64,000 nucleotides of DNA from sequence record MZ475898.1. One strand, 5' to 3'. This document shows positions 1-64,000 of this stretch, in pieces (the stretch's first letter is position 1; the number at the start of each line of letters is the position of its first letter). Under the pieces are notes generated by a model, which worked only from the letters and a program-made list of their open reading frames with translations, had not been told where the DNA came from and did no database searches. The position numbers and the translations under genes were made by a program.

Positions 1-621
1 GAACGTTACACCCTCGAACGTGGCGATCATACTCCACTGACGAAAGATGAACAGGCGTATCTGACCTGGGACTTCGACAACTGGAACGAAATCTACGACC
101 TGCTGGGCCGTCTGGACGAAGATGCTGCTATGGCAGACTTCAAAAAGATGGACGTTCTCGGCGGTGAGTCTCAAGTCGATGGAGACGACGATGAAGACGA
201 AGACGATGATGACGACATGGCGCTCGGTAAGAAAAAGAAAGGCGCCAAAGGCAAAGCGGACAAGAAAAAGCGCCGCTCAATGGACGATGATGACGAAGAC
301 GACGACGAAGACGATGAAGATGATCGTCCGTCAAAATCTAAGAAGTCCAAGTCCAAGTCGAAGTCTCGTGCTCTGTTAGACGACGATGAAGACGACGAAG
401 ACGATGACGATGAGCCTAAGAAGAAAAAGAAATCTTCTAAGGACAAGTCGTCCAAGTCGTCTAAAGTGAAATCCAAAAAGTCTAAGAAGTCAGATGATGA
501 CGACGAAGACGACGAAGATGATAAGCCGAAGAAGAAAAAGAAATCCTCTTCGGTGAAGTCGTCGTCTAAGAAAAAGTCTTCGAAGGACGATGAGCCTAAG
601 AAGAAAAAGAAAAAGAAGTAA
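1..621 (+). CDS. 5'-truncated protein with D/E-rich and K/S-rich low-complexity C-terminus (possibly an ssDNA-binding/recombination accessory protein)
   Basis: Frame 1 is open from base 1 (ERYTLERGDHTPLTKDEQAYLTWDFDNW...) to TAA at 619-621, so the track start at 130 is internal. Lies directly upstream of recA; function inferred from position only. Confidence 0.75.
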   Translation, partial: ERYTLERGDHTPLTKDEQAYLTWDFDNWNEIYDLLGRLDEDAAMADFKKMDVLGGESQVDGDDDEDEDDDDDMALGKKKKGAKGKADKKKRRSMDDDDEDDDEDDEDDRPSKSKKSKSKSKSRALLDDDEDDEDDDDEPKKKKKSSKDKSSKSSKVKSKKSKKSDDDDEDDEDDKPKKKKKSSSVKSSSKKKSSKDDEPKKKKKKK

Positions 622-629
622 AATGAATC

Positions 630-657
630 GGGGTGGCTAGCGCCGCCCCTTTCTTTT
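630..657 (+). terminator. Rho-independent terminator
   Basis: GGGGTGGC-TAGC-GCCGCCCC stem followed by TTTCTTTT. Confidence 0.65.
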
Positions 658-680
658 CTCCACTCAGGAATTATCTCTCA

Positions 681-3182
681 ATGGCAAAAGAGAAGAAGGC
701 CAAAGCAAGCAAGAAGGCGAAAGCTGTTGCTTCTGATGACATTGGCGGGACCGTAGTAGAACTGTTTAGTCTGGGTAGCTACATGGACGACGTCCTCGAT
801 GCTATCGAAAAGAAGACGAAAGTTAGTTCTGCTGATGCTGCCCGACATGCTCCTCGTATCTCGACCGGTGTGCTTGCTCTCGACATGTATCTGGATGGTG
901 GTATCGTGCCTGGCGGCTGGTACACGTTCAGCGGCGGTGAGCAATCATGTAAGTCAACCATGACCATGAGTATCATGGCCTCTCTTATTCGTCTCAAGTA
1001 CAGCGGCATTAGCGTTGTGTTTGACTACGAAGGTTCTACCGATGCCGACTACGTTGCTGGTCAGCTCAAAACATTCGGCGTTAAAGTCGATCCGAAAACT
1101 ATCTTCGGTGTGCGTGATGAAGAAGGCGGCTGGATCATCAAGCCTACCATTCGCTACTACGCGCCTGACAACGGTGAGCGCTTCTTCGATTATATGTCGA
1201 TGCTGCGTCGTCGCCTGCCTGACAAGATCGTTGAGAAAGACGGTTCAGCTTACTACCTCTTCGAGAACACCAAAGAGAACTCGAAGAAGCTGGCAGGCAA
1301 GTACGATAAGAAGTGGTTCAGTCGTAACAACCAGTTCAAAGTTCCTGCGCCAGATGGCCACATGCAGGCTGCTGTTATCGTTGACTCCTATCCGGCAATG
1401 CTGCCTGATCAGGTCGATGACGACGACGGTTCAAAAGCAATGGCTCTGCAAGCGCGTATGTTCTCCGATGGCATCAAACGTTTCCGTGGCGGTATGCGCC
1501 GTAAGATGATGACTATCGTGGGCGTTAACCAGTTGCGCCAGAAGCCTGCTGTAATGTTCGGCAGCCCTGAATATGAGCCGGGCGGGGACGCTCTCAAGTT
1601 CTATTGCTTCGCTGATGACACGCGCATTCGTACCGACCACGGTGTGTTGACTGCGCCTAAGATTAAAGCGTTGCTGGACGAAGGCAAAGAAGTTTGCGTT
1701 GAATCGTTCGAAGGCTTCCAGAAGATTAACGGTGCGTGGAAAGTTGAAGACGCTCCTTATCCGATTGAAGTCAATGCTGGTGGGCATGTGTATATCGGCA
1801 GTGCTGAGCATCGCCAGTTCACCTTCATGCATGACACAACCGCAGAAGGTATGCGTGTACTTCGTCCTGAGTGGAACACGCTTAGCCAGCTGGCGCAGTA
1901 CCCTTCTGCGGAAGGTCAGTATGCTGCGATTCGTCTTGCGTCTGTCGAAGAACTCAAGCAGAACACGCCTGATCAATTCGATGCATCAAGCAAGAACATC
2001 GAGCTGGTGTTGTCTAACTGCGGTCCTGAGAAGCGTGATATTAATATCCTCTCTCATGACGGTACAACGTACACGATGCCTGCTGTGCTGATCGATGCCG
2101 TTGGTCCTTACGATCACGTTGAAGACTTCGCGCATTACATTCAGGACTTCCTGAACATCGGTATCTATGCGTATGCAGACAACTCCGGTATCTGGATTCC
2201 TGGTCTGGTCGAAGCTGACCTGCACAACGCTATTGCACGCGATGCAGACTCTGGTTATCAGGGTGTTGACTTCTACGCTACCTCACGTCAGATCAGCTAC
2301 CAGATGATGGCAGTTATCTCTGACGTGTTCCCAGAGCTGACCCGCTTCGTTCTGGACTTCAACGCTAATCACGCGGAAGAGCAGGAAGAGCAAGTTTATC
2401 TGGCGCCTGGCTTTGACATAGCCGAAGCTATGGACGGCATTCTGCACAAAGAGATCAGCGGCTACGACGACCAGTACGATCTGCTGATGCAGCAACTGGC
2501 CTATGTCGAAGACTGGTTCAGTGTTGATGACCGTCTGCTGCCTGTACCGTTTACGCTACGTGCGCTTGACAAGCAAGTTGAGTTCTGGGATGTTAACGTC
2601 GATGAAACTTCCGTCGTTATTACCAACAACTTCGTTAGTCATAACAGTGACGTTCGCGTTCGTCTGGCTTCTCGTGCTGTGCCTGAAGGCTGGCCGAAAC
2701 TTAAAGACGCGCCTGGCGTTGTCGGTGAGAAGTCTGTTTCTGTTGAAGGCGGTACTGACCGCTATCGCTTCATTGCAGCCAAGACCATCAAGAACAAGAT
2801 GGGCGGTATCCCGAACCAGCAGACGTGGTTACGCCTGTGGGAAGCTGACGGTAATGGTGAAGCACGCGGCTTTGACCCAGTGTTCGATACATGGCACTAC
2901 GTCAAAACTCTCGGCCTCGTCAACGGCACGCGCAAGTCGTTCAAACTGAAAGCGCCATGCCCTGTAGCATCCGAAGTTAAGATGGATTGGGATGACTTCC
3001 GTACGCTGATCAACGGTAACAAAGAACAGATTGTTAGCGTGTGCAAAAAGCTGAAAGTCAAACCTGTATCTCTGCGTCTGTGGGCGTTCAAGTTCGTGCA
3101 GTCTCAGAAAGGCAAAGATATGTTGAAAGCGTCGATCAGTAAGTCCGTTAAGAACGTTAACGACGACGAAGACGACGATTAA
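681..3182 (+). CDS. recA: RecA/UvsX-family recombinase precursor containing an intein
   Basis: RecA motifs: ISTGVLALDMYLDGGIVPGG, Walker A-like SGGEQSCKST, DYEG, Walker B VIVDS, QARMFS, VNQLRQK, GGDALKFY, TIKNK. ATG 681 preferred (AGGA upstream; the GTG at 633 lies inside the terminator). Confidence 0.93.
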   Translation: MAKEKKAKASKKAKAVASDDIGGTVVELFSLGSYMDDVLDAIEKKTKVSSADAARHAPRISTGVLALDMYLDGGIVPGGWYTFSGGEQSCKSTMTMSIMASLIRLKYSGISVVFDYEGSTDADYVAGQLKTFGVKVDPKTIFGVRDEEGGWIIKPTIRYYAPDNGERFFDYMSMLRRRLPDKIVEKDGSAYYLFENTKENSKKLAGKYDKKWFSRNNQFKVPAPDGHMQAAVIVDSYPAMLPDQVDDDDGSKAMALQARMFSDGIKRFRGGMRRKMMTIVGVNQLRQKPAVMFGSPEYEPGGDALKFYCFADDTRIRTDHGVLTAPKIKALLDEGKEVCVESFEGFQKINGAWKVEDAPYPIEVNAGGHVYIGSAEHRQFTFMHDTTAEGMRVLRPEWNTLSQLAQYPSAEGQYAAIRLASVEELKQNTPDQFDASSKNIELVLSNCGPEKRDINILSHDGTTYTMPAVLIDAVGPYDHVEDFAHYIQDFLNIGIYAYADNSGIWIPGLVEADLHNAIARDADSGYQGVDFYATSRQISYQMMAVISDVFPELTRFVLDFNANHAEEQEEQVYLAPGFDIAEAMDGILHKEISGYDDQYDLLMQQLAYVEDWFSVDDRLLPVPFTLRALDKQVEFWDVNVDETSVVITNNFVSHNSDVRVRLASRAVPEGWPKLKDAPGVVGEKSVSVEGGTDRYRFIAAKTIKNKMGGIPNQQTWLRLWEADGNGEARGFDPVFDTWHYVKTLGLVNGTRKSFKLKAPCPVASEVKMDWDDFRTLINGNKEQIVSVCKKLKVKPVSLRLWAFKFVQSQKGKDMLKASISKSVKNVNDDEDDD
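1605..2645 (+). mobile_element. Intein (347 aa) in RecA
   Basis: Interrupts ALKFY|SDVR. Begins with Cys (CFADDTRI), has block-B-like SAEH, ends ..FVSHN, and the +1 residue is Ser. Confidence 0.93.
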
Positions 3183-3189
3183 TTAACTC

Positions 3190-3207
3190 GCGGTCCTTCG
3201 GGGCCGC
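3190..3207 (+). terminator. UUCG-tetraloop hairpin (terminator or stability element)
   Basis: GCGGTCC-TTCG-GGGCCGC after the recA stop; identical 18-mer at 50326-50343; weak U tail. Confidence 0.5.
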
Positions 3208-3226
3208 CCTCTATCTGGAGAAAGAA

Positions 3227-3610
3227 ATGCGTACTCTGATTCATACCGCAGACGTAACCAATCTGTCTGTGCTGGAACTGGAAGAAGGCTCGGTAGCAAA
3301 GCCTGTTACTCCAAATCTGATTTCTGATCTCAAAGAGTTGCTGTCACGCGAAGACCTGAGTCAGAACATTCGCCACGTTGTATTCATCTCTGCTGATCAG
3401 GTCGGTGTGTTTACCGAACCTGAGATGATCAACTACTTCGATCCAATCGAACAGGTGTCTGAAATCAACGCAGGCAATATCGGTACTGTGCTGGCTATGC
3501 AGGTTATTCGTGTCGATGACAAGACTAATCTGATCGCAGTGGCTGGTGTCACTGATGTGGAAGAAGGCGTTACTATCAACGAGTTCAACGCATCGCCTGT
3601 AAATCTGTAA
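3227..3610 (+). CDS. hypothetical protein
   Basis: 127-aa ORF, GGAG RBS, phage-typical codons. Confidence 0.8.
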   Translation: MRTLIHTADVTNLSVLELEEGSVAKPVTPNLISDLKELLSREDLSQNIRHVVFISADQVGVFTEPEMINYFDPIEQVSEINAGNIGTVLAMQVIRVDDKTNLIAVAGVTDVEEGVTINEFNASPVNL

Positions 3611-3680
3611 ATAAAACAAGTGAGGGCAATCGTGTCCTCACTTAACTCACTCTGATAGGGCATTGACCCAGGAGATAAAC

Positions 3681-4403
3681 ATGACAATCAAATTTGTCGA
3701 AGTACCGAACATTAGTATGTTCGAGGGTCTGGTGCATGGCGCCAACCGACACGCACAAAACACCAACATCGGCGGCAAGGCGCGTTATGCATTCTACGTG
3801 GATGTGACAGAAGCTGCGGCAGAAGCTGCACTGTATTCAATGTTGCGCAAGAAGGCACACGCAGATGTTAGAGCTGTGGGCTACTCTGTTTCTCATACTG
3901 TTCGAGGTATGACTCAACCCAAAGAGATTCCTGTTTTCTTGTCGGACAATTTGTCGCACATATCATTGGATTCTTTGAAACAAAATTTATGTGAGTTGCT
4001 TCGTGCGCTGTGTCGTTCAGCCGCCAGCTCGGATAGCAATATCATTCTGTATTACCAAAAGGACATGGCTTTCATCAAAAGCAAAATGTTCGATTGGGTT
4101 CTTGAAGGCAAGTTAAGCAGGCCTTCAAAAGTAAACAGCGAACTATATGTTCGTTCCTCAAACATTGATCTTAACGTCCTTCTTAACATCGTTAGAGATC
4201 ACGATTATATCGGACACTTTGCATCTAACATACCACAAGAGATTACAATAGGCTCTGATGCGAGTGCCATAGATGCAGTCAAGTTATGTGACACAGCCGA
4301 CGTACTGGCTGCTCAAGGTCGCAAAGTGCATCTGTGCAATGACATTTACCGCAAAGCGTTGTCTATCTCCTTTGCCGACGGTATTCCGCGTAATCAACTG
4401 TAA
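3681..4403 (+). CDS. hypothetical protein
   Basis: ORF with AGGAG RBS before ATG 3681. Confidence 0.75.
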   Translation: MTIKFVEVPNISMFEGLVHGANRHAQNTNIGGKARYAFYVDVTEAAAEAALYSMLRKKAHADVRAVGYSVSHTVRGMTQPKEIPVFLSDNLSHISLDSLKQNLCELLRALCRSAASSDSNIILYYQKDMAFIKSKMFDWVLEGKLSRPSKVNSELYVRSSNIDLNVLLNIVRDHDYIGHFASNIPQEITIGSDASAIDAVKLCDTADVLAAQGRKVHLCNDIYRKALSISFADGIPRNQL

Positions 4404-4447
4404 ACCAAACACATTGCTGTGTGTAGTCTTTGGCCAAACTTAGGCTC

Positions 4448-4478
4448 GGGAGTCCAGGACGGGCTCCCATTTTTATTT
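4448..4478 (+). terminator. Rho-independent terminator
   Basis: GGGAGTCC-AGGAC-GGGCTCCC followed by ATTTTTATTT. Confidence 0.7.
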
Positions 4479-4491
4479 CGGAGACAGAACA

Positions 4492-5556
4492 GTGACTGAC
4501 ATTAGAAGCAAAACAGCCTACGAATATCTGCACGACACGTATCTTGAAAACAATTTCTTTGTTGGCGTTCCTCGATCTAAACTCACTGCAAAGTTTCAAG
4601 AGTACCTGAAGACAACTAACGGTAGGCTGCATCGTCATGGTCTTCCTCTCGCTGACTTTATGACGTGGGCCAACATGCGTCCTGAGATCAAAAAGGGCGA
4701 ACAGCAATTTGATGCCGTCATGAGACTGCACAAACTTTCTTTTGATGCAGCCGCCGTGTACACACAATTCGTATGGTCGTTTACCAAAGGTGTGTTCAAG
4801 ATCGATCAAGAGATATGGAAACATCTCGCAGAAGGTGAGCCACCCAAGATACTGCCTTCTGATACGCTCAAGAGACTGCCTAACTGGTCACAGTGGTTAG
4901 ATACATCGCTGAGAATGGTTCGCCACGATAGCGCCAGTGACACGCTATTTGCTTTGACCACTGAGGGCTTCTGGTCAACGTATCTGTGCTACGATCATCA
5001 AAACAGAACGCACATGTTCCTCGTAGCGCCTACCGTTATGCAGATAGGCAAAGATAGTTTCATCGCAACCACTCTGGTTATGTTTGACATAACAAAAGAC
5101 CATGAGATGGAAGACAACATGGATTGGCAAATCACCGCCACATCAACTGACGGTCAAACTTCCGTACGCTTTACTAAAGAGCATGAAACGTACGGCAAGA
5201 TACTTGACGGTTTGGTTAGTGCTTGGATTGACTCTGCTGTCAATGCATTGTTGTTTGTCGCTTCATCCGTTGATAACGTTTATAAAGGAGGTGTAAAGGG
5301 CATCGTCCCACGCAAACAAGGTAAGACGTTCAAAGTTCTACCGATACGTGACGTGCGTGTATGGCATGTAGGTTCAGAGTTGCTTAACGAGATACGCCAG
5401 TATGAATCTGATGTAGCCTCAGAGAGTTCTCAGAATCGTCGTGCTCACATTCGTCGTGGTCATTATCATAACTACTGGTATGGCCCACGTGATGGTGAAC
5501 GTGTTCTAAAAGCCAAATGGCTTCCACCGTGTGTCGTTCGAGGCACCGCAGAGTAA
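4492..5556 (+). CDS. AcrVA2/FinQ-family protein (putative)
   Basis: W..TKGVFKIDQEI..LP....RLPNWSQWLD, GFWSTY and C-terminal RAHIRRGHYHNYWYG...KWLPP match the AcrVA2 pattern as recalled from memory. Confidence 0.65.
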   Translation: MTDIRSKTAYEYLHDTYLENNFFVGVPRSKLTAKFQEYLKTTNGRLHRHGLPLADFMTWANMRPEIKKGEQQFDAVMRLHKLSFDAAAVYTQFVWSFTKGVFKIDQEIWKHLAEGEPPKILPSDTLKRLPNWSQWLDTSLRMVRHDSASDTLFALTTEGFWSTYLCYDHQNRTHMFLVAPTVMQIGKDSFIATTLVMFDITKDHEMEDNMDWQITATSTDGQTSVRFTKEHETYGKILDGLVSAWIDSAVNALLFVASSVDNVYKGGVKGIVPRKQGKTFKVLPIRDVRVWHVGSELLNEIRQYESDVASESSQNRRAHIRRGHYHNYWYGPRDGERVLKAKWLPPCVVRGTAE

Positions 5557-5605
5557 TCACAATCAACCTTATCTTCCACAAAGGCGTTTAGCCTAGGAGA
5601 ATCTT

Positions 5606-6364
5606 ATGTCAAGAGTACAAACGTTGTTCATCCCTGAAGTTGAACGTTTTGAAGCGTATGTTAAGTCGTTGCTGCACATGGCACGCACGCTAGATAACAG
5701 CGGTCGTCAATATGATCGCACGAAACATGTTGTCGTCGTTGGCTCAACAACTCGCACAGTCGAAGCCTACGTCAAAACAACAATCGGCTCTAACACAGTT
5801 CCAGATGGCGTTTTCTGCCTCGGACTGAACCAAGCGCCTGACCTCTATAAGAAATATGACTTCGGCTCGGCTCATGTTGTACTGATGTTCGATCTGATGT
5901 ATACGTCGGAGAGCGCAATCCAATCACTGGCCCACAGACTATTTGATATTATCCTGACGCTCAAGCAGCGACCAGAAGACAGAGAACTGAAAAACCTTCC
6001 GATACATATCGTTGGCCAGAACTGGAAGGTGTGGGATGCTATGATGGAGTCCGGTGCAGGCAACGCAGCAAACTACGAATGCTATTCTAAGGGATTGCAG
6101 TTTGCGCCCAATCAAACTTTCGAAACAGCTTCATGCATCACGTTTGACCAGCTACTCACGCAGGACCCGAACACTTACGCCAAGCACGACATTTCGATTG
6201 GCCGAGAGTTCACCGTGATTGATCATGCTACGCTGATTCAAAAACTCCATAACATCAAATGGGTGTTGCAGTCGGGCCAGACACAACACAAACTCATCCT
6301 CGACCACGCGTTTCAGCGCATTTTGTTCGAGCAATATCTCTGCTATGAGTTTCAGGGTCTTTAA
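5606..6364 (+). CDS. hypothetical protein
   Basis: 252-aa ORF, AGGAG RBS. Confidence 0.8.
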   Translation: MSRVQTLFIPEVERFEAYVKSLLHMARTLDNSGRQYDRTKHVVVVGSTTRTVEAYVKTTIGSNTVPDGVFCLGLNQAPDLYKKYDFGSAHVVLMFDLMYTSESAIQSLAHRLFDIILTLKQRPEDRELKNLPIHIVGQNWKVWDAMMESGAGNAANYECYSKGLQFAPNQTFETASCITFDQLLTQDPNTYAKHDISIGREFTVIDHATLIQKLHNIKWVLQSGQTQHKLILDHAFQRILFEQYLCYEFQGL

Positions 6365-6438
6365 GAATAATCTTAGTCCGCTAACTAATTTAAAAACGTT
6401 GGCAAGTAGTGCTGACGTCTAGTTATCGGAGACATAAC

Positions 6439-6702
6439 GTGTACGAACGTAGCCTCGTGCGATTGAAGTACCACGCCAGAGCACACCTCTGGTACAATAA
6501 TACAGAACACGCTTGCAGTGAGCGGAAGGCTACTAATGTGCAATGTGAACAATTCTTGGAAGCAACCAAGAACTGTCGCTCTGTGCAGGAGTCGCCTAGT
6601 GTTGTTTCTTTCTACTCAGGAGCCGAGCTTGTTGGTCAAGCAATATGGCAGCATGATGCAGACAGTGACAGCACACTTCAATTCCGGCTTCTACTTGCGT
6701 AA
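6439..6702 (+). CDS. hypothetical protein
   Basis: GTG start after GGAG within track ORF 6409..6702. Confidence 0.55.
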   Translation: MYERSLVRLKYHARAHLWYNNTEHACSERKATNVQCEQFLEATKNCRSVQESPSVVSFYSGAELVGQAIWQHDADSDSTLQFRLLLA

Positions 6703-6766
6703 CATCCTAAAGGGCTTTCAGATACCTCTGGCGGCCCTTTATCATTTCAATACACGGAGAAAGCCA

Positions 6767-7033
6767 ATGTCTGTTCAGATTCAACTGTCAGAGAAAAACC
6801 TCGACGATATTATGCAGCACTCCACCAGCCGCATCAGCCTGTCTGAGTTGAATGCGCGTCTGGCGCAAGATGAAATCATCATGCAGAACGTGCTGGTGGA
6901 ACGCCCTGTAGGCGCCGGTGTGCCTATCACTGTCGTGCGTGATATTGTTGATCGCTATCTGGAGCTGATTCGCAATCCAGGTCCGATTGACGGTCAATGG
7001 CAGCCGCAAGAATACGCTATCGTGCAATACTGA
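6767..7033 (+). CDS. hypothetical protein
   Basis: ATG 6767 (MSVQIQL) after GGAG; 3' part of track ORF 6518..7033. Confidence 0.75.
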   Translation: MSVQIQLSEKNLDDIMQHSTSRISLSELNARLAQDEIIMQNVLVERPVGAGVPITVVRDIVDRYLELIRNPGPIDGQWQPQEYAIVQY

Positions 7034-7037
7034 TCTC

Positions 7038-7059
7038 ATGGGTGCCTTAGGGCGCCCAT
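7038..7059 (+). terminator. Intergenic hairpin (probable terminator)
   Basis: ATGGGTGCC-TTAG-GGCGCCCAT followed by ATTCGTTT. Confidence 0.5.
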
Positions 7060-7107
7060 ATTCGTTTATATGCTAATTTCTACCTACATTCAACTAGGAG
7101 AGACAGC

Positions 7108-7767
7108 ATGAAAATATTCGTTTCGCTGTCGGCCCCACAAAAACAAAAAGAACCGCCGATTGTAACTGAATCTGATCAAAAGAATCCTCGCGTAAACGAT
7201 AACAGCAAACTCGGTCAAGTGTTTGATGTGTTCGTGCTCCAGCAAATGTCCTATCTCGATATGAAAGAGATTCGTGGCTCTGCTGGTCCAAAGTACGCGC
7301 AGGTTATTGCCGACTGGCTCAACAGCCAACGCAGTATCGACAATAAGTTCCGTGTGTCTAAGCGCAGTAAGATCTCTATTGCTGTCAAGAACACCCAACA
7401 GCTTGCCGCTCGCTATACGGACATTTACCTGTTGAGTCCTGAGAGCAATAAAGAGCGTTCGTGGTTGCTTAAAGGCGAAGGCCCACAAGGCAACAACAAG
7501 ACGATTGAGATTGGTCGTAATCTCTTATTAGACGTCCTATATGCTTCTGCTCTGACGTTGCTTGGTGCACACCTCGTAACAGAAGAATGGCCAGGCAACA
7601 GCACGTATGATCAAGTGTTGTTTGAAATGGACAAGCGAAGTAAACGTGGTAAAAGGATTGGTAAGCGCTACCCACGCATTGCCAAAGAAAATGAAAACAC
7701 ACTAATCACGATGATGCAGGACGGGTTGTCTATTGCAGAAATCACCGATTGGGTTCTGAAACAGTAA
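7108..7767 (+). CDS. hypothetical basic protein (possible internal virion protein)
   Basis: 219-aa ORF, AGGAG RBS; N-terminal VSLSAPQK. Confidence 0.8.
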   Translation: MKIFVSLSAPQKQKEPPIVTESDQKNPRVNDNSKLGQVFDVFVLQQMSYLDMKEIRGSAGPKYAQVIADWLNSQRSIDNKFRVSKRSKISIAVKNTQQLAARYTDIYLLSPESNKERSWLLKGEGPQGNNKTIEIGRNLLLDVLYASALTLLGAHLVTEEWPGNSTYDQVLFEMDKRSKRGKRIGKRYPRIAKENENTLITMMQDGLSIAEITDWVLKQ

Positions 7768-7776
7768 GAGGAATCT

Positions 7777-8589
7777 ATGTCACTCGTAAAACTTCAAGGC
7801 GTCCCGTCCTTGTCCGCGCCTACCAAGGCCCAGAAAGATGCAGCTATCTATATGTTTGGCTCTAAAGGCCATTCTATCGTTGCTGTGTTGGATAAATTCA
7901 GTCGTGCCAAAGAAGTGCGTGCACCGCATCTCGATGGTCTGTTGAAGCTGATGAAGGAAGGCGAAGATGATGAGATCATCAAATTCGTTTCATCTGCTGC
8001 CGGTAAGAAAGCTCTGGCTAACGCGAAAGTCTTTGCCGTTGCAAAGACACTGACCGCAAGCATCAAAGCACTGAAACTGATTCGCGTTCCGATGAAGTGG
8101 ATCGACGGTCACTCGGATGTTGCTGCTGCACGCAACGAAGAAACCAAAGAGATTCGCGCACGCAAGACCGCGGGCAATCGTCCTGAGAAACCTATCAAGC
8201 TCGATAACCCGCAGGCACCTGCACCTGTTACTCCTAAGGCCAAGCCTGTTCACATCCCTTCTGGTAAGTCTGCTGACACGCTGGTTGATGAGATGGGGGA
8301 AATCGCTGCGCGTAAGATCTCAGGCAAGAGCCTGCAACAGCGTGAAGAGTATATGAATGCTCTCGGCTTTGTTATCCAGCGTAATATTCCGCGTGCAAAA
8401 GTCAACGTCTCGGCTGATAGTGTTATGGTAACTAAAGGCTCCAAGATTTATACCATTGCATTGACCCCACAAGCGTGGACGCTGCAAGAAGGTGTGACTA
8501 AGAAACCTAAGCGCATCGGCACAACGTTCGACATTGTTGACCTGCTGTCCGCGATTGATTCTTCGTTCGCTCCTGTACTGATGAAGTAA
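7777..8589 (+). CDS. hypothetical basic protein (possible internal virion protein)
   Basis: 270-aa ORF, GAGG RBS; N-terminal PSLSAPTK. Confidence 0.8.
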   Translation: MSLVKLQGVPSLSAPTKAQKDAAIYMFGSKGHSIVAVLDKFSRAKEVRAPHLDGLLKLMKEGEDDEIIKFVSSAAGKKALANAKVFAVAKTLTASIKALKLIRVPMKWIDGHSDVAAARNEETKEIRARKTAGNRPEKPIKLDNPQAPAPVTPKAKPVHIPSGKSADTLVDEMGEIAARKISGKSLQQREEYMNALGFVIQRNIPRAKVNVSADSVMVTKGSKIYTIALTPQAWTLQEGVTKKPKRIGTTFDIVDLLSAIDSSFAPVLMK

Positions 8590-8593
8590 CAAC

Positions 8594-8622
8594 AAAAGGG
8601 TGGCCTAAGGGTCGCCCTTTTT
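8594..8622 (+). terminator. Rho-independent terminator (possibly bidirectional)
   Basis: AAAAGGGTGGCC-TAAG-GGTCGCCCTTTTT. Confidence 0.75.
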
Positions 8623-8844
8623 CGATCTATTTGCGTGCCAATCGTAAATAACCTTTCCTCTGCGTTGCCTCTCCTACTCCTGCCTCGACGTACACACGCT
8701 GCATACTCATTCCATTTGTCTCTACTAACTCTGGCTCTAACTCAAAACCTGCCTCAGTTTCCTGCTCACCTGATCGCTAATTCCTATCTGCAAGCCAAGT
8801 TCTTGCATACGCAAATTTGCTATTAGGTTAAGAGGAATATTCCC

Positions 8845-10683
8845 ATGATTGAAGTAAACTGTTTCGCAGATTTACGCACTACCGCTCCAGCAAAGGCTGG
8901 CGACATGGCGTTACTGAAACGTTACTATGACAAAGACAGTTCGTTTCGTGGGGGCGGCTACTTCATCGGCTTTCCGCAGACAAAAGATCTGCCTGCAGAT
9001 GATGGTGGTATTACGGCAGTAGATGCAAACAAAAGTTTCTTCTGGAAGCGTGTTGTGAATGACCCAGAAGAGATTAACCTGTTCCACTTCGGTGGTCGCT
9101 GCGACGGCAAGACAGATGACAGTGACGCGTTCCTGCGTAACTTCATGTGGACGTGTAAGTCTGCTGACGGCAACGACACTATTGGTGTTCGCTTCCCGAC
9201 AGGCACAACGTTGATCAACCCTATCGATCTTACTCACTTGGGTGAGATACCTGTGTTCGCTATCTATGGTGACACACGTTCTGATAAGGGCTGGCGTCCT
9301 CGTGTCAAGCTGATCAGTAACCAAGGCGAAGCTACTGTATTCAAGTTCAACGCTCGCCGCACTATTGTTCGTGGCCTGAACTGGAACGGTCAGTGCTATC
9401 CTGTGAAGGACGGCAAGAAGGTAGACGTGTCCACGATCGTGGGTGCTGTCATGCCTGAGCAGCGTTCAAACAATCAGATCTTCCTTGAGAACATCTGTAC
9501 TATGGGTCAGTACATTGGCGTACAGTGCTTCCGTGCTGAGAGCAACGGCGGATCTGCATTGAAGTTCCAAGACACCATCGATACTTCTATCACAGAGATC
9601 TATGGCAGTAAGAGCTACGGTGCTGTGATTGAGGCCAAGTGGTCGAACACAGTGCAGGCAGGTTGGAACCACTCTACTGCTGTGCGCTTAGAGAACGGTA
9701 ACTTCCAGTACGGCTACGGCCCTGCTGTGTTAGACATGCCGCGTATGACTCAGGCGTTCATGAAGAACGTCTGGATTGAACACACGCGCTTCCCAGGTAA
9801 TATGAATGATGGTCAATGGGTGCTTGAAGGTAACTCTATTGAGAGTTCTGACAACCCACTCAATCTGGCCAACACTCGTTGCGTGATCAATGGCTACTAC
9901 TTCCAAGGCGTTGGGACAATGAACTTGGAACGTGCGTCAAGCCCTGACAACTGGCTGAGTGGCTACGAGCGCGGCAACATTCGTACTGAAACATACGGTA
10001 TCATCATGACCGATGCTTGCTTCCGCGCAGGCTATTACACGGGTTATAAGATTACCAACAATACAGATCAGGACAAATGGTTCTATCTGGGCAGCTATTC
10101 ATTCCCGAAAGTGAATCAAGTGTGGCAGATTGAACTTCTGGGTACTGCACCAAACGTTGTACCGAACACGAAGCTGCAACAGCCTACACAGATGGATGGC
10201 ATGGGTCGTCGTGTTATCACAATGCAACGCTGTATCTCACCGCAGAAGAAAGTGTATGCTGATATGCACATGGAAGGAACGGACGCAATCGCCGATGTTG
10301 TGTACCAGCGTCTGTGGGAAGACTACGGCAAGGTGTGGGTTAAGCTGAAAGCCAACAGTGGCGATACTATCTTCAACCTGACCACCACTGGTCCGACTCG
10401 TTTCGAAGCAGGTGTTTGTACGTTGTTCAGCGACGGTCCAATTGAATGCGTGGATCCCGTTCTGACCGAGATGACCACCAGTGTCGAAAAGAATCAGAAG
10501 GACTATGCGCGACCTCAGGCTCGTTTCAGTTTGCACAATGGCCTTGCAGGTGTAGGCGCAAACGAGCAGGGTCTCATCACTATTCAAACCAAAGACGCTA
10601 CAGCACCGAAAGATACCACTAAGCCTGCTGGCTATGTGAGTGTCAATATCAACGGTGTTGATCGTCTCTTGCCTTACTACTAA
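8845..10683 (+). CDS. Tailspike-fold exopolysaccharide depolymerase, AmsF/WceF-like
   Basis: 612 aa. N-terminal ADLRTT..LLKRYY..FRGGG and INLFHFGGRCDGKTDDSDAF (pectate-lyase-3-type entry into a beta-helix); N/G/aromatic-rich beta-helix-like body; C-terminal GYVSVNINGVDRLLPYY. Confidence 0.7.
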   Translation: MIEVNCFADLRTTAPAKAGDMALLKRYYDKDSSFRGGGYFIGFPQTKDLPADDGGITAVDANKSFFWKRVVNDPEEINLFHFGGRCDGKTDDSDAFLRNFMWTCKSADGNDTIGVRFPTGTTLINPIDLTHLGEIPVFAIYGDTRSDKGWRPRVKLISNQGEATVFKFNARRTIVRGLNWNGQCYPVKDGKKVDVSTIVGAVMPEQRSNNQIFLENICTMGQYIGVQCFRAESNGGSALKFQDTIDTSITEIYGSKSYGAVIEAKWSNTVQAGWNHSTAVRLENGNFQYGYGPAVLDMPRMTQAFMKNVWIEHTRFPGNMNDGQWVLEGNSIESSDNPLNLANTRCVINGYYFQGVGTMNLERASSPDNWLSGYERGNIRTETYGIIMTDACFRAGYYTGYKITNNTDQDKWFYLGSYSFPKVNQVWQIELLGTAPNVVPNTKLQQPTQMDGMGRRVITMQRCISPQKKVYADMHMEGTDAIADVVYQRLWEDYGKVWVKLKANSGDTIFNLTTTGPTRFEAGVCTLFSDGPIECVDPVLTEMTTSVEKNQKDYARPQARFSLHNGLAGVGANEQGLITIQTKDATAPKDTTKPAGYVSVNINGVDRLLPYY

Positions 10684-10688
10684 CAGAC

Positions 10689-10707
10689 GAGGGGCGCAAT
10701 GCCCCTC
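10689..10707 (+). terminator. Intergenic hairpin
   Basis: GAGGGGC-GCAAT-GCCCCTC after the stop codon; no U tract. Confidence 0.45.
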
Positions 10708-10768
10708 AACTAAGTCAAATCTCTGTACTCTCCCTAACTCAAATAAGATACGCCGCACAGCGTACTAT

Positions 10769-10821
10769 GCACTAATAAGGTCAAAATGACCATTCTCTGT
10801 GATATGCGCCTATGCTATAAT
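10769..10821 (+). promoter_or_regulatory. Box promoter P1
   Basis: GCACTAATAAGGTCAAAAT, 28 nt, then TATAAT (10816) preceded by TGC. Confidence 0.75.
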
Positions 10822-10867
10822 AGTTGCGAGCGCATTGCTCAATACAATCATGCTGAGGAGCATAACA

Positions 10868-11209
10868 ATGAACGCATCTACTTTCGATTTTTCTATCATC
10901 TGCACCGAGAGCTTCAACATTAACGAGCTGAACAAAATCGCCGTTGAGCTGAATAAGCTGATCACTAACTCGCAGATCAAAATTGAAGCCGCAGAAATCG
11001 ACGATGAAGGCGCCGAGTGTATTCTTCTGGCTGTCGGTCTTGATGAAGACGGCGAAGAGACTGGCGAGAACGGCTACTCCCTGCATCTGGACAACGGCGA
11101 CTATCAGATCGTGTATCTCGGCGTGCCGCATCCTGACTTCGATAAGCACGAACTTGCGACCAGCGACTTTGAGTTGTTCATCAAATCAGTGAACGGCCTT
11201 GAGTTCTAA
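10868..11209 (+). CDS. hypothetical acidic protein
   Basis: ATG 10868 after hairpin SD; the longer track start overlaps promoter P1. Confidence 0.8.
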   Translation: MNASTFDFSIICTESFNINELNKIAVELNKLITNSQIKIEAAEIDDEGAECILLAVGLDEDGEETGENGYSLHLDNGDYQIVYLGVPHPDFDKHELATSDFELFIKSVNGLEF

Positions 11210-11262
11210 GCATTGATCTGGCAGAAATCGCCGTTGTGTTTAGACGCTCAACGGCATACTAT
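11210..11262 (+). promoter_or_regulatory. Box promoter P2
   Basis: GCATTGATCTGGCAGAAAT; TTGTGT-17-TACTAT (11257). Confidence 0.6.
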
Positions 11263-11311
11263 TATGTCTCTAGCGCAATGACGCGCTACAACAACGAAAG
11301 AGAGAAACAAC

Positions 11312-11566
11312 ATGAGCGAAGACGTTAAAGTAACAATCGACTTAGTAGCTGACTTTGTATCACGCACCGAAGTTGTGTTTGAAGACGGTCAATCATCTAA
11401 TGACTGGCTCGCGCCGTATGATCTGCGCCTGAACGTAACTGAGCCTCAAGGGCCGAACGGCTACCCCGAAGTTGAAATCGTCGGCCAGCGCGATAACGTC
11501 TTGCGCTTCTTTGATGAGCAGATGCCTGACAGCGACATTACAGAAGACTCGCTTGAATCTGCATAA
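11312..11566 (+). CDS. hypothetical protein
   Basis: 84-aa acidic ORF downstream of P2. Confidence 0.8.
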   Translation: MSEDVKVTIDLVADFVSRTEVVFEDGQSSNDWLAPYDLRLNVTEPQGPNGYPEVEIVGQRDNVLRFFDEQMPDSDITEDSLESA

Positions 11567-11581
11567 GCAACAAACAACACT

Positions 11582-11605
11582 GTGGCGTTACGGCGCCACT
11601 TTTCT
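11582..11605 (+). terminator. Rho-independent terminator
   Basis: GTGGCG-TTACGG-CGCCAC followed by TTTTCT. Confidence 0.65.
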
Positions 11606-11625
11606 ATTTCTGATCTGAGGTCAAT

Positions 11626-12165
11626 ATGAAACAAAAATTCTTATTCTTGCGCATGAGCCGACACGAGCTGAATCAGCATTTGTTTTTACTTCGTGGCATG
11701 AGCCGTGAGCGTCTTGAATCATTCACTGGTATTATCGCCGTTGTCAAAGACGATACGACGATGGCGAACATCGATGATACTGACCTGTATTATTTCAGCG
11801 AAGTAACAGCCGAAGAGACAACATCAGAGACGCAACAAACCTGGTGGAACCTGATTCATTACTACGACAATCAGATTGCTATCGGCTCACTCCCACGTAT
11901 AGAGCCGCTGCTGCCTGACGATTTAGTTGAGCGCATCAAAACAACTCGCAGCAATCGCTTCTACTACGAGTTCGATACGCAAATGCCAGAAGTGTTGGCC
12001 ACTGTTGATCTTGACCTACACTTCTTACCGTCTGCCGCTCAGCCTCGTGTGAAGAAGCCTAAAGAAGAACAGCCAGAAGTTAATCCCCTGGCCGCATACA
12101 CAGTCGAACAACTGTGTGCCGAACTGCGTACTCGCCTGAGTGCAAAAATCACTATCGAATTTTAA
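11626..12165 (+). CDS. hypothetical protein
   Basis: 179-aa ORF, GAGG RBS. Confidence 0.8.
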   Translation: MKQKFLFLRMSRHELNQHLFLLRGMSRERLESFTGIIAVVKDDTTMANIDDTDLYYFSEVTAEETTSETQQTWWNLIHYYDNQIAIGSLPRIEPLLPDDLVERIKTTRSNRFYYEFDTQMPEVLATVDLDLHFLPSAAQPRVKKPKEEQPEVNPLAAYTVEQLCAELRTRLSAKITIEF

Positions 12166-12182
12166 TCAACTAGCACAGGGAC

Positions 12183-12812
12183 GTGCCTCTAACTGAGATC
12201 AAAACTATGTTCACCAAAGCATTCTTCTTCAAAACTAACTACTCTGTATTGGCCGAAGGTGAGTTCGCGCTGCCTGTTGACTCACTGACCTCTCTCGTCA
12301 ACTCGCGCATTTTCATCTGCATCACAGAAGACAACCTGCGCTTTGCACTGACCAACATCACTGTGCAGCCGATTCGCAATGGCTTCTTGCGCGTTGGCTT
12401 CGAGCCGAAGACTGACGTGAATGCAATCACTACTCCAATCATCACGCCTAAAACGATGTGGAGCGAATATGATTTTGATGCGTGCAGTGTTGAAAACATC
12501 CCGTCATTCAATATCAGTACGCATGAAGACAAGAACAACGAACAACTGATTGCACTGTCATATGACCTTCGTATGGCTCTCATGCATTATCGTGAAGGCA
12601 TGTACTGCGTGACCGACATCGTTTTGCGTCTGCATGAGTATGGCATCTTTGTCGTAGACATTGATCAGAATCTCAAGGCTGCTCTCTCGCCTATCGCCGT
12701 GCTTAGCGAACGACCTACACATGCGATTAGTCTGAGCAAAGACAACGGTGTGCTGTCTCGCATTGATGACTTCGAACTGCCTGATCTCGCCAAACTGATC
12801 GTCCTACTGTAA
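12183..12812 (+). CDS. hypothetical protein
   Basis: 209-aa ORF; start uncertain. Confidence 0.75.
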   Translation: MPLTEIKTMFTKAFFFKTNYSVLAEGEFALPVDSLTSLVNSRIFICITEDNLRFALTNITVQPIRNGFLRVGFEPKTDVNAITTPIITPKTMWSEYDFDACSVENIPSFNISTHEDKNNEQLIALSYDLRMALMHYREGMYCVTDIVLRLHEYGIFVVDIDQNLKAALSPIAVLSERPTHAISLSKDNGVLSRIDDFELPDLAKLIVLL

Positions 12813-12864
12813 ACAAACAACTCTAGCCTCGCATCGTGCGGGGCTTTCTGCTTTGGAGAACACC

Positions 12865-13125
12865 ATGTATCAATATGACCGCGATGAATTGAATGATCTG
12901 CCGCTTGACGTGCTGCATAGCGAAGCTGAAAAGCGTGGCTTGCTCGCTGACCTGGACGACGATGATGATTGTCCTGACCGTGCAGTGCTGGTGGGCATGA
13001 TCCTTGATGATCAGAACGAGCGCAATGCCGAAAACGAAGAGGAAGAGCAGCGCCGTCAGATGCAAGATGACGCTGACGATCACCGTCGCATGTTAGACGA
13101 ACGCGACGGCTCAGACGACTGCTAA
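12865..13125 (+). CDS. small acidic protein with a helix-extended-helix-like module
   Basis: GGAG RBS; LNDLPLDVLHSEAEKRGL...DRAVLVGMIL. Confidence 0.75.
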   Translation: MYQYDRDELNDLPLDVLHSEAEKRGLLADLDDDDDCPDRAVLVGMILDDQNERNAENEEEEQRRQMQDDADDHRRMLDERDGSDDC

Positions 13126-13126
13126 C

Positions 13127-13465
13127 ATGCTATACTCTGGGCAGCAATACGATACACTCAGTCCTGACCAGTTGAATGAGTGTTTCAATCTGATTGAAAG
13201 TTGCATGGTGGCCTCTGGCTGTCGTGGCTTTCAAATAGTGTTATCACCATCTGGTCATGGCGATTGTCGTAGCGTCGTCCACATTCAGCATCCACAGTAT
13301 GCAGGTCACATTGAGTTCCCCTCAGTTGACCGTGATACTTTTCGTGTAACACTCGTCGCAACACGCGGTTGCTATGACAGCCGCACAGTGTTCGTACCAA
13401 ATTCAGATACAGCCTATTCAGTGATAGGTCTGTATCTCTCAAACTTTATAGGGGCTACAAAATGA
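13127..13465 (+). CDS. hypothetical protein
   Basis: 112-aa ORF in operon. Confidence 0.65.
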   Translation: MLYSGQQYDTLSPDQLNECFNLIESCMVASGCRGFQIVLSPSGHGDCRSVVHIQHPQYAGHIEFPSVDRDTFRVTLVATRGCYDSRTVFVPNSDTAYSVIGLYLSNFIGATK

Positions 13466-13806
13466 AACGCCGTGTTATTCTTATTGAGCAGTCAGAGTTC
13501 ACGGGTGACCCTCTGGTGTTCCCCACCGCTTTCAATTTCACAGGCATTGACGTTGTGGTGCTTGTGACAGTGACGCATCAAGACTTTGGTGGTGTGAAGT
13601 TTCACGACACCTATCGTGTGAACGAGATGCGTGTAAGTGAACACACAGATCCCCTGCGTCAGGAGATTGAGATTGTAGAGTACAGCAAACTGCCGAACAA
13701 GGAAGAAGACTTCCAGGCGCTGCTTGCTGTCGATTACTTCGACGAAGAGATCGCAGAACGTGACCTGCGTCTGTACGATACACCAACCACAATCGTCACT
13801 GCGTAA
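13462..13806 (+). CDS. hypothetical protein
   Basis: 114-aa ORF, ATGA overlap with the previous stop. Confidence 0.75.
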   Translation: MKRRVILIEQSEFTGDPLVFPTAFNFTGIDVVVLVTVTHQDFGGVKFHDTYRVNEMRVSEHTDPLRQEIEIVEYSKLPNKEEDFQALLAVDYFDEEIAERDLRLYDTPTTIVTA

Positions 13807-13813
13807 TAACCTT

Positions 13814-13841
13814 AGGGCTGCCATCTTGGTGGCCCTTTTTT
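13814..13841 (+). terminator. Rho-independent terminator
   Basis: AGGGCTGCCA-TCT-TGGTGGCCCT followed by TTTTT. Confidence 0.75.
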
Positions 13842-13889
13842 GTTTTCTGTAAACTACACGCACAATCCCAACAATGCGAGAACGCACAG

Positions 13890-14264
13890 ATGCCAAAGCG
13901 CCGCTTTTATTTGATGTTCTTTATCAGTCAGGCAGAACTCGACGCCAAGACTTTCTATCAACACAACATGCGCATCCTGACAACGATACGCCGCACACGC
14001 TGCATCTTCCTTGTGGTCAGAGAGACTGGTGAAGTCTATGTGCCAGGCAGCGCCGTGTATCAGTCTGCAATCGAAGAAGATCTGACGCAGATGGTCTTTG
14101 ACGATCTGCACAAGGTCACCGAGTCTGTGAATGCCGTTGAGTCATTCGCTCAGGCTATCGCAGTAAACAAAAACGATAAGACAGTTCGCTACTGCGGCCG
14201 CAATCCAGAGGTGAGTGTCGTCTTCTTTGATCGCATGTTCACGAAAGTGGAGGTTCATATATGA
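13890..14264 (+). CDS. hypothetical protein
   Basis: 124-aa ORF. Confidence 0.7.
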   Translation: MPKRRFYLMFFISQAELDAKTFYQHNMRILTTIRRTRCIFLVVRETGEVYVPGSAVYQSAIEEDLTQMVFDDLHKVTESVNAVESFAQAIAVNKNDKTVRYCGRNPEVSVVFFDRMFTKVEVHI

Positions 14265-14536
14265 GTTACGATCCGCCTAAGCCAACTACGTCTCTTGGCG
14301 CTTCCCTTGCTTCACGTTGTGCGCACTCGACCCGAGAGAAAGCAAACAAGACGCGCAAGAAGTATCCCGCAACAAAGACTGTGGTCGCTACGCTGACAGC
14401 ACCTATGCACGCCGCTGTGCAACGTCTGGCCAACAAGCGCAATGTGTCTATTCAACGTTGCTTAGTCAACATGCTCGAAGCCGAGTTGGCGAAAGAGGGT
14501 ATCACTTACGCTAAAGAACAGGACGAAGACGAATGA
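14261..14536 (+). CDS. ribbon-helix-helix-like DNA-binding protein (putative)
   Basis: TVVATLTAPMHAAVQRLANKRNVSIQRCLVNMLEAEL fits the beta-alpha-alpha RHH pattern; GGAGG RBS. Confidence 0.55.
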   Translation: MSYDPPKPTTSLGASLASRCAHSTREKANKTRKKYPATKTVVATLTAPMHAAVQRLANKRNVSIQRCLVNMLEAELAKEGITYAKEQDEDE

Positions 14537-15168
14537 AACGTTTAGGTACAGTCATGGCGTTAGGTCTAAAAGACAAAGCGCCAAAGAATACTGACCTCGA
14601 CATTACGCCCGTTTCGAAAGATGCAGAATGGGGCTCTTTGAGTCCCTTTCACTTGGGGCCGTGTCGAAGCGCAGATGGTATTATGTTCCACAACTTCGAA
14701 AACCTCTGGCAGTATAGCAAGGTCTACGAAGAACATTTGGAGAACACAAACCTCATCCTCGCTGGAGAGATAAACTCTGATTGGTATCAGTGGCATCTTA
14801 AAGGTGCAAGATCAAAACAGGCGCATCGCTATCCTATGGGAAAAGGCCAGAAGGCTTTATTCTCCAGATGGGGCGACTTGCGCCTTTCGTACATTCCCGC
14901 ACGTAAACAGATCTATGTTCCAGGCTATGCCGAGCTACTTCTGCCTCAAAAGAAATTCAAACAACTCCTCAAGCAATACAAGGCCGGCGCCAACATAATC
15001 GTCCGGGACTACGACACCTACGATCTGCTGAAAGCCTATCCCAATTCTAATCGCATGTGGCTTGATGCTCTCAACAACCCAAACGCCAAGTTCGGTCACA
15101 GTTTCGTGATCGCCCTTGCTCTCATACTGCACGACAGACCTCTATGGTACAATCAATGGGTGATATAA
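14533..15168 (+). CDS. DUF6939/NADAR-like protein (putative)
   Basis: LSPFHLGP..FHNFENLWQYSKVY..YIPARKQIYVPGY..GHSFVIA. Confidence 0.5.
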   Translation: MKRLGTVMALGLKDKAPKNTDLDITPVSKDAEWGSLSPFHLGPCRSADGIMFHNFENLWQYSKVYEEHLENTNLILAGEINSDWYQWHLKGARSKQAHRYPMGKGQKALFSRWGDLRLSYIPARKQIYVPGYAELLLPQKKFKQLLKQYKAGANIIVRDYDTYDLLKAYPNSNRMWLDALNNPNAKFGHSFVIALALILHDRPLWYNQWVI

Positions 15169-15467
15169 TCTACGAATGGGTCCACGACCTTGAAGGTAAC
15201 GAAAGTCAGAATCTGCCTATCTTACCTCCAGACATTTATGCGTATGTGCGCGATGCCGTTACTGGCGCACGTACCCCAATCAACTTTGAAGGCCGCACTG
15301 AGTTGCAGCGTCAAGACAAGAAAGTCATAGGCATTGTCTACTGGTCTAATCGAGCTAATCTGATTTCATGGACGGGCGTCGAGCGCTTTCGTTTTACGCT
15401 GTATGTAGTACGCGCCGCACGTAAGTCAAATGAGCAACATGAGGAAGCTCAAGTCTGCACTAATTAG
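15156..15467 (+). CDS. hypothetical protein
   Basis: ORF overlapping the previous stop. Confidence 0.6.
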   Translation: MGDIIYEWVHDLEGNESQNLPILPPDIYAYVRDAVTGARTPINFEGRTELQRQDKKVIGIVYWSNRANLISWTGVERFRFTLYVVRAARKSNEQHEEAQVCTN

Positions 15468-15509
15468 GCTGAAATAGCTATCGCGCATAATACGCTCCTG
15501 TGCTATACT
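15457..15509 (+). promoter_or_regulatory. Box promoter P3
   Basis: GCACTAATTAGGCTGAAAT, 28 nt, then TATACT (15504) preceded by TGC. Confidence 0.7.
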
Positions 15510-15554
15510 CATAGACGAAGCAACACATAATCTATTCACGCTAAGGAGCGTACT

Positions 15555-15986
15555 ATGACTATCAACAAGTTTGACTTTCAAACACTGACTACCCCAGAAC
15601 AATGGTCTTCCGCTGCTTGGGGTTTCTATCGTGACTTCGCAGATCGTTTACGCGATGTTATCGGCCGCGATGATCTTTTCTTCGACATTGAAGTTGATGG
15701 TGGCAGCGATAGTGACCAAGTTGCCGAAGAGATGGTCGATGATGGTGTGATTCATTTACTTATCTCGTACAAAAACGAAGATGAAGATTTCATTAACGCC
15801 AAAGGCGTCTGGCTGTTCCAAGTCACTTACCCAACAGAAAGTGATATTGACGGTGAGTGGTCTAACCGCTTCGTGGTAGATGTGCAGACCGTTGATATGG
15901 AAATCTTAGAGCTGGTGGATTTTGATAACGGCCACCCACGTTTGCTTGAAGATATTGCAGCGCGGGTTAATCACTGGTTAGTGTAA
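15555..15986 (+). CDS. hypothetical acidic protein
   Basis: 143-aa ORF with hairpin SD. Confidence 0.8.
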   Translation: MTINKFDFQTLTTPEQWSSAAWGFYRDFADRLRDVIGRDDLFFDIEVDGGSDSDQVAEEMVDDGVIHLLISYKNEDEDFINAKGVWLFQVTYPTESDIDGEWSNRFVVDVQTVDMEILELVDFDNGHPRLLEDIAARVNHWLV

Positions 15987-16051
15987 TTGCTTGCGGGTCT
16001 TTTACGAAGGGCCCGTCGTCAACAACACAAACCTGTTCTAAGGAGAACAAC

Positions 16052-16369
16052 ATGTCATCATTAGTTAAACTGCAATTCATCTTTCCAGAACTGACCTCAG
16101 TTACTGTAACTGTTTCTGATTCTGACATTCCTCGCTATCTCAATATTGCAGCGGGCGCCGAAGTAACATACGAAGGCCAGACGGCGCTGGAGCGTATTAC
16201 TGACGTAAACCTGCTGCGCAATCTTCTCGTGATTGATCGTAAAATCCTAGAGATGTTGCTTGAGCGTCACAACAGCGCAAACGTTTCTAGTGAAATCGCT
16301 CACGCTGTAGACCAGATTAAGTTTGTACCTAATCGTGGCCTAAAGTTAATCGTCAATCGTTACCGCTGA
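16052..16369 (+). CDS. hypothetical protein, paralog A
   Basis: FIFPE..VTV..P.Y..I.A..E....G.TA shared with the next gene. Confidence 0.8.
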   Translation: MSSLVKLQFIFPELTSVTVTVSDSDIPRYLNIAAGAEVTYEGQTALERITDVNLLRNLLVIDRKILEMLLERHNSANVSSEIAHAVDQIKFVPNRGLKLIVNRYR

Positions 16370-16407
16370 GATTTGTGAAGGGCATTTGCGAGTGCTCTTT
16401 GAAAATC
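16362..16407 (+). repeat. Intergenic direct repeat copy 1 (with hairpin)
   Basis: ACCGCTGAGATTTGTGAAGGGCATTTGCGAGTGCTCTTTGAAAATC; near-identical copy at 16743-16790. Confidence 0.9.
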
Positions 16408-16432
16408 CTAAACCCGTTCTATGGAGAACAAC

Positions 16433-16750
16433 ATGTCATCATCTACTGAATTTCATTTCATCTTTCCAGAGTCAACCACTCTTATCGTTACTGTGGGTAA
16501 CGGCATCGTCCCTGAGTATATGGGCATCCCTGCTAATCAAGAAACCCACCTGACTGGTGAGACTGCATTCAACTTTATGCAGAACTCTAACATCGTGGGC
16601 GTTATGAATCGTTTTGATCAGTCGCTTCTCAATCTGCTTATTGATCGCCATGAGCAGAACGAAGAAGAGGAGAGTGCGTTGCGTCAAGCACACATGCAGA
16701 AGCACACAAAGAACTTCGGCGTGTATCTGCTGATCAAACATCACCGCTAA
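16433..16750 (+). CDS. hypothetical protein, paralog B
   Basis: ATG 16433 after GGAG; homologous to 16052..16369. Confidence 0.8.
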   Translation: MSSSTEFHFIFPESTTLIVTVGNGIVPEYMGIPANQETHLTGETAFNFMQNSNIVGVMNRFDQSLLNLLIDRHEQNEEEESALRQAHMQKHTKNFGVYLLIKHHR

Positions 16751-16790
16751 GATTTGTGAAGGGCATTCGTATGAGTGCTCTTTGAAAATC
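16743..16790 (+). repeat. Intergenic direct repeat copy 2
   Basis: ACCGCTAAGATTTGTGAAGGGCATTCGTATGAGTGCTCTTTGAAAATC. Confidence 0.9.
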
Positions 16791-16813
16791 AACCCTGTTC
16801 TGAGGAGAACAAT

Positions 16814-17224
16814 ATGAAACATCCACAACCTGGCTCTGTATACACCCTGCGTGAAATGCTGACTGAACTGAGTCTGCGCGACACGCCGAATCTTGGCTTC
16901 ACTCCTGTTTCTGTGCGCTATCCCGAAACGAAGGAAATCGTCCAGCAGACGGTTCAGGATTCGCATCTGACCGAAGAAGAGATGCTCGCTCTTCCTGGCT
17001 GGGCAGAAACGAAGTGGCGCTACATTCGTGAAACCCACGAGTGGATCCCTGTGTTCGTCGCTGTTGACGATGCAGAGGTTGAAGCGCTGTGTGTCATTGA
17101 ACCCAACACTGACCGCTACTTCCGTAATGAGGGTATCATGCACGTTTACCCACGTGGCGTTGAGCGCGAGCAGCATAAAGCGTATGACCCAGAAACGCAC
17201 GGCACACTGGTTAAAGTGGCCTAA
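16814..17224 (+). CDS. hypothetical protein
   Basis: ATG 16814 after hairpin SD. Confidence 0.8.
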   Translation: MKHPQPGSVYTLREMLTELSLRDTPNLGFTPVSVRYPETKEIVQQTVQDSHLTEEEMLALPGWAETKWRYIRETHEWIPVFVAVDDAEVEALCVIEPNTDRYFRNEGIMHVYPRGVEREQHKAYDPETHGTLVKVA

Positions 17225-17238
17225 GCACAAACTACCTC

Positions 17239-17262
17239 AAGCGGCTTACGGGCCGCTTTTCT
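17239..17262 (+). terminator. Rho-independent terminator
   Basis: AAGCGGC-TTACGG-GCCGCTT followed by TTCT. Confidence 0.65.
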
Positions 17263-17281
17263 TAAACATCAGGAGTCTATC

Positions 17282-17803
17282 ATGAAAACCACCGACGTAG
17301 TTCATATCGCTCATCACCTCATGACCCATCTCGCATCGGCTCGTCTCATCAGTGCATTGACTTTCATCGGCCAGGACGCTGTGCGTTTCAAAGTTGGTTC
17401 GCAGACGTTTGACGTTCGTGGGCGCCACCCGAGCTTCATCGTCCATCAAGTTGAAGGTGGATGTTTGTGTGCAGACGCAGACTCTGCCGAGATTGAAGCG
17501 CAGTTGAACGGTGACCCAATATCGAGTATGCGTGATCAACTGCCGCATCCTGAGAACGTGCAATCTGCCATCATCGATCACGTCAACTCCATGCCAGACA
17601 AAGACGTGCAGAACTTTAGCGAGCATCAGGGTGGCCCAGACATGGACACGATGTTTGAGCAGCGTCTGTGGTTGAAGAACTGGTTGATTAGTCGTTCAAT
17701 CGTACTTGCCGACATGCTCGACATTGTTGCGTTTCTTGAAGGCACTGAGCGCCGTAACTCACTGGCTATGGCAATTGAACTCAACAAAGGGAAACGCGCA
17801 TGA
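17282..17803 (+). CDS. hypothetical protein
   Basis: 173-aa ORF, AGGAG RBS. Confidence 0.8.
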   Translation: MKTTDVVHIAHHLMTHLASARLISALTFIGQDAVRFKVGSQTFDVRGRHPSFIVHQVEGGCLCADADSAEIEAQLNGDPISSMRDQLPHPENVQSAIIDHVNSMPDKDVQNFSEHQGGPDMDTMFEQRLWLKNWLISRSIVLADMLDIVAFLEGTERRNSLAMAIELNKGKRA

Positions 17804-18300
17804 ACTTTGTACGCAGACTTAAAGCAATCGACCAGCTGCCGTTAATCACTGGTCAGTATTACAATGCGCAAGCCATGGCAGAACAATCAGCATTTGGTTC
17901 GTGTGCGTTTCACATAACTGATCGTGTGGAGCTTGACGGCATCTCGATGTACATTCGTTTCCGCACTAATCAGCAACGTCTGTGGATGCATCCTGTTTTG
18001 ATACTCGCATCAATCGACATTGAACATCAGGGCTGCGGTATCTTCACTGAACTTCTCGCAGAAGCCCAACGCGTATGTCGTGAGAACAAGTGGGTGCTGC
18101 AAATTGAGAACGTGCTTGAGCAACGCTTCCGCCGATTCTTGTTTGACCGTTCGTTCGAAACTATCGGCGTTGATAAAGATTGTGCGCACGGTAGCATGTT
18201 CTGGTTCTTTGATGAGAAGATCAAAGAGAACGCAACGCAGTTCCAAGCGATGGAAGAAAACATCCGAGAACGCGCCGCTGCACAGAAGGCAACAACATGA
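17800..18300 (+). CDS. GNAT-family acetyltransferase (putative)
   Basis: ILASIDIEHQGCGIFTELL resembles GNAT motif A (Q/RxxGxG/A). Confidence 0.55.
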   Translation: MNFVRRLKAIDQLPLITGQYYNAQAMAEQSAFGSCAFHITDRVELDGISMYIRFRTNQQRLWMHPVLILASIDIEHQGCGIFTELLAEAQRVCRENKWVLQIENVLEQRFRRFLFDRSFETIGVDKDCAHGSMFWFFDEKIKENATQFQAMEENIRERAAAQKATT

Positions 18301-18764
18301 ACATGCCATGGTACATGATGTTTGCTATCGGCTGTGTGCCGCTTTTCTTCTGCTATGTGACTATGCCGTGGTTTCGCGCTGCTGTCAAAAGACGTTTGCT
18401 GTTTAAACCACGTGATTACGATTCGGTGCAGGAGATCTTAGACACAGGCATCCCACCTGAGATCTCTATCGAATGCTTGCAGGCTAGCTATCGCAGCAAC
18501 ATGCCTGTCAAGTATGCACAACACATCGACTTCTATCCGCACAAGGAAGGCATCGTGTGTTGTCGCATGAAGTACGACGAGCAATTTCCAATCGCTCGTA
18601 TATTTAATGGTGTACTTGTCGCAAACATCGGACTGCTTGCTCTGCCTAGCAAAAAGATGCCGCGCATCACCATTAACTATTCCACTTATCAAGTCACGGA
18701 CTTTGATAGTGATAATGAGTACCTGCACATCTATCTTCAACATAAGGAAGGCAAGCATGAATAA
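18297..18764 (+). CDS. hypothetical protein with N-terminal hydrophobic segment
   Basis: 155-aa ORF. Confidence 0.7.
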   Translation: MNMPWYMMFAIGCVPLFFCYVTMPWFRAAVKRRLLFKPRDYDSVQEILDTGIPPEISIECLQASYRSNMPVKYAQHIDFYPHKEGIVCCRMKYDEQFPIARIFNGVLVANIGLLALPSKKMPRITINYSTYQVTDFDSDNEYLHIYLQHKEGKHE

Positions 18765-19809
18765 CGAATCTGCAATGATCGACGAAGACGTTCTTGAATG
18801 GCTCGAAGACCTGACCCGTCATAAGTTGCTGGACGTGATTGGCTTAATCAACAATCTGATTTTCGTCCATCGTCCTGTTCTCGATCTGCCGACTCTCGGT
18901 TCGGACGAAGATGTAGCTGCACTGTCGCACGCTGACCTGACAACGTTGTTCCGTCTGGTTGCACCAGAATGCTCTGTTGATACAAACACGCTGAGCAATC
19001 TACAACTGCTTGGGCTTATGCTCAATCAGAAAGGCGTTGTTGTGTTCTCGCTGCCAAACAACAACAGCCCGATTCTAACAGCCCGTACGTTCAACGTGCC
19101 TAATAAGCCGCAACGTTTAAACCCAGCCTCTTCTAAGGGTGAGATTGCTACTGCTGTTAGCGCGTGGTTATTCGGACTGTTCCCGCTTGAGCTACGCTCT
19201 GATCAAAACGACATGCCGCGTGAGAACGGTCTGTATCTTGCCAAAGACGAGCATGAGCAGATTCGTTTTGGGCGTTTGTTCCGTAACGGCGCAGAAGGTG
19301 ATGGCTGGACTTTCTGCGAAAGCTATTCTGATGCTACAGCTACTTACTGGCATCACAGCGATTCACCTGTGGACGACGAACTGCCTATGAGTTTGCTGCA
19401 TAGCTGGCTGCAAGTCTCCGCAACAACTTCACCAAACGAAGTGCATAACGAAAACGTCAGTGTGCTGGTAACTGACTCGCAGCGCATCTTTGCTTTCCTG
19501 CGCAGCCTGAGTCAACACGTTAAAGCTGAGCTGGTGGCCAACTTTGATGGTGTGCTTAACTCGACACATACCAGTGTTGAATCTATTGGGCGTCTGACGC
19601 GTGCTGACTGGACAGCCGCTGCCGTAGCAGTAGCAGATGATAAAGACATGAAGGACGGACTTGGCTCATGGGAAGAGCACAGCGCGTGGGATTGTTTCGT
19701 GGCTACGCTACAAAGTCTACGCTTCAATTTTGATACACGGGAATTCGACCCGATGTATGACTATGGGAAACACGACAATGAGACCGATATTGATCGAGGA
19801 GACGAATAA
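18757..19809 (+). CDS. hypothetical protein
   Basis: ATG 18757 (MNNESAM) after AAGGAAGG. Confidence 0.8.
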   Translation: MNNESAMIDEDVLEWLEDLTRHKLLDVIGLINNLIFVHRPVLDLPTLGSDEDVAALSHADLTTLFRLVAPECSVDTNTLSNLQLLGLMLNQKGVVVFSLPNNNSPILTARTFNVPNKPQRLNPASSKGEIATAVSAWLFGLFPLELRSDQNDMPRENGLYLAKDEHEQIRFGRLFRNGAEGDGWTFCESYSDATATYWHHSDSPVDDELPMSLLHSWLQVSATTSPNEVHNENVSVLVTDSQRIFAFLRSLSQHVKAELVANFDGVLNSTHTSVESIGRLTRADWTAAAVAVADDKDMKDGLGSWEEHSAWDCFVATLQSLRFNFDTREFDPMYDYGKHDNETDIDRGDE

Positions 19810-19816
19810 ACTAAGG

Positions 19817-19996
19817 ATGGCCTACGCACTGACTGCAATATTTCTATCTTGGCTTGAGCTGAGCATTGCAGTTCGGTATCTCGACTATACACAGATTTTT
19901 GATGCGCTGATCATTCTGGTTAGCGGTGTGAATCTGGTGATTGCTTTTATCTCGTCACTTGATGAGGTAGACCATATCTTTTCGTGGGAAGATTAA
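19817..19996 (+). CDS. small membrane protein
   Basis: AAGGA RBS; two hydrophobic stretches. Confidence 0.55.
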   Translation: MAYALTAIFLSWLELSIAVRYLDYTQIFDALIILVSGVNLVIAFISSLDEVDHIFSWED

Positions 19997-19997
19997 A

Positions 19998-20204
19998 ATG
20001 AAAGACATTGTGCTACACACAGCCCTTTTATTGACCATGATCGTTGTTAGCTTTTTGACTCTCCACTACATTCGCTTCCTGAGTCTGGGCTACTATATGC
20101 TGATCACTATGACAGCATTCGTACTGGCAGTCTATGCGTGCAAGCGTCTCGCAACTGCTGTCACTAAAAATCGTTTTAACAAAGTGAGAATCAATCGTGG
20201 CTAA
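19998..20204 (+). CDS. small membrane protein
   Basis: 68 aa, two hydrophobic stretches. Confidence 0.6.
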   Translation: MKDIVLHTALLLTMIVVSFLTLHYIRFLSLGYYMLITMTAFVLAVYACKRLATAVTKNRFNKVRINRG

Positions 20205-20742
20205 ATCTTTCGGTGTGTACCTGACGTTCATTCTGCGCCATCGACCGCAAGACATTGGCCTTGCAATGGACACTCAGGGCTGGGTATCAGTTCCTGACTT
20301 GCTCGAACGTGCTCAATACAAGAAGCAACCAATCACGTTAGAGATGTTGCGCGAAGAAGTTGCTACTGACGGTAAAGGCCGCTTCCAGTTCAACGCTGCC
20401 CACTCGCGCATTCGTTGTGTGCAGGGACATTCAGTTGAGCATGTGATTCTTAACCTCAAGCCGTACACGAATCACAATGACCCGCTGTATCACGGAACGG
20501 CCAGCAAGAACGTTGCGTCTATTCTTGCGCAGGGAATTCTTCGCGGTAAACGTAAACACGTCCACATCGCAACCAACACCGCTACTGCTAAGCAAGTTGG
20601 TCAGCGTCACGGTGAACCTGTTGTATTTGAGATCGACACGTATGCCATGATTACTCACGGCTACAAGTTCGAACAAGCCGAGAACGGTGTGATTCTTATC
20701 GAGCACGTCCCATCCCGATATCTAAGGTTGGTAGAGTTATGA
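20197..20742 (+). CDS. kptA: RNA 2'-phosphotransferase, Tpt1/KptA family
   Basis: ILRHRP..GL.MD.QGWV, KGRF, IRCVQGHS, LYHGT, RKHVH, VFEID, NGVIL..HVP. Confidence 0.92.
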   Translation: MAKSFGVYLTFILRHRPQDIGLAMDTQGWVSVPDLLERAQYKKQPITLEMLREEVATDGKGRFQFNAAHSRIRCVQGHSVEHVILNLKPYTNHNDPLYHGTASKNVASILAQGILRGKRKHVHIATNTATAKQVGQRHGEPVVFEIDTYAMITHGYKFEQAENGVILIEHVPSRYLRLVEL

Positions 20743-21146
20743 CTGAACAACGAATGAGTTATTGCGGTTCACGTTACATCCGTACATCTTCCGGCAGGTG
20801 GTATTTGCTTTTCGAACGAGCGGCCTGCTTGTGCATCAATCGTCATGGTACCCAGTACTGGCGAGCAGGTACGCAAGTGTGGAAAGATGTGTCCATCTCA
20901 ACTCGCGCCACTTTGGAAAACGAGTTTATCAGTCGTACCTGCAAAGATTTCAGGGAGTCGAAGTCTGCGTACAACAGATGGGGCAAGGTGATTCGTACAC
21001 TCATTCTAGGTGCAGGTACTAACGAGCATCTCCACGATTTAGCGTCTATTCTTGAGTCACTGAGACAGACGCATATAGGGCGCAAGCAACAGCAACTGCG
21101 CACTACATTGGATGAAATAGCTATTCAGTCAAGAACCACCCTATGA
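20739..21146 (+). CDS. hypothetical protein
   Basis: 135-aa ORF. Confidence 0.65.
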   Translation: MTEQRMSYCGSRYIRTSSGRWYLLFERAACLCINRHGTQYWRAGTQVWKDVSISTRATLENEFISRTCKDFRESKSAYNRWGKVIRTLILGAGTNEHLHDLASILESLRQTHIGRKQQQLRTTLDEIAIQSRTTL

Positions 21147-21152
21147 TATAAT
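21100..21152 (+). promoter_or_regulatory. Box promoter P4
   Basis: GCACTACATTGGATGAAAT, 28 nt, then TATAAT (21147) preceded by TGA. Confidence 0.7.
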
Positions 21153-21203
21153 AGCAGCGAACGCTAAACAGTCTCGTTTAGCTACTTACATGAGGATATG
21201 TAC

Positions 21204-21305
21204 ATGAATACCAACTACTGCCCGTTTCGCGCTGTGATGTACCACGCTTCAATCATCCTTCTCGCCATTTGCTCTGGCGTTGTTTTAGCCCATGCACATT
21301 TCTGA
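21204..21305 (+). CDS. 33-aa hydrophobic peptide (not in ORF track)
   Basis: GAGGA RBS; MNTNYCPFRAVMYHASIILLAICSGVVLAHAHF; first ORF after P4. Confidence 0.5.
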   Translation: MNTNYCPFRAVMYHASIILLAICSGVVLAHAHF

Positions 21306-21316
21306 GGAGAAAGATT

Positions 21317-21553
21317 ATGTCAGATCCAAAACCAAAACCAGAAGTAACAAAAGCTGATCTCCAACATCTGCTGCACGTAGCAGGTGCGTATGAAGGCAAC
21401 GACCGCCATCGCTGGTACGCAATGTTCGTCGTGCTCAAACTGAAACGTCAGATGGACGGTCAGAACCTGCCGCGCTCTTGTGCCAACATTACGCATGAGA
21501 GCCAAGACTACGAGATCGAAGAGGCTTGCTACAAGCTGGGGTATTTATCATGA
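21317..21553 (+). CDS. hypothetical protein
   Basis: ATG 21317 after hairpin SD. Confidence 0.75.
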   Translation: MSDPKPKPEVTKADLQHLLHVAGAYEGNDRHRWYAMFVVLKLKRQMDGQNLPRSCANITHESQDYEIEEACYKLGYLS

Positions 21554-21915
21554 AAGAGCGCCGTAACTATTACTGGGATAGCCCGTTCTATTACGGGCTG
21601 ATACTCTGGCGTAAGCGTATGCGCAATGTCGTGCTGTTTCTGATTGCTATCTTAATCTATCATGGCACGCACGCACCCGTAGTTGAGAACATGTGGATGT
21701 GGACAGGCACTATCTTCGGCATTCTCTTTCTCGTCTGCTATATCAAGATGTGGGAATACGAGCGCATGATTCTCGAAGCTATGGGGCCGCTGAATAATAA
21801 CTGCGTTATCGGTGCTCTTAACTTTGAGAGTCTTGAGCGCCGCCATGCTGTTTGGTATCGGAAGAAATTTAAATCCGAACCACCTAAGACTAACACGTAT
21901 TCGAGGGAAAACTAA
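21550..21915 (+). CDS. putative membrane protein
   Basis: Two hydrophobic segments; ATGA overlap. Confidence 0.7.
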   Translation: MKERRNYYWDSPFYYGLILWRKRMRNVVLFLIAILIYHGTHAPVVENMWMWTGTIFGILFLVCYIKMWEYERMILEAMGPLNNNCVIGALNFESLERRHAVWYRKKFKSEPPKTNTYSREN

Positions 21916-22277
21916 TGCCACGTATGTTCACACAGACTCATCGCAACAAATATAAACTGACCGAAGCTGATGCAGACTATCACGGTGATGCCTGCGAAGC
22001 TGTCTATCTTGAAGGTATGGAGTTGCTCAAAGAGCTTCACTATCTGAAAGGGCTTCTGCATGATCGTCACATTGCAGAAAAGCCGATGCCCATTCCTCCT
22101 GAGTCTAAGCGTTGGTCAAAGTGGATGGCTTGCACGAAAATGTCACAGCTTGATGTGCGCTCCACTGACCGTCTGCGCAAGCGCTATCGTCGTGTCATGG
22201 AAGAACTCAAGATTGCCCGCGTATCTTATACGCTGCTGCACACGGCACGACATGCACCGGCGGTTGAGGTTAAGTAA
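21915..22277 (+). CDS. hypothetical protein
   Basis: 120-aa ORF, TAATG overlap. Confidence 0.75.
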   Translation: MPRMFTQTHRNKYKLTEADADYHGDACEAVYLEGMELLKELHYLKGLLHDRHIAEKPMPIPPESKRWSKWMACTKMSQLDVRSTDRLRKRYRRVMEELKIARVSYTLLHTARHAPAVEVK

Positions 22278-22558
22278 TGCAGTTTACTTCAAAAGAAGAA
22301 ATAGACGAAACGTATGCAATGGTTGTTCATGCCATGCTGGCCGCCCTTGTGCCTGATGATACTCGCACAAAAGACCAACGCGTTCTCGACTACGTGGCGA
22401 AGCACTTAGCGCCCAATAACATTTTTGACAGGGACCTGTTTAGCATTTCATTTGAACATCGGTTCAAGTTTCAAACAACACACAGGATGATGCGCAACGC
22501 TAAAGTGAGCGGCGCACCTTTTCTATATCTAAAGCAGGCTCATAGCCTAAAGAATTGA
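22277..22558 (+). CDS. hypothetical protein
   Basis: 93-aa ORF, TAATG overlap, GAGG RBS. Confidence 0.7.
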   Translation: MQFTSKEEIDETYAMVVHAMLAALVPDDTRTKDQRVLDYVAKHLAPNNIFDRDLFSISFEHRFKFQTTHRMMRNAKVSGAPFLYLKQAHSLKN

Positions 22559-22568
22559 GGTTAGTATC

Positions 22569-22832
22569 ATGGCAGTAGGTTTCGCCAAAGATGATGACGT
22601 GTCCAACACCGTCGAAACAAACGTGCTGAATGAAATCGACCGCGCTCGTTCTGAGTTGCGTGGCGCTGGTAGTTCGCACTGTATCAACCCTGACTGTGGT
22701 GCAGAGATTCCCCTCATGCGCCGTGTAGCAATGCCGAACGCTCGCTACTGCGTTAGCTGTCAAGCACACCATGATGGTACGCCTACTGTTGGCTACAATC
22801 GTCGTGGTTCCAAAGATTCTCAACTGAGGTAG
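22569..22832 (+). CDS. TraR/DksA C4-type zinc-finger protein, YbiI-like
   Basis: C..PDCGAEIP..RR.AMPNARYCVSCQ; C-terminus GYNRRGSKDSQLR as in enterobacterial YbiI (from memory). Confidence 0.88.
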   Translation: MAVGFAKDDDVSNTVETNVLNEIDRARSELRGAGSSHCINPDCGAEIPLMRRVAMPNARYCVSCQAHHDGTPTVGYNRRGSKDSQLR

Positions 22833-22837
22833 AAACT

Positions 22838-23146
22838 ATGTTAAGCAAACTTTTGGCTGCCTTAGGGATAACTTATCCGTCAGTCGATAGCGCCCTACTC
22901 AAGAATGCAAAGTGTGTGCGTATAGGTCAGGACGGCTACTGCATTCGCTCTGCTTCTGGTTTTGCAGAAGCACTTACCCATCATATGGCCCGAGACTATG
23001 TTACTTTGGCTTCTGACACTGAGGCTAGAAAGAAGATTGTCGACCGAGCACAGTCTTTGACATACCCATGCGTTGTTTGGTTCACTGGTCATGATTTTAA
23101 TTCTATGTCTGTGGATGATCCAAACATGACCTACCCGGTACAATAG
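22838..23146 (+). CDS. hypothetical protein
   Basis: 102-aa ORF, GAGG RBS. Confidence 0.7.
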   Translation: MLSKLLAALGITYPSVDSALLKNAKCVRIGQDGYCIRSASGFAEALTHHMARDYVTLASDTEARKKIVDRAQSLTYPCVVWFTGHDFNSMSVDDPNMTYPVQ

Positions 23147-23165
23147 AAAACACGTGGAGAATAAA

Positions 23166-23306
23166 ATGTCCGAACCAGACAGAGAGAATGAAACACCTTG
23201 TGTGCGATGCACCAAGCCCACACCTGTTGTTGACTTGGGCGGCCCGTACGGTGATTTGTGTGATGACTGCGTAACGCTGATGCGTGAAGAACAGGAGGAA
23301 GAATGA
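23166..23306 (+). CDS. 46-aa CxxC..CxxC zinc-finger peptide (not in ORF track)
   Basis: GGAG RBS; MSEPDRENETPCVRCTKPTPVVDLGGPYGDLCDDCVTLMREEQEEE; stop overlaps the next ATG. Confidence 0.65.
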   Translation: MSEPDRENETPCVRCTKPTPVVDLGGPYGDLCDDCVTLMREEQEEE

Positions 23307-23485
23307 AACTGTCCGAATCTGAATTAGAGTCTTTGCGTTTTCGTATGCGTCTGCGTGAGCAACCCAAGCCGATGCCTGACACGCACAAAATGCCAGACAA
23401 AAAGTTTGACAGTCATAAGCTGGACAAGTCCACTGATATGACGCTCGGCGATGTTCGCCACCACTTCCCTCCAAAAGGAAATTGA
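23303..23485 (+). CDS. hypothetical protein
   Basis: 60-aa ORF, GGAGG RBS. Confidence 0.65.
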   Translation: MKLSESELESLRFRMRLREQPKPMPDTHKMPDKKFDSHKLDKSTDMTLGDVRHHFPPKGN

Positions 23486-23486
23486 A

Positions 23487-23819
23487 ATGGAAGAGATTCT
23501 TGATGTTGACAGCAAGATGTATGCTGTCTATGACGGTCACGTTGTTACCAACTATCATCATGAAGGTAGCGGCGTGATGTACATCGAAGACAGCTTCTGG
23601 TTGAGTTTGAATCTGCGCGACGATCTTTTCCCTGCGCCGCCAACTCGTTTGGCGCATTACAAAAATGTACACACGCGTTCTATTGATCGCGTTCGTGTTA
23701 GCACCATTCAAGATATACGCGAATCTTTGTATAAGGTTCGTCACTATATTCGTTGGTTCGAGTATATCTCCGAAGATAAGCTGCAAGGTTTGCAGCACCT
23801 GTTACGCGAACCTGATTAA
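23487..23819 (+). CDS. hypothetical protein
   Basis: ATG 23487 after AAGGA. Confidence 0.7.
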   Translation: MEEILDVDSKMYAVYDGHVVTNYHHEGSGVMYIEDSFWLSLNLRDDLFPAPPTRLAHYKNVHTRSIDRVRVSTIQDIRESLYKVRHYIRWFEYISEDKLQGLQHLLREPD

Positions 23820-23916
23820 AGGTAACGCTCATGTGTCTGCTAGTCAATTTCCTCAAGGACGAGGGTACGATGCGTATCTGTAAACGTTTACAACAACCCA
23901 ACTAAAGGTAGCGATC

Positions 23917-24282
23917 ATGATTTCTCGAATCAGTAATCTCCTCTTTGCCGAATCAATGTCCGTTGAGCAGTTAGCGCAGGCATTGCGTATTCAAAACTTC
24001 AACGCGACTGTTCGTGGTGAGTTCAAGTTGGTTGCTGGCACTAACTCCAGTGGCTATATCACTTCTGCACTGTCAAGTCCTGTCGAAGTGCTGCGCGACC
24101 TGAAAGGCGTTCAGACTTTGAAAGATGCAGGCTTCTCTGACCCTGACATTGCACTCGCTCTCGGCATCGACCGTTTGCGTCTCAAGAAAGTTTATAACGA
24201 GGCACGCAAGAGCAACAAGAAGCCTGTTGCGCCTGCTCCAGTGCAGCGTACCTCTAAAGCAATTTCACTCGACGATCTGTAA
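23917..24282 (+). CDS. hypothetical protein with C-terminal HTH-like segment
   Basis: LKDAGFSDPDIALALGIDRLRLKKVY. Confidence 0.7.
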   Translation: MISRISNLLFAESMSVEQLAQALRIQNFNATVRGEFKLVAGTNSSGYITSALSSPVEVLRDLKGVQTLKDAGFSDPDIALALGIDRLRLKKVYNEARKSNKKPVAPAPVQRTSKAISLDDL

Positions 24283-24292
24283 GGAAACAATC

Positions 24293-24997
24293 ATGACAAG
24301 TAAATTTGAAAAGTCGGATGCATCTACTCGCCGCGCCGAACTGCTGGTGCTGATGTGTGAGATCTATACGTCACTGCGTGACCAGTCGTTGTCTGAGTCA
24401 GAGACAAAAGCCTTTGCGTTGTTCAAAGACATTATGGATTTGGCTGACGTGCGTACAGTCGATGCCGTGTTCTCTGAAATCGAGCACGAGCTGGACCCTA
24501 AAGTTGAAGGTCTGCTGAATTATGTCCACAGAACGTTTATGCTGCATGACACTCTGTGCAAAGCTGAGGCAGAAGCCGCAGCAAAGCTCAAAGCCGAGGA
24601 AGCGCGTGAGCATGTACGCAAACACACGTACAAACCTCCTGTGGAAAAGCTCATTAGTAAAGAGCAGATTACCGAACTGTGTGCAGGCCTGACTGCATAC
24701 GTTGGGCGCGAAGATGTTCGACCTAAAGTCAACGTCGATCTTATCGATGATATTCTCGAATCATTGGATAAGAACTACACGTTCATCGATACGCTCGATC
24801 TTTCCAGTCACCTTGAAGGTGAAGATCTGAAAACTGCCGTCAAGCTGATTGAAGACGCAGTGACCGAGAGTCACCAACCATTGAAAGAAGTCATGGACAC
24901 TATCTGGTGCCACATGGCTAAACGCGATTTGCCTGCCGTTGACTTCTTTGACCAATACGGCAATGCCGAAGATGAGAACTATGCACTTGCACCTTAA
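24293..24997 (+). CDS. hypothetical protein
   Basis: ATG 24293 after AAGGA. Confidence 0.8.
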   Translation: MTSKFEKSDASTRRAELLVLMCEIYTSLRDQSLSESETKAFALFKDIMDLADVRTVDAVFSEIEHELDPKVEGLLNYVHRTFMLHDTLCKAEAEAAAKLKAEEAREHVRKHTYKPPVEKLISKEQITELCAGLTAYVGREDVRPKVNVDLIDDILESLDKNYTFIDTLDLSSHLEGEDLKTAVKLIEDAVTESHQPLKEVMDTIWCHMAKRDLPAVDFFDQYGNAEDENYALAP

Positions 24998-25178
24998 ACG
25001 TTATTGGCGGGCACTCATTGTATTGCTCGTCGTTTTCATCATTAGTTGTTTGCTGCCCATTCTTGAAGTGCGCAACCCAACACTGACTCTTATCGTAGTC
25101 GTGATTGTTGCCTGCTACTTCATTGCAGTCTGGGCATACAAACCTGTTAAAGCAATTAAGGAAGAGTTGGATGACTAG
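24981..25178 (+). CDS. small two-TM membrane protein
   Basis: Two strongly hydrophobic helices. Confidence 0.6.
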   Translation: MHLHLKRYWRALIVLLVVFIISCLLPILEVRNPTLTLIVVVIVACYFIAVWAYKPVKAIKEELDD

Positions 25179-25728
25179 TCGTAAGAACGAAGTCAAGTTG
25201 ACTGACGCTGAGGTAGCCGCAGGCGCACGGCAGATACTTGAGATGCTGGTGAGTATGCGTCTCAGTGCGCATCATCAGGATGTCGGCTATGAAACGCTGT
25301 ACACCGATTCTCTGGGTGAGACGCAGGGCGGTTGGTATGTAGCATTCGACAGCTTGAGCCGTGCTCGACTCAAAGAATCCAAAGCTGTGTCGTGGCGCAA
25401 CGTCGGTATGGTCTCTGGTGATTCGCTAGAAGATGTTCTCACAACGCTGCGAACTCTCCGCCGAGATATGTCCAATCGCGTACATGCGCCCACACCAGAA
25501 GAGCGTGAGCGTGTACTCAACTTGCGTGATAGCAACATACGCAACGCACTGACTAAGTTCCACAAGGGTGAGTCGCTGTCTGACGGTGAACTCAACCTGA
25601 GCATTAAGCATTTTCAGTCGTTAGAGAATGCGCTTCGCGTAGATGAGTTGTTGCAACTTGCAGCACCCTACATTACTCAGAATCTCAACGTGCTCTTAGG
25701 ATATAAAGAAGCACGCCGTCGCAAATAA
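25171..25728 (+). CDS. hypothetical protein
   Basis: ATG 25171 after AAGGAAG. Confidence 0.75.
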   Translation: MTSRKNEVKLTDAEVAAGARQILEMLVSMRLSAHHQDVGYETLYTDSLGETQGGWYVAFDSLSRARLKESKAVSWRNVGMVSGDSLEDVLTTLRTLRRDMSNRVHAPTPEERERVLNLRDSNIRNALTKFHKGESLSDGELNLSIKHFQSLENALRVDELLQLAAPYITQNLNVLLGYKEARRRK

Positions 25729-25733
25729 CAATC

Positions 25734-25764
25734 GGGAGATCCCTAACAAGGGGTTTCCCTTTTT
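25734..25764 (+). terminator. Rho-independent terminator
   Basis: GGGAGATCCC-TAACAA-GGGGTTTCCC followed by TTTTT. Confidence 0.75.
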
Positions 25765-25784
25765 GCATTTCTGGAGCAAATTTT

Positions 25785-26765
25785 ATGCGTTTTGGTTTCG
25801 CCTGCAAACTGCTTGATGACAACGGTAAGCAACCGTACACGAACAAGAGCCTGAGCTATGCTCACTTCTCCAAGCTGTCTCAGACAGAGCAGCAAGAAAA
25901 GCTGGTGCTCGTCGTCACACACAATCTGACCTCGTTGCTTGAGATGATCAGACACGTTGGCCGTCTGCGCACCGACTTGCGTATGTTTCGAATCACAAGC
26001 GAACTACTTCCGCTGTTCACGCACCCGATGGTAACGCGTATGTATCTCCAAACACACATGACCAAACTGACCGACACGATGTTGGCGACATGTGGTGCAG
26101 CGGCTAGACGTCTTGGTGTTCGACTGTCATTCCACCCAGGTCAGTTTACCGTGCTTGCGTCTGACCGACCTGACGTTATGCTCAACTCGATTAACGAAAT
26201 GGAGTATCACGCCTACTGTGCGCAGGCTATGGGCTACGGTCGTAAGTTCCAAGATTTCAAAATCAACATTCACCTGAGCGGTCGTCGTGGTTCCGCAGGT
26301 TTCAGAGACGCCTACTCTCGTCTAAGCGATCATTGCCGCAAGATGATCACGGTAGAAAACGATGAGTACACTTCCTCGATCGAGGATTGTCTTGAGCTTG
26401 CCGACATTTGTCCTATCGTTCTCGACATTCACCATCACTGGGTAATGACTAACGAATACATTCAGCCAACCGATGATCGTGTTCAACGTGTCATTGACTC
26501 GTGGCGCGGCGTTCGTCCTGTTGCGCATTACTCTGTGTCTCGCCCAGAGTTCATACCATCTACAGGTCTGCCTGATCAGAACAAGATAGAAGCAAAGTCT
26601 GCCTCGCTGCGTGCTCATTCTGACTACTACCACAACGACAGCGTAAACGAGTGGGCCCTCAGCTTCGAGCAATTCGACCTGATGTGCGAGTCTAAAGCGA
26701 AGAATCTAGCACGCACGAAACTAGCCCTTTTTAAGGGCAACTCTGCACAAATATGGTCAAAATAA
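25785..26765 (+). CDS. uvsE: UV-damage endonuclease (UvsE/UvdE)
   Basis: RFGFACK, MFRITSELLP, RLSFHPGQFTVLAS, INIH, TVENDE, VLDIHHHW, HYS, AHSDY, MCESKAKNLA. Confidence 0.93.
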   Translation: MRFGFACKLLDDNGKQPYTNKSLSYAHFSKLSQTEQQEKLVLVVTHNLTSLLEMIRHVGRLRTDLRMFRITSELLPLFTHPMVTRMYLQTHMTKLTDTMLATCGAAARRLGVRLSFHPGQFTVLASDRPDVMLNSINEMEYHAYCAQAMGYGRKFQDFKINIHLSGRRGSAGFRDAYSRLSDHCRKMITVENDEYTSSIEDCLELADICPIVLDIHHHWVMTNEYIQPTDDRVQRVIDSWRGVRPVAHYSVSRPEFIPSTGLPDQNKIEAKSASLRAHSDYYHNDSVNEWALSFEQFDLMCESKAKNLARTKLALFKGNSAQIWSK

Positions 26766-26798
26766 GGCTTGTTTTAGAAGGTGCCCCTATGATACACT
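26745..26798 (+). promoter_or_regulatory. Box promoter P5
   Basis: GCACAAATATGGTCAAAAT, 29 nt, then TACACT (26793) preceded by TGA. Confidence 0.75.
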
Positions 26799-26849
26799 GA
26801 TTACGAGCACTGTATGCTCGTTTCTACTGATTCAAGAGGATAAGACAAT

Positions 26850-27146
26850 ATGTTCATTACAACTCTAAACGCAAACACTGCGAAATCTGCACCGAAAGCA
26901 ATTAACCACATGAACCTCGACCTTGCACCTTCTGGTCGCATTTCTTGTGTCTGGCCGGGCGCACTCGATGTTCCTGCGAACATTAAACGTTTCTGCCGTG
27001 CTTGTGAAATCATTACCGACCTTGACCCATGTATGCGTCTTCGTTTCAAAGGTCGTCGCTCTGACGTTCTGGCGCTCATTACCAAGATCGCTCCTGACAA
27101 CCCTGACCTCGCAGCGCGAATTGCGGGCACTATCACTGAGGCTTAA
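26850..27146 (+). CDS. hypothetical protein
   Basis: 98-aa ORF, GAGGA RBS, after P5. Confidence 0.8.
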   Translation: MFITTLNANTAKSAPKAINHMNLDLAPSGRISCVWPGALDVPANIKRFCRACEIITDLDPCMRLRFKGRRSDVLALITKIAPDNPDLAARIAGTITEA

Positions 27147-27147
27147 A

Positions 27148-27411
27148 ATGAAAATCCCCTGTTTGAATGCTGTGTATGGTATTACGAACACCAATACTCC
27201 ACTCGTGGATAAACGCGGCTTTCGTTGTGTTGAATCGAAATATGTTGACGGAACGGAGGTTAGATTACAACGACAAGCCCATGACATTCATGAACGTGTG
27301 GTAGTGGCCTATGACCAGTATGGTCGTGCAGTGTATGGAACACTGACTCCGCCCGCATCGTTCGAAGTGCGTGACAGCAAGGAAAGCGACCAATATAACA
27401 AGGCGCCCTAG
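27148..27411 (+). CDS. hypothetical protein
   Basis: ATG 27148 after GAGG. Confidence 0.6.
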   Translation: MKIPCLNAVYGITNTNTPLVDKRGFRCVESKYVDGTEVRLQRQAHDIHERVVVAYDQYGRAVYGTLTPPASFEVRDSKESDQYNKAP

Positions 27412-27489
27412 CAAGCTCACAACGAAGCCATAGAATGAATACTAAGAAGTCTAACAATTCATGCGCTGACCTAATCGTGGGGTGTCAAA

Positions 27490-27867
27490 ATGATCGTAGT
27501 ATGTAACTCTTCAAAGGAATTTTCTGTTGAACGTTTGAAACACGGGGACGCATTTGTATTCGGCAAGACGCGAATGCTTCTGCGAGCGGACTATCTGATA
27601 CTAACAGATAAGCACAATGCTTTTTACGTGGTTCGCAAATCTGATGTTGTTTGGGCTCCCGAATTAACTGGCGCTACGCACATGATTAAGATCAGGGCGT
27701 ATGCCCAGATTAAGCCGTTCGAACTCCATGCAGCATGTCCACAATTCAATGGTCGTGTTTACGGAACAATCGCTTTCCGTAACCCACACTTTGAACATAG
27801 AATGAATACACTTCGTTATAGTGAGACAATCTTTGGAGGTCAACATGGCACGGTATCATGTGTTTAG
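27490..27867 (+). CDS. hypothetical protein
   Basis: 125-aa ORF. Confidence 0.6.
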   Translation: MIVVCNSSKEFSVERLKHGDAFVFGKTRMLLRADYLILTDKHNAFYVVRKSDVVWAPELTGATHMIKIRAYAQIKPFELHAACPQFNGRVYGTIAFRNPHFEHRMNTLRYSETIFGGQHGTVSCV

Positions 27868-28093
27868 TGCAGAAAGCAAATACTACGGCGAAGCATATGA
27901 GGGAACGCACTTAAAAGCGATTGATCTCGGGTACCCAGTTACCCACGCCGAGTTTAAAAATTTCGAGAGTGCTAAGGAATGCGCAGATAAGTTACATGAG
28001 GTTTGCGATATGGGCTGGATTGTATACAACGCTTTTTCAGAAGTATCTGTATACGACAGCCGCACTATTGAAGGTGAGTCTGTAAATAACTAA
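27845..28093 (+). CDS. hypothetical protein
   Basis: ATG 27845 after GGAGG. Confidence 0.75.
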   Translation: MARYHVFSAESKYYGEAYEGTHLKAIDLGYPVTHAEFKNFESAKECADKLHEVCDMGWIVYNAFSEVSVYDSRTIEGESVNN

Positions 28094-28164
28094 CAGACGA
28101 CCTTGCATCTTCCGTGTGATGCTTACGGGCGTCACGCACATTCACTGTGATAATGAGGTTCAAA

Positions 28165-28680
28165 ATGAAATACGCTTCAATCGTTCTTGCTACTCTGCTT
28201 GCCACTTCTTTCGCTGCGTCTGCCGCCAACTACAAAGCACCAGCGCCTGTTAAGGGTATGCAGTCTAGCGGTATGCACATCGATGATCAACTGGACGATA
28301 GCTGCAAGGCCAAACTTGCTCAAGCCATCGACTTGCGCGACTCTGTTGTTGACTTCACTGTTAGTCGCAATCAGATTGATACTGTGGCCGCTTGGCCGCT
28401 TGTGTGTTCCCCAACAGTCGAAGCAAAGACTGTTAGTGTTGAGCGTATGGGTTCTGACCTGACGATCACTTACGTTAACAACGACGATACCCTGCACCCG
28501 CTGACTCTGACCTTGCAGCGTGTTGAATCTGAATCCGAAGAGGACGCACCCGCGTATCAGATAGTCCAAGTAGGCGACATGAGCGCCATGGGTTATCAAG
28601 AGCAGGCTGACGTTAAAGATTGGCTGCTTGATTGCTACGCTGCTACCTTGCAGACTGGCATTCCACTGAGCATGAACTAA
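28165..28680 (+). CDS. secreted/periplasmic protein with signal peptide
   Basis: MKYASIVLATLLATSFAASA fits a Sec signal (basic-hydrophobic-AxA); GAGG RBS. Confidence 0.75.
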   Translation: MKYASIVLATLLATSFAASAANYKAPAPVKGMQSSGMHIDDQLDDSCKAKLAQAIDLRDSVVDFTVSRNQIDTVAAWPLVCSPTVEAKTVSVERMGSDLTITYVNNDDTLHPLTLTLQRVESESEEDAPAYQIVQVGDMSAMGYQEQADVKDWLLDCYAATLQTGIPLSMN

Positions 28681-28958
28681 TGCAGCACCGTCGTAAAGTA
28701 AAGGCCGAGTCAAAGCAACGTTCAATACCCGAAGACTGGCCTGTATTCAAAGACATGTTGCTGACGTTGCGCATCGCTGTACTCACGGACGAGAAGCCTC
28801 ACGCTAAACTGCGTGCGCTTGCTCTCCAATGGTATACAGATGGGAAGTATCGTAACCCTGTCTGTGATTCTGTTCTGCTTAGGCTAACCGCTGAGAAACG
28901 CCCTAAGCAAACTCTTGATCAATTGATCACTCTCTATAACTTTCTTGAGGAAGAATAA
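28680..28958 (+). CDS. hypothetical protein
   Basis: TAATG overlap. Confidence 0.65.
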   Translation: MQHRRKVKAESKQRSIPEDWPVFKDMLLTLRIAVLTDEKPHAKLRALALQWYTDGKYRNPVCDSVLLRLTAEKRPKQTLDQLITLYNFLEEE

Positions 28959-28960
28959 AA

Positions 28961-30169
28961 ATGGCTATCATTTCCGCAGAAGAACAAGCGCGTCTGGATT
29001 CACTTGCTGCTATCGTAGCTAAGATGTGGGCACAAGGCGGCCCTGCTGTGCGTGATGCTCTGCGCTACGTTGCTAACCAAATGCTGAGCGACGAGCATTC
29101 ATTCCTGTACGAAGAAGTGCCTGGTGTAACGCCTGACATTGAATCTGTCTACCACCATCTGGGCGATTTGCCACTGACGGGTATGACCCGCATCGTGCGC
29201 AATCCTGACTTGATCAGCTCGCTTGAAGATCTGATGAACAAAAACGAGCGTGAGATCTTCGGCTCTGCTGTGCGTAACAGCGCGTACACTATGTTCAAAC
29301 TTTTACCGCAGAATGAAACCTCGGTGTTCTGTCATCCAGGTAAAGGTGCTACCTCTCGCACCCAGCCACGTCAGGTCGCTGAAAGACTACATCGTGGTTT
29401 AAGCTACATGTTGTCCGTGCACGGTCTGGACGCGTATATCAAAAAGGCTGACAATCAAATTCGCTCTTACGGGCATACTCGCCTAGCCTCTCTGGTAATC
29501 GCAGTCGCAGTCAAAGGCGAACGCAGTGTTGCTACTCGCATCGTACCTCTGTGGCGTATGGACGATCACACGGAAGAGGTAGGCACGATTGAACTTGATC
29601 AAGATATTCCGAACGATCAGCCTGCTTACTCAACTGCGGTAGAAACCGATAGTCAGGTTTGGCAGAAGTTCGATGCAGAACACCTTATCGCTATCCTGCT
29701 CAAGCATGAAAATCATAGCGCGTCTAAGTTACGTGGCATGGACCGCGAAGAATTAGACGATACCTATGAAGCCTTCGTTGATGACTATCTTGACGACAAC
29801 CAAGATGAGGAAGAAGACGATGAGTGGGACGAAGAAGATGAAGACGAAGAAGATGCCTTCTGTCCTGAAATCCCTTCGCGTCTAGCTCTCCCTATCGAAC
29901 TGCCTATTGTTAATCTCGAACGTCAGAAGTTAGACATTCGTCCAGGCGTGCGTTTGAAGACCAAAAAGCCTAAACAGTCTCATATTCAGAATATTCTGAT
30001 TGATCCAGTTTGGCACGCAGTTGACCTACAAGACGAGAACAATATTCATTATTTCAGTGTGTCTATTGTTGCCCGTGATACTGTCGGTCATAAGGCTATT
30101 TCAGCTTCGCCGCTTGAAGCACTGACTATCTCCAACGTGCTGATGCAGATCGCTGAAACTAACACTTAA
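28961..30169 (+). CDS. hypothetical protein with acidic linker
   Basis: 402-aa ORF, GAGGA RBS. Confidence 0.85.
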   Translation: MAIISAEEQARLDSLAAIVAKMWAQGGPAVRDALRYVANQMLSDEHSFLYEEVPGVTPDIESVYHHLGDLPLTGMTRIVRNPDLISSLEDLMNKNEREIFGSAVRNSAYTMFKLLPQNETSVFCHPGKGATSRTQPRQVAERLHRGLSYMLSVHGLDAYIKKADNQIRSYGHTRLASLVIAVAVKGERSVATRIVPLWRMDDHTEEVGTIELDQDIPNDQPAYSTAVETDSQVWQKFDAEHLIAILLKHENHSASKLRGMDREELDDTYEAFVDDYLDDNQDEEEDDEWDEEDEDEEDAFCPEIPSRLALPIELPIVNLERQKLDIRPGVRLKTKKPKQSHIQNILIDPVWHAVDLQDENNIHYFSVSIVARDTVGHKAISASPLEALTISNVLMQIAETNT

Positions 30170-30214
30170 CTGGACAAAACAGCGCTTCTTAACGAGGCGC
30201 TTTTCTGCTATAAT
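30162..30214 (+). promoter_or_regulatory. Box promoter P6
   Basis: ACACTTAACTGGACAAAAC, 28 nt, then TATAAT (30209) preceded by TGC. Confidence 0.75.
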
Positions 30215-30280
30215 AGCAGCTAGAGCACAAGCTCTCACGTTTGCATTTACTATACGTTAAATACGGGAACCTCACATATT

Positions 30281-30583
30281 ATGGCACGTAACATTTCACG
30301 CAAGAAAGCGCTCGACCTGATGGCAAAAACTTACAACGAAAAACATCCAGAGTATTTGCCGCGCCTCATGAAAGAGGACATGAATGCGAAAGACCTGTTC
30401 GAATTCCGTGAAGATGTTGTAGCTCAAATTCAGGCAGGTTTGAATCCTGCGAAAGTTGTTGATGATATGATCGACAACGCAATACGCGTCACCACGATGC
30501 GCCGCCGTATGAGCAATGATTATAATCCGAAAATCTCCGACGTCCTTACCGATGAACTGCGTGAGGAACTTCGTAAACTCTAA
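30281..30583 (+). CDS. hypothetical protein
   Basis: 100-aa ORF after P6. Confidence 0.8.
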   Translation: MARNISRKKALDLMAKTYNEKHPEYLPRLMKEDMNAKDLFEFREDVVAQIQAGLNPAKVVDDMIDNAIRVTTMRRRMSNDYNPKISDVLTDELREELRKL

Positions 30584-30592
30584 GGAATAAAA

Positions 30593-31153
30593 ATGAAAAA
30601 CTACGGTTACTTCTTTATCCTGAATCACATCGCACTCGCCGTAGATAGCGCCAGCAAGGAAGCTGGCTTTAAAGATTTGGTTGAGCTGGACATGTTCAAC
30701 CGCGCTTCTGTTTTAGTTGTAGCTGACGCCGAGCCAAGGGGACGTCAGATTGCAAACGATTTGACCGCCGCACTTTATCCACGAGCGGCTGATTGTGTGC
30801 CAACAGTTGAGCAACGCATGATGTTAGTGCAAGCTCTGCATGATGCCGAAATCGAAAAGATTCTTGGCAACATCCGCTTCTTCGTACCGCACGCTCACAC
30901 GCGAGAAGATCTGATTTCGCGTTTCGGCTTTTACGTGGAGAACGATCAGCCTGCGCTGTTTATGCCGTACTACATGCGAAAGCATATTCTCAGTGACACC
31001 GCTGTGTTCTGCGAGGGGCGTCTGACTTCATTCAGAGACGCCTGCTCTAACGGAACTGTTACTGAGAACATCCGCGACTACGGCCTATTGACTGCGCAAG
31101 CGTACGGAAAAGACAACGTGCCTGAAATGTATCAGGACCTGCCTTTGTTTTAA
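30593..31153 (+). CDS. hypothetical protein
   Basis: 186-aa ORF, AAGGA RBS. Confidence 0.8.
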   Translation: MKNYGYFFILNHIALAVDSASKEAGFKDLVELDMFNRASVLVVADAEPRGRQIANDLTAALYPRAADCVPTVEQRMMLVQALHDAEIEKILGNIRFFVPHAHTREDLISRFGFYVENDQPALFMPYYMRKHILSDTAVFCEGRLTSFRDACSNGTVTENIRDYGLLTAQAYGKDNVPEMYQDLPLF

Positions 31154-31164
31154 GGAGACACCTC

Positions 31165-31632
31165 ATGGGTGTAGTTAACGGTATCAGTTCAACTAAGTTC
31201 CCGCGTCGAGGGCGGGACGAAGGTCTGACAGTCATTCTTCGTCGTCGCTGGGGATTGTTCCCAGCTACTATCATTCGCCAAGATCACGGCGAACCCAATA
31301 ACACGATCTACCGCATTGAAGCTAAGGCCTTGCCTAAACGTTTCTTCGACGGTAGTCATGAACTCTATGTTGCTGAGTATTATCAAACGAACTTTCCTAA
31401 AGACACTCCTATGTGTGCTGCTGGTGCAGTTGAAGGTCTGTTCGTTGAGATTGTATTCGACCATGACGTTCACAACAAATGCGAAGGCATCTGTGTGACT
31501 GATCGCGGTATGCAGAAAATCTTTTTGATCACGACAGGTCAACATGAAGGTCGTTACGTCACTGAGGCCGAGTGTGATTACAAAGTCAAACCTAAACTTG
31601 TAAAGGATAATAGAGATGACAGTAACATCTGA
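31165..31632 (+). CDS. hypothetical protein
   Basis: 155-aa ORF, AAGGAG RBS. Confidence 0.8.
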   Translation: MGVVNGISSTKFPRRGRDEGLTVILRRRWGLFPATIIRQDHGEPNNTIYRIEAKALPKRFFDGSHELYVAEYYQTNFPKDTPMCAAGAVEGLFVEIVFDHDVHNKCEGICVTDRGMQKIFLITTGQHEGRYVTEAECDYKVKPKLVKDNRDDSNI

Positions 31633-31921
31633 ACACTCAACAACATCTAGCTGCAAGCGTGCGACTACAGGCCTGGGTCGTTTGACTAGCGGTGATCAGT
31701 TCTTCCTGTCGCTGGCCGTCACTGGTTCTAAGACAGGTGAAGATGCGGGCTTCATTGATTCCGTTCGTGATCTGCACAAGCACATCGCTGCGTTTGCAGC
31801 AAAGCATGAGGTTACGCAAGTGACCGCGTTTCTTGGACATAACGTTATGTCCGACGCTGAGTACACGTTAGAGTTCAACGTGTCTCAAGTATTCACACTC
31901 AAAAAAGAAAGGACGTATTAA
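31616..31921 (+). CDS. hypothetical protein
   Basis: 101-aa ORF. Confidence 0.65.
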   Translation: MTVTSEHSTTSSCKRATTGLGRLTSGDQFFLSLAVTGSKTGEDAGFIDSVRDLHKHIAAFAAKHEVTQVTAFLGHNVMSDAEYTLEFNVSQVFTLKKERTY

Positions 31922-32466
31922 TGGAATTTCAAATTAAGCCAGACTTGCAGACCTACCCAAATTTCATTCTGCCTAAGCGCGGCTCTGCTCAGGCGGCGGG
32001 CCTCGATCTGTTCGCGCAGGAAGATATGATCTTCACTGAAACTACTGAGCTGTTTAATCTTGGCTTCCGCGCCGCTGTGCCTGAAGGCTACGTTGCCTTA
32101 ATCGTACCGCGCTCTGGCTTGGGTGCTAAGTTCAACATGCAACTGTCAAACACGATGGGCGTTATTGATAGTGACTATCGTGGTGATTGGATGGCAGCAT
32201 TCCATCTGGGCGGTAAAGGCACGCAAGCTGATACACTGCCACCATATGGTCAGTATCAGAAAGAGTTCTATCATCACGGCAGTGAGCTGTGGGAAAAAGC
32301 GAATCAAAACGAAGCGCCTATGCTCCTCGTTCCTAAAGGTGATGCATTTGCGCAGGTGCTGTTCTTTGAAGTACCGTTAATGCAAGTGACTCTGGTCGAC
32401 GAGCTGCCTGAAACAGAGCGTGGTGAAGGTGGCTTCGGTTCTACCACGAAGTCGCAAAGTGCCTGA
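31921..32466 (+). CDS. dut: trimeric dUTPase with an insertion between motifs III and IV
   Basis: AAGLDL (I), PRSGLG (II), GVIDSDYRG (III), GDAFAQ (IV), RGEGGFGST (V). Confidence 0.95.
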   Translation: MEFQIKPDLQTYPNFILPKRGSAQAAGLDLFAQEDMIFTETTELFNLGFRAAVPEGYVALIVPRSGLGAKFNMQLSNTMGVIDSDYRGDWMAAFHLGGKGTQADTLPPYGQYQKEFYHHGSELWEKANQNEAPMLLVPKGDAFAQVLFFEVPLMQVTLVDELPETERGEGGFGSTTKSQSA

Positions 32467-32674
32467 TTACCTTATCTTCATCTTGATCGCCTACTACATT
32501 GTAGGCTTCATGCAGTTTATGCGTGAAGTGTTCAGTTCTAAACTGAGTGAGAGCGAACGCTTGGCTGTCATTAAAGAAGATGAGGACACTCCAACGTCCG
32601 TAGTTTGGGCGCAGGCATTTAAGCTGATGTTATACGTTCTGTTCATTCACATACCGATGTGGATATTCAGATAA
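32420..32674 (+). CDS. small membrane protein (start uncertain)
   Basis: Hydrophobic ends; track ORF overlaps dut. Confidence 0.5.
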   Translation: MVKVASVLPRSRKVPDYLIFILIAYYIVGFMQFMREVFSSKLSESERLAVIKEDEDTPTSVVWAQAFKLMLYVLFIHIPMWIFR

Positions 32675-32684
32675 CGTCAATCGT

Positions 32685-32708
32685 TAGGTCCTTGCGGGGA
32701 CCTATTTT
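32685..32708 (+). terminator. Rho-independent terminator
   Basis: TAGGTCC-loop-GGGACCTA followed by TTTT. Confidence 0.65.
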
Positions 32709-32725
32709 ATCGTAATATAAACACT

Positions 32726-33046
32726 ATGAGCAAAAAGAAACCGCAGTACATTCTGCCTCGTGAGCGTCCTACGCGCTTGCCAAATCTGCGTGCTTATCTG
32801 ATGCATCTGGCACGCAACCCAAACAAACATCGTGCCGTCCTTGAGATGCATTGCAATGCAGCGCTGGCCCAGCTGCGTAAAGATCGTTTATTTCTTGGCA
32901 GACTGTTTGCTCATAAGGTGTATACGAAGTCGAACAAGGTCGCATACACAATAGTATGGATTGACCCGTACAACTACGATTGCCTTGTTCTAAATCATAT
33001 AAAAAGGAGAGTAGAGTTTAAAAACCTTTACGGCCTGATTCTTTGA
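32726..33046 (+). CDS. hypothetical basic protein
   Basis: 106-aa ORF. Confidence 0.65.
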   Translation: MSKKKPQYILPRERPTRLPNLRAYLMHLARNPNKHRAVLEMHCNAALAQLRKDRLFLGRLFAHKVYTKSNKVAYTIVWIDPYNYDCLVLNHIKRRVEFKNLYGLIL

Positions 33047-33079
33047 TTAGGTCCTAGCGCCTTCACACTAGGAGACAGA

Positions 33080-33760
33080 ATGACTATTCTTATTTCTAAC
33101 CGCACCGACGAGGTGATTCGCCAACTCAACGTAGCTATCTGGTCAAGCGTTCTATTCGGACTCATTGTACTCGCATCAATTCTGGTGCAGCCGAATGCAA
33201 CAGCCAGCGTCTCTACGGGCCCTGATAACGTTATCGATATGTCTTCAACAACTTCACTCGATCCCTCCAATCGTGTGGCAAGAGAATACAAGGAGATTGC
33301 AAAGACGCTAGTTGTGCAAGACGAGCGAAGGCCCTCGCGTTCTGTTACGAGAGAGCGCCTCCGACAATTGTACTCGCATCTACCGCACCCCAATGATTTA
33401 GGCAGGCAGATTGATTTGGCCGCTGCAAAGTATGCAGTGGACGCAAAGCTGATTCTTTCCATTTGCGTCTCCGAGTCGCATCTTCGTGCTAAAGTCAGAA
33501 ACAAGTCTGGTGCAACAGGCATCTGCCAAGTAATGGCCAAGATGCATGGGCATTCAGCAAAAGACCTCCTCGATTATCGTATCAACATTGATGCGGCAAC
33601 GAAGATAATTGCAGATCTTAATAAACAGTGTCGTGGTCGTACTGCTTGTGTTATTCAAGCGTACAACACAGGCTGGGGAGCATATTCGAAGGGTGCCCGT
33701 GCACCGCAATACTTGGCTAAAGTTAGATCAGAGATGCGCAAGCACCCATCATCATCCTAA
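33080..33760 (+). CDS. lytic transglycosylase (SLT domain) with N-terminal membrane anchor
   Basis: AAAKYAVD..LI.SI..SES (catalytic Glu), GATGICQVM, NIDAA, AYNTG; hydrophobic VAIWSSVLFGLIVLASILV. Confidence 0.85.
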   Translation: MTILISNRTDEVIRQLNVAIWSSVLFGLIVLASILVQPNATASVSTGPDNVIDMSSTTSLDPSNRVAREYKEIAKTLVVQDERRPSRSVTRERLRQLYSHLPHPNDLGRQIDLAAAKYAVDAKLILSICVSESHLRAKVRNKSGATGICQVMAKMHGHSAKDLLDYRINIDAATKIIADLNKQCRGRTACVIQAYNTGWGAYSKGARAPQYLAKVRSEMRKHPSSS

Positions 33761-33773
33761 AGAGGACATAATA

Positions 33774-34427
33774 ATGAGCACCGCCAACATCGCAGACTTG
33801 TACAAAATGCAGTTCCAGATTCTCAAACCACTTTCGCCTCGCCAAGAGTACGCACTGATTGTGCTACATGCTTCCGCGACCGAAGATGACGTTCGTGGTC
33901 TGGCCGAAGTTGTTGTTCGTGATTACCCGCACGTTGCGCGTCTGTATGATGCGTTTGCTGCTGCGACTGAGTACGGTGATAACTCTGTACCGTTCATCAT
34001 TCCAGTATCAAACAGTGAGCACGTCACCGAAGAGATTTACGCTATCGTTGACCACTCACTCGTCGTTGCGCCAAGTCTGCGCCAACTTTTGGAGCAAGCC
34101 CTTGAGCGTGTTCAATACATGCCAGAGACTGCTGACGAAAGACGTTTCGTAATTGAACGCGAACCCCTGACTATGGGCTGGTTCATTGATTGTGTCCTTG
34201 ACGCGTACAACTGTGGTCAACTGCCTATGGCTGTTCGTCCATCGAAAGCGCAACAGGAAATGCGTAACGAAAACCTGCTGTCGTTCAATCAGCTCCGTGA
34301 TGCTGATATGTTCAGCGGCGAGATCGACTACACGCAAGCCTTACAGCCAAGTATGCAAGCGCGTCACATTGCAGCTAAGCTGATCGCACGTCTGCAAAAC
34401 AGCAAGCGTGCCGTAACTGTTAACTAA
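33774..34427 (+). CDS. hypothetical protein
   Basis: ATG 33774 after GAGGA. Confidence 0.8.
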   Translation: MSTANIADLYKMQFQILKPLSPRQEYALIVLHASATEDDVRGLAEVVVRDYPHVARLYDAFAAATEYGDNSVPFIIPVSNSEHVTEEIYAIVDHSLVVAPSLRQLLEQALERVQYMPETADERRFVIEREPLTMGWFIDCVLDAYNCGQLPMAVRPSKAQQEMRNENLLSFNQLRDADMFSGEIDYTQALQPSMQARHIAAKLIARLQNSKRAVTVN

Positions 34428-34432
34428 CAACT

Positions 34433-34460
34433 CGGGAGACCTTAACTGGTTTCCCGTTTT
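34433..34460 (+). terminator. Rho-independent terminator
   Basis: CGGGAGACC-TTAACT-GGTTTCCCG followed by TTTT. Confidence 0.7.
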
Positions 34461-34491
34461 ACTTTCTCGCTGAATTTTTAAGGAAATTCCA

Positions 34492-35637
34492 ATGACTAAT
34501 TCATCTCTGCCTTTCGTTTCTTGGTTCGAACGTGACAACTACTTCGATGACATGATTGAGCGTCTCGACCTCAAACGTCTCTGGGGATATGTTGAAAAGA
34601 ACAACGTGGTCAACAAGACTAAATACAATCTGCCTAACCTCACTGCCTACCACACTACCGAGCACATGAAAGAAGTTGCGTGCATCGCGTCCTCCCTACT
34701 GCACCGCGAGTCGAACCACGACTGGCAGATTCGTCTGATGGAATATCCGTTAGTCGTCGCGTGCCTCTTCCACGATATGAATCACAGTTTGGGTAAATAC
34801 ACGGATGACGTGAACATCAACCATGCGCTCGTTGCGTTTAATGATTATCTCAATAGCAAAGATGAGAATCAGGGCAACGACAAGCTGCTGTTTGAATATC
34901 ACGATCAGATCTGTGCGTTGATTCGTTGCACTCAATTCCCGTTCCATGAATCACGTAACCCAACTAACCTGATGGAACGCTGCATTCGTGATGCGGACAT
35001 TTTATACGGCCTGCAGGATGACGCAATGCCTGCTGTTGTGATTGGTCTACTGGATGAAGTGAACGTTCGTTTGGCTCCAGAAAGCAAATACTCCACAGCT
35101 CAGTGGGTAGCTGGTCGTATTGAGTTCCTGTTGTCGTGTGAGATGTTCACCGAAACTGCTAACAAAATCTTCTGCGATGCTCTTAGCACCAACAGCCCGA
35201 ACTATCACGGTAATGTGCTGCAATCTTTCCTTGAGATGAAAGTGCGGCTGATCGATGTTCGTGCAGGTAAGCTACGTGGTGGTGATGTTATCTGGACAGA
35301 CACAGAGAACGACTCAACCTATCGTCCACGCCAAATCAGAAACATCGGCAACGAAGCGCTGCCAGACGTTAACGTGTATTTCACTGACGGTCAGGCTTGC
35401 GGCTATCGTAGCGGGGAGACCGTTCAGTTGCTGCCTAACACTGAGATGGTGAAGCTCGAAGACATTGTAGTTGGCGACATTATTCTTGAGCCTGCACAGG
35501 GTGAAGTGAAGCGCGATCTGCATCGCATCGTAAACATCGCTAACGGTGGCCTGCATGAAAGCGTGCTCTATCTCGAAAATGGCGGTGTGTTTACGTCAGC
35601 GCCCAAAGGCCGTGTCTGTCGTGTAGTCAGCAAATAA
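34492..35637 (+). CDS. HD-domain phosphohydrolase with two C-terminal SH3-like repeats
   Basis: YHTTEH, CLFHDMNH, RDADIL; repeats VRAGKLRGGDVIW.. and VKLEDIVVGDIIL.. Confidence 0.8.
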   Translation: MTNSSLPFVSWFERDNYFDDMIERLDLKRLWGYVEKNNVVNKTKYNLPNLTAYHTTEHMKEVACIASSLLHRESNHDWQIRLMEYPLVVACLFHDMNHSLGKYTDDVNINHALVAFNDYLNSKDENQGNDKLLFEYHDQICALIRCTQFPFHESRNPTNLMERCIRDADILYGLQDDAMPAVVIGLLDEVNVRLAPESKYSTAQWVAGRIEFLLSCEMFTETANKIFCDALSTNSPNYHGNVLQSFLEMKVRLIDVRAGKLRGGDVIWTDTENDSTYRPRQIRNIGNEALPDVNVYFTDGQACGYRSGETVQLLPNTEMVKLEDIVVGDIILEPAQGEVKRDLHRIVNIANGGLHESVLYLENGGVFTSAPKGRVCRVVSK

Positions 35638-35682
35638 CTGGACGAAATAAGGCTACTCTGCTTAGGCTGCTTATGCTATAAT
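35630..35682 (+). promoter_or_regulatory. Box promoter P7
   Basis: GCAAATAACTGGACGAAAT, 28 nt, then TATAAT (35677) preceded by TGC. Confidence 0.75.
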
Positions 35683-35724
35683 ATGCGTGAGCAGTCATTT
35701 ATCATATTCTCAAGGGAGAAACGT

Positions 35725-36399
35725 ATGTACAGATCATTCAATCCAGATATGACAGGCAAGTTTTTCGTAATCGAACACAGCTTTAAAATTCAAAACATCT
35801 TTTGGATGGGCTTCAAAACGATTGATGGCAGAGAAATCATTTTGCCTATTCCTGCACGTGACGCACAGAGTGGTTATCGTGTTGGCCGAGAAGCGGCCTT
35901 CCCTGTAATTCGCTCCAACATTAATACGAACGCTGACCCAGATTCAGACGTCTTGTTCGAACATACGGTAGGCATCTTGCATATGCGAGCACGCCGTTTC
36001 GAAACTCAGATCATGACGCGCACTGCCGTCTCTTATACTGGCTTGCTGCCTGACGTCCGTATGGCAAAAGAGGGCGAGCGCTATGTTACGCCTCTTAATT
36101 CGTTTGAAGGTCCTCTTATTCCTGCACTGAGTCGTCGTCTTACTCATTTCTGCGAAGAAACGCCGATGCTGCACAGTTCTTTCCTTGAGACGTTCTCTGA
36201 CGAAGAGTGGTCGAAACTGAAAGCCGCACCTGTATCAATCAATGATTGGCATAGTGTTTCTAACTCTATTCGTGAGGGTAAGCTAAAGCCTACAGTTAAT
36301 ATCCCAGACTTCTATCTGTCTACCCGTAAAGAAGATACGACAATACCGTCAGACGTTATCGAATATTACGCCGAAGCTAACGCACGAGGTGACATATAG
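35725..36399 (+). CDS. hypothetical protein
   Basis: ATG 35725 after GGGAG; the track ATG at 35683 is upstream of the predicted P7 start site. Confidence 0.75.
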   Translation: MYRSFNPDMTGKFFVIEHSFKIQNIFWMGFKTIDGREIILPIPARDAQSGYRVGREAAFPVIRSNINTNADPDSDVLFEHTVGILHMRARRFETQIMTRTAVSYTGLLPDVRMAKEGERYVTPLNSFEGPLIPALSRRLTHFCEETPMLHSSFLETFSDEEWSKLKAAPVSINDWHSVSNSIREGKLKPTVNIPDFYLSTRKEDTTIPSDVIEYYAEANARGDI

Positions 36400-36632
36400 T
36401 GAGCAACGTCATTCATCAAACGTCCGAGACTGTCTTCTACGTTCTCGGTGCTGTAACCCTTTTGGCTCACCTTGTGGGCTTCGTTAAGAACTGGCTAAAG
36501 ATTCATGAGATGCGCCAGAAGCGCCGCGACAAACTCGCAAAAGCTAAAACTCCGCACGAAAAGATGCAACGCCGTCTGGGCAAAGCTCGGCGCGATGCTC
36601 TGCTTTATAAACCTCGCAAAGTAAGGAATTGA
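36399..36632 (+). CDS. small protein with one TM helix and a basic tail
   Basis: GAGG RBS, GTG start. Confidence 0.65.
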   Translation: MSNVIHQTSETVFYVLGAVTLLAHLVGFVKNWLKIHEMRQKRRDKLAKAKTPHEKMQRRLGKARRDALLYKPRKVRN

Positions 36633-36634
36633 TT

Positions 36635-36937
36635 ATGTCTTCTGATTTACGCCGCAAGCTCATGGCTGTGCTTGACAAGATGTTTGAGCACAAGTCTGAA
36701 AACAATCTCGCAGACGACACGGCCTACTCCGTACCTCGTTCTGAGTTCTCTATGATTGCACCTGAGAGTGCTGCTGAGAAATGCGCGGTCATTACCGAGA
36801 TGCTGCGTGATGGCCACATCATCAATCTGTACGGCCCGTATGCTGTTACTGTCAGTCGTGACAGTGAAGGCCAACAGGTGTTTGTGTTCGTCCGCGTTCC
36901 AGACTATCAAGACATTGTTGCTGTGGAGAAACTGTGA
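36635..36937 (+). CDS. hypothetical protein
   Basis: AAGGA RBS. Confidence 0.75.
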   Translation: MSSDLRRKLMAVLDKMFEHKSENNLADDTAYSVPRSEFSMIAPESAAEKCAVITEMLRDGHIINLYGPYAVTVSRDSEGQQVFVFVRVPDYQDIVAVEKL

Positions 36938-37485
36938 TGGAACAGATCGACATGTTCTACCAAGATCAGCCTCAGCAAACAACAACGCGTGCTGAATACT
37001 ATAACCCGCATATCTCAGAAGAAGATCGTCTTCGCCAGTGGCGTTATGTGCAAGCTGCATTCGGGGGCGGTCCTGCAGGTAGTCCTATTCGCATCGAGAA
37101 GATGCCGAAAGACATTACCAACATTCATGAGTTCATCATTGTACCTAACGAGAAACAGCGTAAGGAAATGAAGGAACTCATGGGCGATCCCGAAGACCCG
37201 TCCGACCAGAAGTATCTGACGATGCTGTACACGTACACGACAAAAGTCGGTATGATGGTACGCTCGTTCCAAGAGCTGGCTGAACGTGGTGGCCCTATGG
37301 GTTGTCTCAACGTGTTCACTACAACGAACATCTATGAGTCTCGTCTGCTTGTGTTCTGGAATAAGAATCCTCTCGAAGACCAAGAGGAGTACACACAGTG
37401 GCTTGACCACATTCGCGGCAACTTCAACAAGAAGTCCCGACGCTTCTACGAGATTTCCTCAGAGCGTGAACTTTACTCAGCATAA
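36937..37485 (+). CDS. hypothetical protein
   Basis: GGAG RBS; TGATG overlap. Confidence 0.8.
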   Translation: MEQIDMFYQDQPQQTTTRAEYYNPHISEEDRLRQWRYVQAAFGGGPAGSPIRIEKMPKDITNIHEFIIVPNEKQRKEMKELMGDPEDPSDQKYLTMLYTYTTKVGMMVRSFQELAERGGPMGCLNVFTTTNIYESRLLVFWNKNPLEDQEEYTQWLDHIRGNFNKKSRRFYEISSERELYSA

Positions 37486-37522
37486 TTCATTTTGGCCTTG
37501 CGGGGCCAATTAGGAGAACATC

Positions 37523-38908
37523 ATGATTTTCGATCTGCGCAAAAGTTTGGCCATGGTTCGTACCGTAATCGATGACCAAGTAATCTATAACTTCTACAAC
37601 ATGATTGGCCGCGATATGCAATTGCCCGGTACTACTCTCAAAGAGATTATCGACGTGCAGCGTAAGGGCGAACTGTCCACCTGCATCATGTGGGGTACTC
37701 AGAAGATGGAGTATCGCACACTCAGATTCGATGAGCGTGGTGATCTCCTCTTAGACGTGACCGTTGGTCCGCATTGCTACGCACGGCTTTCTTACGATCA
37801 GATTGAACACTATGGGCGCAAAGAGTTTAAGATTATTAACTGCATCGAGATTGATAGCTACCTAGCCCGTGACATTAGAGCGCATCTCCGTGCAGTAGGT
37901 CAGACTGAGCCTAAGCTCGAATGGTATGACAACATATCGGATGATGAACTAAAGGACGCGCTCCTTTCTATCGGTTACATGGGACCTCTGGCGTATGAAG
38001 GTAAATCTCGTAACCAGTTAGAGGATATGTTTGAGAAATTCCAGCGTAAGCACGATGCAGAATACAAATATACGCACGCGCATATTGGCATAGACCCAGA
38101 CGAAAAGCTGCCTGCTGATCTGTACGAAGATGAGGCCCGCTCAATCACTCGTCGTTCGTTTGCTCCTCAGAAGACTGTCGATATGATGATCACTGAGATC
38201 TCAAACGTGATGCGCATGTTCGATATCTGGGACTCAGCGCCGACCTCTGAGACGCATGAGTGGTCAATGCAAGAGGCGTACATGGCCTTCTATAACAGCT
38301 TAGTGATTGATAGCGATGGCAGCCGTCTGCGTGAACTGAAAGATAATCCACAGTTCGCTATCAACTTCATCTACGGCATGGCGGCTGACCTGAACTGGAT
38401 TCACATCAATGAAATGACCGAAGACTATCGTGGCTCGGTTGTGAATCGCATCCTGCAGGAGATTGCTGTTGAGATCAGCACCTCTGATGATTACTGCACG
38501 ACGGAGCACGGCATTGCTCTTATTCAGAAAGAAATAGAAGAGGAAGAGGAGGATGCTTCTGAGCCTGTCTCCATCGAAAAGAAAAAGAAGAAAGGCTTCC
38601 CGGATATTCGTTCAGTAGAAGAGGTGAACTATGACACACTGCATATCATCGAGACTACATACGCGATGCCCAAGCAGCCTAAGCTGCGCACTAAGCTAGA
38701 CGTACTGCAATCTCGTGAGTGCTATCTTGAGCACTTCTTCGGTTGTTTGAAAGAAAATGATTGGCATAGATTACACAATATCACTAATCTTGACCTGCGT
38801 CGTATTGTCGGTGCTGTGACAAACTCTAATGGCGGTAGATTCAGTCACAACGCCCTGTTAAACATAATTAAACGTGCAGCTAAGAAACTGGCTGCTACTG
38901 AGTTCTAA
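37523..38908 (+). CDS. hypothetical protein containing a helix-extended-helix-like module
   Basis: 461 aa; YDNISDDELKDALLSIGY..GKSRNQLEDMF. Confidence 0.85.
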   Translation: MIFDLRKSLAMVRTVIDDQVIYNFYNMIGRDMQLPGTTLKEIIDVQRKGELSTCIMWGTQKMEYRTLRFDERGDLLLDVTVGPHCYARLSYDQIEHYGRKEFKIINCIEIDSYLARDIRAHLRAVGQTEPKLEWYDNISDDELKDALLSIGYMGPLAYEGKSRNQLEDMFEKFQRKHDAEYKYTHAHIGIDPDEKLPADLYEDEARSITRRSFAPQKTVDMMITEISNVMRMFDIWDSAPTSETHEWSMQEAYMAFYNSLVIDSDGSRLRELKDNPQFAINFIYGMAADLNWIHINEMTEDYRGSVVNRILQEIAVEISTSDDYCTTEHGIALIQKEIEEEEEDASEPVSIEKKKKKGFPDIRSVEEVNYDTLHIIETTYAMPKQPKLRTKLDVLQSRECYLEHFFGCLKENDWHRLHNITNLDLRRIVGAVTNSNGGRFSHNALLNIIKRAAKKLAATEF

Positions 38909-38942
38909 TCCACTATTATACCTAACATTGTAGGGAACCAAA

Positions 38943-39365
38943 ATGAATTTCAATCCAAACATCATTGTTGTTGATCGTGTTGTTGTCATGGCCACCAAAG
39001 AGACCACAGACAAGTGGGCCGTGGCGGCTAAGCAAGATCGTGACAACGCGCAGTTCGGTATGGCTTTATTGCACGCGGAGCTTCAACGTAAAATCAGTAG
39101 CACGCTGCGTAACGCCAACCCTGAATCGATGTTCCGTCCAGAAATGTTCTGGGCAGACTACGGCCCACTTACAGTTAGCGGCTTCATGTACATTGAGAGC
39201 AGCGCGGACGAAGAGGTGTTGAATCAGGCCGATGACCGCGATTACCTGTGTCATCTCGAAGCGATCAAAAACATCGCCGCATCTATGGGACACAACGTTG
39301 TTATTCAGCGCGTGAAAGCCCAGTTCCCTATTGTCGATACTCGCATACCTGTTGCTTATGCCTGA
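38943..39365 (+). CDS. hypothetical protein
   Basis: 140-aa ORF. Confidence 0.8.
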   Translation: MNFNPNIIVVDRVVVMATKETTDKWAVAAKQDRDNAQFGMALLHAELQRKISSTLRNANPESMFRPEMFWADYGPLTVSGFMYIESSADEEVLNQADDRDYLCHLEAIKNIAASMGHNVVIQRVKAQFPIVDTRIPVAYA

Positions 39366-39375
39366 GAGGTGACCT

Positions 39376-39672
39376 ATGTCTGAACAAGCTCAATTGCCTG
39401 GCCAAGTCGTTATCGTTTGTGTTATGCAGGAATCTGATTCTTTCATGGGCCAGAAGTTTGATGGCTATGTGTACTTGCTCAACCTCGAACACAAAGCGAT
39501 GTTTGAGCGTCACCTGCAGGCGCACAAGAGCCGTGAAAACTACTCACGCATTATCACCCACGCTAATCACTATATAACTAGCACGGGCTTCGATGCGCTT
39601 CATGCTGCTATACGCAAAGACGCAAACAGACCCTGGCTGTGGTCAGATACTGACTACACGATAACTGCATAA
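39376..39672 (+). CDS. hypothetical protein
   Basis: 98-aa ORF, GAGG RBS. Confidence 0.75.
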   Translation: MSEQAQLPGQVVIVCVMQESDSFMGQKFDGYVYLLNLEHKAMFERHLQAHKSRENYSRIITHANHYITSTGFDALHAAIRKDANRPWLWSDTDYTITA

Positions 39673-39719
39673 ATCTGGACAAAATAGAGGTAGCTAGAAA
39701 AAGCTGCCCCTGATATACT
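39667..39719 (+). promoter_or_regulatory. Box promoter P8
   Basis: GCATAAATCTGGACAAAAT, 28 nt, then TATACT (39714) preceded by TGA. Confidence 0.8.
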
Positions 39720-39773
39720 TAAAAGCGTAGCTTGTGCTGCGCTTTTTTACTTTCTGTCTGAGGAGACAACGAA

Positions 39774-40229
39774 ATGAAACCAATCAAAGCAACTGAGGCT
39801 GACAAAGCGCTTCAAAACGAATGTATGGATGCTGTTGCTCAGTGTATTATCCTGAACACGCCTGACTGGCGAGATGTAGCGATTGCAGGTTTGCGCCTGT
39901 ATCTGGTTGCATCGAGTATGAGCGGTGCGGAACTTCCATGTATGCAGTTCGAACACAACGGCAAGCCTTGTCGTTTGTCGTTTAAGATGAACGTTGTCGA
40001 TGAAGGCGAAGACTTCACTCCAAACGAAGTCAACCAAGCGCACCAACAAGAAATGGTCGAATGCATTCTTGCTAAGACCGAAGCTCTTGGCGGTTACAGT
40101 TACTTTGATTTGTTCATTTGTGCAGGACGCCTGTTTATGATTGGCTTCGACGGTATGGCCGACACCGTTCCTGCTCTGATGTTCCGCTCAGACAAAAAGA
40201 ACTACCGTGTTAACTTGATCAACGGATAA
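39774..40229 (+). CDS. hypothetical protein
   Basis: 151-aa ORF with hairpin SD. Confidence 0.8.
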   Translation: MKPIKATEADKALQNECMDAVAQCIILNTPDWRDVAIAGLRLYLVASSMSGAELPCMQFEHNGKPCRLSFKMNVVDEGEDFTPNEVNQAHQQEMVECILAKTEALGGYSYFDLFICAGRLFMIGFDGMADTVPALMFRSDKKNYRVNLING

Positions 40230-40232
40230 GCT

Positions 40233-40415
40233 GTGAAGACCACCAACGACCTGATTAAAGAATTAAAGCAACATCGTGTTATCATCATTGAAGAACACGA
40301 CAAGCATATTCTGCCTGACCTGACATTCGCCCTGAGTTGCTTGTGCATCGATCATACTAAACGTGTGGTCGAAACAAAGCGTAGTGCTCAGGCAACCAAA
40401 ATCAAACTCGCATGA
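40233..40415 (+). CDS. hypothetical protein
   Basis: 60-aa ORF, GTG start. Confidence 0.55.
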   Translation: MKTTNDLIKELKQHRVIIIEEHDKHILPDLTFALSCLCIDHTKRVVETKRSAQATKIKLA

Positions 40416-40422
40416 GGTTACT

Positions 40423-40860
40423 ATGAAATTTGATCAAGCACCAACGAAAGCACAACTCGTACTGCTGGCCCTCGCGCTTGAATCCGTTCTCCTCTCTATG
40501 GAGAAAACGTTTATCAACCGTAATCTGCTGGAGCAGTTACTTGCGAAGTACGGCATCTCGTTTAACGATCTGAAAGAGTTGCGAGAGTACGGCGAAAAGC
40601 ATTCCGCCATCGGTACCAGCGTTGCTCAAGTTATGGAGATAGCTGCCTTGCATGTGGCTCATCTGAAAACAGAACCTGTGCCTGAATACAGTCAAGACGA
40701 CCTTGATCTAATTCGCGTAGAATACGAGCCAATCGATACGTCTGTCCTGCGCCAGGGCGCTGTGAATGATGGGGTTATCACAGTGCAGCAAGCAGCCGCT
40801 TTTGAGCGCGATCAGATACTGACTGCTATTCTTGAGTACCGACTGCGCTCAGAAGCATAA
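40423..40860 (+). CDS. hypothetical protein
   Basis: ATG 40423 after GAGG. Confidence 0.75.
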   Translation: MKFDQAPTKAQLVLLALALESVLLSMEKTFINRNLLEQLLAKYGISFNDLKELREYGEKHSAIGTSVAQVMEIAALHVAHLKTEPVPEYSQDDLDLIRVEYEPIDTSVLRQGAVNDGVITVQQAAAFERDQILTAILEYRLRSEA

Positions 40861-40907
40861 ATCTGGACAAAATCGTGGTTGTAGCAAAAACCGTCCTATG
40901 TTATAAT
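40855..40907 (+). promoter_or_regulatory. Box promoter P9
   Basis: GCATAAATCTGGACAAAAT; TTGTAG-17-TATAAT (40902) with TG extension. Confidence 0.8.
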
Positions 40908-40913
40908 AGAGAT

Positions 40914-40998
40914 GTAGCGTAGACGTGAGGTATGCGCTATAAATTGAATGACGCGTTTTTGCTTGACTGTAAGGTAGCGGTATCTTACAGTCCTTTTT
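40914..40998 (+). ncRNA. Candidate small RNA or attenuator leader 1
   Basis: P9 followed about 50 nt later by GACTGTAAG/CTTACAGTC hairpin + CTTTTT; no ORF. Confidence 0.4.
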
Positions 40999-41116
40999 CA
41001 AGTGGCTTCGAAGTTTGAGGCTTCTTGCGAAAGGTCAAATGTACCTTTGAGCGTTTTCGGATTTACGCGGTTTTCACCGACTGCGCTCTCACTTTAAACC
41101 GCAAAGGAAATACATC

Positions 41117-41938
41117 ATGCCAGAAGCACGCAAACCTCGCCCAGCTGATCGTTTCGCTAAAGCCCGTGCAGAGAAAAACTCACCGGAGCGTCAAGATGCG
41201 GCAGCCCAGCGCACGTATAAAGACACTCCGCCTAAATCTGTTCAGGTGAAACTTGATGCTGTGGCAGCTTCTAAGAAGAAAGTTTCACGCGGCCCCAAGG
41301 CATCTCGTCCGCGTCAGTCGCCTGTTGTTGACGCAGCACCAAAGCCTCGCATTCGTGATGAGGAACGTGTGTACAATCTCGTACACATGATTCTCTCTGC
41401 GTGGAAAGCCGATGCAGAAAACGCGGCGGTAAGTGTGGGAATCATTAAAGTGTCTCGCCGTAAGATCGAGGGTGCGTTACGCGATCTCAAGAATACGCGC
41501 TTCACTAAAATCCCAGGCTTAATCAATGACGTGCTTGTCTACAATGAACTGGTAGCTGAGTTCGGACAGTGGGTGTACGTCGAGCACGACAGTCCTGATT
41601 GGATTTTTGTGCGCCTGCCTGAAAACAGCACGCCTGTGATTCGCGCTGACATTAGTTACGCCAAGACGGGTGAAACTTCCACGTCTGTTTCGACTTCTAG
41701 TGAAGTTCTGCTGAAAGATCTTAGCGAAGACGAAGAAGATGAGATCCCCGATAATGTCGAGTACGACGATGCGGACGAGACTGACGAAGACGAAGCTGAG
41801 CCGTATGACTACAGCGCTTGGTCGCTGAGTGACCTGCAGGCTTATGCAAAGCGTTATGACTTCCTGCAGCCCGACACTGAGGGGTTCGATGATCGCGAGA
41901 AGTTGATAGCAGCCATCGAGCTGGGGGAACAGCACTAA
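41117..41938 (+). CDS. hypothetical protein: basic N-terminus, acidic C-terminus with HeH-like module
   Basis: 273 aa; YSAWSLSDLQAYAKRYDF..DDREKLIAAI. Confidence 0.85.
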   Translation: MPEARKPRPADRFAKARAEKNSPERQDAAAQRTYKDTPPKSVQVKLDAVAASKKKVSRGPKASRPRQSPVVDAAPKPRIRDEERVYNLVHMILSAWKADAENAAVSVGIIKVSRRKIEGALRDLKNTRFTKIPGLINDVLVYNELVAEFGQWVYVEHDSPDWIFVRLPENSTPVIRADISYAKTGETSTSVSTSSEVLLKDLSEDEEDEIPDNVEYDDADETDEDEAEPYDYSAWSLSDLQAYAKRYDFLQPDTEGFDDREKLIAAIELGEQH

Positions 41939-41992
41939 GCACAAATATGGACAAAATAGTGGTAGTATCTAAAGCATGACCTGTGCTACACT
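41939..41992 (+). promoter_or_regulatory. Box promoter P10
   Basis: GCACAAATATGGACAAAAT, 29 nt, then TACACT (41987) preceded by TGC. Confidence 0.75.
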
Positions 41993-41998
41993 ATAGAT

Positions 41999-42053
41999 CG
42001 AATGCCTTGTAGTTTTTTGACTGTGAGTTACTTTCCGGCTCACAGTCCTTTTT
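41999..42053 (+). ncRNA. Candidate small RNA or attenuator leader 2
   Basis: P10 followed by GACTGTGAG/CTCACAGTC hairpin + CTTTTT; covaries with 40965-40998. Confidence 0.4.
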
Positions 42054-42111
42054 AAAGTGCTCTCACAAGAACGCTTTAAAAAGCACAGACTGCCTGCGCT
42101 TTTGATAGACA

Positions 42112-42164
42112 GCATAAATCTGGACAAAATCATGGTTGTATCAGAATGCTGCCTGTCATACACT
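42112..42164 (+). promoter_or_regulatory. Box promoter P11
   Basis: GCATAAATCTGGACAAAAT; TTGTAT-17-TACACT (42159). Confidence 0.8.
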
Positions 42165-42225
42165 TTAATGAGTCGAGCAATAGTGCTCGCAACAAACTAA
42201 ATCCCAATACTGAGGAGTATTACAC

Positions 42226-43833
<1,608 letters not shown>

Positions 43834-43856
43834 GTAACCTGTAGTTCTGAATACAT

Positions 43857-43874
43857 GCGGCTCGAAAGGGCCGC
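43857..43874 (+). terminator. GAAA-tetraloop intergenic hairpin
   Basis: GCGGCTC-GAAA-GGGCCGC; no U tract. Confidence 0.45.
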
Positions 43875-43908
43875 ACACTGACAACAAAGTTGATTGAGGA
43901 ATCACATT

Positions 43909-45171
43909 ATGTCAAACGCAAATAAAACTCTGCTTAACGCTCGTGTACGTCTGTCCACTGGCACAACTACTTTCATCAACAAGATTAACGCGAACGGCTA
44001 CGGCATCGATGCTAAGGGCCCACAGATTTCTGTGAAGCGTCTTGTTATTGCAGGCAAAATGCTCAAAGAGCTGGCTGAGCCGCTGCCGCAAGGTGAATAC
44101 GTTGTGCTGAACGGCGTCACTGTGAAACTGAACAAGCGCCAGCAACGTGAGCTTGCAGAGAAAACGCTCGACACTAAAGCGCTGCTGCCTGATTTAAGCA
44201 AGCTGACCTACGTTGACCCGCAGACAGGCAAAGTCACTGATTCAAAAGTGAAGGCGCCTAAAGCTGGCGCGAAAGCAAGTCTGAAAGCAACGCGTGAGCA
44301 CAACAAAGAGCCGAAGCGTAGTCGCAAACAGCACAAAGCTGAAACGAACGATCTCAAAGACAGTCTGGACATTATCGACGAACGCAAATCACCGAAAGCG
44401 TCTCTGATTGAACGTCTGGATGCAGCAATCGCCGAAGCGAAAACGAAAGCACGCCGTAAGCTGTTAGCCGAAACGTTCGACATGGACTGGGCTGATATTA
44501 AAAAGCATGGCGGTGCAGGTATCGTTAAGCAGCATGGCCGCAAGAACGCCCAGAAGTTTATTGATCGTCAGACAGTGCAGGTCGATAGCACAACGTTCAT
44601 CAAACAAATGCCAGCGCCGCTCAAGCGTCTTATTCAGGACACTGAGTTGCGTCTCAATCAAAAGCAGATTGAGCAAGTGCTTGGTGCGCTGGGGCTTGAT
44701 ACGCAATTCTACGCAGTCGCCGTGCAAGAGCTGCTGGGCAAACTCAAACTGTCCATAGGCGGCCGCGTGATCGAAGGCGAAGTTGTTCGAAAGGAGAACA
44801 CGCCGAAGCCAAAAAGGTTCGTACACGCTGAGGCGCAATACGCAGATAAGAAAGAAGCGAAACGCCGCGTAAGCAAAATGAAATACGCGCTGCTGATTCC
44901 GCCTACGAAAGGTCTGCCTGCGTTACGCATTCATCAGGCAGAGGCAAAGCAGTCACTCGCCGTTATGCTGCACCTGAAGCCTGGGAACATCAAGCGTGGT
45001 CTGCTTGCGTATGACAACAAAGGCCGTGAGTATATGTATGTCGCTTGCGATATGACGGGCCCTGTGTTCATCGATAAAGATAGCAACGAGCTGGCGTTCA
45101 CGTATGCCAATCTGATCGATAACTTCAAACTCAAAGCGCAGCCTGTGTCTGAACTGGACGTGGCCGTATGA
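43909..45171 (+). CDS. lysine-rich multi-domain protein (basic paralog of 42226..43833)
   Basis: ATG 43909 after hairpin SD; N-terminal about 50 aa align without gaps to the previous gene. Confidence 0.88.
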   Translation: MSNANKTLLNARVRLSTGTTTFINKINANGYGIDAKGPQISVKRLVIAGKMLKELAEPLPQGEYVVLNGVTVKLNKRQQRELAEKTLDTKALLPDLSKLTYVDPQTGKVTDSKVKAPKAGAKASLKATREHNKEPKRSRKQHKAETNDLKDSLDIIDERKSPKASLIERLDAAIAEAKTKARRKLLAETFDMDWADIKKHGGAGIVKQHGRKNAQKFIDRQTVQVDSTTFIKQMPAPLKRLIQDTELRLNQKQIEQVLGALGLDTQFYAVAVQELLGKLKLSIGGRVIEGEVVRKENTPKPKRFVHAEAQYADKKEAKRRVSKMKYALLIPPTKGLPALRIHQAEAKQSLAVMLHLKPGNIKRGLLAYDNKGREYMYVACDMTGPVFIDKDSNELAFTYANLIDNFKLKAQPVSELDVAV

Positions 45172-45554
45172 GAACTGAAATCATCGTAGCGGGAGTTCTC
45201 TCTCAACTTTACACGCGGCTGATTACGGCCGCTATAATGAAAGCGCATGTGTATTACTCAGACCTTGCGCCGGTGGTGTTCGGTGTGCAGCTTACCAAAG
45301 TCGGTAAGTCGCAGTATCAAGCGCTGTGGGATTTAGTAGCGCTGACGATGCAGATGGACCACGCACACGGCCGACCGCCTGTTGCTGCTCTGTATGTGTC
45401 TCGCGCTAATGCATCAAAACGACCGCCGCAAGCATTCTTCGCTGAATACGAGCGGCTAACTGGTAAGCGACTCAATGACGACGACTGGGAAGAGTTAGTC
45501 GATGAAGTATGGGCAGCTTACTCTCCACCAGAAATCTGTCAGGAGCCGACATGA
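45168..45554 (+). CDS. hypothetical protein (possible winged-helix fold)
   Basis: VYYSDLA..GRPPVAALYVS..PPQAFF pattern. Confidence 0.7.
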   Translation: MRTEIIVAGVLSQLYTRLITAAIMKAHVYYSDLAPVVFGVQLTKVGKSQYQALWDLVALTMQMDHAHGRPPVAALYVSRANASKRPPQAFFAEYERLTGKRLNDDDWEELVDEVWAAYSPPEICQEPT

Positions 45555-46009
45555 AGAAGTTGAAAGCCGTAAAGGTTAAAATTAGCCGCGGTGGTTATAA
45601 GCCTTCTTCTAAGGAAGAGGCAAAGAAGCTGGTGGCAGAGTTTCTGCTCGGTACCATCGGCATTAGCCCAACGCAAGTCAGTCAACAACTGCTGTTGAAT
45701 ATCACGAACTACAACTATCTGACCTCTGTTGCGTATTCTGGACGTTCTACAGATTACAGCCAAGCGGCAGCGCACAAAACTGTAAAAGAACTAAATGAAT
45801 TTTGTCGAAAGCATAAAATTCAACTGGGCTTGCTAATTATGCCCCACACGTCGGCGTCTGAATATGATGGTGACGTAATTGTTGCAATCCCGTGGGAGCA
45901 TGTTAAGAACAATCCGCAAATCCAGTCTGCCGTTAATTCTCTGTTTGAATCGGTTGAAGCAGACGGCTACCCACAGTATGTGACTGATGCTAAAACAGTA
46001 GAGGGATAA
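45551..46009 (+). CDS. hypothetical protein
   Basis: ATG 45551 after AGGAG. Confidence 0.75.
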   Translation: MKKLKAVKVKISRGGYKPSSKEEAKKLVAEFLLGTIGISPTQVSQQLLLNITNYNYLTSVAYSGRSTDYSQAAAHKTVKELNEFCRKHKIQLGLLIMPHTSASEYDGDVIVAIPWEHVKNNPQIQSAVNSLFESVEADGYPQYVTDAKTVEG

Positions 46010-46010
46010 G

Positions 46011-47291
46011 ATGTTCTACGACTATGTATTCAACTTCGACGAGCGCCAGACGCTACTGTCGTTAGCGGAATCCAAGTATCTTCTTAAACGGGACATTCCC
46101 GAGTATCTTAAAAAGTCCAAACACGCAATTGAGATTCGTCACACTGTGACCAATCGTGGACGCGAGCGCCGCTCAGGAACAATAACAACTCCTATCGTGC
46201 CGCGTATTCACACCCGTGATGTTATGCGCTTGCTTGATGATATTCGTGACAACGCGACTTACAGCTCCTGCCAAAGTCTCGCTGAACTGTTTGAATTGGG
46301 CTTGGGCGTTCCGCGCCAGAAAGATATTGCTACTTACCTTCATGCTTATTCGCGTGAGCACGACAAGAAAGGTATCGGTATCAAGTATATCCGCAAGCTG
46401 GTGGTTGATTATCATCGTAAGCACCGTCGTAGTATGGCGGGCAGTCGCTGGTTAATGCCTGCTGCTTACACGGCCAATCTGCTGAACATGCAGAACTTCA
46501 TTCATCTGAAAGAAGACGGCTACAAGGGTAAAGTCAAAACGCCAGACGGCATCCCTGTAGTCTTGATTTACCAGAGCACTGAATACGCGACTGGCGAGTT
46601 TACTTTGTGTGACGCATTCATGATTAGTCCGATGGGATATCCAATGCCGTTCGCACAGATTGCGCTGCGTCCCGAGTTCAAGGCTGTGCCTAAAACGTTT
46701 TGCTCCCAAGCTCTGCGCGGCAAAGGCATGTACTCAATGGTTCTCGGTATGATTTACTGGGAGAAAGGTGATTCAGTCGAATTGACCCGCGAAGTCATGG
46801 AGATTGATGATAACCAGTATCTCACGTTGCTTGATGATGAACGTTACGCTGACCGTCGCTCTGATGAATATTCAGCGATGCTGGTCAAGCGTGAAGAGTT
46901 CCGTCGTAATCGTGACAAGTGGCAGTCAGTGATTGATAAGTACGGCCAAACAGTTCGAACTCTCAAGCCTGAGATTAGCGCTCGTCTTGATCGTGCTCGT
47001 CAGTTCTTCTACGACCGTGCCGAGTTCCTGAAAGAGTTCGAGTCTCAGGAGAAGCGTGAGAACACCCGCGCATCAAAACGTTTTGCTGTAGCGTCTGCGA
47101 TGTTTGCAGCGGTTGACTGTGGGACAATTGCTGATCGTCAGACCTACCTTGCAGTAAGCACAAAGATTGATAAAGTGCATGACATTCTCGGTAAGTGGGG
47201 ATTCAACACTGTAAAATCTGTTAATGCTAGTTTGAAGAAGTCTCTTTTAACCTATGACGAATCAGGCGTATCTCGCGTCTGGTCACTATAA
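46011..47291 (+). CDS. hypothetical protein with a Sel1-like repeat
   Basis: 426 aa; CQSLAELFELGLGVPRQKDIATYLH. Confidence 0.8.
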   Translation: MFYDYVFNFDERQTLLSLAESKYLLKRDIPEYLKKSKHAIEIRHTVTNRGRERRSGTITTPIVPRIHTRDVMRLLDDIRDNATYSSCQSLAELFELGLGVPRQKDIATYLHAYSREHDKKGIGIKYIRKLVVDYHRKHRRSMAGSRWLMPAAYTANLLNMQNFIHLKEDGYKGKVKTPDGIPVVLIYQSTEYATGEFTLCDAFMISPMGYPMPFAQIALRPEFKAVPKTFCSQALRGKGMYSMVLGMIYWEKGDSVELTREVMEIDDNQYLTLLDDERYADRRSDEYSAMLVKREEFRRNRDKWQSVIDKYGQTVRTLKPEISARLDRARQFFYDRAEFLKEFESQEKRENTRASKRFAVASAMFAAVDCGTIADRQTYLAVSTKIDKVHDILGKWGFNTVKSVNASLKKSLLTYDESGVSRVWSL

Positions 47292-47312
47292 CCCTTATCT
47301 GAGGAGATAAAC

Positions 47313-50300
47313 ATGTCCGAGAACAATCAAAGCGGAGCTACTCGCTTCGGCACAGAAGTGCAGGCCGGCATCGCAGAAGCGCAACGCCGTGCTAACTCTG
47401 CTGAGAGTGGCAAGCTGAACAAATGCACGATCATCGTGCTGACTTCGATTGACGCCAACCAGCGTTACTCTTATCTGTCCGCAGACGAACAACTGCGCGA
47501 AGAACTGGTGCGTGGTAAAGTAATCAATCGTCTTCCTGATCTGTTAGAGCGTGCTGGTGGTAATACCGCTGCTGACAATAACAGCGCGTTCCACATCCTG
47601 CACCCGAACAACGGTGTGCCTACCTCGATCGATGCTCGCATCAAAGTGGGCGAAGGCAATGCGGTCATTCTGTCATATACTGTAAACAAAGCAGTGACAG
47701 AGATGCACGGTAGCTTATCGCTTGCTCTGTTTGCATCTGGCGCCGAAGACTTAAATGATCTGGCCGCTGATTTCGGTATTCACGCAATTGCGATTGTTGA
47801 AGAATCGAAAGCCGCTGAGTTCATCAAAGGACTTGAAGCTCAGGTGGAAGCGTTGAATATTGTAAATCTCACTAGCATTGATGATTCTAACGATTCGTTA
47901 GACCTGCCAGTGATTGACTTCGCTGCATTAGCGGGCAATCCTACAACAGTGCTTACGGGCGCTGTGCGTACCTTCATCATGCAATCAATCAGCGGCGAAG
48001 TCTTCGCTGCAATCCCTAATAACGGAGAACTGAACGTGAAAAACGATAACGTGGCTCAGCCTGCTGACCTGGAAGAAGACTTCGACAACAATGATGAGAT
48101 TGTTGATCAGAACGGCGGCGAAGGCGAAGTTACTGGCGAAGAGCTGCTGGGCTACAAAGCAGAAAATCTTTCGCTCGACCAAATGCGTAGTGCGCTTGAA
48201 GCGATCAACTACGACCTGTCTGAAATGACGGAAGAAGCAATCCGTGAAGCGTTCGAAACTGAACAGAACCTTTACCTGGGTGGTGGCGATGATGAATCTT
48301 CCGAAGAAGAGGAAGATGAAGACGCCGCTGATGTTGACAGCGACGACGAAGAAGAGGAAGAAGACGAGGAGTTCGATGCTCCTGCGTATCTGGCTCAAGC
48401 GCTCGCTGCTGAAAACTTTAGCCGTAGCGATCTGAAACTGCTGGTCAAGTCGCAAGACCTGAAAGTGATGAAGAACGACACTCCTGAAACTCTGGTGCAG
48501 AAGCTGCTGGATCTGGTACAGGATGCATCGTCTGATGAAGTGTTCGAACTGATCACTGTGTTCGTTGAACTGCTGGACGAGCACGGCGTTGAATGTGACG
48601 CGCTGCGTGCTACCATCGCTGAGGATGAAAGCGATGAAGACGAAGAAGAGGACGGCGAAGACGAAGACGCCGATGAAGATGGCGACGACGAAGAAGAGGA
48701 AGATGAAGAGGAGTCTGATGAAGACGAATCTGAAACCGAATCTGACGACGAACCAGCAACGCTGTTTTCTCCCTCTGACGTTACTGATCCTCTCGACTAC
48801 TTCCAGTTCGAAGGTGGTGACCTGACTCACGAACAACGCGCCGCTGCCGTACAGGCGATGGGCTCAAGCACCGCCGGTCTGAACATCGTTCAGGTCATGA
48901 AAGCGTTCAATCAAATCCGTTCGCAGTCTAACGCGATTGACATTGCCGCTGATGAAGCAGACTCTGCGCTGTACGATGTGCTGACTGCGCTGCCGTATGC
49001 AACGCTGCTGAGCTTCGCTCAAGAGATTGAGCTGGACGTTGATGGCGAAGAGTCTGCCGAAGATCTCGTCACTCTGCTGATGGACGAATCTACTGCCGAC
49101 AGCGATACGCTGAAAGCGTTGGCGTATGTGTTCGAAACCTACGGCGGCCTGGGTGTTGAAGCAGATGATATCCTGCTGATGGACTGGCATGAAGCGCTGG
49201 CGCTGGTTATTCCTGTGTATGCATCGTCAGACGAAGTTGAGTCCGATGCAGAAGAAGACGAAGACGTTATCGCTGATGAAGATTCGTCTAACGCTAACCT
49301 GAAGTTCCTGAAATCTGTTGACGTCAACAACCCTGTCGGCCCGATGCTCGAAGTTGATATGGACCGCACTCTGGTTATCAACTACACCTTCACTGACGGT
49401 AACACTTACCGCGATGTGCAAGATGAGCTGGCTGATATCGGTGGCGTTAACTACCGCTTCCCGTTCAATCTGGGCAAAGCTGGTAAAGCAAACAAGAGCA
49501 GCGCGCCTGGTAGCCTGATTGCTCCTGCTGAACATCTGATCGCAATGTTAGACCGCGCCGGTACTACTCGCTTCTTAGCTGACCCGAACACCTTCGATGT
49601 TGGTGTGTGGGCAGAATCTCTGGAGCGTATGCTGAACGCAGAAATCGCTAACAACCTGTACGCTGGTCGCATTGAAGACGGCGCTGACCCGCAGCAAGCT
49701 GGCATCGTAGTCGGTGACTTCATCGATGAAGACGAGCAAGCAGAAGTTGCTGACCTCGGCCTGCTGGATGAAGATGAGCTGGAAGCGTACACTGGTGATC
49801 ATCTGCCGATTGCAAGCCTGTACAATGCGCAAGCCCGCGTCCGTCCAGTCAACGTCGATAGCTCTTACGTTGCACTGAGCACCGTAGTGCTGAACGTTGC
49901 AGTCCCTGGCTTCTGGTGTGACTCTGATGTTGGCCGTCTGGTGCAAGCGTGTGTTAATCGCGTAATCAGCCTGGCGGAAAGCGTTGAAGGCATCAAAGTG
50001 TATGCAGGCTTCACTCTGGAATCTGCTGCGCTGCTGAACAACGGTCGCCTGTACGAAGTTGTTGGTGCGCTGCGTGAGATGGACGGTGTGCAGTCTTACT
50101 CTGCCGCTGACGCTGCTAACTTCTCAGAAGCGGAAGACATTATCGAAGTAGCGTCTTCTATCGATGATCGTGACCTGCCGTTCACTGTACTGGCAAGCGG
50201 CCTGTCTGGCGCAACGTTTGAAAACGGCGGTGACCTGACCGTGCTGGTTCCGTGCTCTGTCTTCGACGAAGAGGAAGATGAGTCCGAAGAGGACGAGTCA

Positions 50301-50318
50301 GAAGAAGACGAAGAGTAA
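47313..50318 (+). CDS. very large acidic protein with several HeH-like modules
   Basis: 1001 aa, D/E-rich tracts, hairpin SD, strong codon bias. Confidence 0.92.
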   Translation: MSENNQSGATRFGTEVQAGIAEAQRRANSAESGKLNKCTIIVLTSIDANQRYSYLSADEQLREELVRGKVINRLPDLLERAGGNTAADNNSAFHILHPNNGVPTSIDARIKVGEGNAVILSYTVNKAVTEMHGSLSLALFASGAEDLNDLAADFGIHAIAIVEESKAAEFIKGLEAQVEALNIVNLTSIDDSNDSLDLPVIDFAALAGNPTTVLTGAVRTFIMQSISGEVFAAIPNNGELNVKNDNVAQPADLEEDFDNNDEIVDQNGGEGEVTGEELLGYKAENLSLDQMRSALEAINYDLSEMTEEAIREAFETEQNLYLGGGDDESSEEEEDEDAADVDSDDEEEEEDEEFDAPAYLAQALAAENFSRSDLKLLVKSQDLKVMKNDTPETLVQKLLDLVQDASSDEVFELITVFVELLDEHGVECDALRATIAEDESDEDEEEDGEDEDADEDGDDEEEEDEEESDEDESETESDDEPATLFSPSDVTDPLDYFQFEGGDLTHEQRAAAVQAMGSSTAGLNIVQVMKAFNQIRSQSNAIDIAADEADSALYDVLTALPYATLLSFAQEIELDVDGEESAEDLVTLLMDESTADSDTLKALAYVFETYGGLGVEADDILLMDWHEALALVIPVYASSDEVESDAEEDEDVIADEDSSNANLKFLKSVDVNNPVGPMLEVDMDRTLVINYTFTDGNTYRDVQDELADIGGVNYRFPFNLGKAGKANKSSAPGSLIAPAEHLIAMLDRAGTTRFLADPNTFDVGVWAESLERMLNAEIANNLYAGRIEDGADPQQAGIVVGDFIDEDEQAEVADLGLLDEDELEAYTGDHLPIASLYNAQARVRPVNVDSSYVALSTVVLNVAVPGFWCDSDVGRLVQACVNRVISLAESVEGIKVYAGFTLESAALLNNGRLYEVVGALREMDGVQSYSAADAANFSEAEDIIEVASSIDDRDLPFTVLASGLSGATFENGGDLTVLVPCSVFDEEEDESEEDESEEDEE

Positions 50319-50325
50319 TTGACAT

Positions 50326-50343
50326 GCGGTCCTTCGGGGCCGC
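50326..50343 (+). terminator. UUCG-tetraloop hairpin
   Basis: GCGGTCCTTCGGGGCCGC followed by AATCTTTCT; identical to 3190-3207. Confidence 0.55.
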
Positions 50344-50369
50344 AATCTTTCTCAACAGGAACTGTCTAA

Positions 50370-51191
50370 ATGTCAGAACAAGTTGACCACGCAACTAACA
50401 TCATTAAGATGGTTAGTGACCGTGATGCTAAGATTAGCGAGCTGTCCGTTACGGCAAACGAGCTGCAAGGTCAGGTTAATGACTATGCAGCCGAACTCGC
50501 CGCATCTGCTGTGCGTGAAACTGCATTGCGTTTGAAGCTACGTTCTCAAGAGCGCCAGACGAATACTGATTTAGTTCGTCTGGAAACTCGCACGAAAGAG
50601 CTGGTGGATATTTCAAACACTCAGATGGCCGAAAGCAACGAGCTTAAAGCACGCGTTGAAGAAATGAACGCTAAGCTGGCGCAAGTTGACCCGATGCCGT
50701 TCGTGCTGCATCTGGTTGCTGTGCAAGCCGCATCTGTGTTCTCGTACATGGTGCAGTCGTTTGCTCATGCTCATGTTAACCAGCGCACCAACGATACCAC
50801 ACGCACACTCAGTGCTCTGATGGTAGGCGAGACAGCGCGGCGCTATCAGTCTTTCGAAAAGACCATCGCTCGCTACTGCAACTCGATTGGCGCTGAACGT
50901 CCGAAAGCAAATGATGTGCGTAACGCTTTCCCTGACTTCATGCGTAATGAAGCTGATTTATTCTGTAAAGACCCGAAGTACAGTCACGATTGCATGGCGT
51001 TAGCTGCTATGCTTAATCTGCCTCGTACATCGTGGATGTATCGAAAGTCTCTGGACGCCGTAAACCACTTCGCGTGGATTGCAGCTTTCGAAGGCAGTCC
51101 TCAAGAGTTTGAGTCAGAATCAGATTACAACGAATTATACGTTAACTCGCTTATCGATATTGCAAGCGCGTTAATCGGGCAAAACTTTTAA
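50370..51191 (+). CDS. hypothetical protein with N-terminal coiled coil
   Basis: 273 aa; heptad-like N-terminal half. Confidence 0.85.
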   Translation: MSEQVDHATNIIKMVSDRDAKISELSVTANELQGQVNDYAAELAASAVRETALRLKLRSQERQTNTDLVRLETRTKELVDISNTQMAESNELKARVEEMNAKLAQVDPMPFVLHLVAVQAASVFSYMVQSFAHAHVNQRTNDTTRTLSALMVGETARRYQSFEKTIARYCNSIGAERPKANDVRNAFPDFMRNEADLFCKDPKYSHDCMALAAMLNLPRTSWMYRKSLDAVNHFAWIAAFEGSPQEFESESDYNELYVNSLIDIASALIGQNF

Positions 51192-51236
51192 TCTGTAAAA
51201 CTTCCCTGTGATTTATTCTGTAAACACTAATTGAAG
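51190..51236 (+). promoter_or_regulatory. TCTGTAAA motif pair 1
   Basis: AATCTGTAAAA (51190) and TCTGTAAACACTAATTGAAG (51217). Confidence 0.55.
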
Positions 51237-51286
51237 TTCGCAACGGGCAAAAGCCCAAATCGAAAAATTAACGGAGTTCCACTACA

Positions 51287-51856
51287 ATGGCAAAAGCTAC
51301 TAAGTCAACTAACCTGGTTCCTACCCTGGTTTCTCGCATCGCTAAAAAGTCTGGCTCTATCGGTACTTCGAAAGCAAAAGCAACTGACCTGCCGCATGAC
51401 ATTCTGATCGAATCTCAGCACGTTGTCGAAATCATCGGTTATATCACTGACCGTTCTGCGAACCACGTTACTCTGCGTCACAAAAAAGGCCACGGTTCTT
51501 CTTCTCAGATCGTTTCAACCTTCGGCCCGGGTCAACTGCTGACCGTTCTGGGTGAAGCTGGTTCACACGGTTCTGTGCGTGCGCTGATTACTGCTCCGGT
51601 CTGCGAACTGAAAGGCTTCACCATTAAGTATGACGGCGATACCATCATCGCTACTTCTATCGAAACTGGCGAAGTGATTCACGTTAACACCCAGCTGGCC
51701 GGTCACACCGTTCGCGCTACTGTGAACGAAACTGCCGCCGCTAAGAAATACGGCACGCCTGCTCCAGGCAAAGGCAAGAAAGATGCTAAGCCTGCTAAAG
51801 CAGACAAAGCAGCGAAAGGCGGTAAGAAAAAGAAAGGTAGCGACGAAGACTTTTAA
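51287..51856 (+). CDS. highly expressed hypothetical protein with beta-rich core and basic tail
   Basis: 189 aa; tail KADKAAKGGKKKKGSDEDF; strong codon bias. Confidence 0.88.
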   Translation: MAKATKSTNLVPTLVSRIAKKSGSIGTSKAKATDLPHDILIESQHVVEIIGYITDRSANHVTLRHKKGHGSSSQIVSTFGPGQLLTVLGEAGSHGSVRALITAPVCELKGFTIKYDGDTIIATSIETGEVIHVNTQLAGHTVRATVNETAAAKKYGTPAPGKGKKDAKPAKADKAAKGGKKKKGSDEDF

Positions 51857-51869
51857 TCGCTGATCTGAA

Positions 51870-51949
51870 AATCTGTAAAAACTGATTATGCAGAGCAACA
51901 AAAATAAAGTTGCTCTGCCGTTAAACGAATCTGTAAACATTAATTGAAG
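51870..51949 (+). promoter_or_regulatory. TCTGTAAA motif pair 2 flanking a hairpin
   Basis: AATCTGTAAAA (51870), GCAGAGCAAC/GTTGCTCTGC hairpin, TCTGTAAACATTAATTGAAG (51930). Confidence 0.55.
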
Positions 51950-51985
51950 CAAGTCGCTTCTCATCCCATACAGGAAATAAAAACC

Positions 51986-52786
51986 ATGGCTAAATCTGCT
52001 AAAGTAACCGTAACCGTCGCACAGAAAGTTCTGGCTCAGATGCTGGGTGTTGTTGTAGCGAACGCAAGCGAGAAAGAACTCGTTGCGATTCTGTCTGACC
52101 TGGGCCTGACTGTTGCTGCGAAAGGTAAAGGTGCTAAAGCTGAGAAAGCTGCGAAGGGCGGCAAGAAAGCTAAAGCCGCTACCGTTGCTCAGATCGTTAA
52201 GGCCGTTGAAGAAGAGGAAGCTATCTCCCTCGACGGCGTGAGTGAAGATGACCTGCGTGCAGCGGTCGTCAAAGCTAAGCTGGCTAAGGCCAACAAAGCT
52301 AAAGCGCTGGACGAAGAGGAGTTGACTGAACTCCTGACCGACGCAATGGGTGCCGAGTCTGATGAAGACGAGGAAGAGGACGAAGAAGAAGAGGACGAGG
52401 ACGAAGACGAGGACGAAGACGACTCGGACGACGAAGACGAAGATGAAGACGACGAGGACTCAGATGATGAAGATGAGGACGAAGACGACGAAGATTCGGA
52501 CGACGAAGACGAGGACGAAGATGATGAGGAGGAAGACGAAGACGAGGATGAAGATGAGGACGAAGATGAAGATCTCGACCTCGACGGCCTCGACGAAGAC
52601 GAACTCCGCGCCCTCGTGATCGATAACAAGCTGGCCACTAAGGCCAAAGCTAAAAAGATGGACGAAGACGAACTTCGTGAACTGTGTGAATCCCACTTCG
52701 GCGGCGACGATGAAGACGAAGACGAAGATGAGGACGAAGACGATGAAGACTTCGACGATGAAGACGAAGACGAAGACGACGAATAA
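51986..52786 (+). CDS. poly-acidic protein with two HeH-like modules
   Basis: 266 aa; ATG 51986 after AGGA; about 70-residue D/E/S tract including DSDDEDEDEDDE x3. Confidence 0.9.
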   Translation: MAKSAKVTVTVAQKVLAQMLGVVVANASEKELVAILSDLGLTVAAKGKGAKAEKAAKGGKKAKAATVAQIVKAVEEEEAISLDGVSEDDLRAAVVKAKLAKANKAKALDEEELTELLTDAMGAESDEDEEEDEEEEDEDEDEDEDDSDDEDEDEDDEDSDDEDEDEDDEDSDDEDEDEDDEEEDEDEDEDEDEDEDLDLDGLDEDELRALVIDNKLATKAKAKKMDEDELRELCESHFGGDDEDEDEDEDEDDEDFDDEDEDEDDE

Positions 52787-52999
52787 GTCCTGATCTGCCG
52801 CTGCCCTGCAAGACTGATGAGTGTCTGCGCAGGGCAAGAAATATTCGAAAAATAGTTCGAATTATTTCGCAAAAAGTTTGAAAAATTCCTGTCGTTGTTT
52901 ATTGCACATAGTAATATTCGACTACAGGAATTAAACCTGAAAAATTTTACTTTTATCCAACGCGACGAGTCGCACACAATAAATTCACGGAGCATTACG

Positions 53000-53512
53000 A
53001 TGACTAAGAAAATCATTTCTGGCCTGAACAAAAACCTGAAAGCTATCGCTAAATCAGAAGCTGCCCTGGCCAAAACTGTTGTTGCTACCAACAAAGAGAT
53101 CGAAAACCTGGGTTCACAGCGTGCTGGTATCGAAGCGCAGATCGCTGAACTGTCTGGTGTTGCTGCTCCTGCCAAAGCTGATAAAAAAGCTAAAGGCGCG
53201 AAAGCAGAAAAAGCGGCCAAGCCTGCTAAAGCTGAAAAAGCAGCTAAAGCCGGTAAGAAAGAAAAAGCTGCTAAAGCTGAAAAGCCAGCCAAAGCTGATA
53301 AAAAAGCGAAAGGCGCCAAAGCTGAAAAAGCTGCTAAGCCTGCTAAAGCTGAAAAAGCTGGCAAGAAAGAAAAAGCTGCTACCAAGCCTGCTAAAGCTGA
53401 TAAAAAAGCTAAAGGCGCCAAGGCCGACAAAGCTGCTAAAGGCGGTAAAGCTGACAAAGCCGGTAAGAAAAAGAAAGCGCAGTCTGATGACTTCGAATTC
53501 GAAATGGAATAA
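53000..53512 (+). CDS. histone H1-like Lys/Ala-rich protein with N-terminal coiled coil
   Basis: 170 aa; ATG 53000 after GGAG; PAKADKKAKGAKA(E/D)KAAK x3; acidic tip SDDFEFEME. Confidence 0.85.
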   Translation: MTKKIISGLNKNLKAIAKSEAALAKTVVATNKEIENLGSQRAGIEAQIAELSGVAAPAKADKKAKGAKAEKAAKPAKAEKAAKAGKKEKAAKAEKPAKADKKAKGAKAEKAAKPAKAEKAGKKEKAATKPAKADKKAKGAKADKAAKGGKADKAGKKKKAQSDDFEFEME

Positions 53513-53609
53513 GCAAGCGGTCGCATAGCGCGATAACTTGATCGAGAGGGCAGCGCTGACGGGCGTTTGCCCTCTTGTCGTATCTATCTCATTTTCGAGG
53601 CTCTTTAAA

Positions 53610-54095
53610 ATGTCCAAACAAGAAGTATTCAACAGGCTTGATGATCTTCACTCCAAAGAACGTGAGCGCAGCAAACAAGCCAAGCAAGGCCCCTCCTATT
53701 TCGAACTGACGAACCTGCGTATTGAAGCAGCCGCTCGTCTAGCTCGTGCCCTCCAAACTCTCAAAGCCGCAAACGTTGTTGGTGACGTTGAAGGTATCTC
53801 TCTGCAGGAAGATGCGCTTGAAGTCGCTCAAGCCTACTGGACTGCTATCTTAGATGGCTTAACCCCTGTAGCAGTTGATGGCTCGCCTATGCGCAAGCTG
53901 CTTGCTGGTATGCCTGCATGTATCGAAGCGTTCCGTGTTGTAGTAATGGAAAGCGCTATGCGTGAACATCTGGTCGTTCAATGCAATGCGATTGCAGATG
54001 ACATTAAGGGTTTCCCGCAACTGACTGGGCATGTTCTGCCTACTATTCAACACACCTGCGAAGAGGGATGCAACTGTGGCTCAATCACTGAGTGA
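53610..54095 (+). CDS. hypothetical protein
   Basis: ATG 53610 after GAGG; C-terminal HTCEEGCNCG. Confidence 0.75.
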   Translation: MSKQEVFNRLDDLHSKERERSKQAKQGPSYFELTNLRIEAAARLARALQTLKAANVVGDVEGISLQEDALEVAQAYWTAILDGLTPVAVDGSPMRKLLAGMPACIEAFRVVVMESAMREHLVVQCNAIADDIKGFPQLTGHVLPTIQHTCEEGCNCGSITE

Positions 54096-54846
54096 AAAGA
54101 TTAACCGTTACTTCAATCTGATGGAGGACATCCGTGCTGAGATGTTCCGCGTGATTGATGTATCTGACCGTTACTTCGGTATTGTTAGTTTCAACACTAA
54201 CATGCAGGCACTGCAAACCACACTGGTGAGCAAGTCCACCCTGATGGAAGTTAAGCTGCTTGAGGGTATCAAAGGAGCGGAGCTGATTGCGTTTGGCAAT
54301 ATGGTTCACACTGTAGAGCAATGGGTTGCTGGTGGCATGAAGGGCGCTTTCCCTATCGAGCAGACCAAAGACGTGTATGCCAAATATCGCGCTGCTACCT
54401 CAGATGGGCCACAGGCACAGAACGAACCTGAGCCTGCTAATGTACCTCAGACTGATGCAGATGTGTTAGATCCCCAAGAGCTGGACAATATCAAAGTTCA
54501 ACTTCTGTCCTTCGATGACTCTGAACTGATCGACCATGCTGCTCAGTTTAAACTCGGCACTCGTACACGCCTGCGTTGCATGGGCCGTGACGATCTGCTG
54601 GACATGCTGTTTGACCATCATGGTATCTATGCAGAAAACGACCAGCGCCGCAATGAAAGTGTCGCAGACTGGTTAGAGCGCATACCTCTTGATGATGCGC
54701 TCCGTGAAGTCGACCGCATAGATGATAGCAGTGTACTTGATCACGTTGCGGACGATATGAGCGTTATGTCGGGCGTTAATGACGCTGTGACGCGAGCGCG
54801 TATAAAGCAGTCGCTGAAAGAGCTACACACTAAGCCTGCGCAGTAA
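54076..54846 (+). CDS. hypothetical protein with HeH-like module(s)
   Basis: GTG 54076 after GAGGG; LLSFDDSELIDHAAQFKL..MGRDDLLDML. Confidence 0.75.
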   Translation: MAQSLSEKINRYFNLMEDIRAEMFRVIDVSDRYFGIVSFNTNMQALQTTLVSKSTLMEVKLLEGIKGAELIAFGNMVHTVEQWVAGGMKGAFPIEQTKDVYAKYRAATSDGPQAQNEPEPANVPQTDADVLDPQELDNIKVQLLSFDDSELIDHAAQFKLGTRTRLRCMGRDDLLDMLFDHHGIYAENDQRRNESVADWLERIPLDDALREVDRIDDSSVLDHVADDMSVMSGVNDAVTRARIKQSLKELHTKPAQ

Positions 54847-54861
54847 GTCAAATTTGTCTCT

Positions 54862-54915
54862 ACACTAAGCTGGACAGATCGTGGGTAGCGTCTGACGCTC
54901 TGCCTATGTTATAAT
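54862..54915 (+). promoter_or_regulatory. Box promoter P12 (upstream of gyrB)
   Basis: ACACTAAGCTGGACAGATC, 29 nt, then TATAAT (54910) preceded by TGT. Confidence 0.7.
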
Positions 54916-54986
54916 ACATATAGGACAAGTAGTGTCTGAATATGCTAATATCGAGTGGTCAACGCTACTCATTAGGAGAAACGAAA

Positions 54987-57014
54987 ATGGCGAAAACGCC
55001 TAAAGCCGCAAAAGTCAAAAAGGGTGACGGCTCCCAAGATGGCTTCACTATCGCAGAAGGCCTCGACGGGATTCGATTAAACCCTGGCATGTACATGGGT
55101 CAACAGGGTGCGGACATGGCGTATCGCGCTGTGAAAGAACCTGTGGACAATGACTACGATGAATACATCGCAGGTCGTAACAAGTTGATCGAAGTGGTCA
55201 TTGATTACGATAGCGACCTGAACATCGTAGCTGACCAAGCAGGCGGCATTCCTACCGATTTCAAGAAACTGAAAGACGGTACGAAAGAAACGATCATGAC
55301 CGCAGCGTTTAGCCGTGTTCATGCGGGTGGTAAATTCAACGATCAGGCATATAAGACCTCTGCTGGTACACACGGTGTAGGTGTAGCGGCACTGAACGCA
55401 ATCTCCAGTCAGTTGCGCGTGTGGTCAATGTACAAAGGTAGTTGCGCTTATCAGATGTGGCAGTGCGGCGAAGTCAAGTCTGGCAAAGACCCTAAGAAAG
55501 TCAAGACCATCGACAAAGACGTTATGAGCCTGCTGCGCGATAAGAAGCACAGCAAGTACGGTACTGTGGTAGCGTGGACGCTTGACCAGACCGTTGTGTC
55601 CGCTGATGCACAGCGCGGTAAGAAGCTGCCTAAGAACTATCGCCACGCTGCTCCAAACCCAGCTCAGCTTGGTGAGTGGCTGCGTAACATGTCAATGCTC
55701 AACCCAGGCCTTGAGATTCGCCTGACGTTGATCAAGAAGGGCAAGCGTAAAGAGTTCACGTTCATCAACAAAAAAGACCTGAACTATGTTGTGAAGACTA
55801 TGTGTGAAGAACGCGAGCTGGGAACTGTCGGCAAGCCGTTCATCTTCAAGTCTGACAATATCACTGCTGCGCTTGCTTGGACAGATCATGCAGACACTGA
55901 CAACTTCCTCAGTTTCGTTAACACCAGCCCAACAGTTGATGGCGGGTGGCACGTAGTAGGTTTCCGTGATGCGCTGTTTGATGCAATCAAGCCGTTCATG
56001 AAAGAACCGAAAGGTAAGGGCAAGAAGAAGAAGCAGGGCTTCAAACAAGAAGACTTGTTGATTGGCCTGACCGGTATGTTCGACTGGCGTATGCACGGTG
56101 CTCAGTACACCTCGCAGGTAAAAGACAAGCTGGCCAGCCGCGTCGAGAAGGACGTGTACGAAATGCTGAAAGATGCTTTCGTGAAATACTTCAAGGACAA
56201 TAAGAAGGTCGCTACGACAATCATCAAACGTGCCGAAGCGATGAACAAGGGACGTGAAGAACTCAGCGCTGTCGTTAAGTCTATGGCTGACACGAAGAAG
56301 AAGCTGAAAGGCAACGCACTGCCTGCCGACCTCGTTGTCGCAAACAAGTGTAAGCCGCATGAGCGTGAGCTTGTCGTGGTGGAAGGGGACTCTGCTGGTG
56401 GTACTGCGAAAGATGCGCGTAACCCTGACTATCAGGAAGTTATGAAAGCTGGTGGTAAGCCGCTGAACGGTCTGAAAGCAAGTCTGGCTGACGTACTCAA
56501 GCACAAAGAAGTGCAGGGTATGCTGGTGAGTATCGGTGCCGACCTGAAGTCGCTTGACCCGAAAGCAGAAGCACCAAAGCTAAGCACAAAGAATCTGCGT
56601 ATCGGCAACATCCTGTTCCTTGCTGATGCTGACCCAGATGGCTTCCACATCAACGTGCTGTTCCTCGGCGTTATCTATCGCTTGCTGCCTGACTTGATGA
56701 AAGAAGGTCGTGTGTGGATTGTTGACGCACCGCTGTATAACGTTATTCATCAGGGCAAACACTACGGTGGTATGACGTTTGAAGAATGCCGTGCTAAAGC
56801 GCCGTCTGCTGTAAAAGACAAAGACATTGTACGCGCTAAAGGTTGGGGTGAAGTTGAACCTGACGTGCTTGAAGCAATCGCGTTCAATCCGAAAACTCGT
56901 CGTCTCATTCGTGTTAACCCGTTTGAGAACGTTGAGCAGGAGCGGTTCTTTAGAGGTGTAGTTGCAGAAGATGCAGTTCACCGTCGTCGCTTGCTCGGTC
57001 TGGAGGCAGCATAA
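54987..57014 (+). CDS. gyrB: Type IIA topoisomerase B subunit (GyrB/ParE-like)
   Basis: IRLNPGMYMG, KEPVDN, HAGGKF, GTHGVGV, DGGWHVVGF, VEGDSAGG, ADADPDGFHI, RAKGWGE; 675 aa from ATG 54987 after AGGAG. Confidence 0.93.
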   Translation: MAKTPKAAKVKKGDGSQDGFTIAEGLDGIRLNPGMYMGQQGADMAYRAVKEPVDNDYDEYIAGRNKLIEVVIDYDSDLNIVADQAGGIPTDFKKLKDGTKETIMTAAFSRVHAGGKFNDQAYKTSAGTHGVGVAALNAISSQLRVWSMYKGSCAYQMWQCGEVKSGKDPKKVKTIDKDVMSLLRDKKHSKYGTVVAWTLDQTVVSADAQRGKKLPKNYRHAAPNPAQLGEWLRNMSMLNPGLEIRLTLIKKGKRKEFTFINKKDLNYVVKTMCEERELGTVGKPFIFKSDNITAALAWTDHADTDNFLSFVNTSPTVDGGWHVVGFRDALFDAIKPFMKEPKGKGKKKKQGFKQEDLLIGLTGMFDWRMHGAQYTSQVKDKLASRVEKDVYEMLKDAFVKYFKDNKKVATTIIKRAEAMNKGREELSAVVKSMADTKKKLKGNALPADLVVANKCKPHERELVVVEGDSAGGTAKDARNPDYQEVMKAGGKPLNGLKASLADVLKHKEVQGMLVSIGADLKSLDPKAEAPKLSTKNLRIGNILFLADADPDGFHINVLFLGVIYRLLPDLMKEGRVWIVDAPLYNVIHQGKHYGGMTFEECRAKAPSAVKDKDIVRAKGWGEVEPDVLEAIAFNPKTRRLIRVNPFENVEQERFFRGVVAEDAVHRRRLLGLEAA

Positions 57015-57268
57015 TGGTTAAAAGTGAAAACCTATCCATCGGAACGCAAGTTCGTTTTCTCGATATGCCTGTCTTTCAGCACCCGCCAATGACCGAAGAA
57101 CAACGCAAGCAGTATGAAGCGTTAATGGCAAAAGGTCGTGAGTTGTCGAAAAACGTTACCGTATCTGCATTCAGTGTAGTTGATGGTAAGCCTGCTGAAC
57201 GTGTGCAGGTGCAGATGAGTCGCACAACTCTCGATAAGATTAATGCGATGCACTCAGGAGATCAGTAA
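57014..57268 (+). CDS. hypothetical protein
   Basis: 84 aa, TAATG overlap. Confidence 0.65.
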   Translation: MVKSENLSIGTQVRFLDMPVFQHPPMTEEQRKQYEALMAKGRELSKNVTVSAFSVVDGKPAERVQVQMSRTTLDKINAMHSGDQ

Positions 57269-57507
57269 TGCTCAAGGGTAAGAAAGTCAACCAAGCGCCG
57301 TCGCGTGCTGCACGAATCTTTCCTGTAGTCGCTGGTACAGAGCACTGGCCTATCCCGTTGTTCGATATGCCTGACATTCACATCAATATGAGCGATGACC
57401 AGAAAGCTCGTCTTGATTCTGCTATGGCTAACGTCAAGCAACACATTAAAGATAGCCCGTACAACGGGAAGCGATTCTTTACTATGCCTGGAGATGCTCA
57501 TGAATAA
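57268..57507 (+). CDS. hypothetical protein
   Basis: 79 aa, AGGAG RBS. Confidence 0.7.
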   Translation: MLKGKKVNQAPSRAARIFPVVAGTEHWPIPLFDMPDIHINMSDDQKARLDSAMANVKQHIKDSPYNGKRFFTMPGDAHE

Positions 57508-57739
57508 GTTCCAGCGTCACATTAAATCTCTGCCTGAATCTGGTGCCAGCTTTCAGCAAGCAGCACCGCTAGGCCGTACTGTCGTAACACGTTCAGCGGG
57601 TATCACACGCGGTGTAACTCGCATGGCTTATCCTCAGTTGCAGCAAATCCCGCGCAACTTATCGGGCCTGAATGATGTGAACGTTCGTCGCATCGATATT
57701 AACTTGGATGGAAATGTTTTCATCCAGACGCATTCGTAA
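57500..57739 (+). CDS. hypothetical protein
   Basis: ATG 57500 after GGAG. Confidence 0.65.
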   Translation: MNKFQRHIKSLPESGASFQQAAPLGRTVVTRSAGITRGVTRMAYPQLQQIPRNLSGLNDVNVRRIDINLDGNVFIQTHS

Positions 57740-57748
57740 GAGGCTGGC

Positions 57749-59410
57749 ATGCCAATCAAACCTAAGAAAGTCAAAGCGGCCAAAGCAGTTAAGCCTGCTA
57801 AAGCGACCGCTGTTGCAAAGCCACTTAAAGTCAAAGTGAAATCGAAAGCCGTTTCTGTCGATGACATTAAGACGAAGAAAAAGTCGAAAGAAGTCGCCAC
57901 AGTGCAGACAGGCGCATCGCTCTATCCGATGATTGGTCAAGACGAATCGAACATTCGTGATCAGGGCCTTGCAGATTACACACGCCACGCGCTGGGTGTG
58001 TACGGTTCTTACGTTGTTGAAGACCGTGCTATCGCTGACTATCGTGATGGCCTTAAGCCTGTGCACCGTGCGCTGCTGTGGTCGTTGTCTGATCTTAACT
58101 TGCGTCCTGGCGGTGCGTTCAAGAAATCTGCGCGTACTGTTGGTGACACGATTGGTAAGTATCACCCGCACGGCGATGCAGCCTGCTACGGTGCGATGGT
58201 AACGATTGCAAACACAGTGCCACCAGCTGTTGCTGGTTCTGGTAACTGGGGTAGCCCTGTTGACCCAGCGGCTGCTATGCGTTACACCGAAGCGAAGATG
58301 AGTAAGTTCACGGGCACGTTCTTGCTCGACTCTGATTACTTAGAAGTTGTACCGCGTGTGCCTAACTTCTCAAACGATCTTGAGCTACCTCTGTATCTGC
58401 CTGCGCTGCTGCCGTATATGTTGTTCAATGGCTCTGTGCCTGCACCAGCGTACGGCGTCAAGTGTGGTAACCCGTCATTCAGCTTCACGTCCGTATCTAA
58501 AGTCGTGTGTGAGATGCTGAGTGGCAAAGAGTACACAGCGAAGACTCTGGCTAAGACGCTTGAGATTCGCCATGAGTTCGGCTGTATCGACGTTAGCTCT
58601 GACGAAGATATGTATCAGCTTATCTCAACCGGTCGTGGCAAAGTCACATACGAACCGCTGATTAAGATCGATGAGAAGTCGAAGACCATCACGATTCAAA
58701 CGTATGTGCCTGCTGGCATGTCCAACACTGCTGGTATCACGAAGAAGCTGGAGAAGATTTCTGAGTGGCCCGGCATTAGCTCCGCAGCAAACGCCAGTGG
58801 CAAGAAGAACAAGAACGCAGGTCCTTACGGTGCAGCGTTTGAGTTCCGCGTACGTGGTAGTGAAGACCAGTTGTACGAACTCGCCTCACGCATTCAGAAG
58901 GAAGTGACTGCTGGCGTCAACTACAATCTGGGCGTTACGATTCGTCGCGCCGATAAGCCGAACACCTTCAAGTATCTGAACTATCTGGATTACTTCAAGG
59001 CGTGGGTAGCGTATCGTATCAAACTCGAAACAGCCATGCTGAACAACAAGCTGGCCAAAGCAGAGAAAGCCCTGCACTTGCAGCAAGTTTATCTGTGGGC
59101 AGTTGACAACATGAAGCAACTGCTGGCTGCCTTGCCTAAAGTGTTAGTCGCAGAAGACCCAGACAAAGCGCTGGCCAAAGCGTGCAAGATTCCAGTTGAA
59201 GATGCGAAGATCATCCTCGACCGTCAAGTGCGTAAGCTGGCCAAGCTGGAGCGTGGTGGTCTGATTGCCAAAATCAAAGACATTAAGGAAGAGATTGCTG
59301 GTTATAAGGCAGGCTTGAAAGCGCCAGGCAAACATGCAGCACAGAGCACGGCTGCTAAAGTTAAAGCGTACATCAAATCACCTGATGACAAGCTGCCCGT
59401 AAGTCTTTGA
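57749..59410 (+). CDS. gyrA: Type IIA topoisomerase A subunit (GyrA/ParC-like), lacking the C-terminal pinwheel
   Basis: RAIADYRDGLKPVHR, KKSARTVG, GKYHPHGD, GNWGS, AAAMRYTEAK (catalytic Tyr); only 553 aa. Confidence 0.9.
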   Translation: MPIKPKKVKAAKAVKPAKATAVAKPLKVKVKSKAVSVDDIKTKKKSKEVATVQTGASLYPMIGQDESNIRDQGLADYTRHALGVYGSYVVEDRAIADYRDGLKPVHRALLWSLSDLNLRPGGAFKKSARTVGDTIGKYHPHGDAACYGAMVTIANTVPPAVAGSGNWGSPVDPAAAMRYTEAKMSKFTGTFLLDSDYLEVVPRVPNFSNDLELPLYLPALLPYMLFNGSVPAPAYGVKCGNPSFSFTSVSKVVCEMLSGKEYTAKTLAKTLEIRHEFGCIDVSSDEDMYQLISTGRGKVTYEPLIKIDEKSKTITIQTYVPAGMSNTAGITKKLEKISEWPGISSAANASGKKNKNAGPYGAAFEFRVRGSEDQLYELASRIQKEVTAGVNYNLGVTIRRADKPNTFKYLNYLDYFKAWVAYRIKLETAMLNNKLAKAEKALHLQQVYLWAVDNMKQLLAALPKVLVAEDPDKALAKACKIPVEDAKIILDRQVRKLAKLERGGLIAKIKDIKEEIAGYKAGLKAPGKHAAQSTAAKVKAYIKSPDDKLPVSL

Positions 59411-59439
59411 AAATCTGTAAATAGACTATGATAAACTCT

Positions 59440-59491
59440 GCACTAAGTTGGACAGAAGCCGCTTGAGATTATTCTTAGTCTATGATATACT
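59440..59491 (+). promoter_or_regulatory. Box promoter P13
   Basis: GCACTAAGTTGGACAGAAG; TTGAGA-17-TATACT (59486) with TG extension. Confidence 0.75.
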
Positions 59492-59629
59492 GGTACTGTT
59501 GATTGCAGACATTCTGACGAGGGTTTTCTGCAATCAAGCCAGAAAAAGGAGGGTAGCGTATATAAGCAAAAGACGTAGCATAAGTTGGGATGAAAATTCG
59601 AGCCGAAAAGGCCGGACGCTGTTTCAAGA

Positions 59630-59658
59630 TTGACCTCTGAAACGGCAAATATTATAAT
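59630..59658 (+). promoter_or_regulatory. Canonical sigma70-type promoter
   Basis: TTGACC-17 nt-TATAAT. Confidence 0.65.
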
Positions 59659-59764
59659 CGACCTACAGAATACTAATATGTAGTTGCAGCACATTAGTTT
59701 CGACGTGTCGCTAGGGCCAAGAGTACGGTCCTCAACTCTTTTATGAGAAGTTTGGAATCCGCAA

Positions 59765-61039
59765 ATGAAAAATCAGGTACACAACCTCAAAGCTGGTTTG
59801 AACGTAGTTGTCACCTCACTGACGGAACTGCGTTCTGGAAAAAACATGAAGCGCCAGCATGTTGTTGAAGTATTAGGTCAGCCGTCTTCCGTTTTGACTG
59901 ACCTCACAAAGGCATTGAAAAGTAATACCTTCAAGTCATATCCTGATGTACTCCAGTTGCGCGACTCAGTTCGTGCGACAAGCACTACCTGTCTTAACCT
60001 GTTAGAGCAAGTGGTATCTCGCCGTATCAAGCCACGCGATCTGATGGAAAAACTTGGTGAAGTTGTGAAGTCGTTTGAAGCCGACGTTAAGCTGGCTGAT
60101 TCGACCCTCGGGTATCTGCCTGAATCTCGTAAGACTCTCTCGCTCGATGACGTTGAGCGCGATGCTGATGGTAAGCTGAATCTCAAATCCTTGAATGCGG
60201 TCAGTGAAAAGATCTATGAGCAAGAGACGAACGATAAGGCGATACGCAGAGAGCAACGTGAAGACGCAGCGACAGTAAAGACCAGTCGTGTGCTCCAGCG
60301 TCTCAAAGATTCGTATGCTCACAAAGTCCCAAGAACGTTCAATAAAGCCATTCAAATAATCCAATTGCCTGTGATGGCACGATTCGGTACGCTCGCTATG
60401 AGTCCTGAGTCGCTGTCTAAGATGGGATTCAAAATTCAAACTGCTGGTCTGCACTCCACCCCGAGTTCTGACTTAGGTATTGTCTTTGAAAACCAGTTGC
60501 TGCTTTTCTTCCGTATGTCTGACGCTAAAGGCGTTGCAGAAGAAGCTGCAAAGAAACACAAGGACCTCGATGGAACTCTCGTAGAACGCAAACGCCTCCA
60601 GAAAGAAAGAAACGCAGAACGCCGCGACATTAAAAAGCTCACTCAGCTTTTGGCGGAAAACAAGTCACTCGTAGCCAAGCGCAAAATCCGTGAGCAGATT
60701 GCGGAAGCACATGGCAACGTTGACGACATTACTGCGACTCTTGACGACATGGACCAAAAGGTGCGCTCATCGAACTCCAAAGAGCGTGTGTATCGTCAAA
60801 TGAAAACATCAAGCGATCACGCGATGCTGGATTACCTTAACCCTATCGTCGATATGCTCAACGAGAAAAGCAGTTCAACTCTCGGTCTGTTTACTACCAT
60901 GCCGTTACGCGGTGTCATGAAAGACGCTGACGTGCATTGCGCATGGCTCATGGAACAATCAGCTATTCGACTTCTGTTACGCCATTGCGGCGGTGACGTG
61001 AAGTTGCAGAACTGGTTCTTGCCGTGGACTAATGGCTAA
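59765..61039 (+). CDS. hypothetical protein with coiled-coil region
   Basis: 424-aa ORF. Confidence 0.85.
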   Translation: MKNQVHNLKAGLNVVVTSLTELRSGKNMKRQHVVEVLGQPSSVLTDLTKALKSNTFKSYPDVLQLRDSVRATSTTCLNLLEQVVSRRIKPRDLMEKLGEVVKSFEADVKLADSTLGYLPESRKTLSLDDVERDADGKLNLKSLNAVSEKIYEQETNDKAIRREQREDAATVKTSRVLQRLKDSYAHKVPRTFNKAIQIIQLPVMARFGTLAMSPESLSKMGFKIQTAGLHSTPSSDLGIVFENQLLLFFRMSDAKGVAEEAAKKHKDLDGTLVERKRLQKERNAERRDIKKLTQLLAENKSLVAKRKIREQIAEAHGNVDDITATLDDMDQKVRSSNSKERVYRQMKTSSDHAMLDYLNPIVDMLNEKSSSTLGLFTTMPLRGVMKDADVHCAWLMEQSAIRLLLRHCGGDVKLQNWFLPWTNG

Positions 61040-61571
61040 CGAAAATCGTTTACCAGCGGAAACAAAAGGTGCGTTAACACGGTGTATCATCTGCGGTCAG
61101 TTTAGCCGAGCGATTCACTACCACCATACTGTTCCCCGCTCACTGGGAGGCGAGCACTCGCTCCAAATCCCAATAGACGGTAACTGCCACACAACGCTCC
61201 ATGCGAAAGCAGAAGCTGTGGTAGCGCGTTTGGCCGGTAACCGTAAACAACCAATTGGTCAGTTCTGGGACGACCCAGATGCTGAACAACGAGCTGAAAT
61301 GTGGCTAACGATTCTGGTAGATGCAATGCTTAATCCTCCAGTGCAGCCCGGACAGAAAGAAGTCCTGTTGCCGATGATTAAGGTTGATTTAGAAACCAGA
61401 CATGCGTTAGAATTGTTGAAGCGTGACACACCAGGCATAACAAACATGGGCCAAGTGTTGCGCTACTGTATTGAGACAACGTTAAAGGTTAAGGGGTTAA
61501 AAAATGGCAAATCAGAAAATCCGCACTCTGGACATCAAAGCACTCGTAAAAAGCGAGATGACCTGTGGTGA
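61032..61571 (+). CDS. HNH endonuclease-like protein with C-terminal RHH-like segment
   Basis: CIICG..IHYHHTVPRSLGG..IDGNCHTTLH; IKVDLETRHALELLK..NMGQVLRYCIE. Confidence 0.7.
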   Translation: MANENRLPAETKGALTRCIICGQFSRAIHYHHTVPRSLGGEHSLQIPIDGNCHTTLHAKAEAVVARLAGNRKQPIGQFWDDPDAEQRAEMWLTILVDAMLNPPVQPGQKEVLLPMIKVDLETRHALELLKRDTPGITNMGQVLRYCIETTLKVKGLKNGKSENPHSGHQSTRKKRDDLW

Positions 61572-62367
61572 TTGCAGAGGGTTGACGCGGGATGCGTTAT
61601 TACCTACAGCGGAAAAACCATGTGCTACTCAAGGGCAGTTGCCAGATGCTAAGATCTGCAAACACTATCGCCCTGACAGCGCATCACTGACTACCTTAAT
61701 GTCTGAGAATGGCGATTCATTGATCGCTATGTTCAACACAGTAAAAGACTTTAGCACCAAAGACCTGCACGTTGTTGCTGGTCTGTTGTTACGTGAAGCG
61801 AAGACACGTAGCTACGGTGTGCGCATAGGTCAAGCTGTGTTCGTGCGCTATCAAGGCCGCGAGACGCGTAACTATCTCAACAACTTTATGGCAGCGCGTG
61901 TGCTTGACGTTGACGATGAAACGATTCGCCTTATTTCCGAGAAGGGTGACATTGTTCTGACTTACGCCAACACAGGGTTCTCTGGACCGTCTGTCTATTC
62001 TAAACAGCAATTCACCAAACTGCGCAAGGAGATGAAAGCCAGTGGTAAGTTGATCGATCCTGAACGTCAGATCAAGACTACGAAACGCATGTTACCTATG
62101 GAAGACAATGTTAGCTTCTCCGCACCGAGTTCGCTCGATGGCTTCTCAATCCCGATGATGGATGAAGTTGTCAAAGGCCGTGGTGCTAAGCGTAAGGGCA
62201 AGAAGACCAACACGCTGGTGGACATTGTGAGCATGATCGATAACGGTTATGACATGGGTGCAGAGCAAGACGAGTCTGGTGTTATGTCGCTGGGCAGTAA
62301 CAGCTACAAGAACAAAGGCAAGCGCATTCAGAAAGGCGCTGTCGAACTGTCTGACCTCGAAGGTTAA
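61504..62367 (+). CDS. hypothetical protein with N-terminal Cys cluster (start 61504 or 61558)
   Basis: CGDC..C..CKHY. Confidence 0.8.
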   Translation: MANQKIRTLDIKALVKSEMTCGDCRGLTRDALLPTAEKPCATQGQLPDAKICKHYRPDSASLTTLMSENGDSLIAMFNTVKDFSTKDLHVVAGLLLREAKTRSYGVRIGQAVFVRYQGRETRNYLNNFMAARVLDVDDETIRLISEKGDIVLTYANTGFSGPSVYSKQQFTKLRKEMKASGKLIDPERQIKTTKRMLPMEDNVSFSAPSSLDGFSIPMMDEVVKGRGAKRKGKKTNTLVDIVSMIDNGYDMGAEQDESGVMSLGSNSYKNKGKRIQKGAVELSDLEG

Positions 62368-62409
62368 TCTGAACAACTCTTACCATAATATACGATTAGG
62401 ATCTCGGAA

Positions 62410-63549
62410 ATGATCACAGAAGAAATCACTCTTAATGCTTACCTCTCACAGCGTCTGAACCTCGAAGAAGATTCAGAGCAATTCCGCCGAGTATACGCAG
62501 CCACGATCAAATATATTGGCAGCGGTTATAAGTCTATCGCAGGTTATCATCGTGACCTGCAATCCGAAGTAGATTTTAAGCAATTTGAGTTCACAGCGCC
62601 AGACTTGCGTATTGATATTTCTTCCGTATGTCGTTTTACTCTCAAGCTGCGTTTCTTTGTGCTGGCTGTATGCTTGCACAAGGACCCAAAAGAGATTGTT
62701 CAGAAGTATGCAGCGTATGGTCTCTCCAAGCGTGAGGCCGTGCTTGCATGGAATACATTGTTGAAAGAAGTCGCAGCCCGCACACAGATTCGTCGTATGG
62801 CCAAACAGAAGTCCAAGACTAAGGGCGGCCTTGATGTTACGATGGTTAGTAGTCGTGAGCTTCGTCTTCGCCTTGACCAGACAGCCAGCCTGTTTGCTGA
62901 ATTGCATCGCAGTGCGAAGCGTCTGGTCAGAAAGAATCTTATGTGGGTGAGCAAGAGCGAGAACATCCCTCTGCCAGATCTGACCTGTGACATTATGTGC
63001 AAGGTGCTGTTGTCGTATTATCAGTCGCTGCCTAATCGTTTCTCAGAAGCCCACCAGCTCAACTACCTGCGTGCGTCTCTGAACAACCGCATCAACAACA
63101 TGAACAACTACTACAGTGCAGACTGCCGCAAGCGTATGCACAAAGTAGGCGAAGACAAGTATGAGATTCTTGTTATGTCTGACAATCAGATGTGGCATAA
63201 TCCAGAAGATGATTCGTCTGCCTCGTACGAGGACCTGTTGGCTTCTGATGCGCGCGTTCATACCGAAGAGATGGAAAACAATCTGACTATTAATCGCCTT
63301 CTTGAGGAAGCTGAAGGCACTAAGCGCCACAAGCTGTACAGTACGGTGTTAGGCCGAGACTGTGCCGAGTTCACTGAGTATCTCCGCGACAACGGTATGC
63401 TCAAACAGACAATGACGTGTGCGACTCAATGGTTCATGGCCAAGCCCTACAAGTTCATTCGTAAGCATCTTGCGCAATGGCTTGAAGTGGCAGTTGAGAC
63501 GGTTAACGCCGGTCTGGTAACATTACGTGGTTCTTTGCAGGCAGCATGA
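62410..63549 (+). CDS. hypothetical protein, possible sigma-factor-like (region 2) transcription factor
   Basis: The 379-aa ORF is solid; the segment DLTCDIMCKVLLSYY..LNYLRASLNNRINN only loosely resembles sigma regions 2.2-2.4. Confidence refers to the sigma-like call. Confidence 0.35.
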   Translation: MITEEITLNAYLSQRLNLEEDSEQFRRVYAATIKYIGSGYKSIAGYHRDLQSEVDFKQFEFTAPDLRIDISSVCRFTLKLRFFVLAVCLHKDPKEIVQKYAAYGLSKREAVLAWNTLLKEVAARTQIRRMAKQKSKTKGGLDVTMVSSRELRLRLDQTASLFAELHRSAKRLVRKNLMWVSKSENIPLPDLTCDIMCKVLLSYYQSLPNRFSEAHQLNYLRASLNNRINNMNNYYSADCRKRMHKVGEDKYEILVMSDNQMWHNPEDDSSASYEDLLASDARVHTEEMENNLTINRLLEEAEGTKRHKLYSTVLGRDCAEFTEYLRDNGMLKQTMTCATQWFMAKPYKFIRKHLAQWLEVAVETVNAGLVTLRGSLQAA

Positions 63550-63938
63550 GAGGTCACCAATTAGATATGCAGCAGTCAATCATCAATACTGATTTGGAGC
63601 GCTCAGCTTTCGCTCTGTTCAGCCGTTCTCAGTTAGCTGAGGACTATAAGCGTACCGTATTGTATCTCGTGTATAAGACTGTAAATCGTAATGGCATGAT
63701 GCAGGTTAATCGCCTCATCTATGAACTCGGTCAGAAGTATGAACTCAACCGCGAAGATGTTAAGTCAGCTATCGGTGCACTCAAAGCTCCGTTCGCGTTT
63801 AACGCGCTGTCTGTGTTCGTGCCTCGTGCCGACGTTAAAACAAATCGAGTGTGTCGTACTAGCTCTAACCCTGCGATTGATAATTGGTTAGCAGAAGTAG
63901 AGCACAATTTCCCACACATCAGTCGTATGTTGCAGTAG
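63546..63938 (+). CDS. hypothetical protein (possible winged helix)
   Basis: 130 aa; ATGA overlap. Confidence 0.75.
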   Translation: MRGHQLDMQQSIINTDLERSAFALFSRSQLAEDYKRTVLYLVYKTVNRNGMMQVNRLIYELGQKYELNREDVKSAIGALKAPFAFNALSVFVPRADVKTNRVCRTSSNPAIDNWLAEVEHNFPHISRMLQ

Positions 63939-63946
63939 GGGCGCAG

Positions 63947-64000
63947 ATGGAAATGTTTTCGCTTGGCCTTGAGATCAGGGCCATCCGAACTATAACTAAT
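63947..64000 (+). CDS. 5' end of an ORF truncated by the window edge
   Basis: MEMFSLGLEIRAIRTITN.. open to base 64000. Confidence 0.5.
   Translation, partial: MEMFSLGLEIRAIRTITN

Follow-up and report, generated by a model that had tools for sequence, protein, structure and literature searches.

Does a run of exceptionally charged proteins, lying next to a type II topoisomerase, form a system that acts on phage DNA, as an initial annotation of this locus had proposed in reading it as a chromatin-like module? The window, i.e. the whole 64,000-nucleotide stretch of DNA that was analysed, is the terminal 64 kb of the genome of the Erwinia jumbo phage pEa_SNUABM_25 (MZ475898.1), with 100% identity over window positions 41000-60000. 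The plus strand carries all genes, and the start sites used previously agree with the deposited CDS. When composition was computed over all 96 window CDS, the extremes were indeed found in the block, which confirms the original observation: here lie the most acidic proteins (net -99, -182 and -69) and the most basic K/A-repeat protein (+27), and protein 28961 is the sole further one in the window with a comparable acidic tract. Tandem repeats at the DNA level underlie these K/A and D/E tracts (a 102-nt unit present 2.5 times; GAAGAC arrays).

A conserved trio of charged proteins

The core of the block is a set of three genes:

51287-51856, plus strand: first trio member (51287), 189 aa, net charge +11
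51986-52786, plus strand: second trio member (51986), polyacidic, 266 aa, 47% D+E, net charge -99
53000-53512, plus strand: third trio member (53000), 170 aa, net charge +27

Protein 51287, with homologues in Lu11 gp163 (hhalign 98%) and PaBG gp126, combines an all-beta domain (residues ~37-146, pLDDT ~90) with a disordered K-rich tail (161-187) and the tip GSDEDF; its domain gave no OB-fold or SSB match in sequence, PDB or Foldseek PDB/BFVD searches and is not recognisable as an OB fold. In 51986, a short helical N-domain is followed by a K/A patch (44-65), an acidic tract of ~95 residues and an acidic tail whose final 8 residues do not vary among 17 of 20 IMG/VR loci. Two SAP-like motifs (84-121 and 201-238) stand on either side of the acidic tract; a 38-aa motif occurs twice in this protein and once in 42226, and scores for SAP/HeH/LEM similarity were below threshold. 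Protein 53000 consists of 28% K, 28% A and 13% interspersed D/E. Read off the sequence, its N-terminus (residues 6-51) is hydrophobic at 11 of 14 positions of a 3-4 heptad spacing, and K/A(P/E/D) repeats (58-163, encoded by the 102-nt unit) then lead to the acidic tip SDDFEFEME with its two Phe. The likeness to histone H1 previously seen in 53000 is one of composition, as no Pfam match was obtained even at E<=10 and no NCBIfam, PDB or fold match was found. Of the tips previously likened to SSB tails, that of 53000 is of a type kept in all relatives, and that of 51287 is restricted to Snuvirus and Dickeya JA-type phages.

The remaining genes of the block are as follows:

41117-41938, plus strand: 273-aa protein with basic, disordered-looking N-terminus, central domain, acidic tract (201-231) and helix-extension-helix-like C-terminus
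42226-43833, plus strand: 535-aa acidic protein, net charge -69
43909-45171, plus strand: 420-aa basic protein, net charge +29
45168-46009, plus strand: two small genes (128 aa and 152 aa), ends overlapping their neighbours
46011-47291, plus strand: basic globular protein of 426 aa, kept throughout the phage group (A5 alignment)
47313-50318, plus strand: 1001-aa protein, net charge -182
50370-51191, plus strand: 273-aa protein, N-terminal half helical and coiled-coil-like
53610-54846, plus strand: two overlapping genes (161 aa and 256 aa) between trio and topoisomerase, mildly acidic, variably conserved

The least conserved member is 41117, with homologues in 51 phage records, often missing the acidic tail; its isolated C-terminus reached 25.3 bits against Pfam Ish1, below the cut-off of 26.6. 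Protein 42226 (orthologues Lu11 gp157 and PaBG gp131) is ordered as an N-domain of ~60 aa, a K/A tract (83-132), a central domain, poly-E (310-373), an acidic tract (461-500) and a SAP-like C-terminal motif (500-535), and contains a D/E run of 21 residues. Its N-domain is paralogous to that of 43909 (hhalign probability 96%, E 1.5e-9), a protein whose net charge is +22 to +31 across relatives. Because gene ends overlap, co-transcription of the two small genes with 43909 and 46011 is suggested. For 46011 (AF2 pLDDT 75.7) the top Foldseek match against the PDB, the LigA adenylation domain, was not significant (E 0.03), and its relatives Lu11 gp161 and PaBG gp128 were assigned by position, size and charge only. 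Protein 47313 has an N-domain, a centre of acidic tracts alternating with short helices, a conserved C-domain (~645-1000) and an acidic tail; only 14 clusters of relatives were present among 1.84 billion representative proteins, all of 860-1140 aa except one 144-aa fragment. No relative of known function was detected for any module protein in Pfam, NCBIfam, PHROGs, PDB sequences or Foldseek PDB/BFVD.

Conservation of order and charge beside replication genes

The phages concerned belong to the 'Lupandier' group (PMC7412058). The block is syntenic in Snuvirus, Y3, Yoloswag, Dickeya JA11 and Yersinia fHe-Yen9-02, with net charge kept gene by gene. Trio gene order and net charge are shared by 7 named phages and by 20 loci from IMG/VR; order and architecture are held in all 20 of these loci and, among Pseudomonas phages, in the distant Lu11 (gp163-165) and PaBG (gp126-124). 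Orthologues of 51986 carry a net charge of -84 to -106 despite lengths of 150 to 275 aa, and the ranges are +25 to +32 for the K/A protein and +11 to +17 for the beta protein. On this comparative evidence the module is real and syntenic in at least six phage genera. The genome arm as a whole is collinear among relatives.

The neighbourhood always consists of replication and recombination genes: topoisomerase II and then DnaB in the enterobacterial clade, and Pol I/5'-3' exonuclease, sigma factor, SSB and RecA/UvsX in Lu11 and PaBG, with topoisomerase II in Lu11 too. Once gene numbering had been checked against the published table, PaBG gp124-126, gp128 and gp131 were found not to be among 14 virion proteins (PMC7412058 Table 1), a shallow proteome (Coomassie bands, tryptic MALDI) in which K/A-rich or K/R-free acidic proteins would be poorly detectable. 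The absence of the PaBG orthologues from these 14 bands makes an ordinary virion role improbable for the module, which favours the earlier reading.

Codon bias and promoter-like motifs

Effective numbers of codons (ENC) were compared among the 48 window genes of at least 150 codons. The block had been said to hold the strongest codon bias, and it contains the five lowest values: 27.4 (53000), 36.0 (51287), 39.1 (42226), 39.5 (51986) and 41.5 (47313), with a median of 49.5. Repeats do not fully explain this: ENC is 31.4 when only the non-repetitive sequence of 51287 is counted, and 27.5 for the N-terminus of 53000. In non-repeat parts enterobacterial optimal codons predominate. The trio orthologues of Y3 have ENC values of 32.3, 33.5 and 34.7, compared to 35.3 for the major capsid protein. 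Very high expression of the module is therefore predicted.

The following signals, whose promoter classes are motif-based assignments, were located:

40864-40992, plus strand: class-A promoter-like site (TGGACAAAA at 40864, then extended -10-like TGTTATAAT) and terminator-like hairpin (40965-40992) in the leader of 41117
41948-42170, plus strand: pair of class-A promoter-like sites (41948 and 42121), 5' of 42226, that enclose another copy of the hairpin (42019-42047)
50325-50344, plus strand: terminator-like GC hairpin, 3' of 47313
51192-51224, plus strand: two tandem class-B promoter-like motifs (TCTGTAAA at 51192 and 51217), 5' of 51287; the same pair precedes Y3_322
51872-51937, plus strand: two tandem class-B promoter-like motifs (51872 and 51930), 5' of 51986
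52888-52928, plus strand: inverted repeat enclosing -10-like ATAGTAAT, 5' of 53000; distinct from classes A and B, and kept in Y3

All 10 window matches to TCTGTAAA lie on the plus strand (expectation 2.3). The Lu11 depositors label this motif 'middle/late promoter', and two annotated promoters of that name occupy the Lu11 position equivalent to the region upstream of 51986. In Y3 the motif, gene-oriented, stands directly 5' of DNA polymerase A, DNA ligase, Dam methylase and nucleotide-metabolism genes, and was not found directly 5' of capsid or sheath genes. Judged by these motifs, the block is not a single expression unit, being divided by terminator-like hairpins and by promoter-like sites of two or more classes. 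The region upstream of 53000 differs from the class-B pairs of its trio partners and falls in neither promoter class.

Topoisomerase II and K-dense tracts

Beyond the trio, two topoisomerase genes were recognised:

54871-57014, plus strand: GyrB-like large subunit of topoisomerase II (54987-57014), preceded by a class-A promoter-like site (54871); Pfam DNA_gyraseB, Toprim and DNA_gyraseB_C; PHROG 543
57749-59410, plus strand: topoisomerase II A-subunit (GyrA/ParC-like breakage-reunion domain); Pfam DNA_topoisoIV, 4.8e-58; PHROG 551

Both had been counted as part of the block; the GyrB-like gene is inside it, whereas the GyrA-like gene lies beyond its original limits. With GyrB, Toprim and GyrB_C domains on one product and a topoisomerase IV/GyrA N-domain on the other, the enzyme resembles the split T4-type topoisomerase II, made up of a large subunit, an A subunit and a small third piece, from which it differs in that its A-subunit pieces are separated by two unrelated genes and both subunits have K-rich N-terminal extensions (~50 residues in the A-subunit; in the large subunit, which also has a K-rich insert, a K-rich N-terminus), a feature conserved in five genera. 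A third piece is annotated in relatives at ~61.5-62.4 kb and gave no Pfam match in the window. The topoisomerase II is an ordinary enzyme of this split type behind its own class-A promoter-like site, tied to the module by neighbourhood and its own K-rich tails or extensions only.

Such K-rich segments are more widespread. With a K-dense tract defined as at least 8 K within 20 aa, such tracts are present in 8 of 24 Y3 enzymes with an annotated DNA-transaction role and in 8 of the 279 remaining ORFs (Fisher p=4e-6; ORFs called in the present analysis, enzyme names those of the depositors), and the structural arm has none. K-dense tails occur on the phage DnaB, Pol A, SSB, RecA-like protein and both topoisomerase II subunits.

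A proposed charge-driven module and competing explanations

Tentatively, and at somewhat less than even probability, we read the block as encoding clade-specific, abundant, non-virion proteins that associate with DNA through charge, together with a polyacidic partner, during the replication phase; DNA binding, polycation-polyanion pairing (chaperoning) and any compartment or condensate are what we infer. The earlier interpretation is partly supported. The new elements are the conserved charged trio, its capsid-level codon bias in Y3, the promoter motif shared with DNA polymerase and ligase genes, the absence of the PaBG orthologues from the virion proteome and the enrichment of K-dense tracts on replication and recombination enzymes. 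Protein 53000 would oligomerise via its heptad N-terminus, and its K/A tail of ~105 residues may act as a polycation on DNA, by analogy and not homology with the C-terminal tail of linker histones or with bacterial K/A-repeat proteins; 51287, which is also basic, combines a family-specific beta domain with its K-rich tail. Prothymosin-alpha keeps H1, and nucleoplasmin keeps histones, soluble and exchangeable; 51986, at ~-90 to -100 net, might do likewise as a counter-ion, chaperone or competitor of the polycations. Short acidic motifs with Phe, which lie at both the 53000 and the 51986 tip and within 42226, could make the specific contacts. The paralogous pair of acidic 42226 and basic 43909 on a common N-domain, with polyacidic 47313, may extend the same charge logic. 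Given the K-dense tails on replication and recombination enzymes, a polyanion-rich phase of DNA and acidic proteins would concentrate those enzymes too. Against this reading, low-complexity proteins of the K/A-rich and acidic kinds might just as well have RNA, ribosomes, membranes or host proteins as their targets, and capsid-level codon bias likewise fits a packaged protein.

The module may instead be directed at the host, which we consider unlikely: the K/A protein would compact or silence the host nucleoid, and the polyacidic proteins would be DNA-mimic decoys, in the manner of the phage DNA mimics Ocr and Arn, that titrate host nucleoid proteins, restriction enzymes or other defences. Extreme charge, high predicted abundance and the class-A (early-like, extended -10) sites before 41117 and 42226 would suit such effectors, as would the precedent of chlamydial Hc1, whose expression in E. 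coli lowers DNA and protein synthesis (PMC12619734). However, 51986 and 51287 have the polymerase/ligase-type class-B motif and not the early-like one, joint conservation of polycation and polyanion at constant charge suits a pair better than two independent effectors, and the K-tail signature ties the block to the phage's own replication enzymes. To our knowledge, the DNA mimics described so far are folded, unlike these long unstructured D/E runs. Rather improbable is a place inside the capsid, where the trio would neutralise charge on the packaged 263-kb genome or serve as scaffold or ejected proteins, the acidic member being a scaffold-like partner that departs during packaging. T4-type heads do contain basic internal and acidic core proteins, the trio is at least as codon-biased as the major capsid protein, and the 'middle/late' label of the shared motif would agree, yet the 14 PaBG virion proteins include no orthologue, the class-B motif is not directly 5' of capsid or sheath genes, and the structural arm lacks K-dense tracts. 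The genes also lie on the replication arm and strand, distant from the capsid, protease and scaffold cluster of Y3, which is on the opposite strand.

It is very doubtful that there is no system at all, that is, that unrelated low-complexity genes are held together by the inherited order of a conservative arm and owe their composition to repeat expansion. Tandem DNA repeats behind the tracts, several promoter classes and terminators within the block and collinearity of the entire arm would be expected in that case, but net charge is narrowly held despite drift in length and sequence, the tips are near-invariant, Lu11 and PaBG retain the trio order amid different surrounding genes, and translational codon bias is strong in non-repeat parts. 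Least probable of these explanations is that the basic proteins bind RNA or ribosomes, in translation control or mRNA protection, rather than DNA. K-rich tails can bind any polyanion, there is weak similarity to ribosomal uL24 and IF2_N, and the depositor's note on PaBG gp125 mentions a ribosome-assembly factor; these similarities are all compositional and below significance, however, and neighbourhood, promoter class and K-tail signature point to DNA transactions.

Comparison with known systems

Like the H1-like K/A proteins (Chlamydia Hc1/Hc2, Pseudomonas AlgP, PhaF-type), 53000 has a long K/A(P) polycationic repeat tail and high predicted abundance. PhaF joins an N-terminal oligomerisation-type helix to a K/A/P repeat tail, an arrangement shared by 53000. 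Unlike these proteins, 53000 fits no family model even weakly, has interspersed D/E and a conserved two-Phe acidic tip, and its gene always adjoins that of a polyacidic partner. Annotated members of Pfam PF07432 exist in 'moraphage' jumbo phages (PMC12619734).

The co-conservation of a disordered polyanion with a disordered polycation, under selection on charge and not on sequence, resembles prothymosin-alpha/H1 and nucleoplasmin. However, 51986 is a phage protein without homology to these, no nucleoplasmin-type folded core was found in it, it bears a K/A patch as well as two helical SAP-like motifs, and its partner pairing is putative. As in the Chimalliviridae, we are dealing with jumbo phages for which a dedicated replication compartment is a question; the 'Lupandier' group is, however, unrelated to those phages with their chimallin-bounded nucleus. 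The annotated records analysed here name no shell, tubulin or phage RNA polymerase gene, and any compartment here, purely hypothetically, would be shell-less.

Acidic C-terminal tails are known from the SSB of E. coli, T4 gp32 and T7 gp2.5, and the putatively DNA-associated basic proteins of the block likewise carry short acidic tips with aromatic residues. On the other hand, the 51287 domain has no OB-fold or SSB match, its tip is not clade-wide, and separate annotated SSBs are encoded by the phage. The SSBs of the window (positions 1-621), Lu11 and PaBG contain ~150 aa of alternating acidic and K-rich blocks, and the true SSB of the group ends in an acidic tip with Trp.

Charged proteins of the block and their conservation

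The window covers the final 64 kb of MZ475898.1 and is 100% identical to it over positions 41000-60000; the record is the 263-kb genome of the Erwinia amylovora jumbo phage pEa_SNUABM_25 (record position minus 199017 gives window position), in which every product was deposited as 'hypothetical protein'. All 96 CDS of the window lie on the + strand, and the genes of the block (41117-57014) belong to the replication arm, the head and tail cluster being on the opposite strand. Its relatives include the other Snuvirus isolates (97-98% identity). Further relatives are the Alexandra-type, Y3 (Sasquatchvirus), Yoloswag and SNUABM_5 Erwinia phages, the Dickeya phages AD1 and JA11/13/29/33 and the Yersinia phage fHe-Yen9-02; in the PaBG paper, those infecting Erwinia and Dickeya are grouped together with Lu11 and PaBG of Pseudomonas as the 'Lupandier' group (PMC7412058).

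We computed charge, composition and codon bias for each window CDS (n=96). The extremely acidic and the K-rich proteins that the initial annotation had singled out in the block were indeed recovered, as were the acidic C-terminal part of 41117 and the K/A repeat character of 53000.

Main genes discussed (window start coordinate or range, strand, description; net charge in the window, then range in five phages where determined)
41117, +, protein with an acidic tract at residues 201-231
42226, +, acidic protein; net -69; -56 to -70
43909, +, K-rich protein; net +29; +22 to +31
46011-47291, +, 426-aa basic protein
47313, +, polyacidic protein; net -182; -173 to -200
51287, +, beta domain with K-rich tail; five phages, +11 to +16
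51986, +, polyacidic protein, 47% D+E; net -99; -89 to -100
53000, +, coiled-coil-like N-terminus and K/A repeats, 28% K and 28% A; net +27; +26 to +30
57749-59410, +, GyrA-like gene

Outside the block, the window scan found a comparable acidic tract only in 28961. The coiled-coil-type N-terminus proposed for 53000 is also apparent, with unbroken 3-4 spacing over residues 6-51 and hydrophobic residues at 11 of 14 core positions.

The block is syntenic: it is collinear in Y3, Yoloswag, JA11 and fHe-Yen9-02, and across five phages net charge is kept gene by gene while identities drop to 30-50%. The beta-domain protein 51287 gave a weak tblastn match to Lu11 gp163, then a 98% probability in profile comparison. 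In Lu11, gp163 is followed by a 159-aa polyacidic protein and then by one of 177 aa that has K/A repeats between a helical N-terminus and an acidic tip containing two Phe, and PaBG carries the equivalent three genes (gp126, gp125 and gp124). This trio (51287, 51986 and 53000) is present in constant order in seven named phages and 20 IMG/VR loci, over which net charge stays at -84 to -106 for the acidic member at lengths of 150-275 aa, at +25 to +32 for the K/A member and at +11 to +17 for the beta member. In 17 of the 20 IMG/VR loci the acidic protein has the same eight C-terminal residues. The acidic-aromatic tip noted earlier for 53000 recurs in every relative as acidic residues around two Phe at the C-terminal end. 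A tip of this type on 51287 is found in Snuvirus and the Dickeya JA-type phages, is acidic without an aromatic residue in PaBG, and is absent from Y3, Alexandra-type phages, Yoloswag, fHe-Yen9-02 and Lu11.

The other block families are clade-restricted. A tblastn search detected the 53000 N-domain in 57 phage records only; the 47313 family is known from an equal number, and 51287 from those plus Lu11; a homologue search with residues 1-58 of 53000 alone gave no match. For 47313, an exhaustive HMMER search of 1.84 billion representative proteins returned only 14 clusters, again clade-restricted. The architecture of 42226 (N-domain, basic tract, acidic tracts) recurs in Lu11 gp157 and PaBG gp131, with a SAP-like helix pair visible in the latter, and Lu11 gp161 and PaBG gp128 look like relatives of 46011, judged solely by position, size and charge. 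Two database names in this low-complexity set mislead, both being compositional artefacts: the note 'similar to Utp1 assembly factor' on PaBG gp125, the acidic protein (9688-10140 of the stretch examined), and the label 'putative valyl-tRNA synthase' on the K/A protein of SNUABM_5 (MW366843.1).

Family and fold searches

Searches of all block proteins against Pfam, NCBIfam and PHROGs named the topoisomerase domains and otherwise returned only PHROGs of 'unknown function'. The H1-like character noted at first for 53000 did not extend to family membership: there was no Pfam match at E<=10 with either the whole protein or the repeat part alone, no NCBIfam match and no PDB sequence at E<=1. Since 53000 is without a match even at E<=10, it lies outside the Hc1 (PF07432) and linker-histone families. 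Like Hc1/AlgP/PhaF-type proteins, it nevertheless has long K/A(-P) tandem repeats that give a strongly basic tail, and by analogy with these proteins 53000 may bind or compact DNA. The acidic proteins 51986, 42226 and 47313 share acidic tracts with nucleoplasmin-type chaperones (a pentameric beta core plus acidic tracts), a likeness by analogy only; neither Pfam nor NCBIfam gave a nucleoplasmin-type family match for any of them.

Modelled by AF2 from a 19-sequence alignment, 51287 shows an all-beta core at residues 37-146, with pLDDT about 90, and disordered tails. Foldseek found no neighbour of this model in the PDB (best E 0.045, TM below 0.3), and its BFVD neighbours were uncharacterised Alexandra and PaBG proteins, two unnamed entries and, weakly, a protein of Achromobacter phage Motura (E 2e-3). 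The tip of 51287 had been compared with SSB tails; an OB fold was not found in the confident core by Foldseek against either PDB or BFVD. For the basic protein 46011 (model pLDDT 75.7, pTM 0.67), the LigA NAD-ligase adenylation domain was the best PDB neighbour, but at E 0.03 and TM 0.21-0.28 it is not significant and serves as a weak lead, not as an assignment. No significant match came from PDB sequence searches with 46011, 51287, 53000 and 43909; uL24 scored best, at E 0.32 with the N-region of 43909. By eye, 46011-47291 carries one Sel1-like helical repeat signature, which is clearer in Lu11 gp161.

Masked for low complexity, the window proteins showed no paralogy within the block in all-against-all BLAST. 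Shared parts were brought out by hhalign on orthologue alignments. The N-domains (~60 residues) of acidic 42226 and basic 43909 are homologous (96%, E 1.5e-9), and, as judged from this alignment, the two are a paralogous pair bearing opposite tails. A two-helix motif of 38 residues is present as one copy at the 42226 C-terminus and as two copies in 51986, on either side of the long acidic tract; the remaining matches are compositional. This motif resembles SAP and LEM domains, at scores below threshold: the 42226 C-terminus scores 19.2 bits for SAP and 14.5 for LEM against Pfam gathering thresholds of 23.9 and 24, just 2-3 of the 13 copies in the motif alignment match at E<=1, and the motif profile found no SAP-type match in the PDB. 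The C-terminus of 41117 resembles Ish1/HeH at a sub-threshold score (Ish1 25.3 bits, Pfam cut-off 26.6). DNA binding through such SAP-like or Ish1-like motifs is a lead only. Further SAP-like motifs suspected in 47313, 41117 and the CDS at 54076 were not found by the profile built from the 42226 and 51986 copies, and we claim three copies in total.

Codon bias and promoter-like signals

The block had been described as holding the strongest codon bias of the window, and this proved correct: among 48 window genes of at least 150 codons (median ENC 49.5), the five lowest values belong to 53000 (27.4), 51287 (36.0), 42226 (39.1), 51986 (39.5) and 47313 (41.5). The K/A and D/E tracts are tandem repeats at the DNA level (in 53000, a 102-nt unit x2.5), and the low ENC of the tract genes is partly due to this because tandem repeats by themselves depress ENC. 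The bias remains without repeats, however, at ENC 31.4 for the non-repetitive residues 1-150 of 51287 and 27.5 for the N-terminus of 53000; the former uses 100% CTG and GAA, and mostly ACT/ACC, GTT, TCT, CGT/CGC, ATC and CCG. In Y3, the trio orthologues have ENC values of 32.3, 33.5 and 34.7; the major capsid protein stands at 35.3, and polymerase, portal and sheath at 45-48. Two Ser/Phe/Leu-rich antisense ORFs opposite the acidic and K/A genes, 52189-53526 (-, 445 aa) and 42220-43419 (-, 399 aa), are products of the GAA/GAC and AAA/GCT repeats rather than genes.

Two promoter-like motif types, class A and class B, were found in intergenic regions. Class A consists of TGGACA(A/G)A(A/T) and, ~30 nt on, an extended -10-like TGnTATAAT or TACACT, with 8 window matches against 2.3 expected, on the + strand only; it lies upstream of 41117, 42226 (twice), the topoisomerase large subunit and 59765, with further sites at 30171, 39676 and 59449. 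Class B, TCTGTAAA, has 10 matches against 2.3 expected, again on the + strand only. It stands in tandem, two copies before 51287 and two before 51986, likewise in Y3, and elsewhere in the window at 3604, 13846, 23877, 28079, 50962 and 59414; these further sites of both classes are mostly intergenic. In Lu11, where two copies of the class B motif separate gp163 from gp164, the depositors labelled it 'putative middle/late promoter'. In Y3 it is located 25-45 nt upstream of DNA polymerase A, DNA ligase, Dam methylase and several nucleotide-metabolism genes, and not directly upstream of the capsid or sheath genes. The most codon-biased block genes therefore appear, by motif inference, to share a promoter-like signal with replication genes. 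A scan for the sigma-70 consensus was not enriched (17 sites, 15.3 expected from shuffles) and its sites were not used.

The region upstream of 53000 differs, having an inverted repeat around a -10-like element (52888-52928) that is conserved in Y3. A candidate late-promoter motif common to capsid genes and 53000 was discarded, its string occurring upstream of two Y3 head genes only. From 43909 to 47313 inclusive, the ends of neighbouring genes overlap or abut, and a terminator-like hairpin (50325-50344) then follows. With the genes divided among several motif classes, a separate 53000 upstream region and this hairpin, the block is therefore, on motif inference, not one operon. Two more terminator-like hairpins (40965-40992 and 42019-42047), followed by CTTTTT, lie ~55-70 nt downstream of a class A site and upstream of 41117 and 42226, respectively; they could be attenuator leaders or short RNAs, and neither has an Rfam match.

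Topoisomerase and lysine-dense tails of DNA enzymes

The initial annotation placed gyrB and gyrA within the block; the GyrB-like gene is inside it, but the GyrA-like gene (57749-59410) lies beyond its end. Together they encode a T4-like split type II topoisomerase (PF00204 2.8e-27, PF01751 1.2e-08, PF00986 2.6e-07, PF00521 4.8e-58; PHROG 543, 551) with GyrB-type transducer, Toprim, C-terminal and GyrA/ParC breakage-reunion domains; the GHKL ATPase domain is not among the Pfam matches. It is an ordinary split T4-type enzyme, and we do not count it as a member of the module; its K-rich tails do agree with the wider signature. These K-rich N-terminal extensions are conserved on both subunits in five genera. 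The A-subunit looks split: relatives annotate an extra 'DNA topoisomerase' piece at ~61.5-62.4 kb (region 59765-62367), with two unrelated genes (424 aa and 179 aa) lying between it and 57749-59410; this piece had no Pfam match at E<=0.001.

K-rich tracts in the window are concentrated in the block and both topoisomerase subunits. Defining a K-dense tract as at least 8 K in 20 aa, we scanned 303 own-called ORFs of Y3 (the K/A gene being dropped by the simple ORF filter owing to an antisense ORF) and found such tracts in 16. Eight are DNA enzymes, namely DnaB, DNA polymerase A, SbcC, a Pol III-like protein, the SSB Y3_242, a RecA-like protein and both topoisomerase subunits; the others are three block proteins, four hypothetical proteins and one MoaA-like protein. 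This corresponds to 8 of 24 annotated DNA-transaction enzymes versus 8 of 279 other ORFs (Fisher p=4e-6), with none in the structural arm. The cut gene at window positions 1-621 encodes the C-terminal part of the SSB (Y3_242 orthologue), ~150 residues of alternating poly-D/E and K/S-rich blocks with a K run at the end, and in the SSBs of Lu11 and PaBG, acidic and K-rich blocks alternate over ~150 residues, ahead of an acidic tip that contains Trp. At 681-3182 lies an 833-aa RecA-like protein (Pfam RecA 3e-22) whose Y3 orthologue is K-rich at the N-terminus and acidic at the C-terminus. The K-dense enrichment and the SSB blocks therefore indicate that charged low-complexity tails mark the DNA-metabolism proteome of this group, of which the block encodes the extreme and, as predicted from codon bias, most highly expressed cases.

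Interpretation

The best-supported reading, which we hold tentatively and at somewhat less than even probability, is a charge-driven, non-virion module that is presumed to bind DNA and is active with replication. Its core would be the oligomeric polycation 53000, the second basic protein 51287 and the polyanionic partner 51986 at fixed charge, extended by the 42226/43909 pair and polyacidic 47313. Its mode of action would resemble that of H1-type tails with an acidic chaperone as partner, without membership of those families. That the proteins are instead packaged in the capsid seems quite unlikely. Codon bias of the trio in Y3 is at the level of the major capsid protein; the PaBG counterparts gp124-126, gp128 and gp131 are not among the 14 virion proteins identified (PMC7412058, Table 1; gene numbering agrees with RefSeq for capsid and sheath genes), which is moderate evidence for non-virion status given a shallow, tryptic proteome from Coomassie bands that would under-detect K/A-rich and K/R-free proteins. 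A host-directed role of the module, through compaction or as a decoy, could draw on the same charged tracts, and we consider it rather unlikely for genes that share a signal with the replication genes of the phage itself. The separate expression signals could suggest that there is no system at all, which is improbable in view of the constant order and charge of the trio, and binding of RNA or ribosomes by the basic proteins would be highly improbable where K-dense tracts gather in DNA enzymes. If the proteins were packaged capsid content or a host-directed decoy, they would still be a new protein family set, of a familiar kind.

We give a low probability to a shell-less, coacervate-like, charge-driven compartment for replicating DNA, with the K-tails as partitioning signal. 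Here the oligomeric 53000, the basic 51287 and the polyanions (51986, kept at about -90 to -100 net charges, together with 42226 and 47313) would, at capsid-level amounts, make up a phase with DNA. Partitioning into it would be directed by a signal in common, the K-dense tails that DnaB, Pol A, SSB, the RecA-like protein and both topoisomerase II subunits carry. No chimallin gene is named in the annotation of Y3 or of the examined stretches of SNUABM_7, SNUABM_25, Lu11 and PaBG, going by names only. Next to the chimallin nucleus, such a compartment would give phages another way of building a 'replication organelle', by a different mechanism.

Returning to the proposed DNA-associated module, if the trio coats or condenses phage DNA with its polyacidic partner, tailed phages would have a first described example of a conserved 'chromatin-like' polycation/polyanion module. 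In that case, K-dense tails on the replication enzymes would supply a simple, testable rule for concentrating DNA machinery in a jumbo phage without a protein shell. In line with the initial annotation, the literature searched, reviews included, contained no earlier description of such a module, nor a paper on the early or middle proteins of these genera; the annotation of metagenomic 'moraphage' jumbo phages includes H1-like (PF07432) proteins, not functionally tested (PMC12619734). The module provides natural, compact examples of charge-conserved disordered protein pairs, and it marks a group of Erwinia, Dickeya, Yersinia and Pseudomonas jumbo phages that are used in plant-disease biocontrol and have most genes unannotated.

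Other observations in the window

Rfam and tRNA scans across the window were empty. The arm is tightly packed except for long unannotated gaps at 6365-6766 (402 nt), 8590-8844 (255 nt) and 13126-13461 (336 nt). Tandem small paralogues lie within 16052-17224 (16052 and 16433, 29.5% identity over 105 aa, E 2.6e-16), and the near-identical intergenic regions 16370-16432 and 16751-16813 suggest local duplication of a gene cassette.
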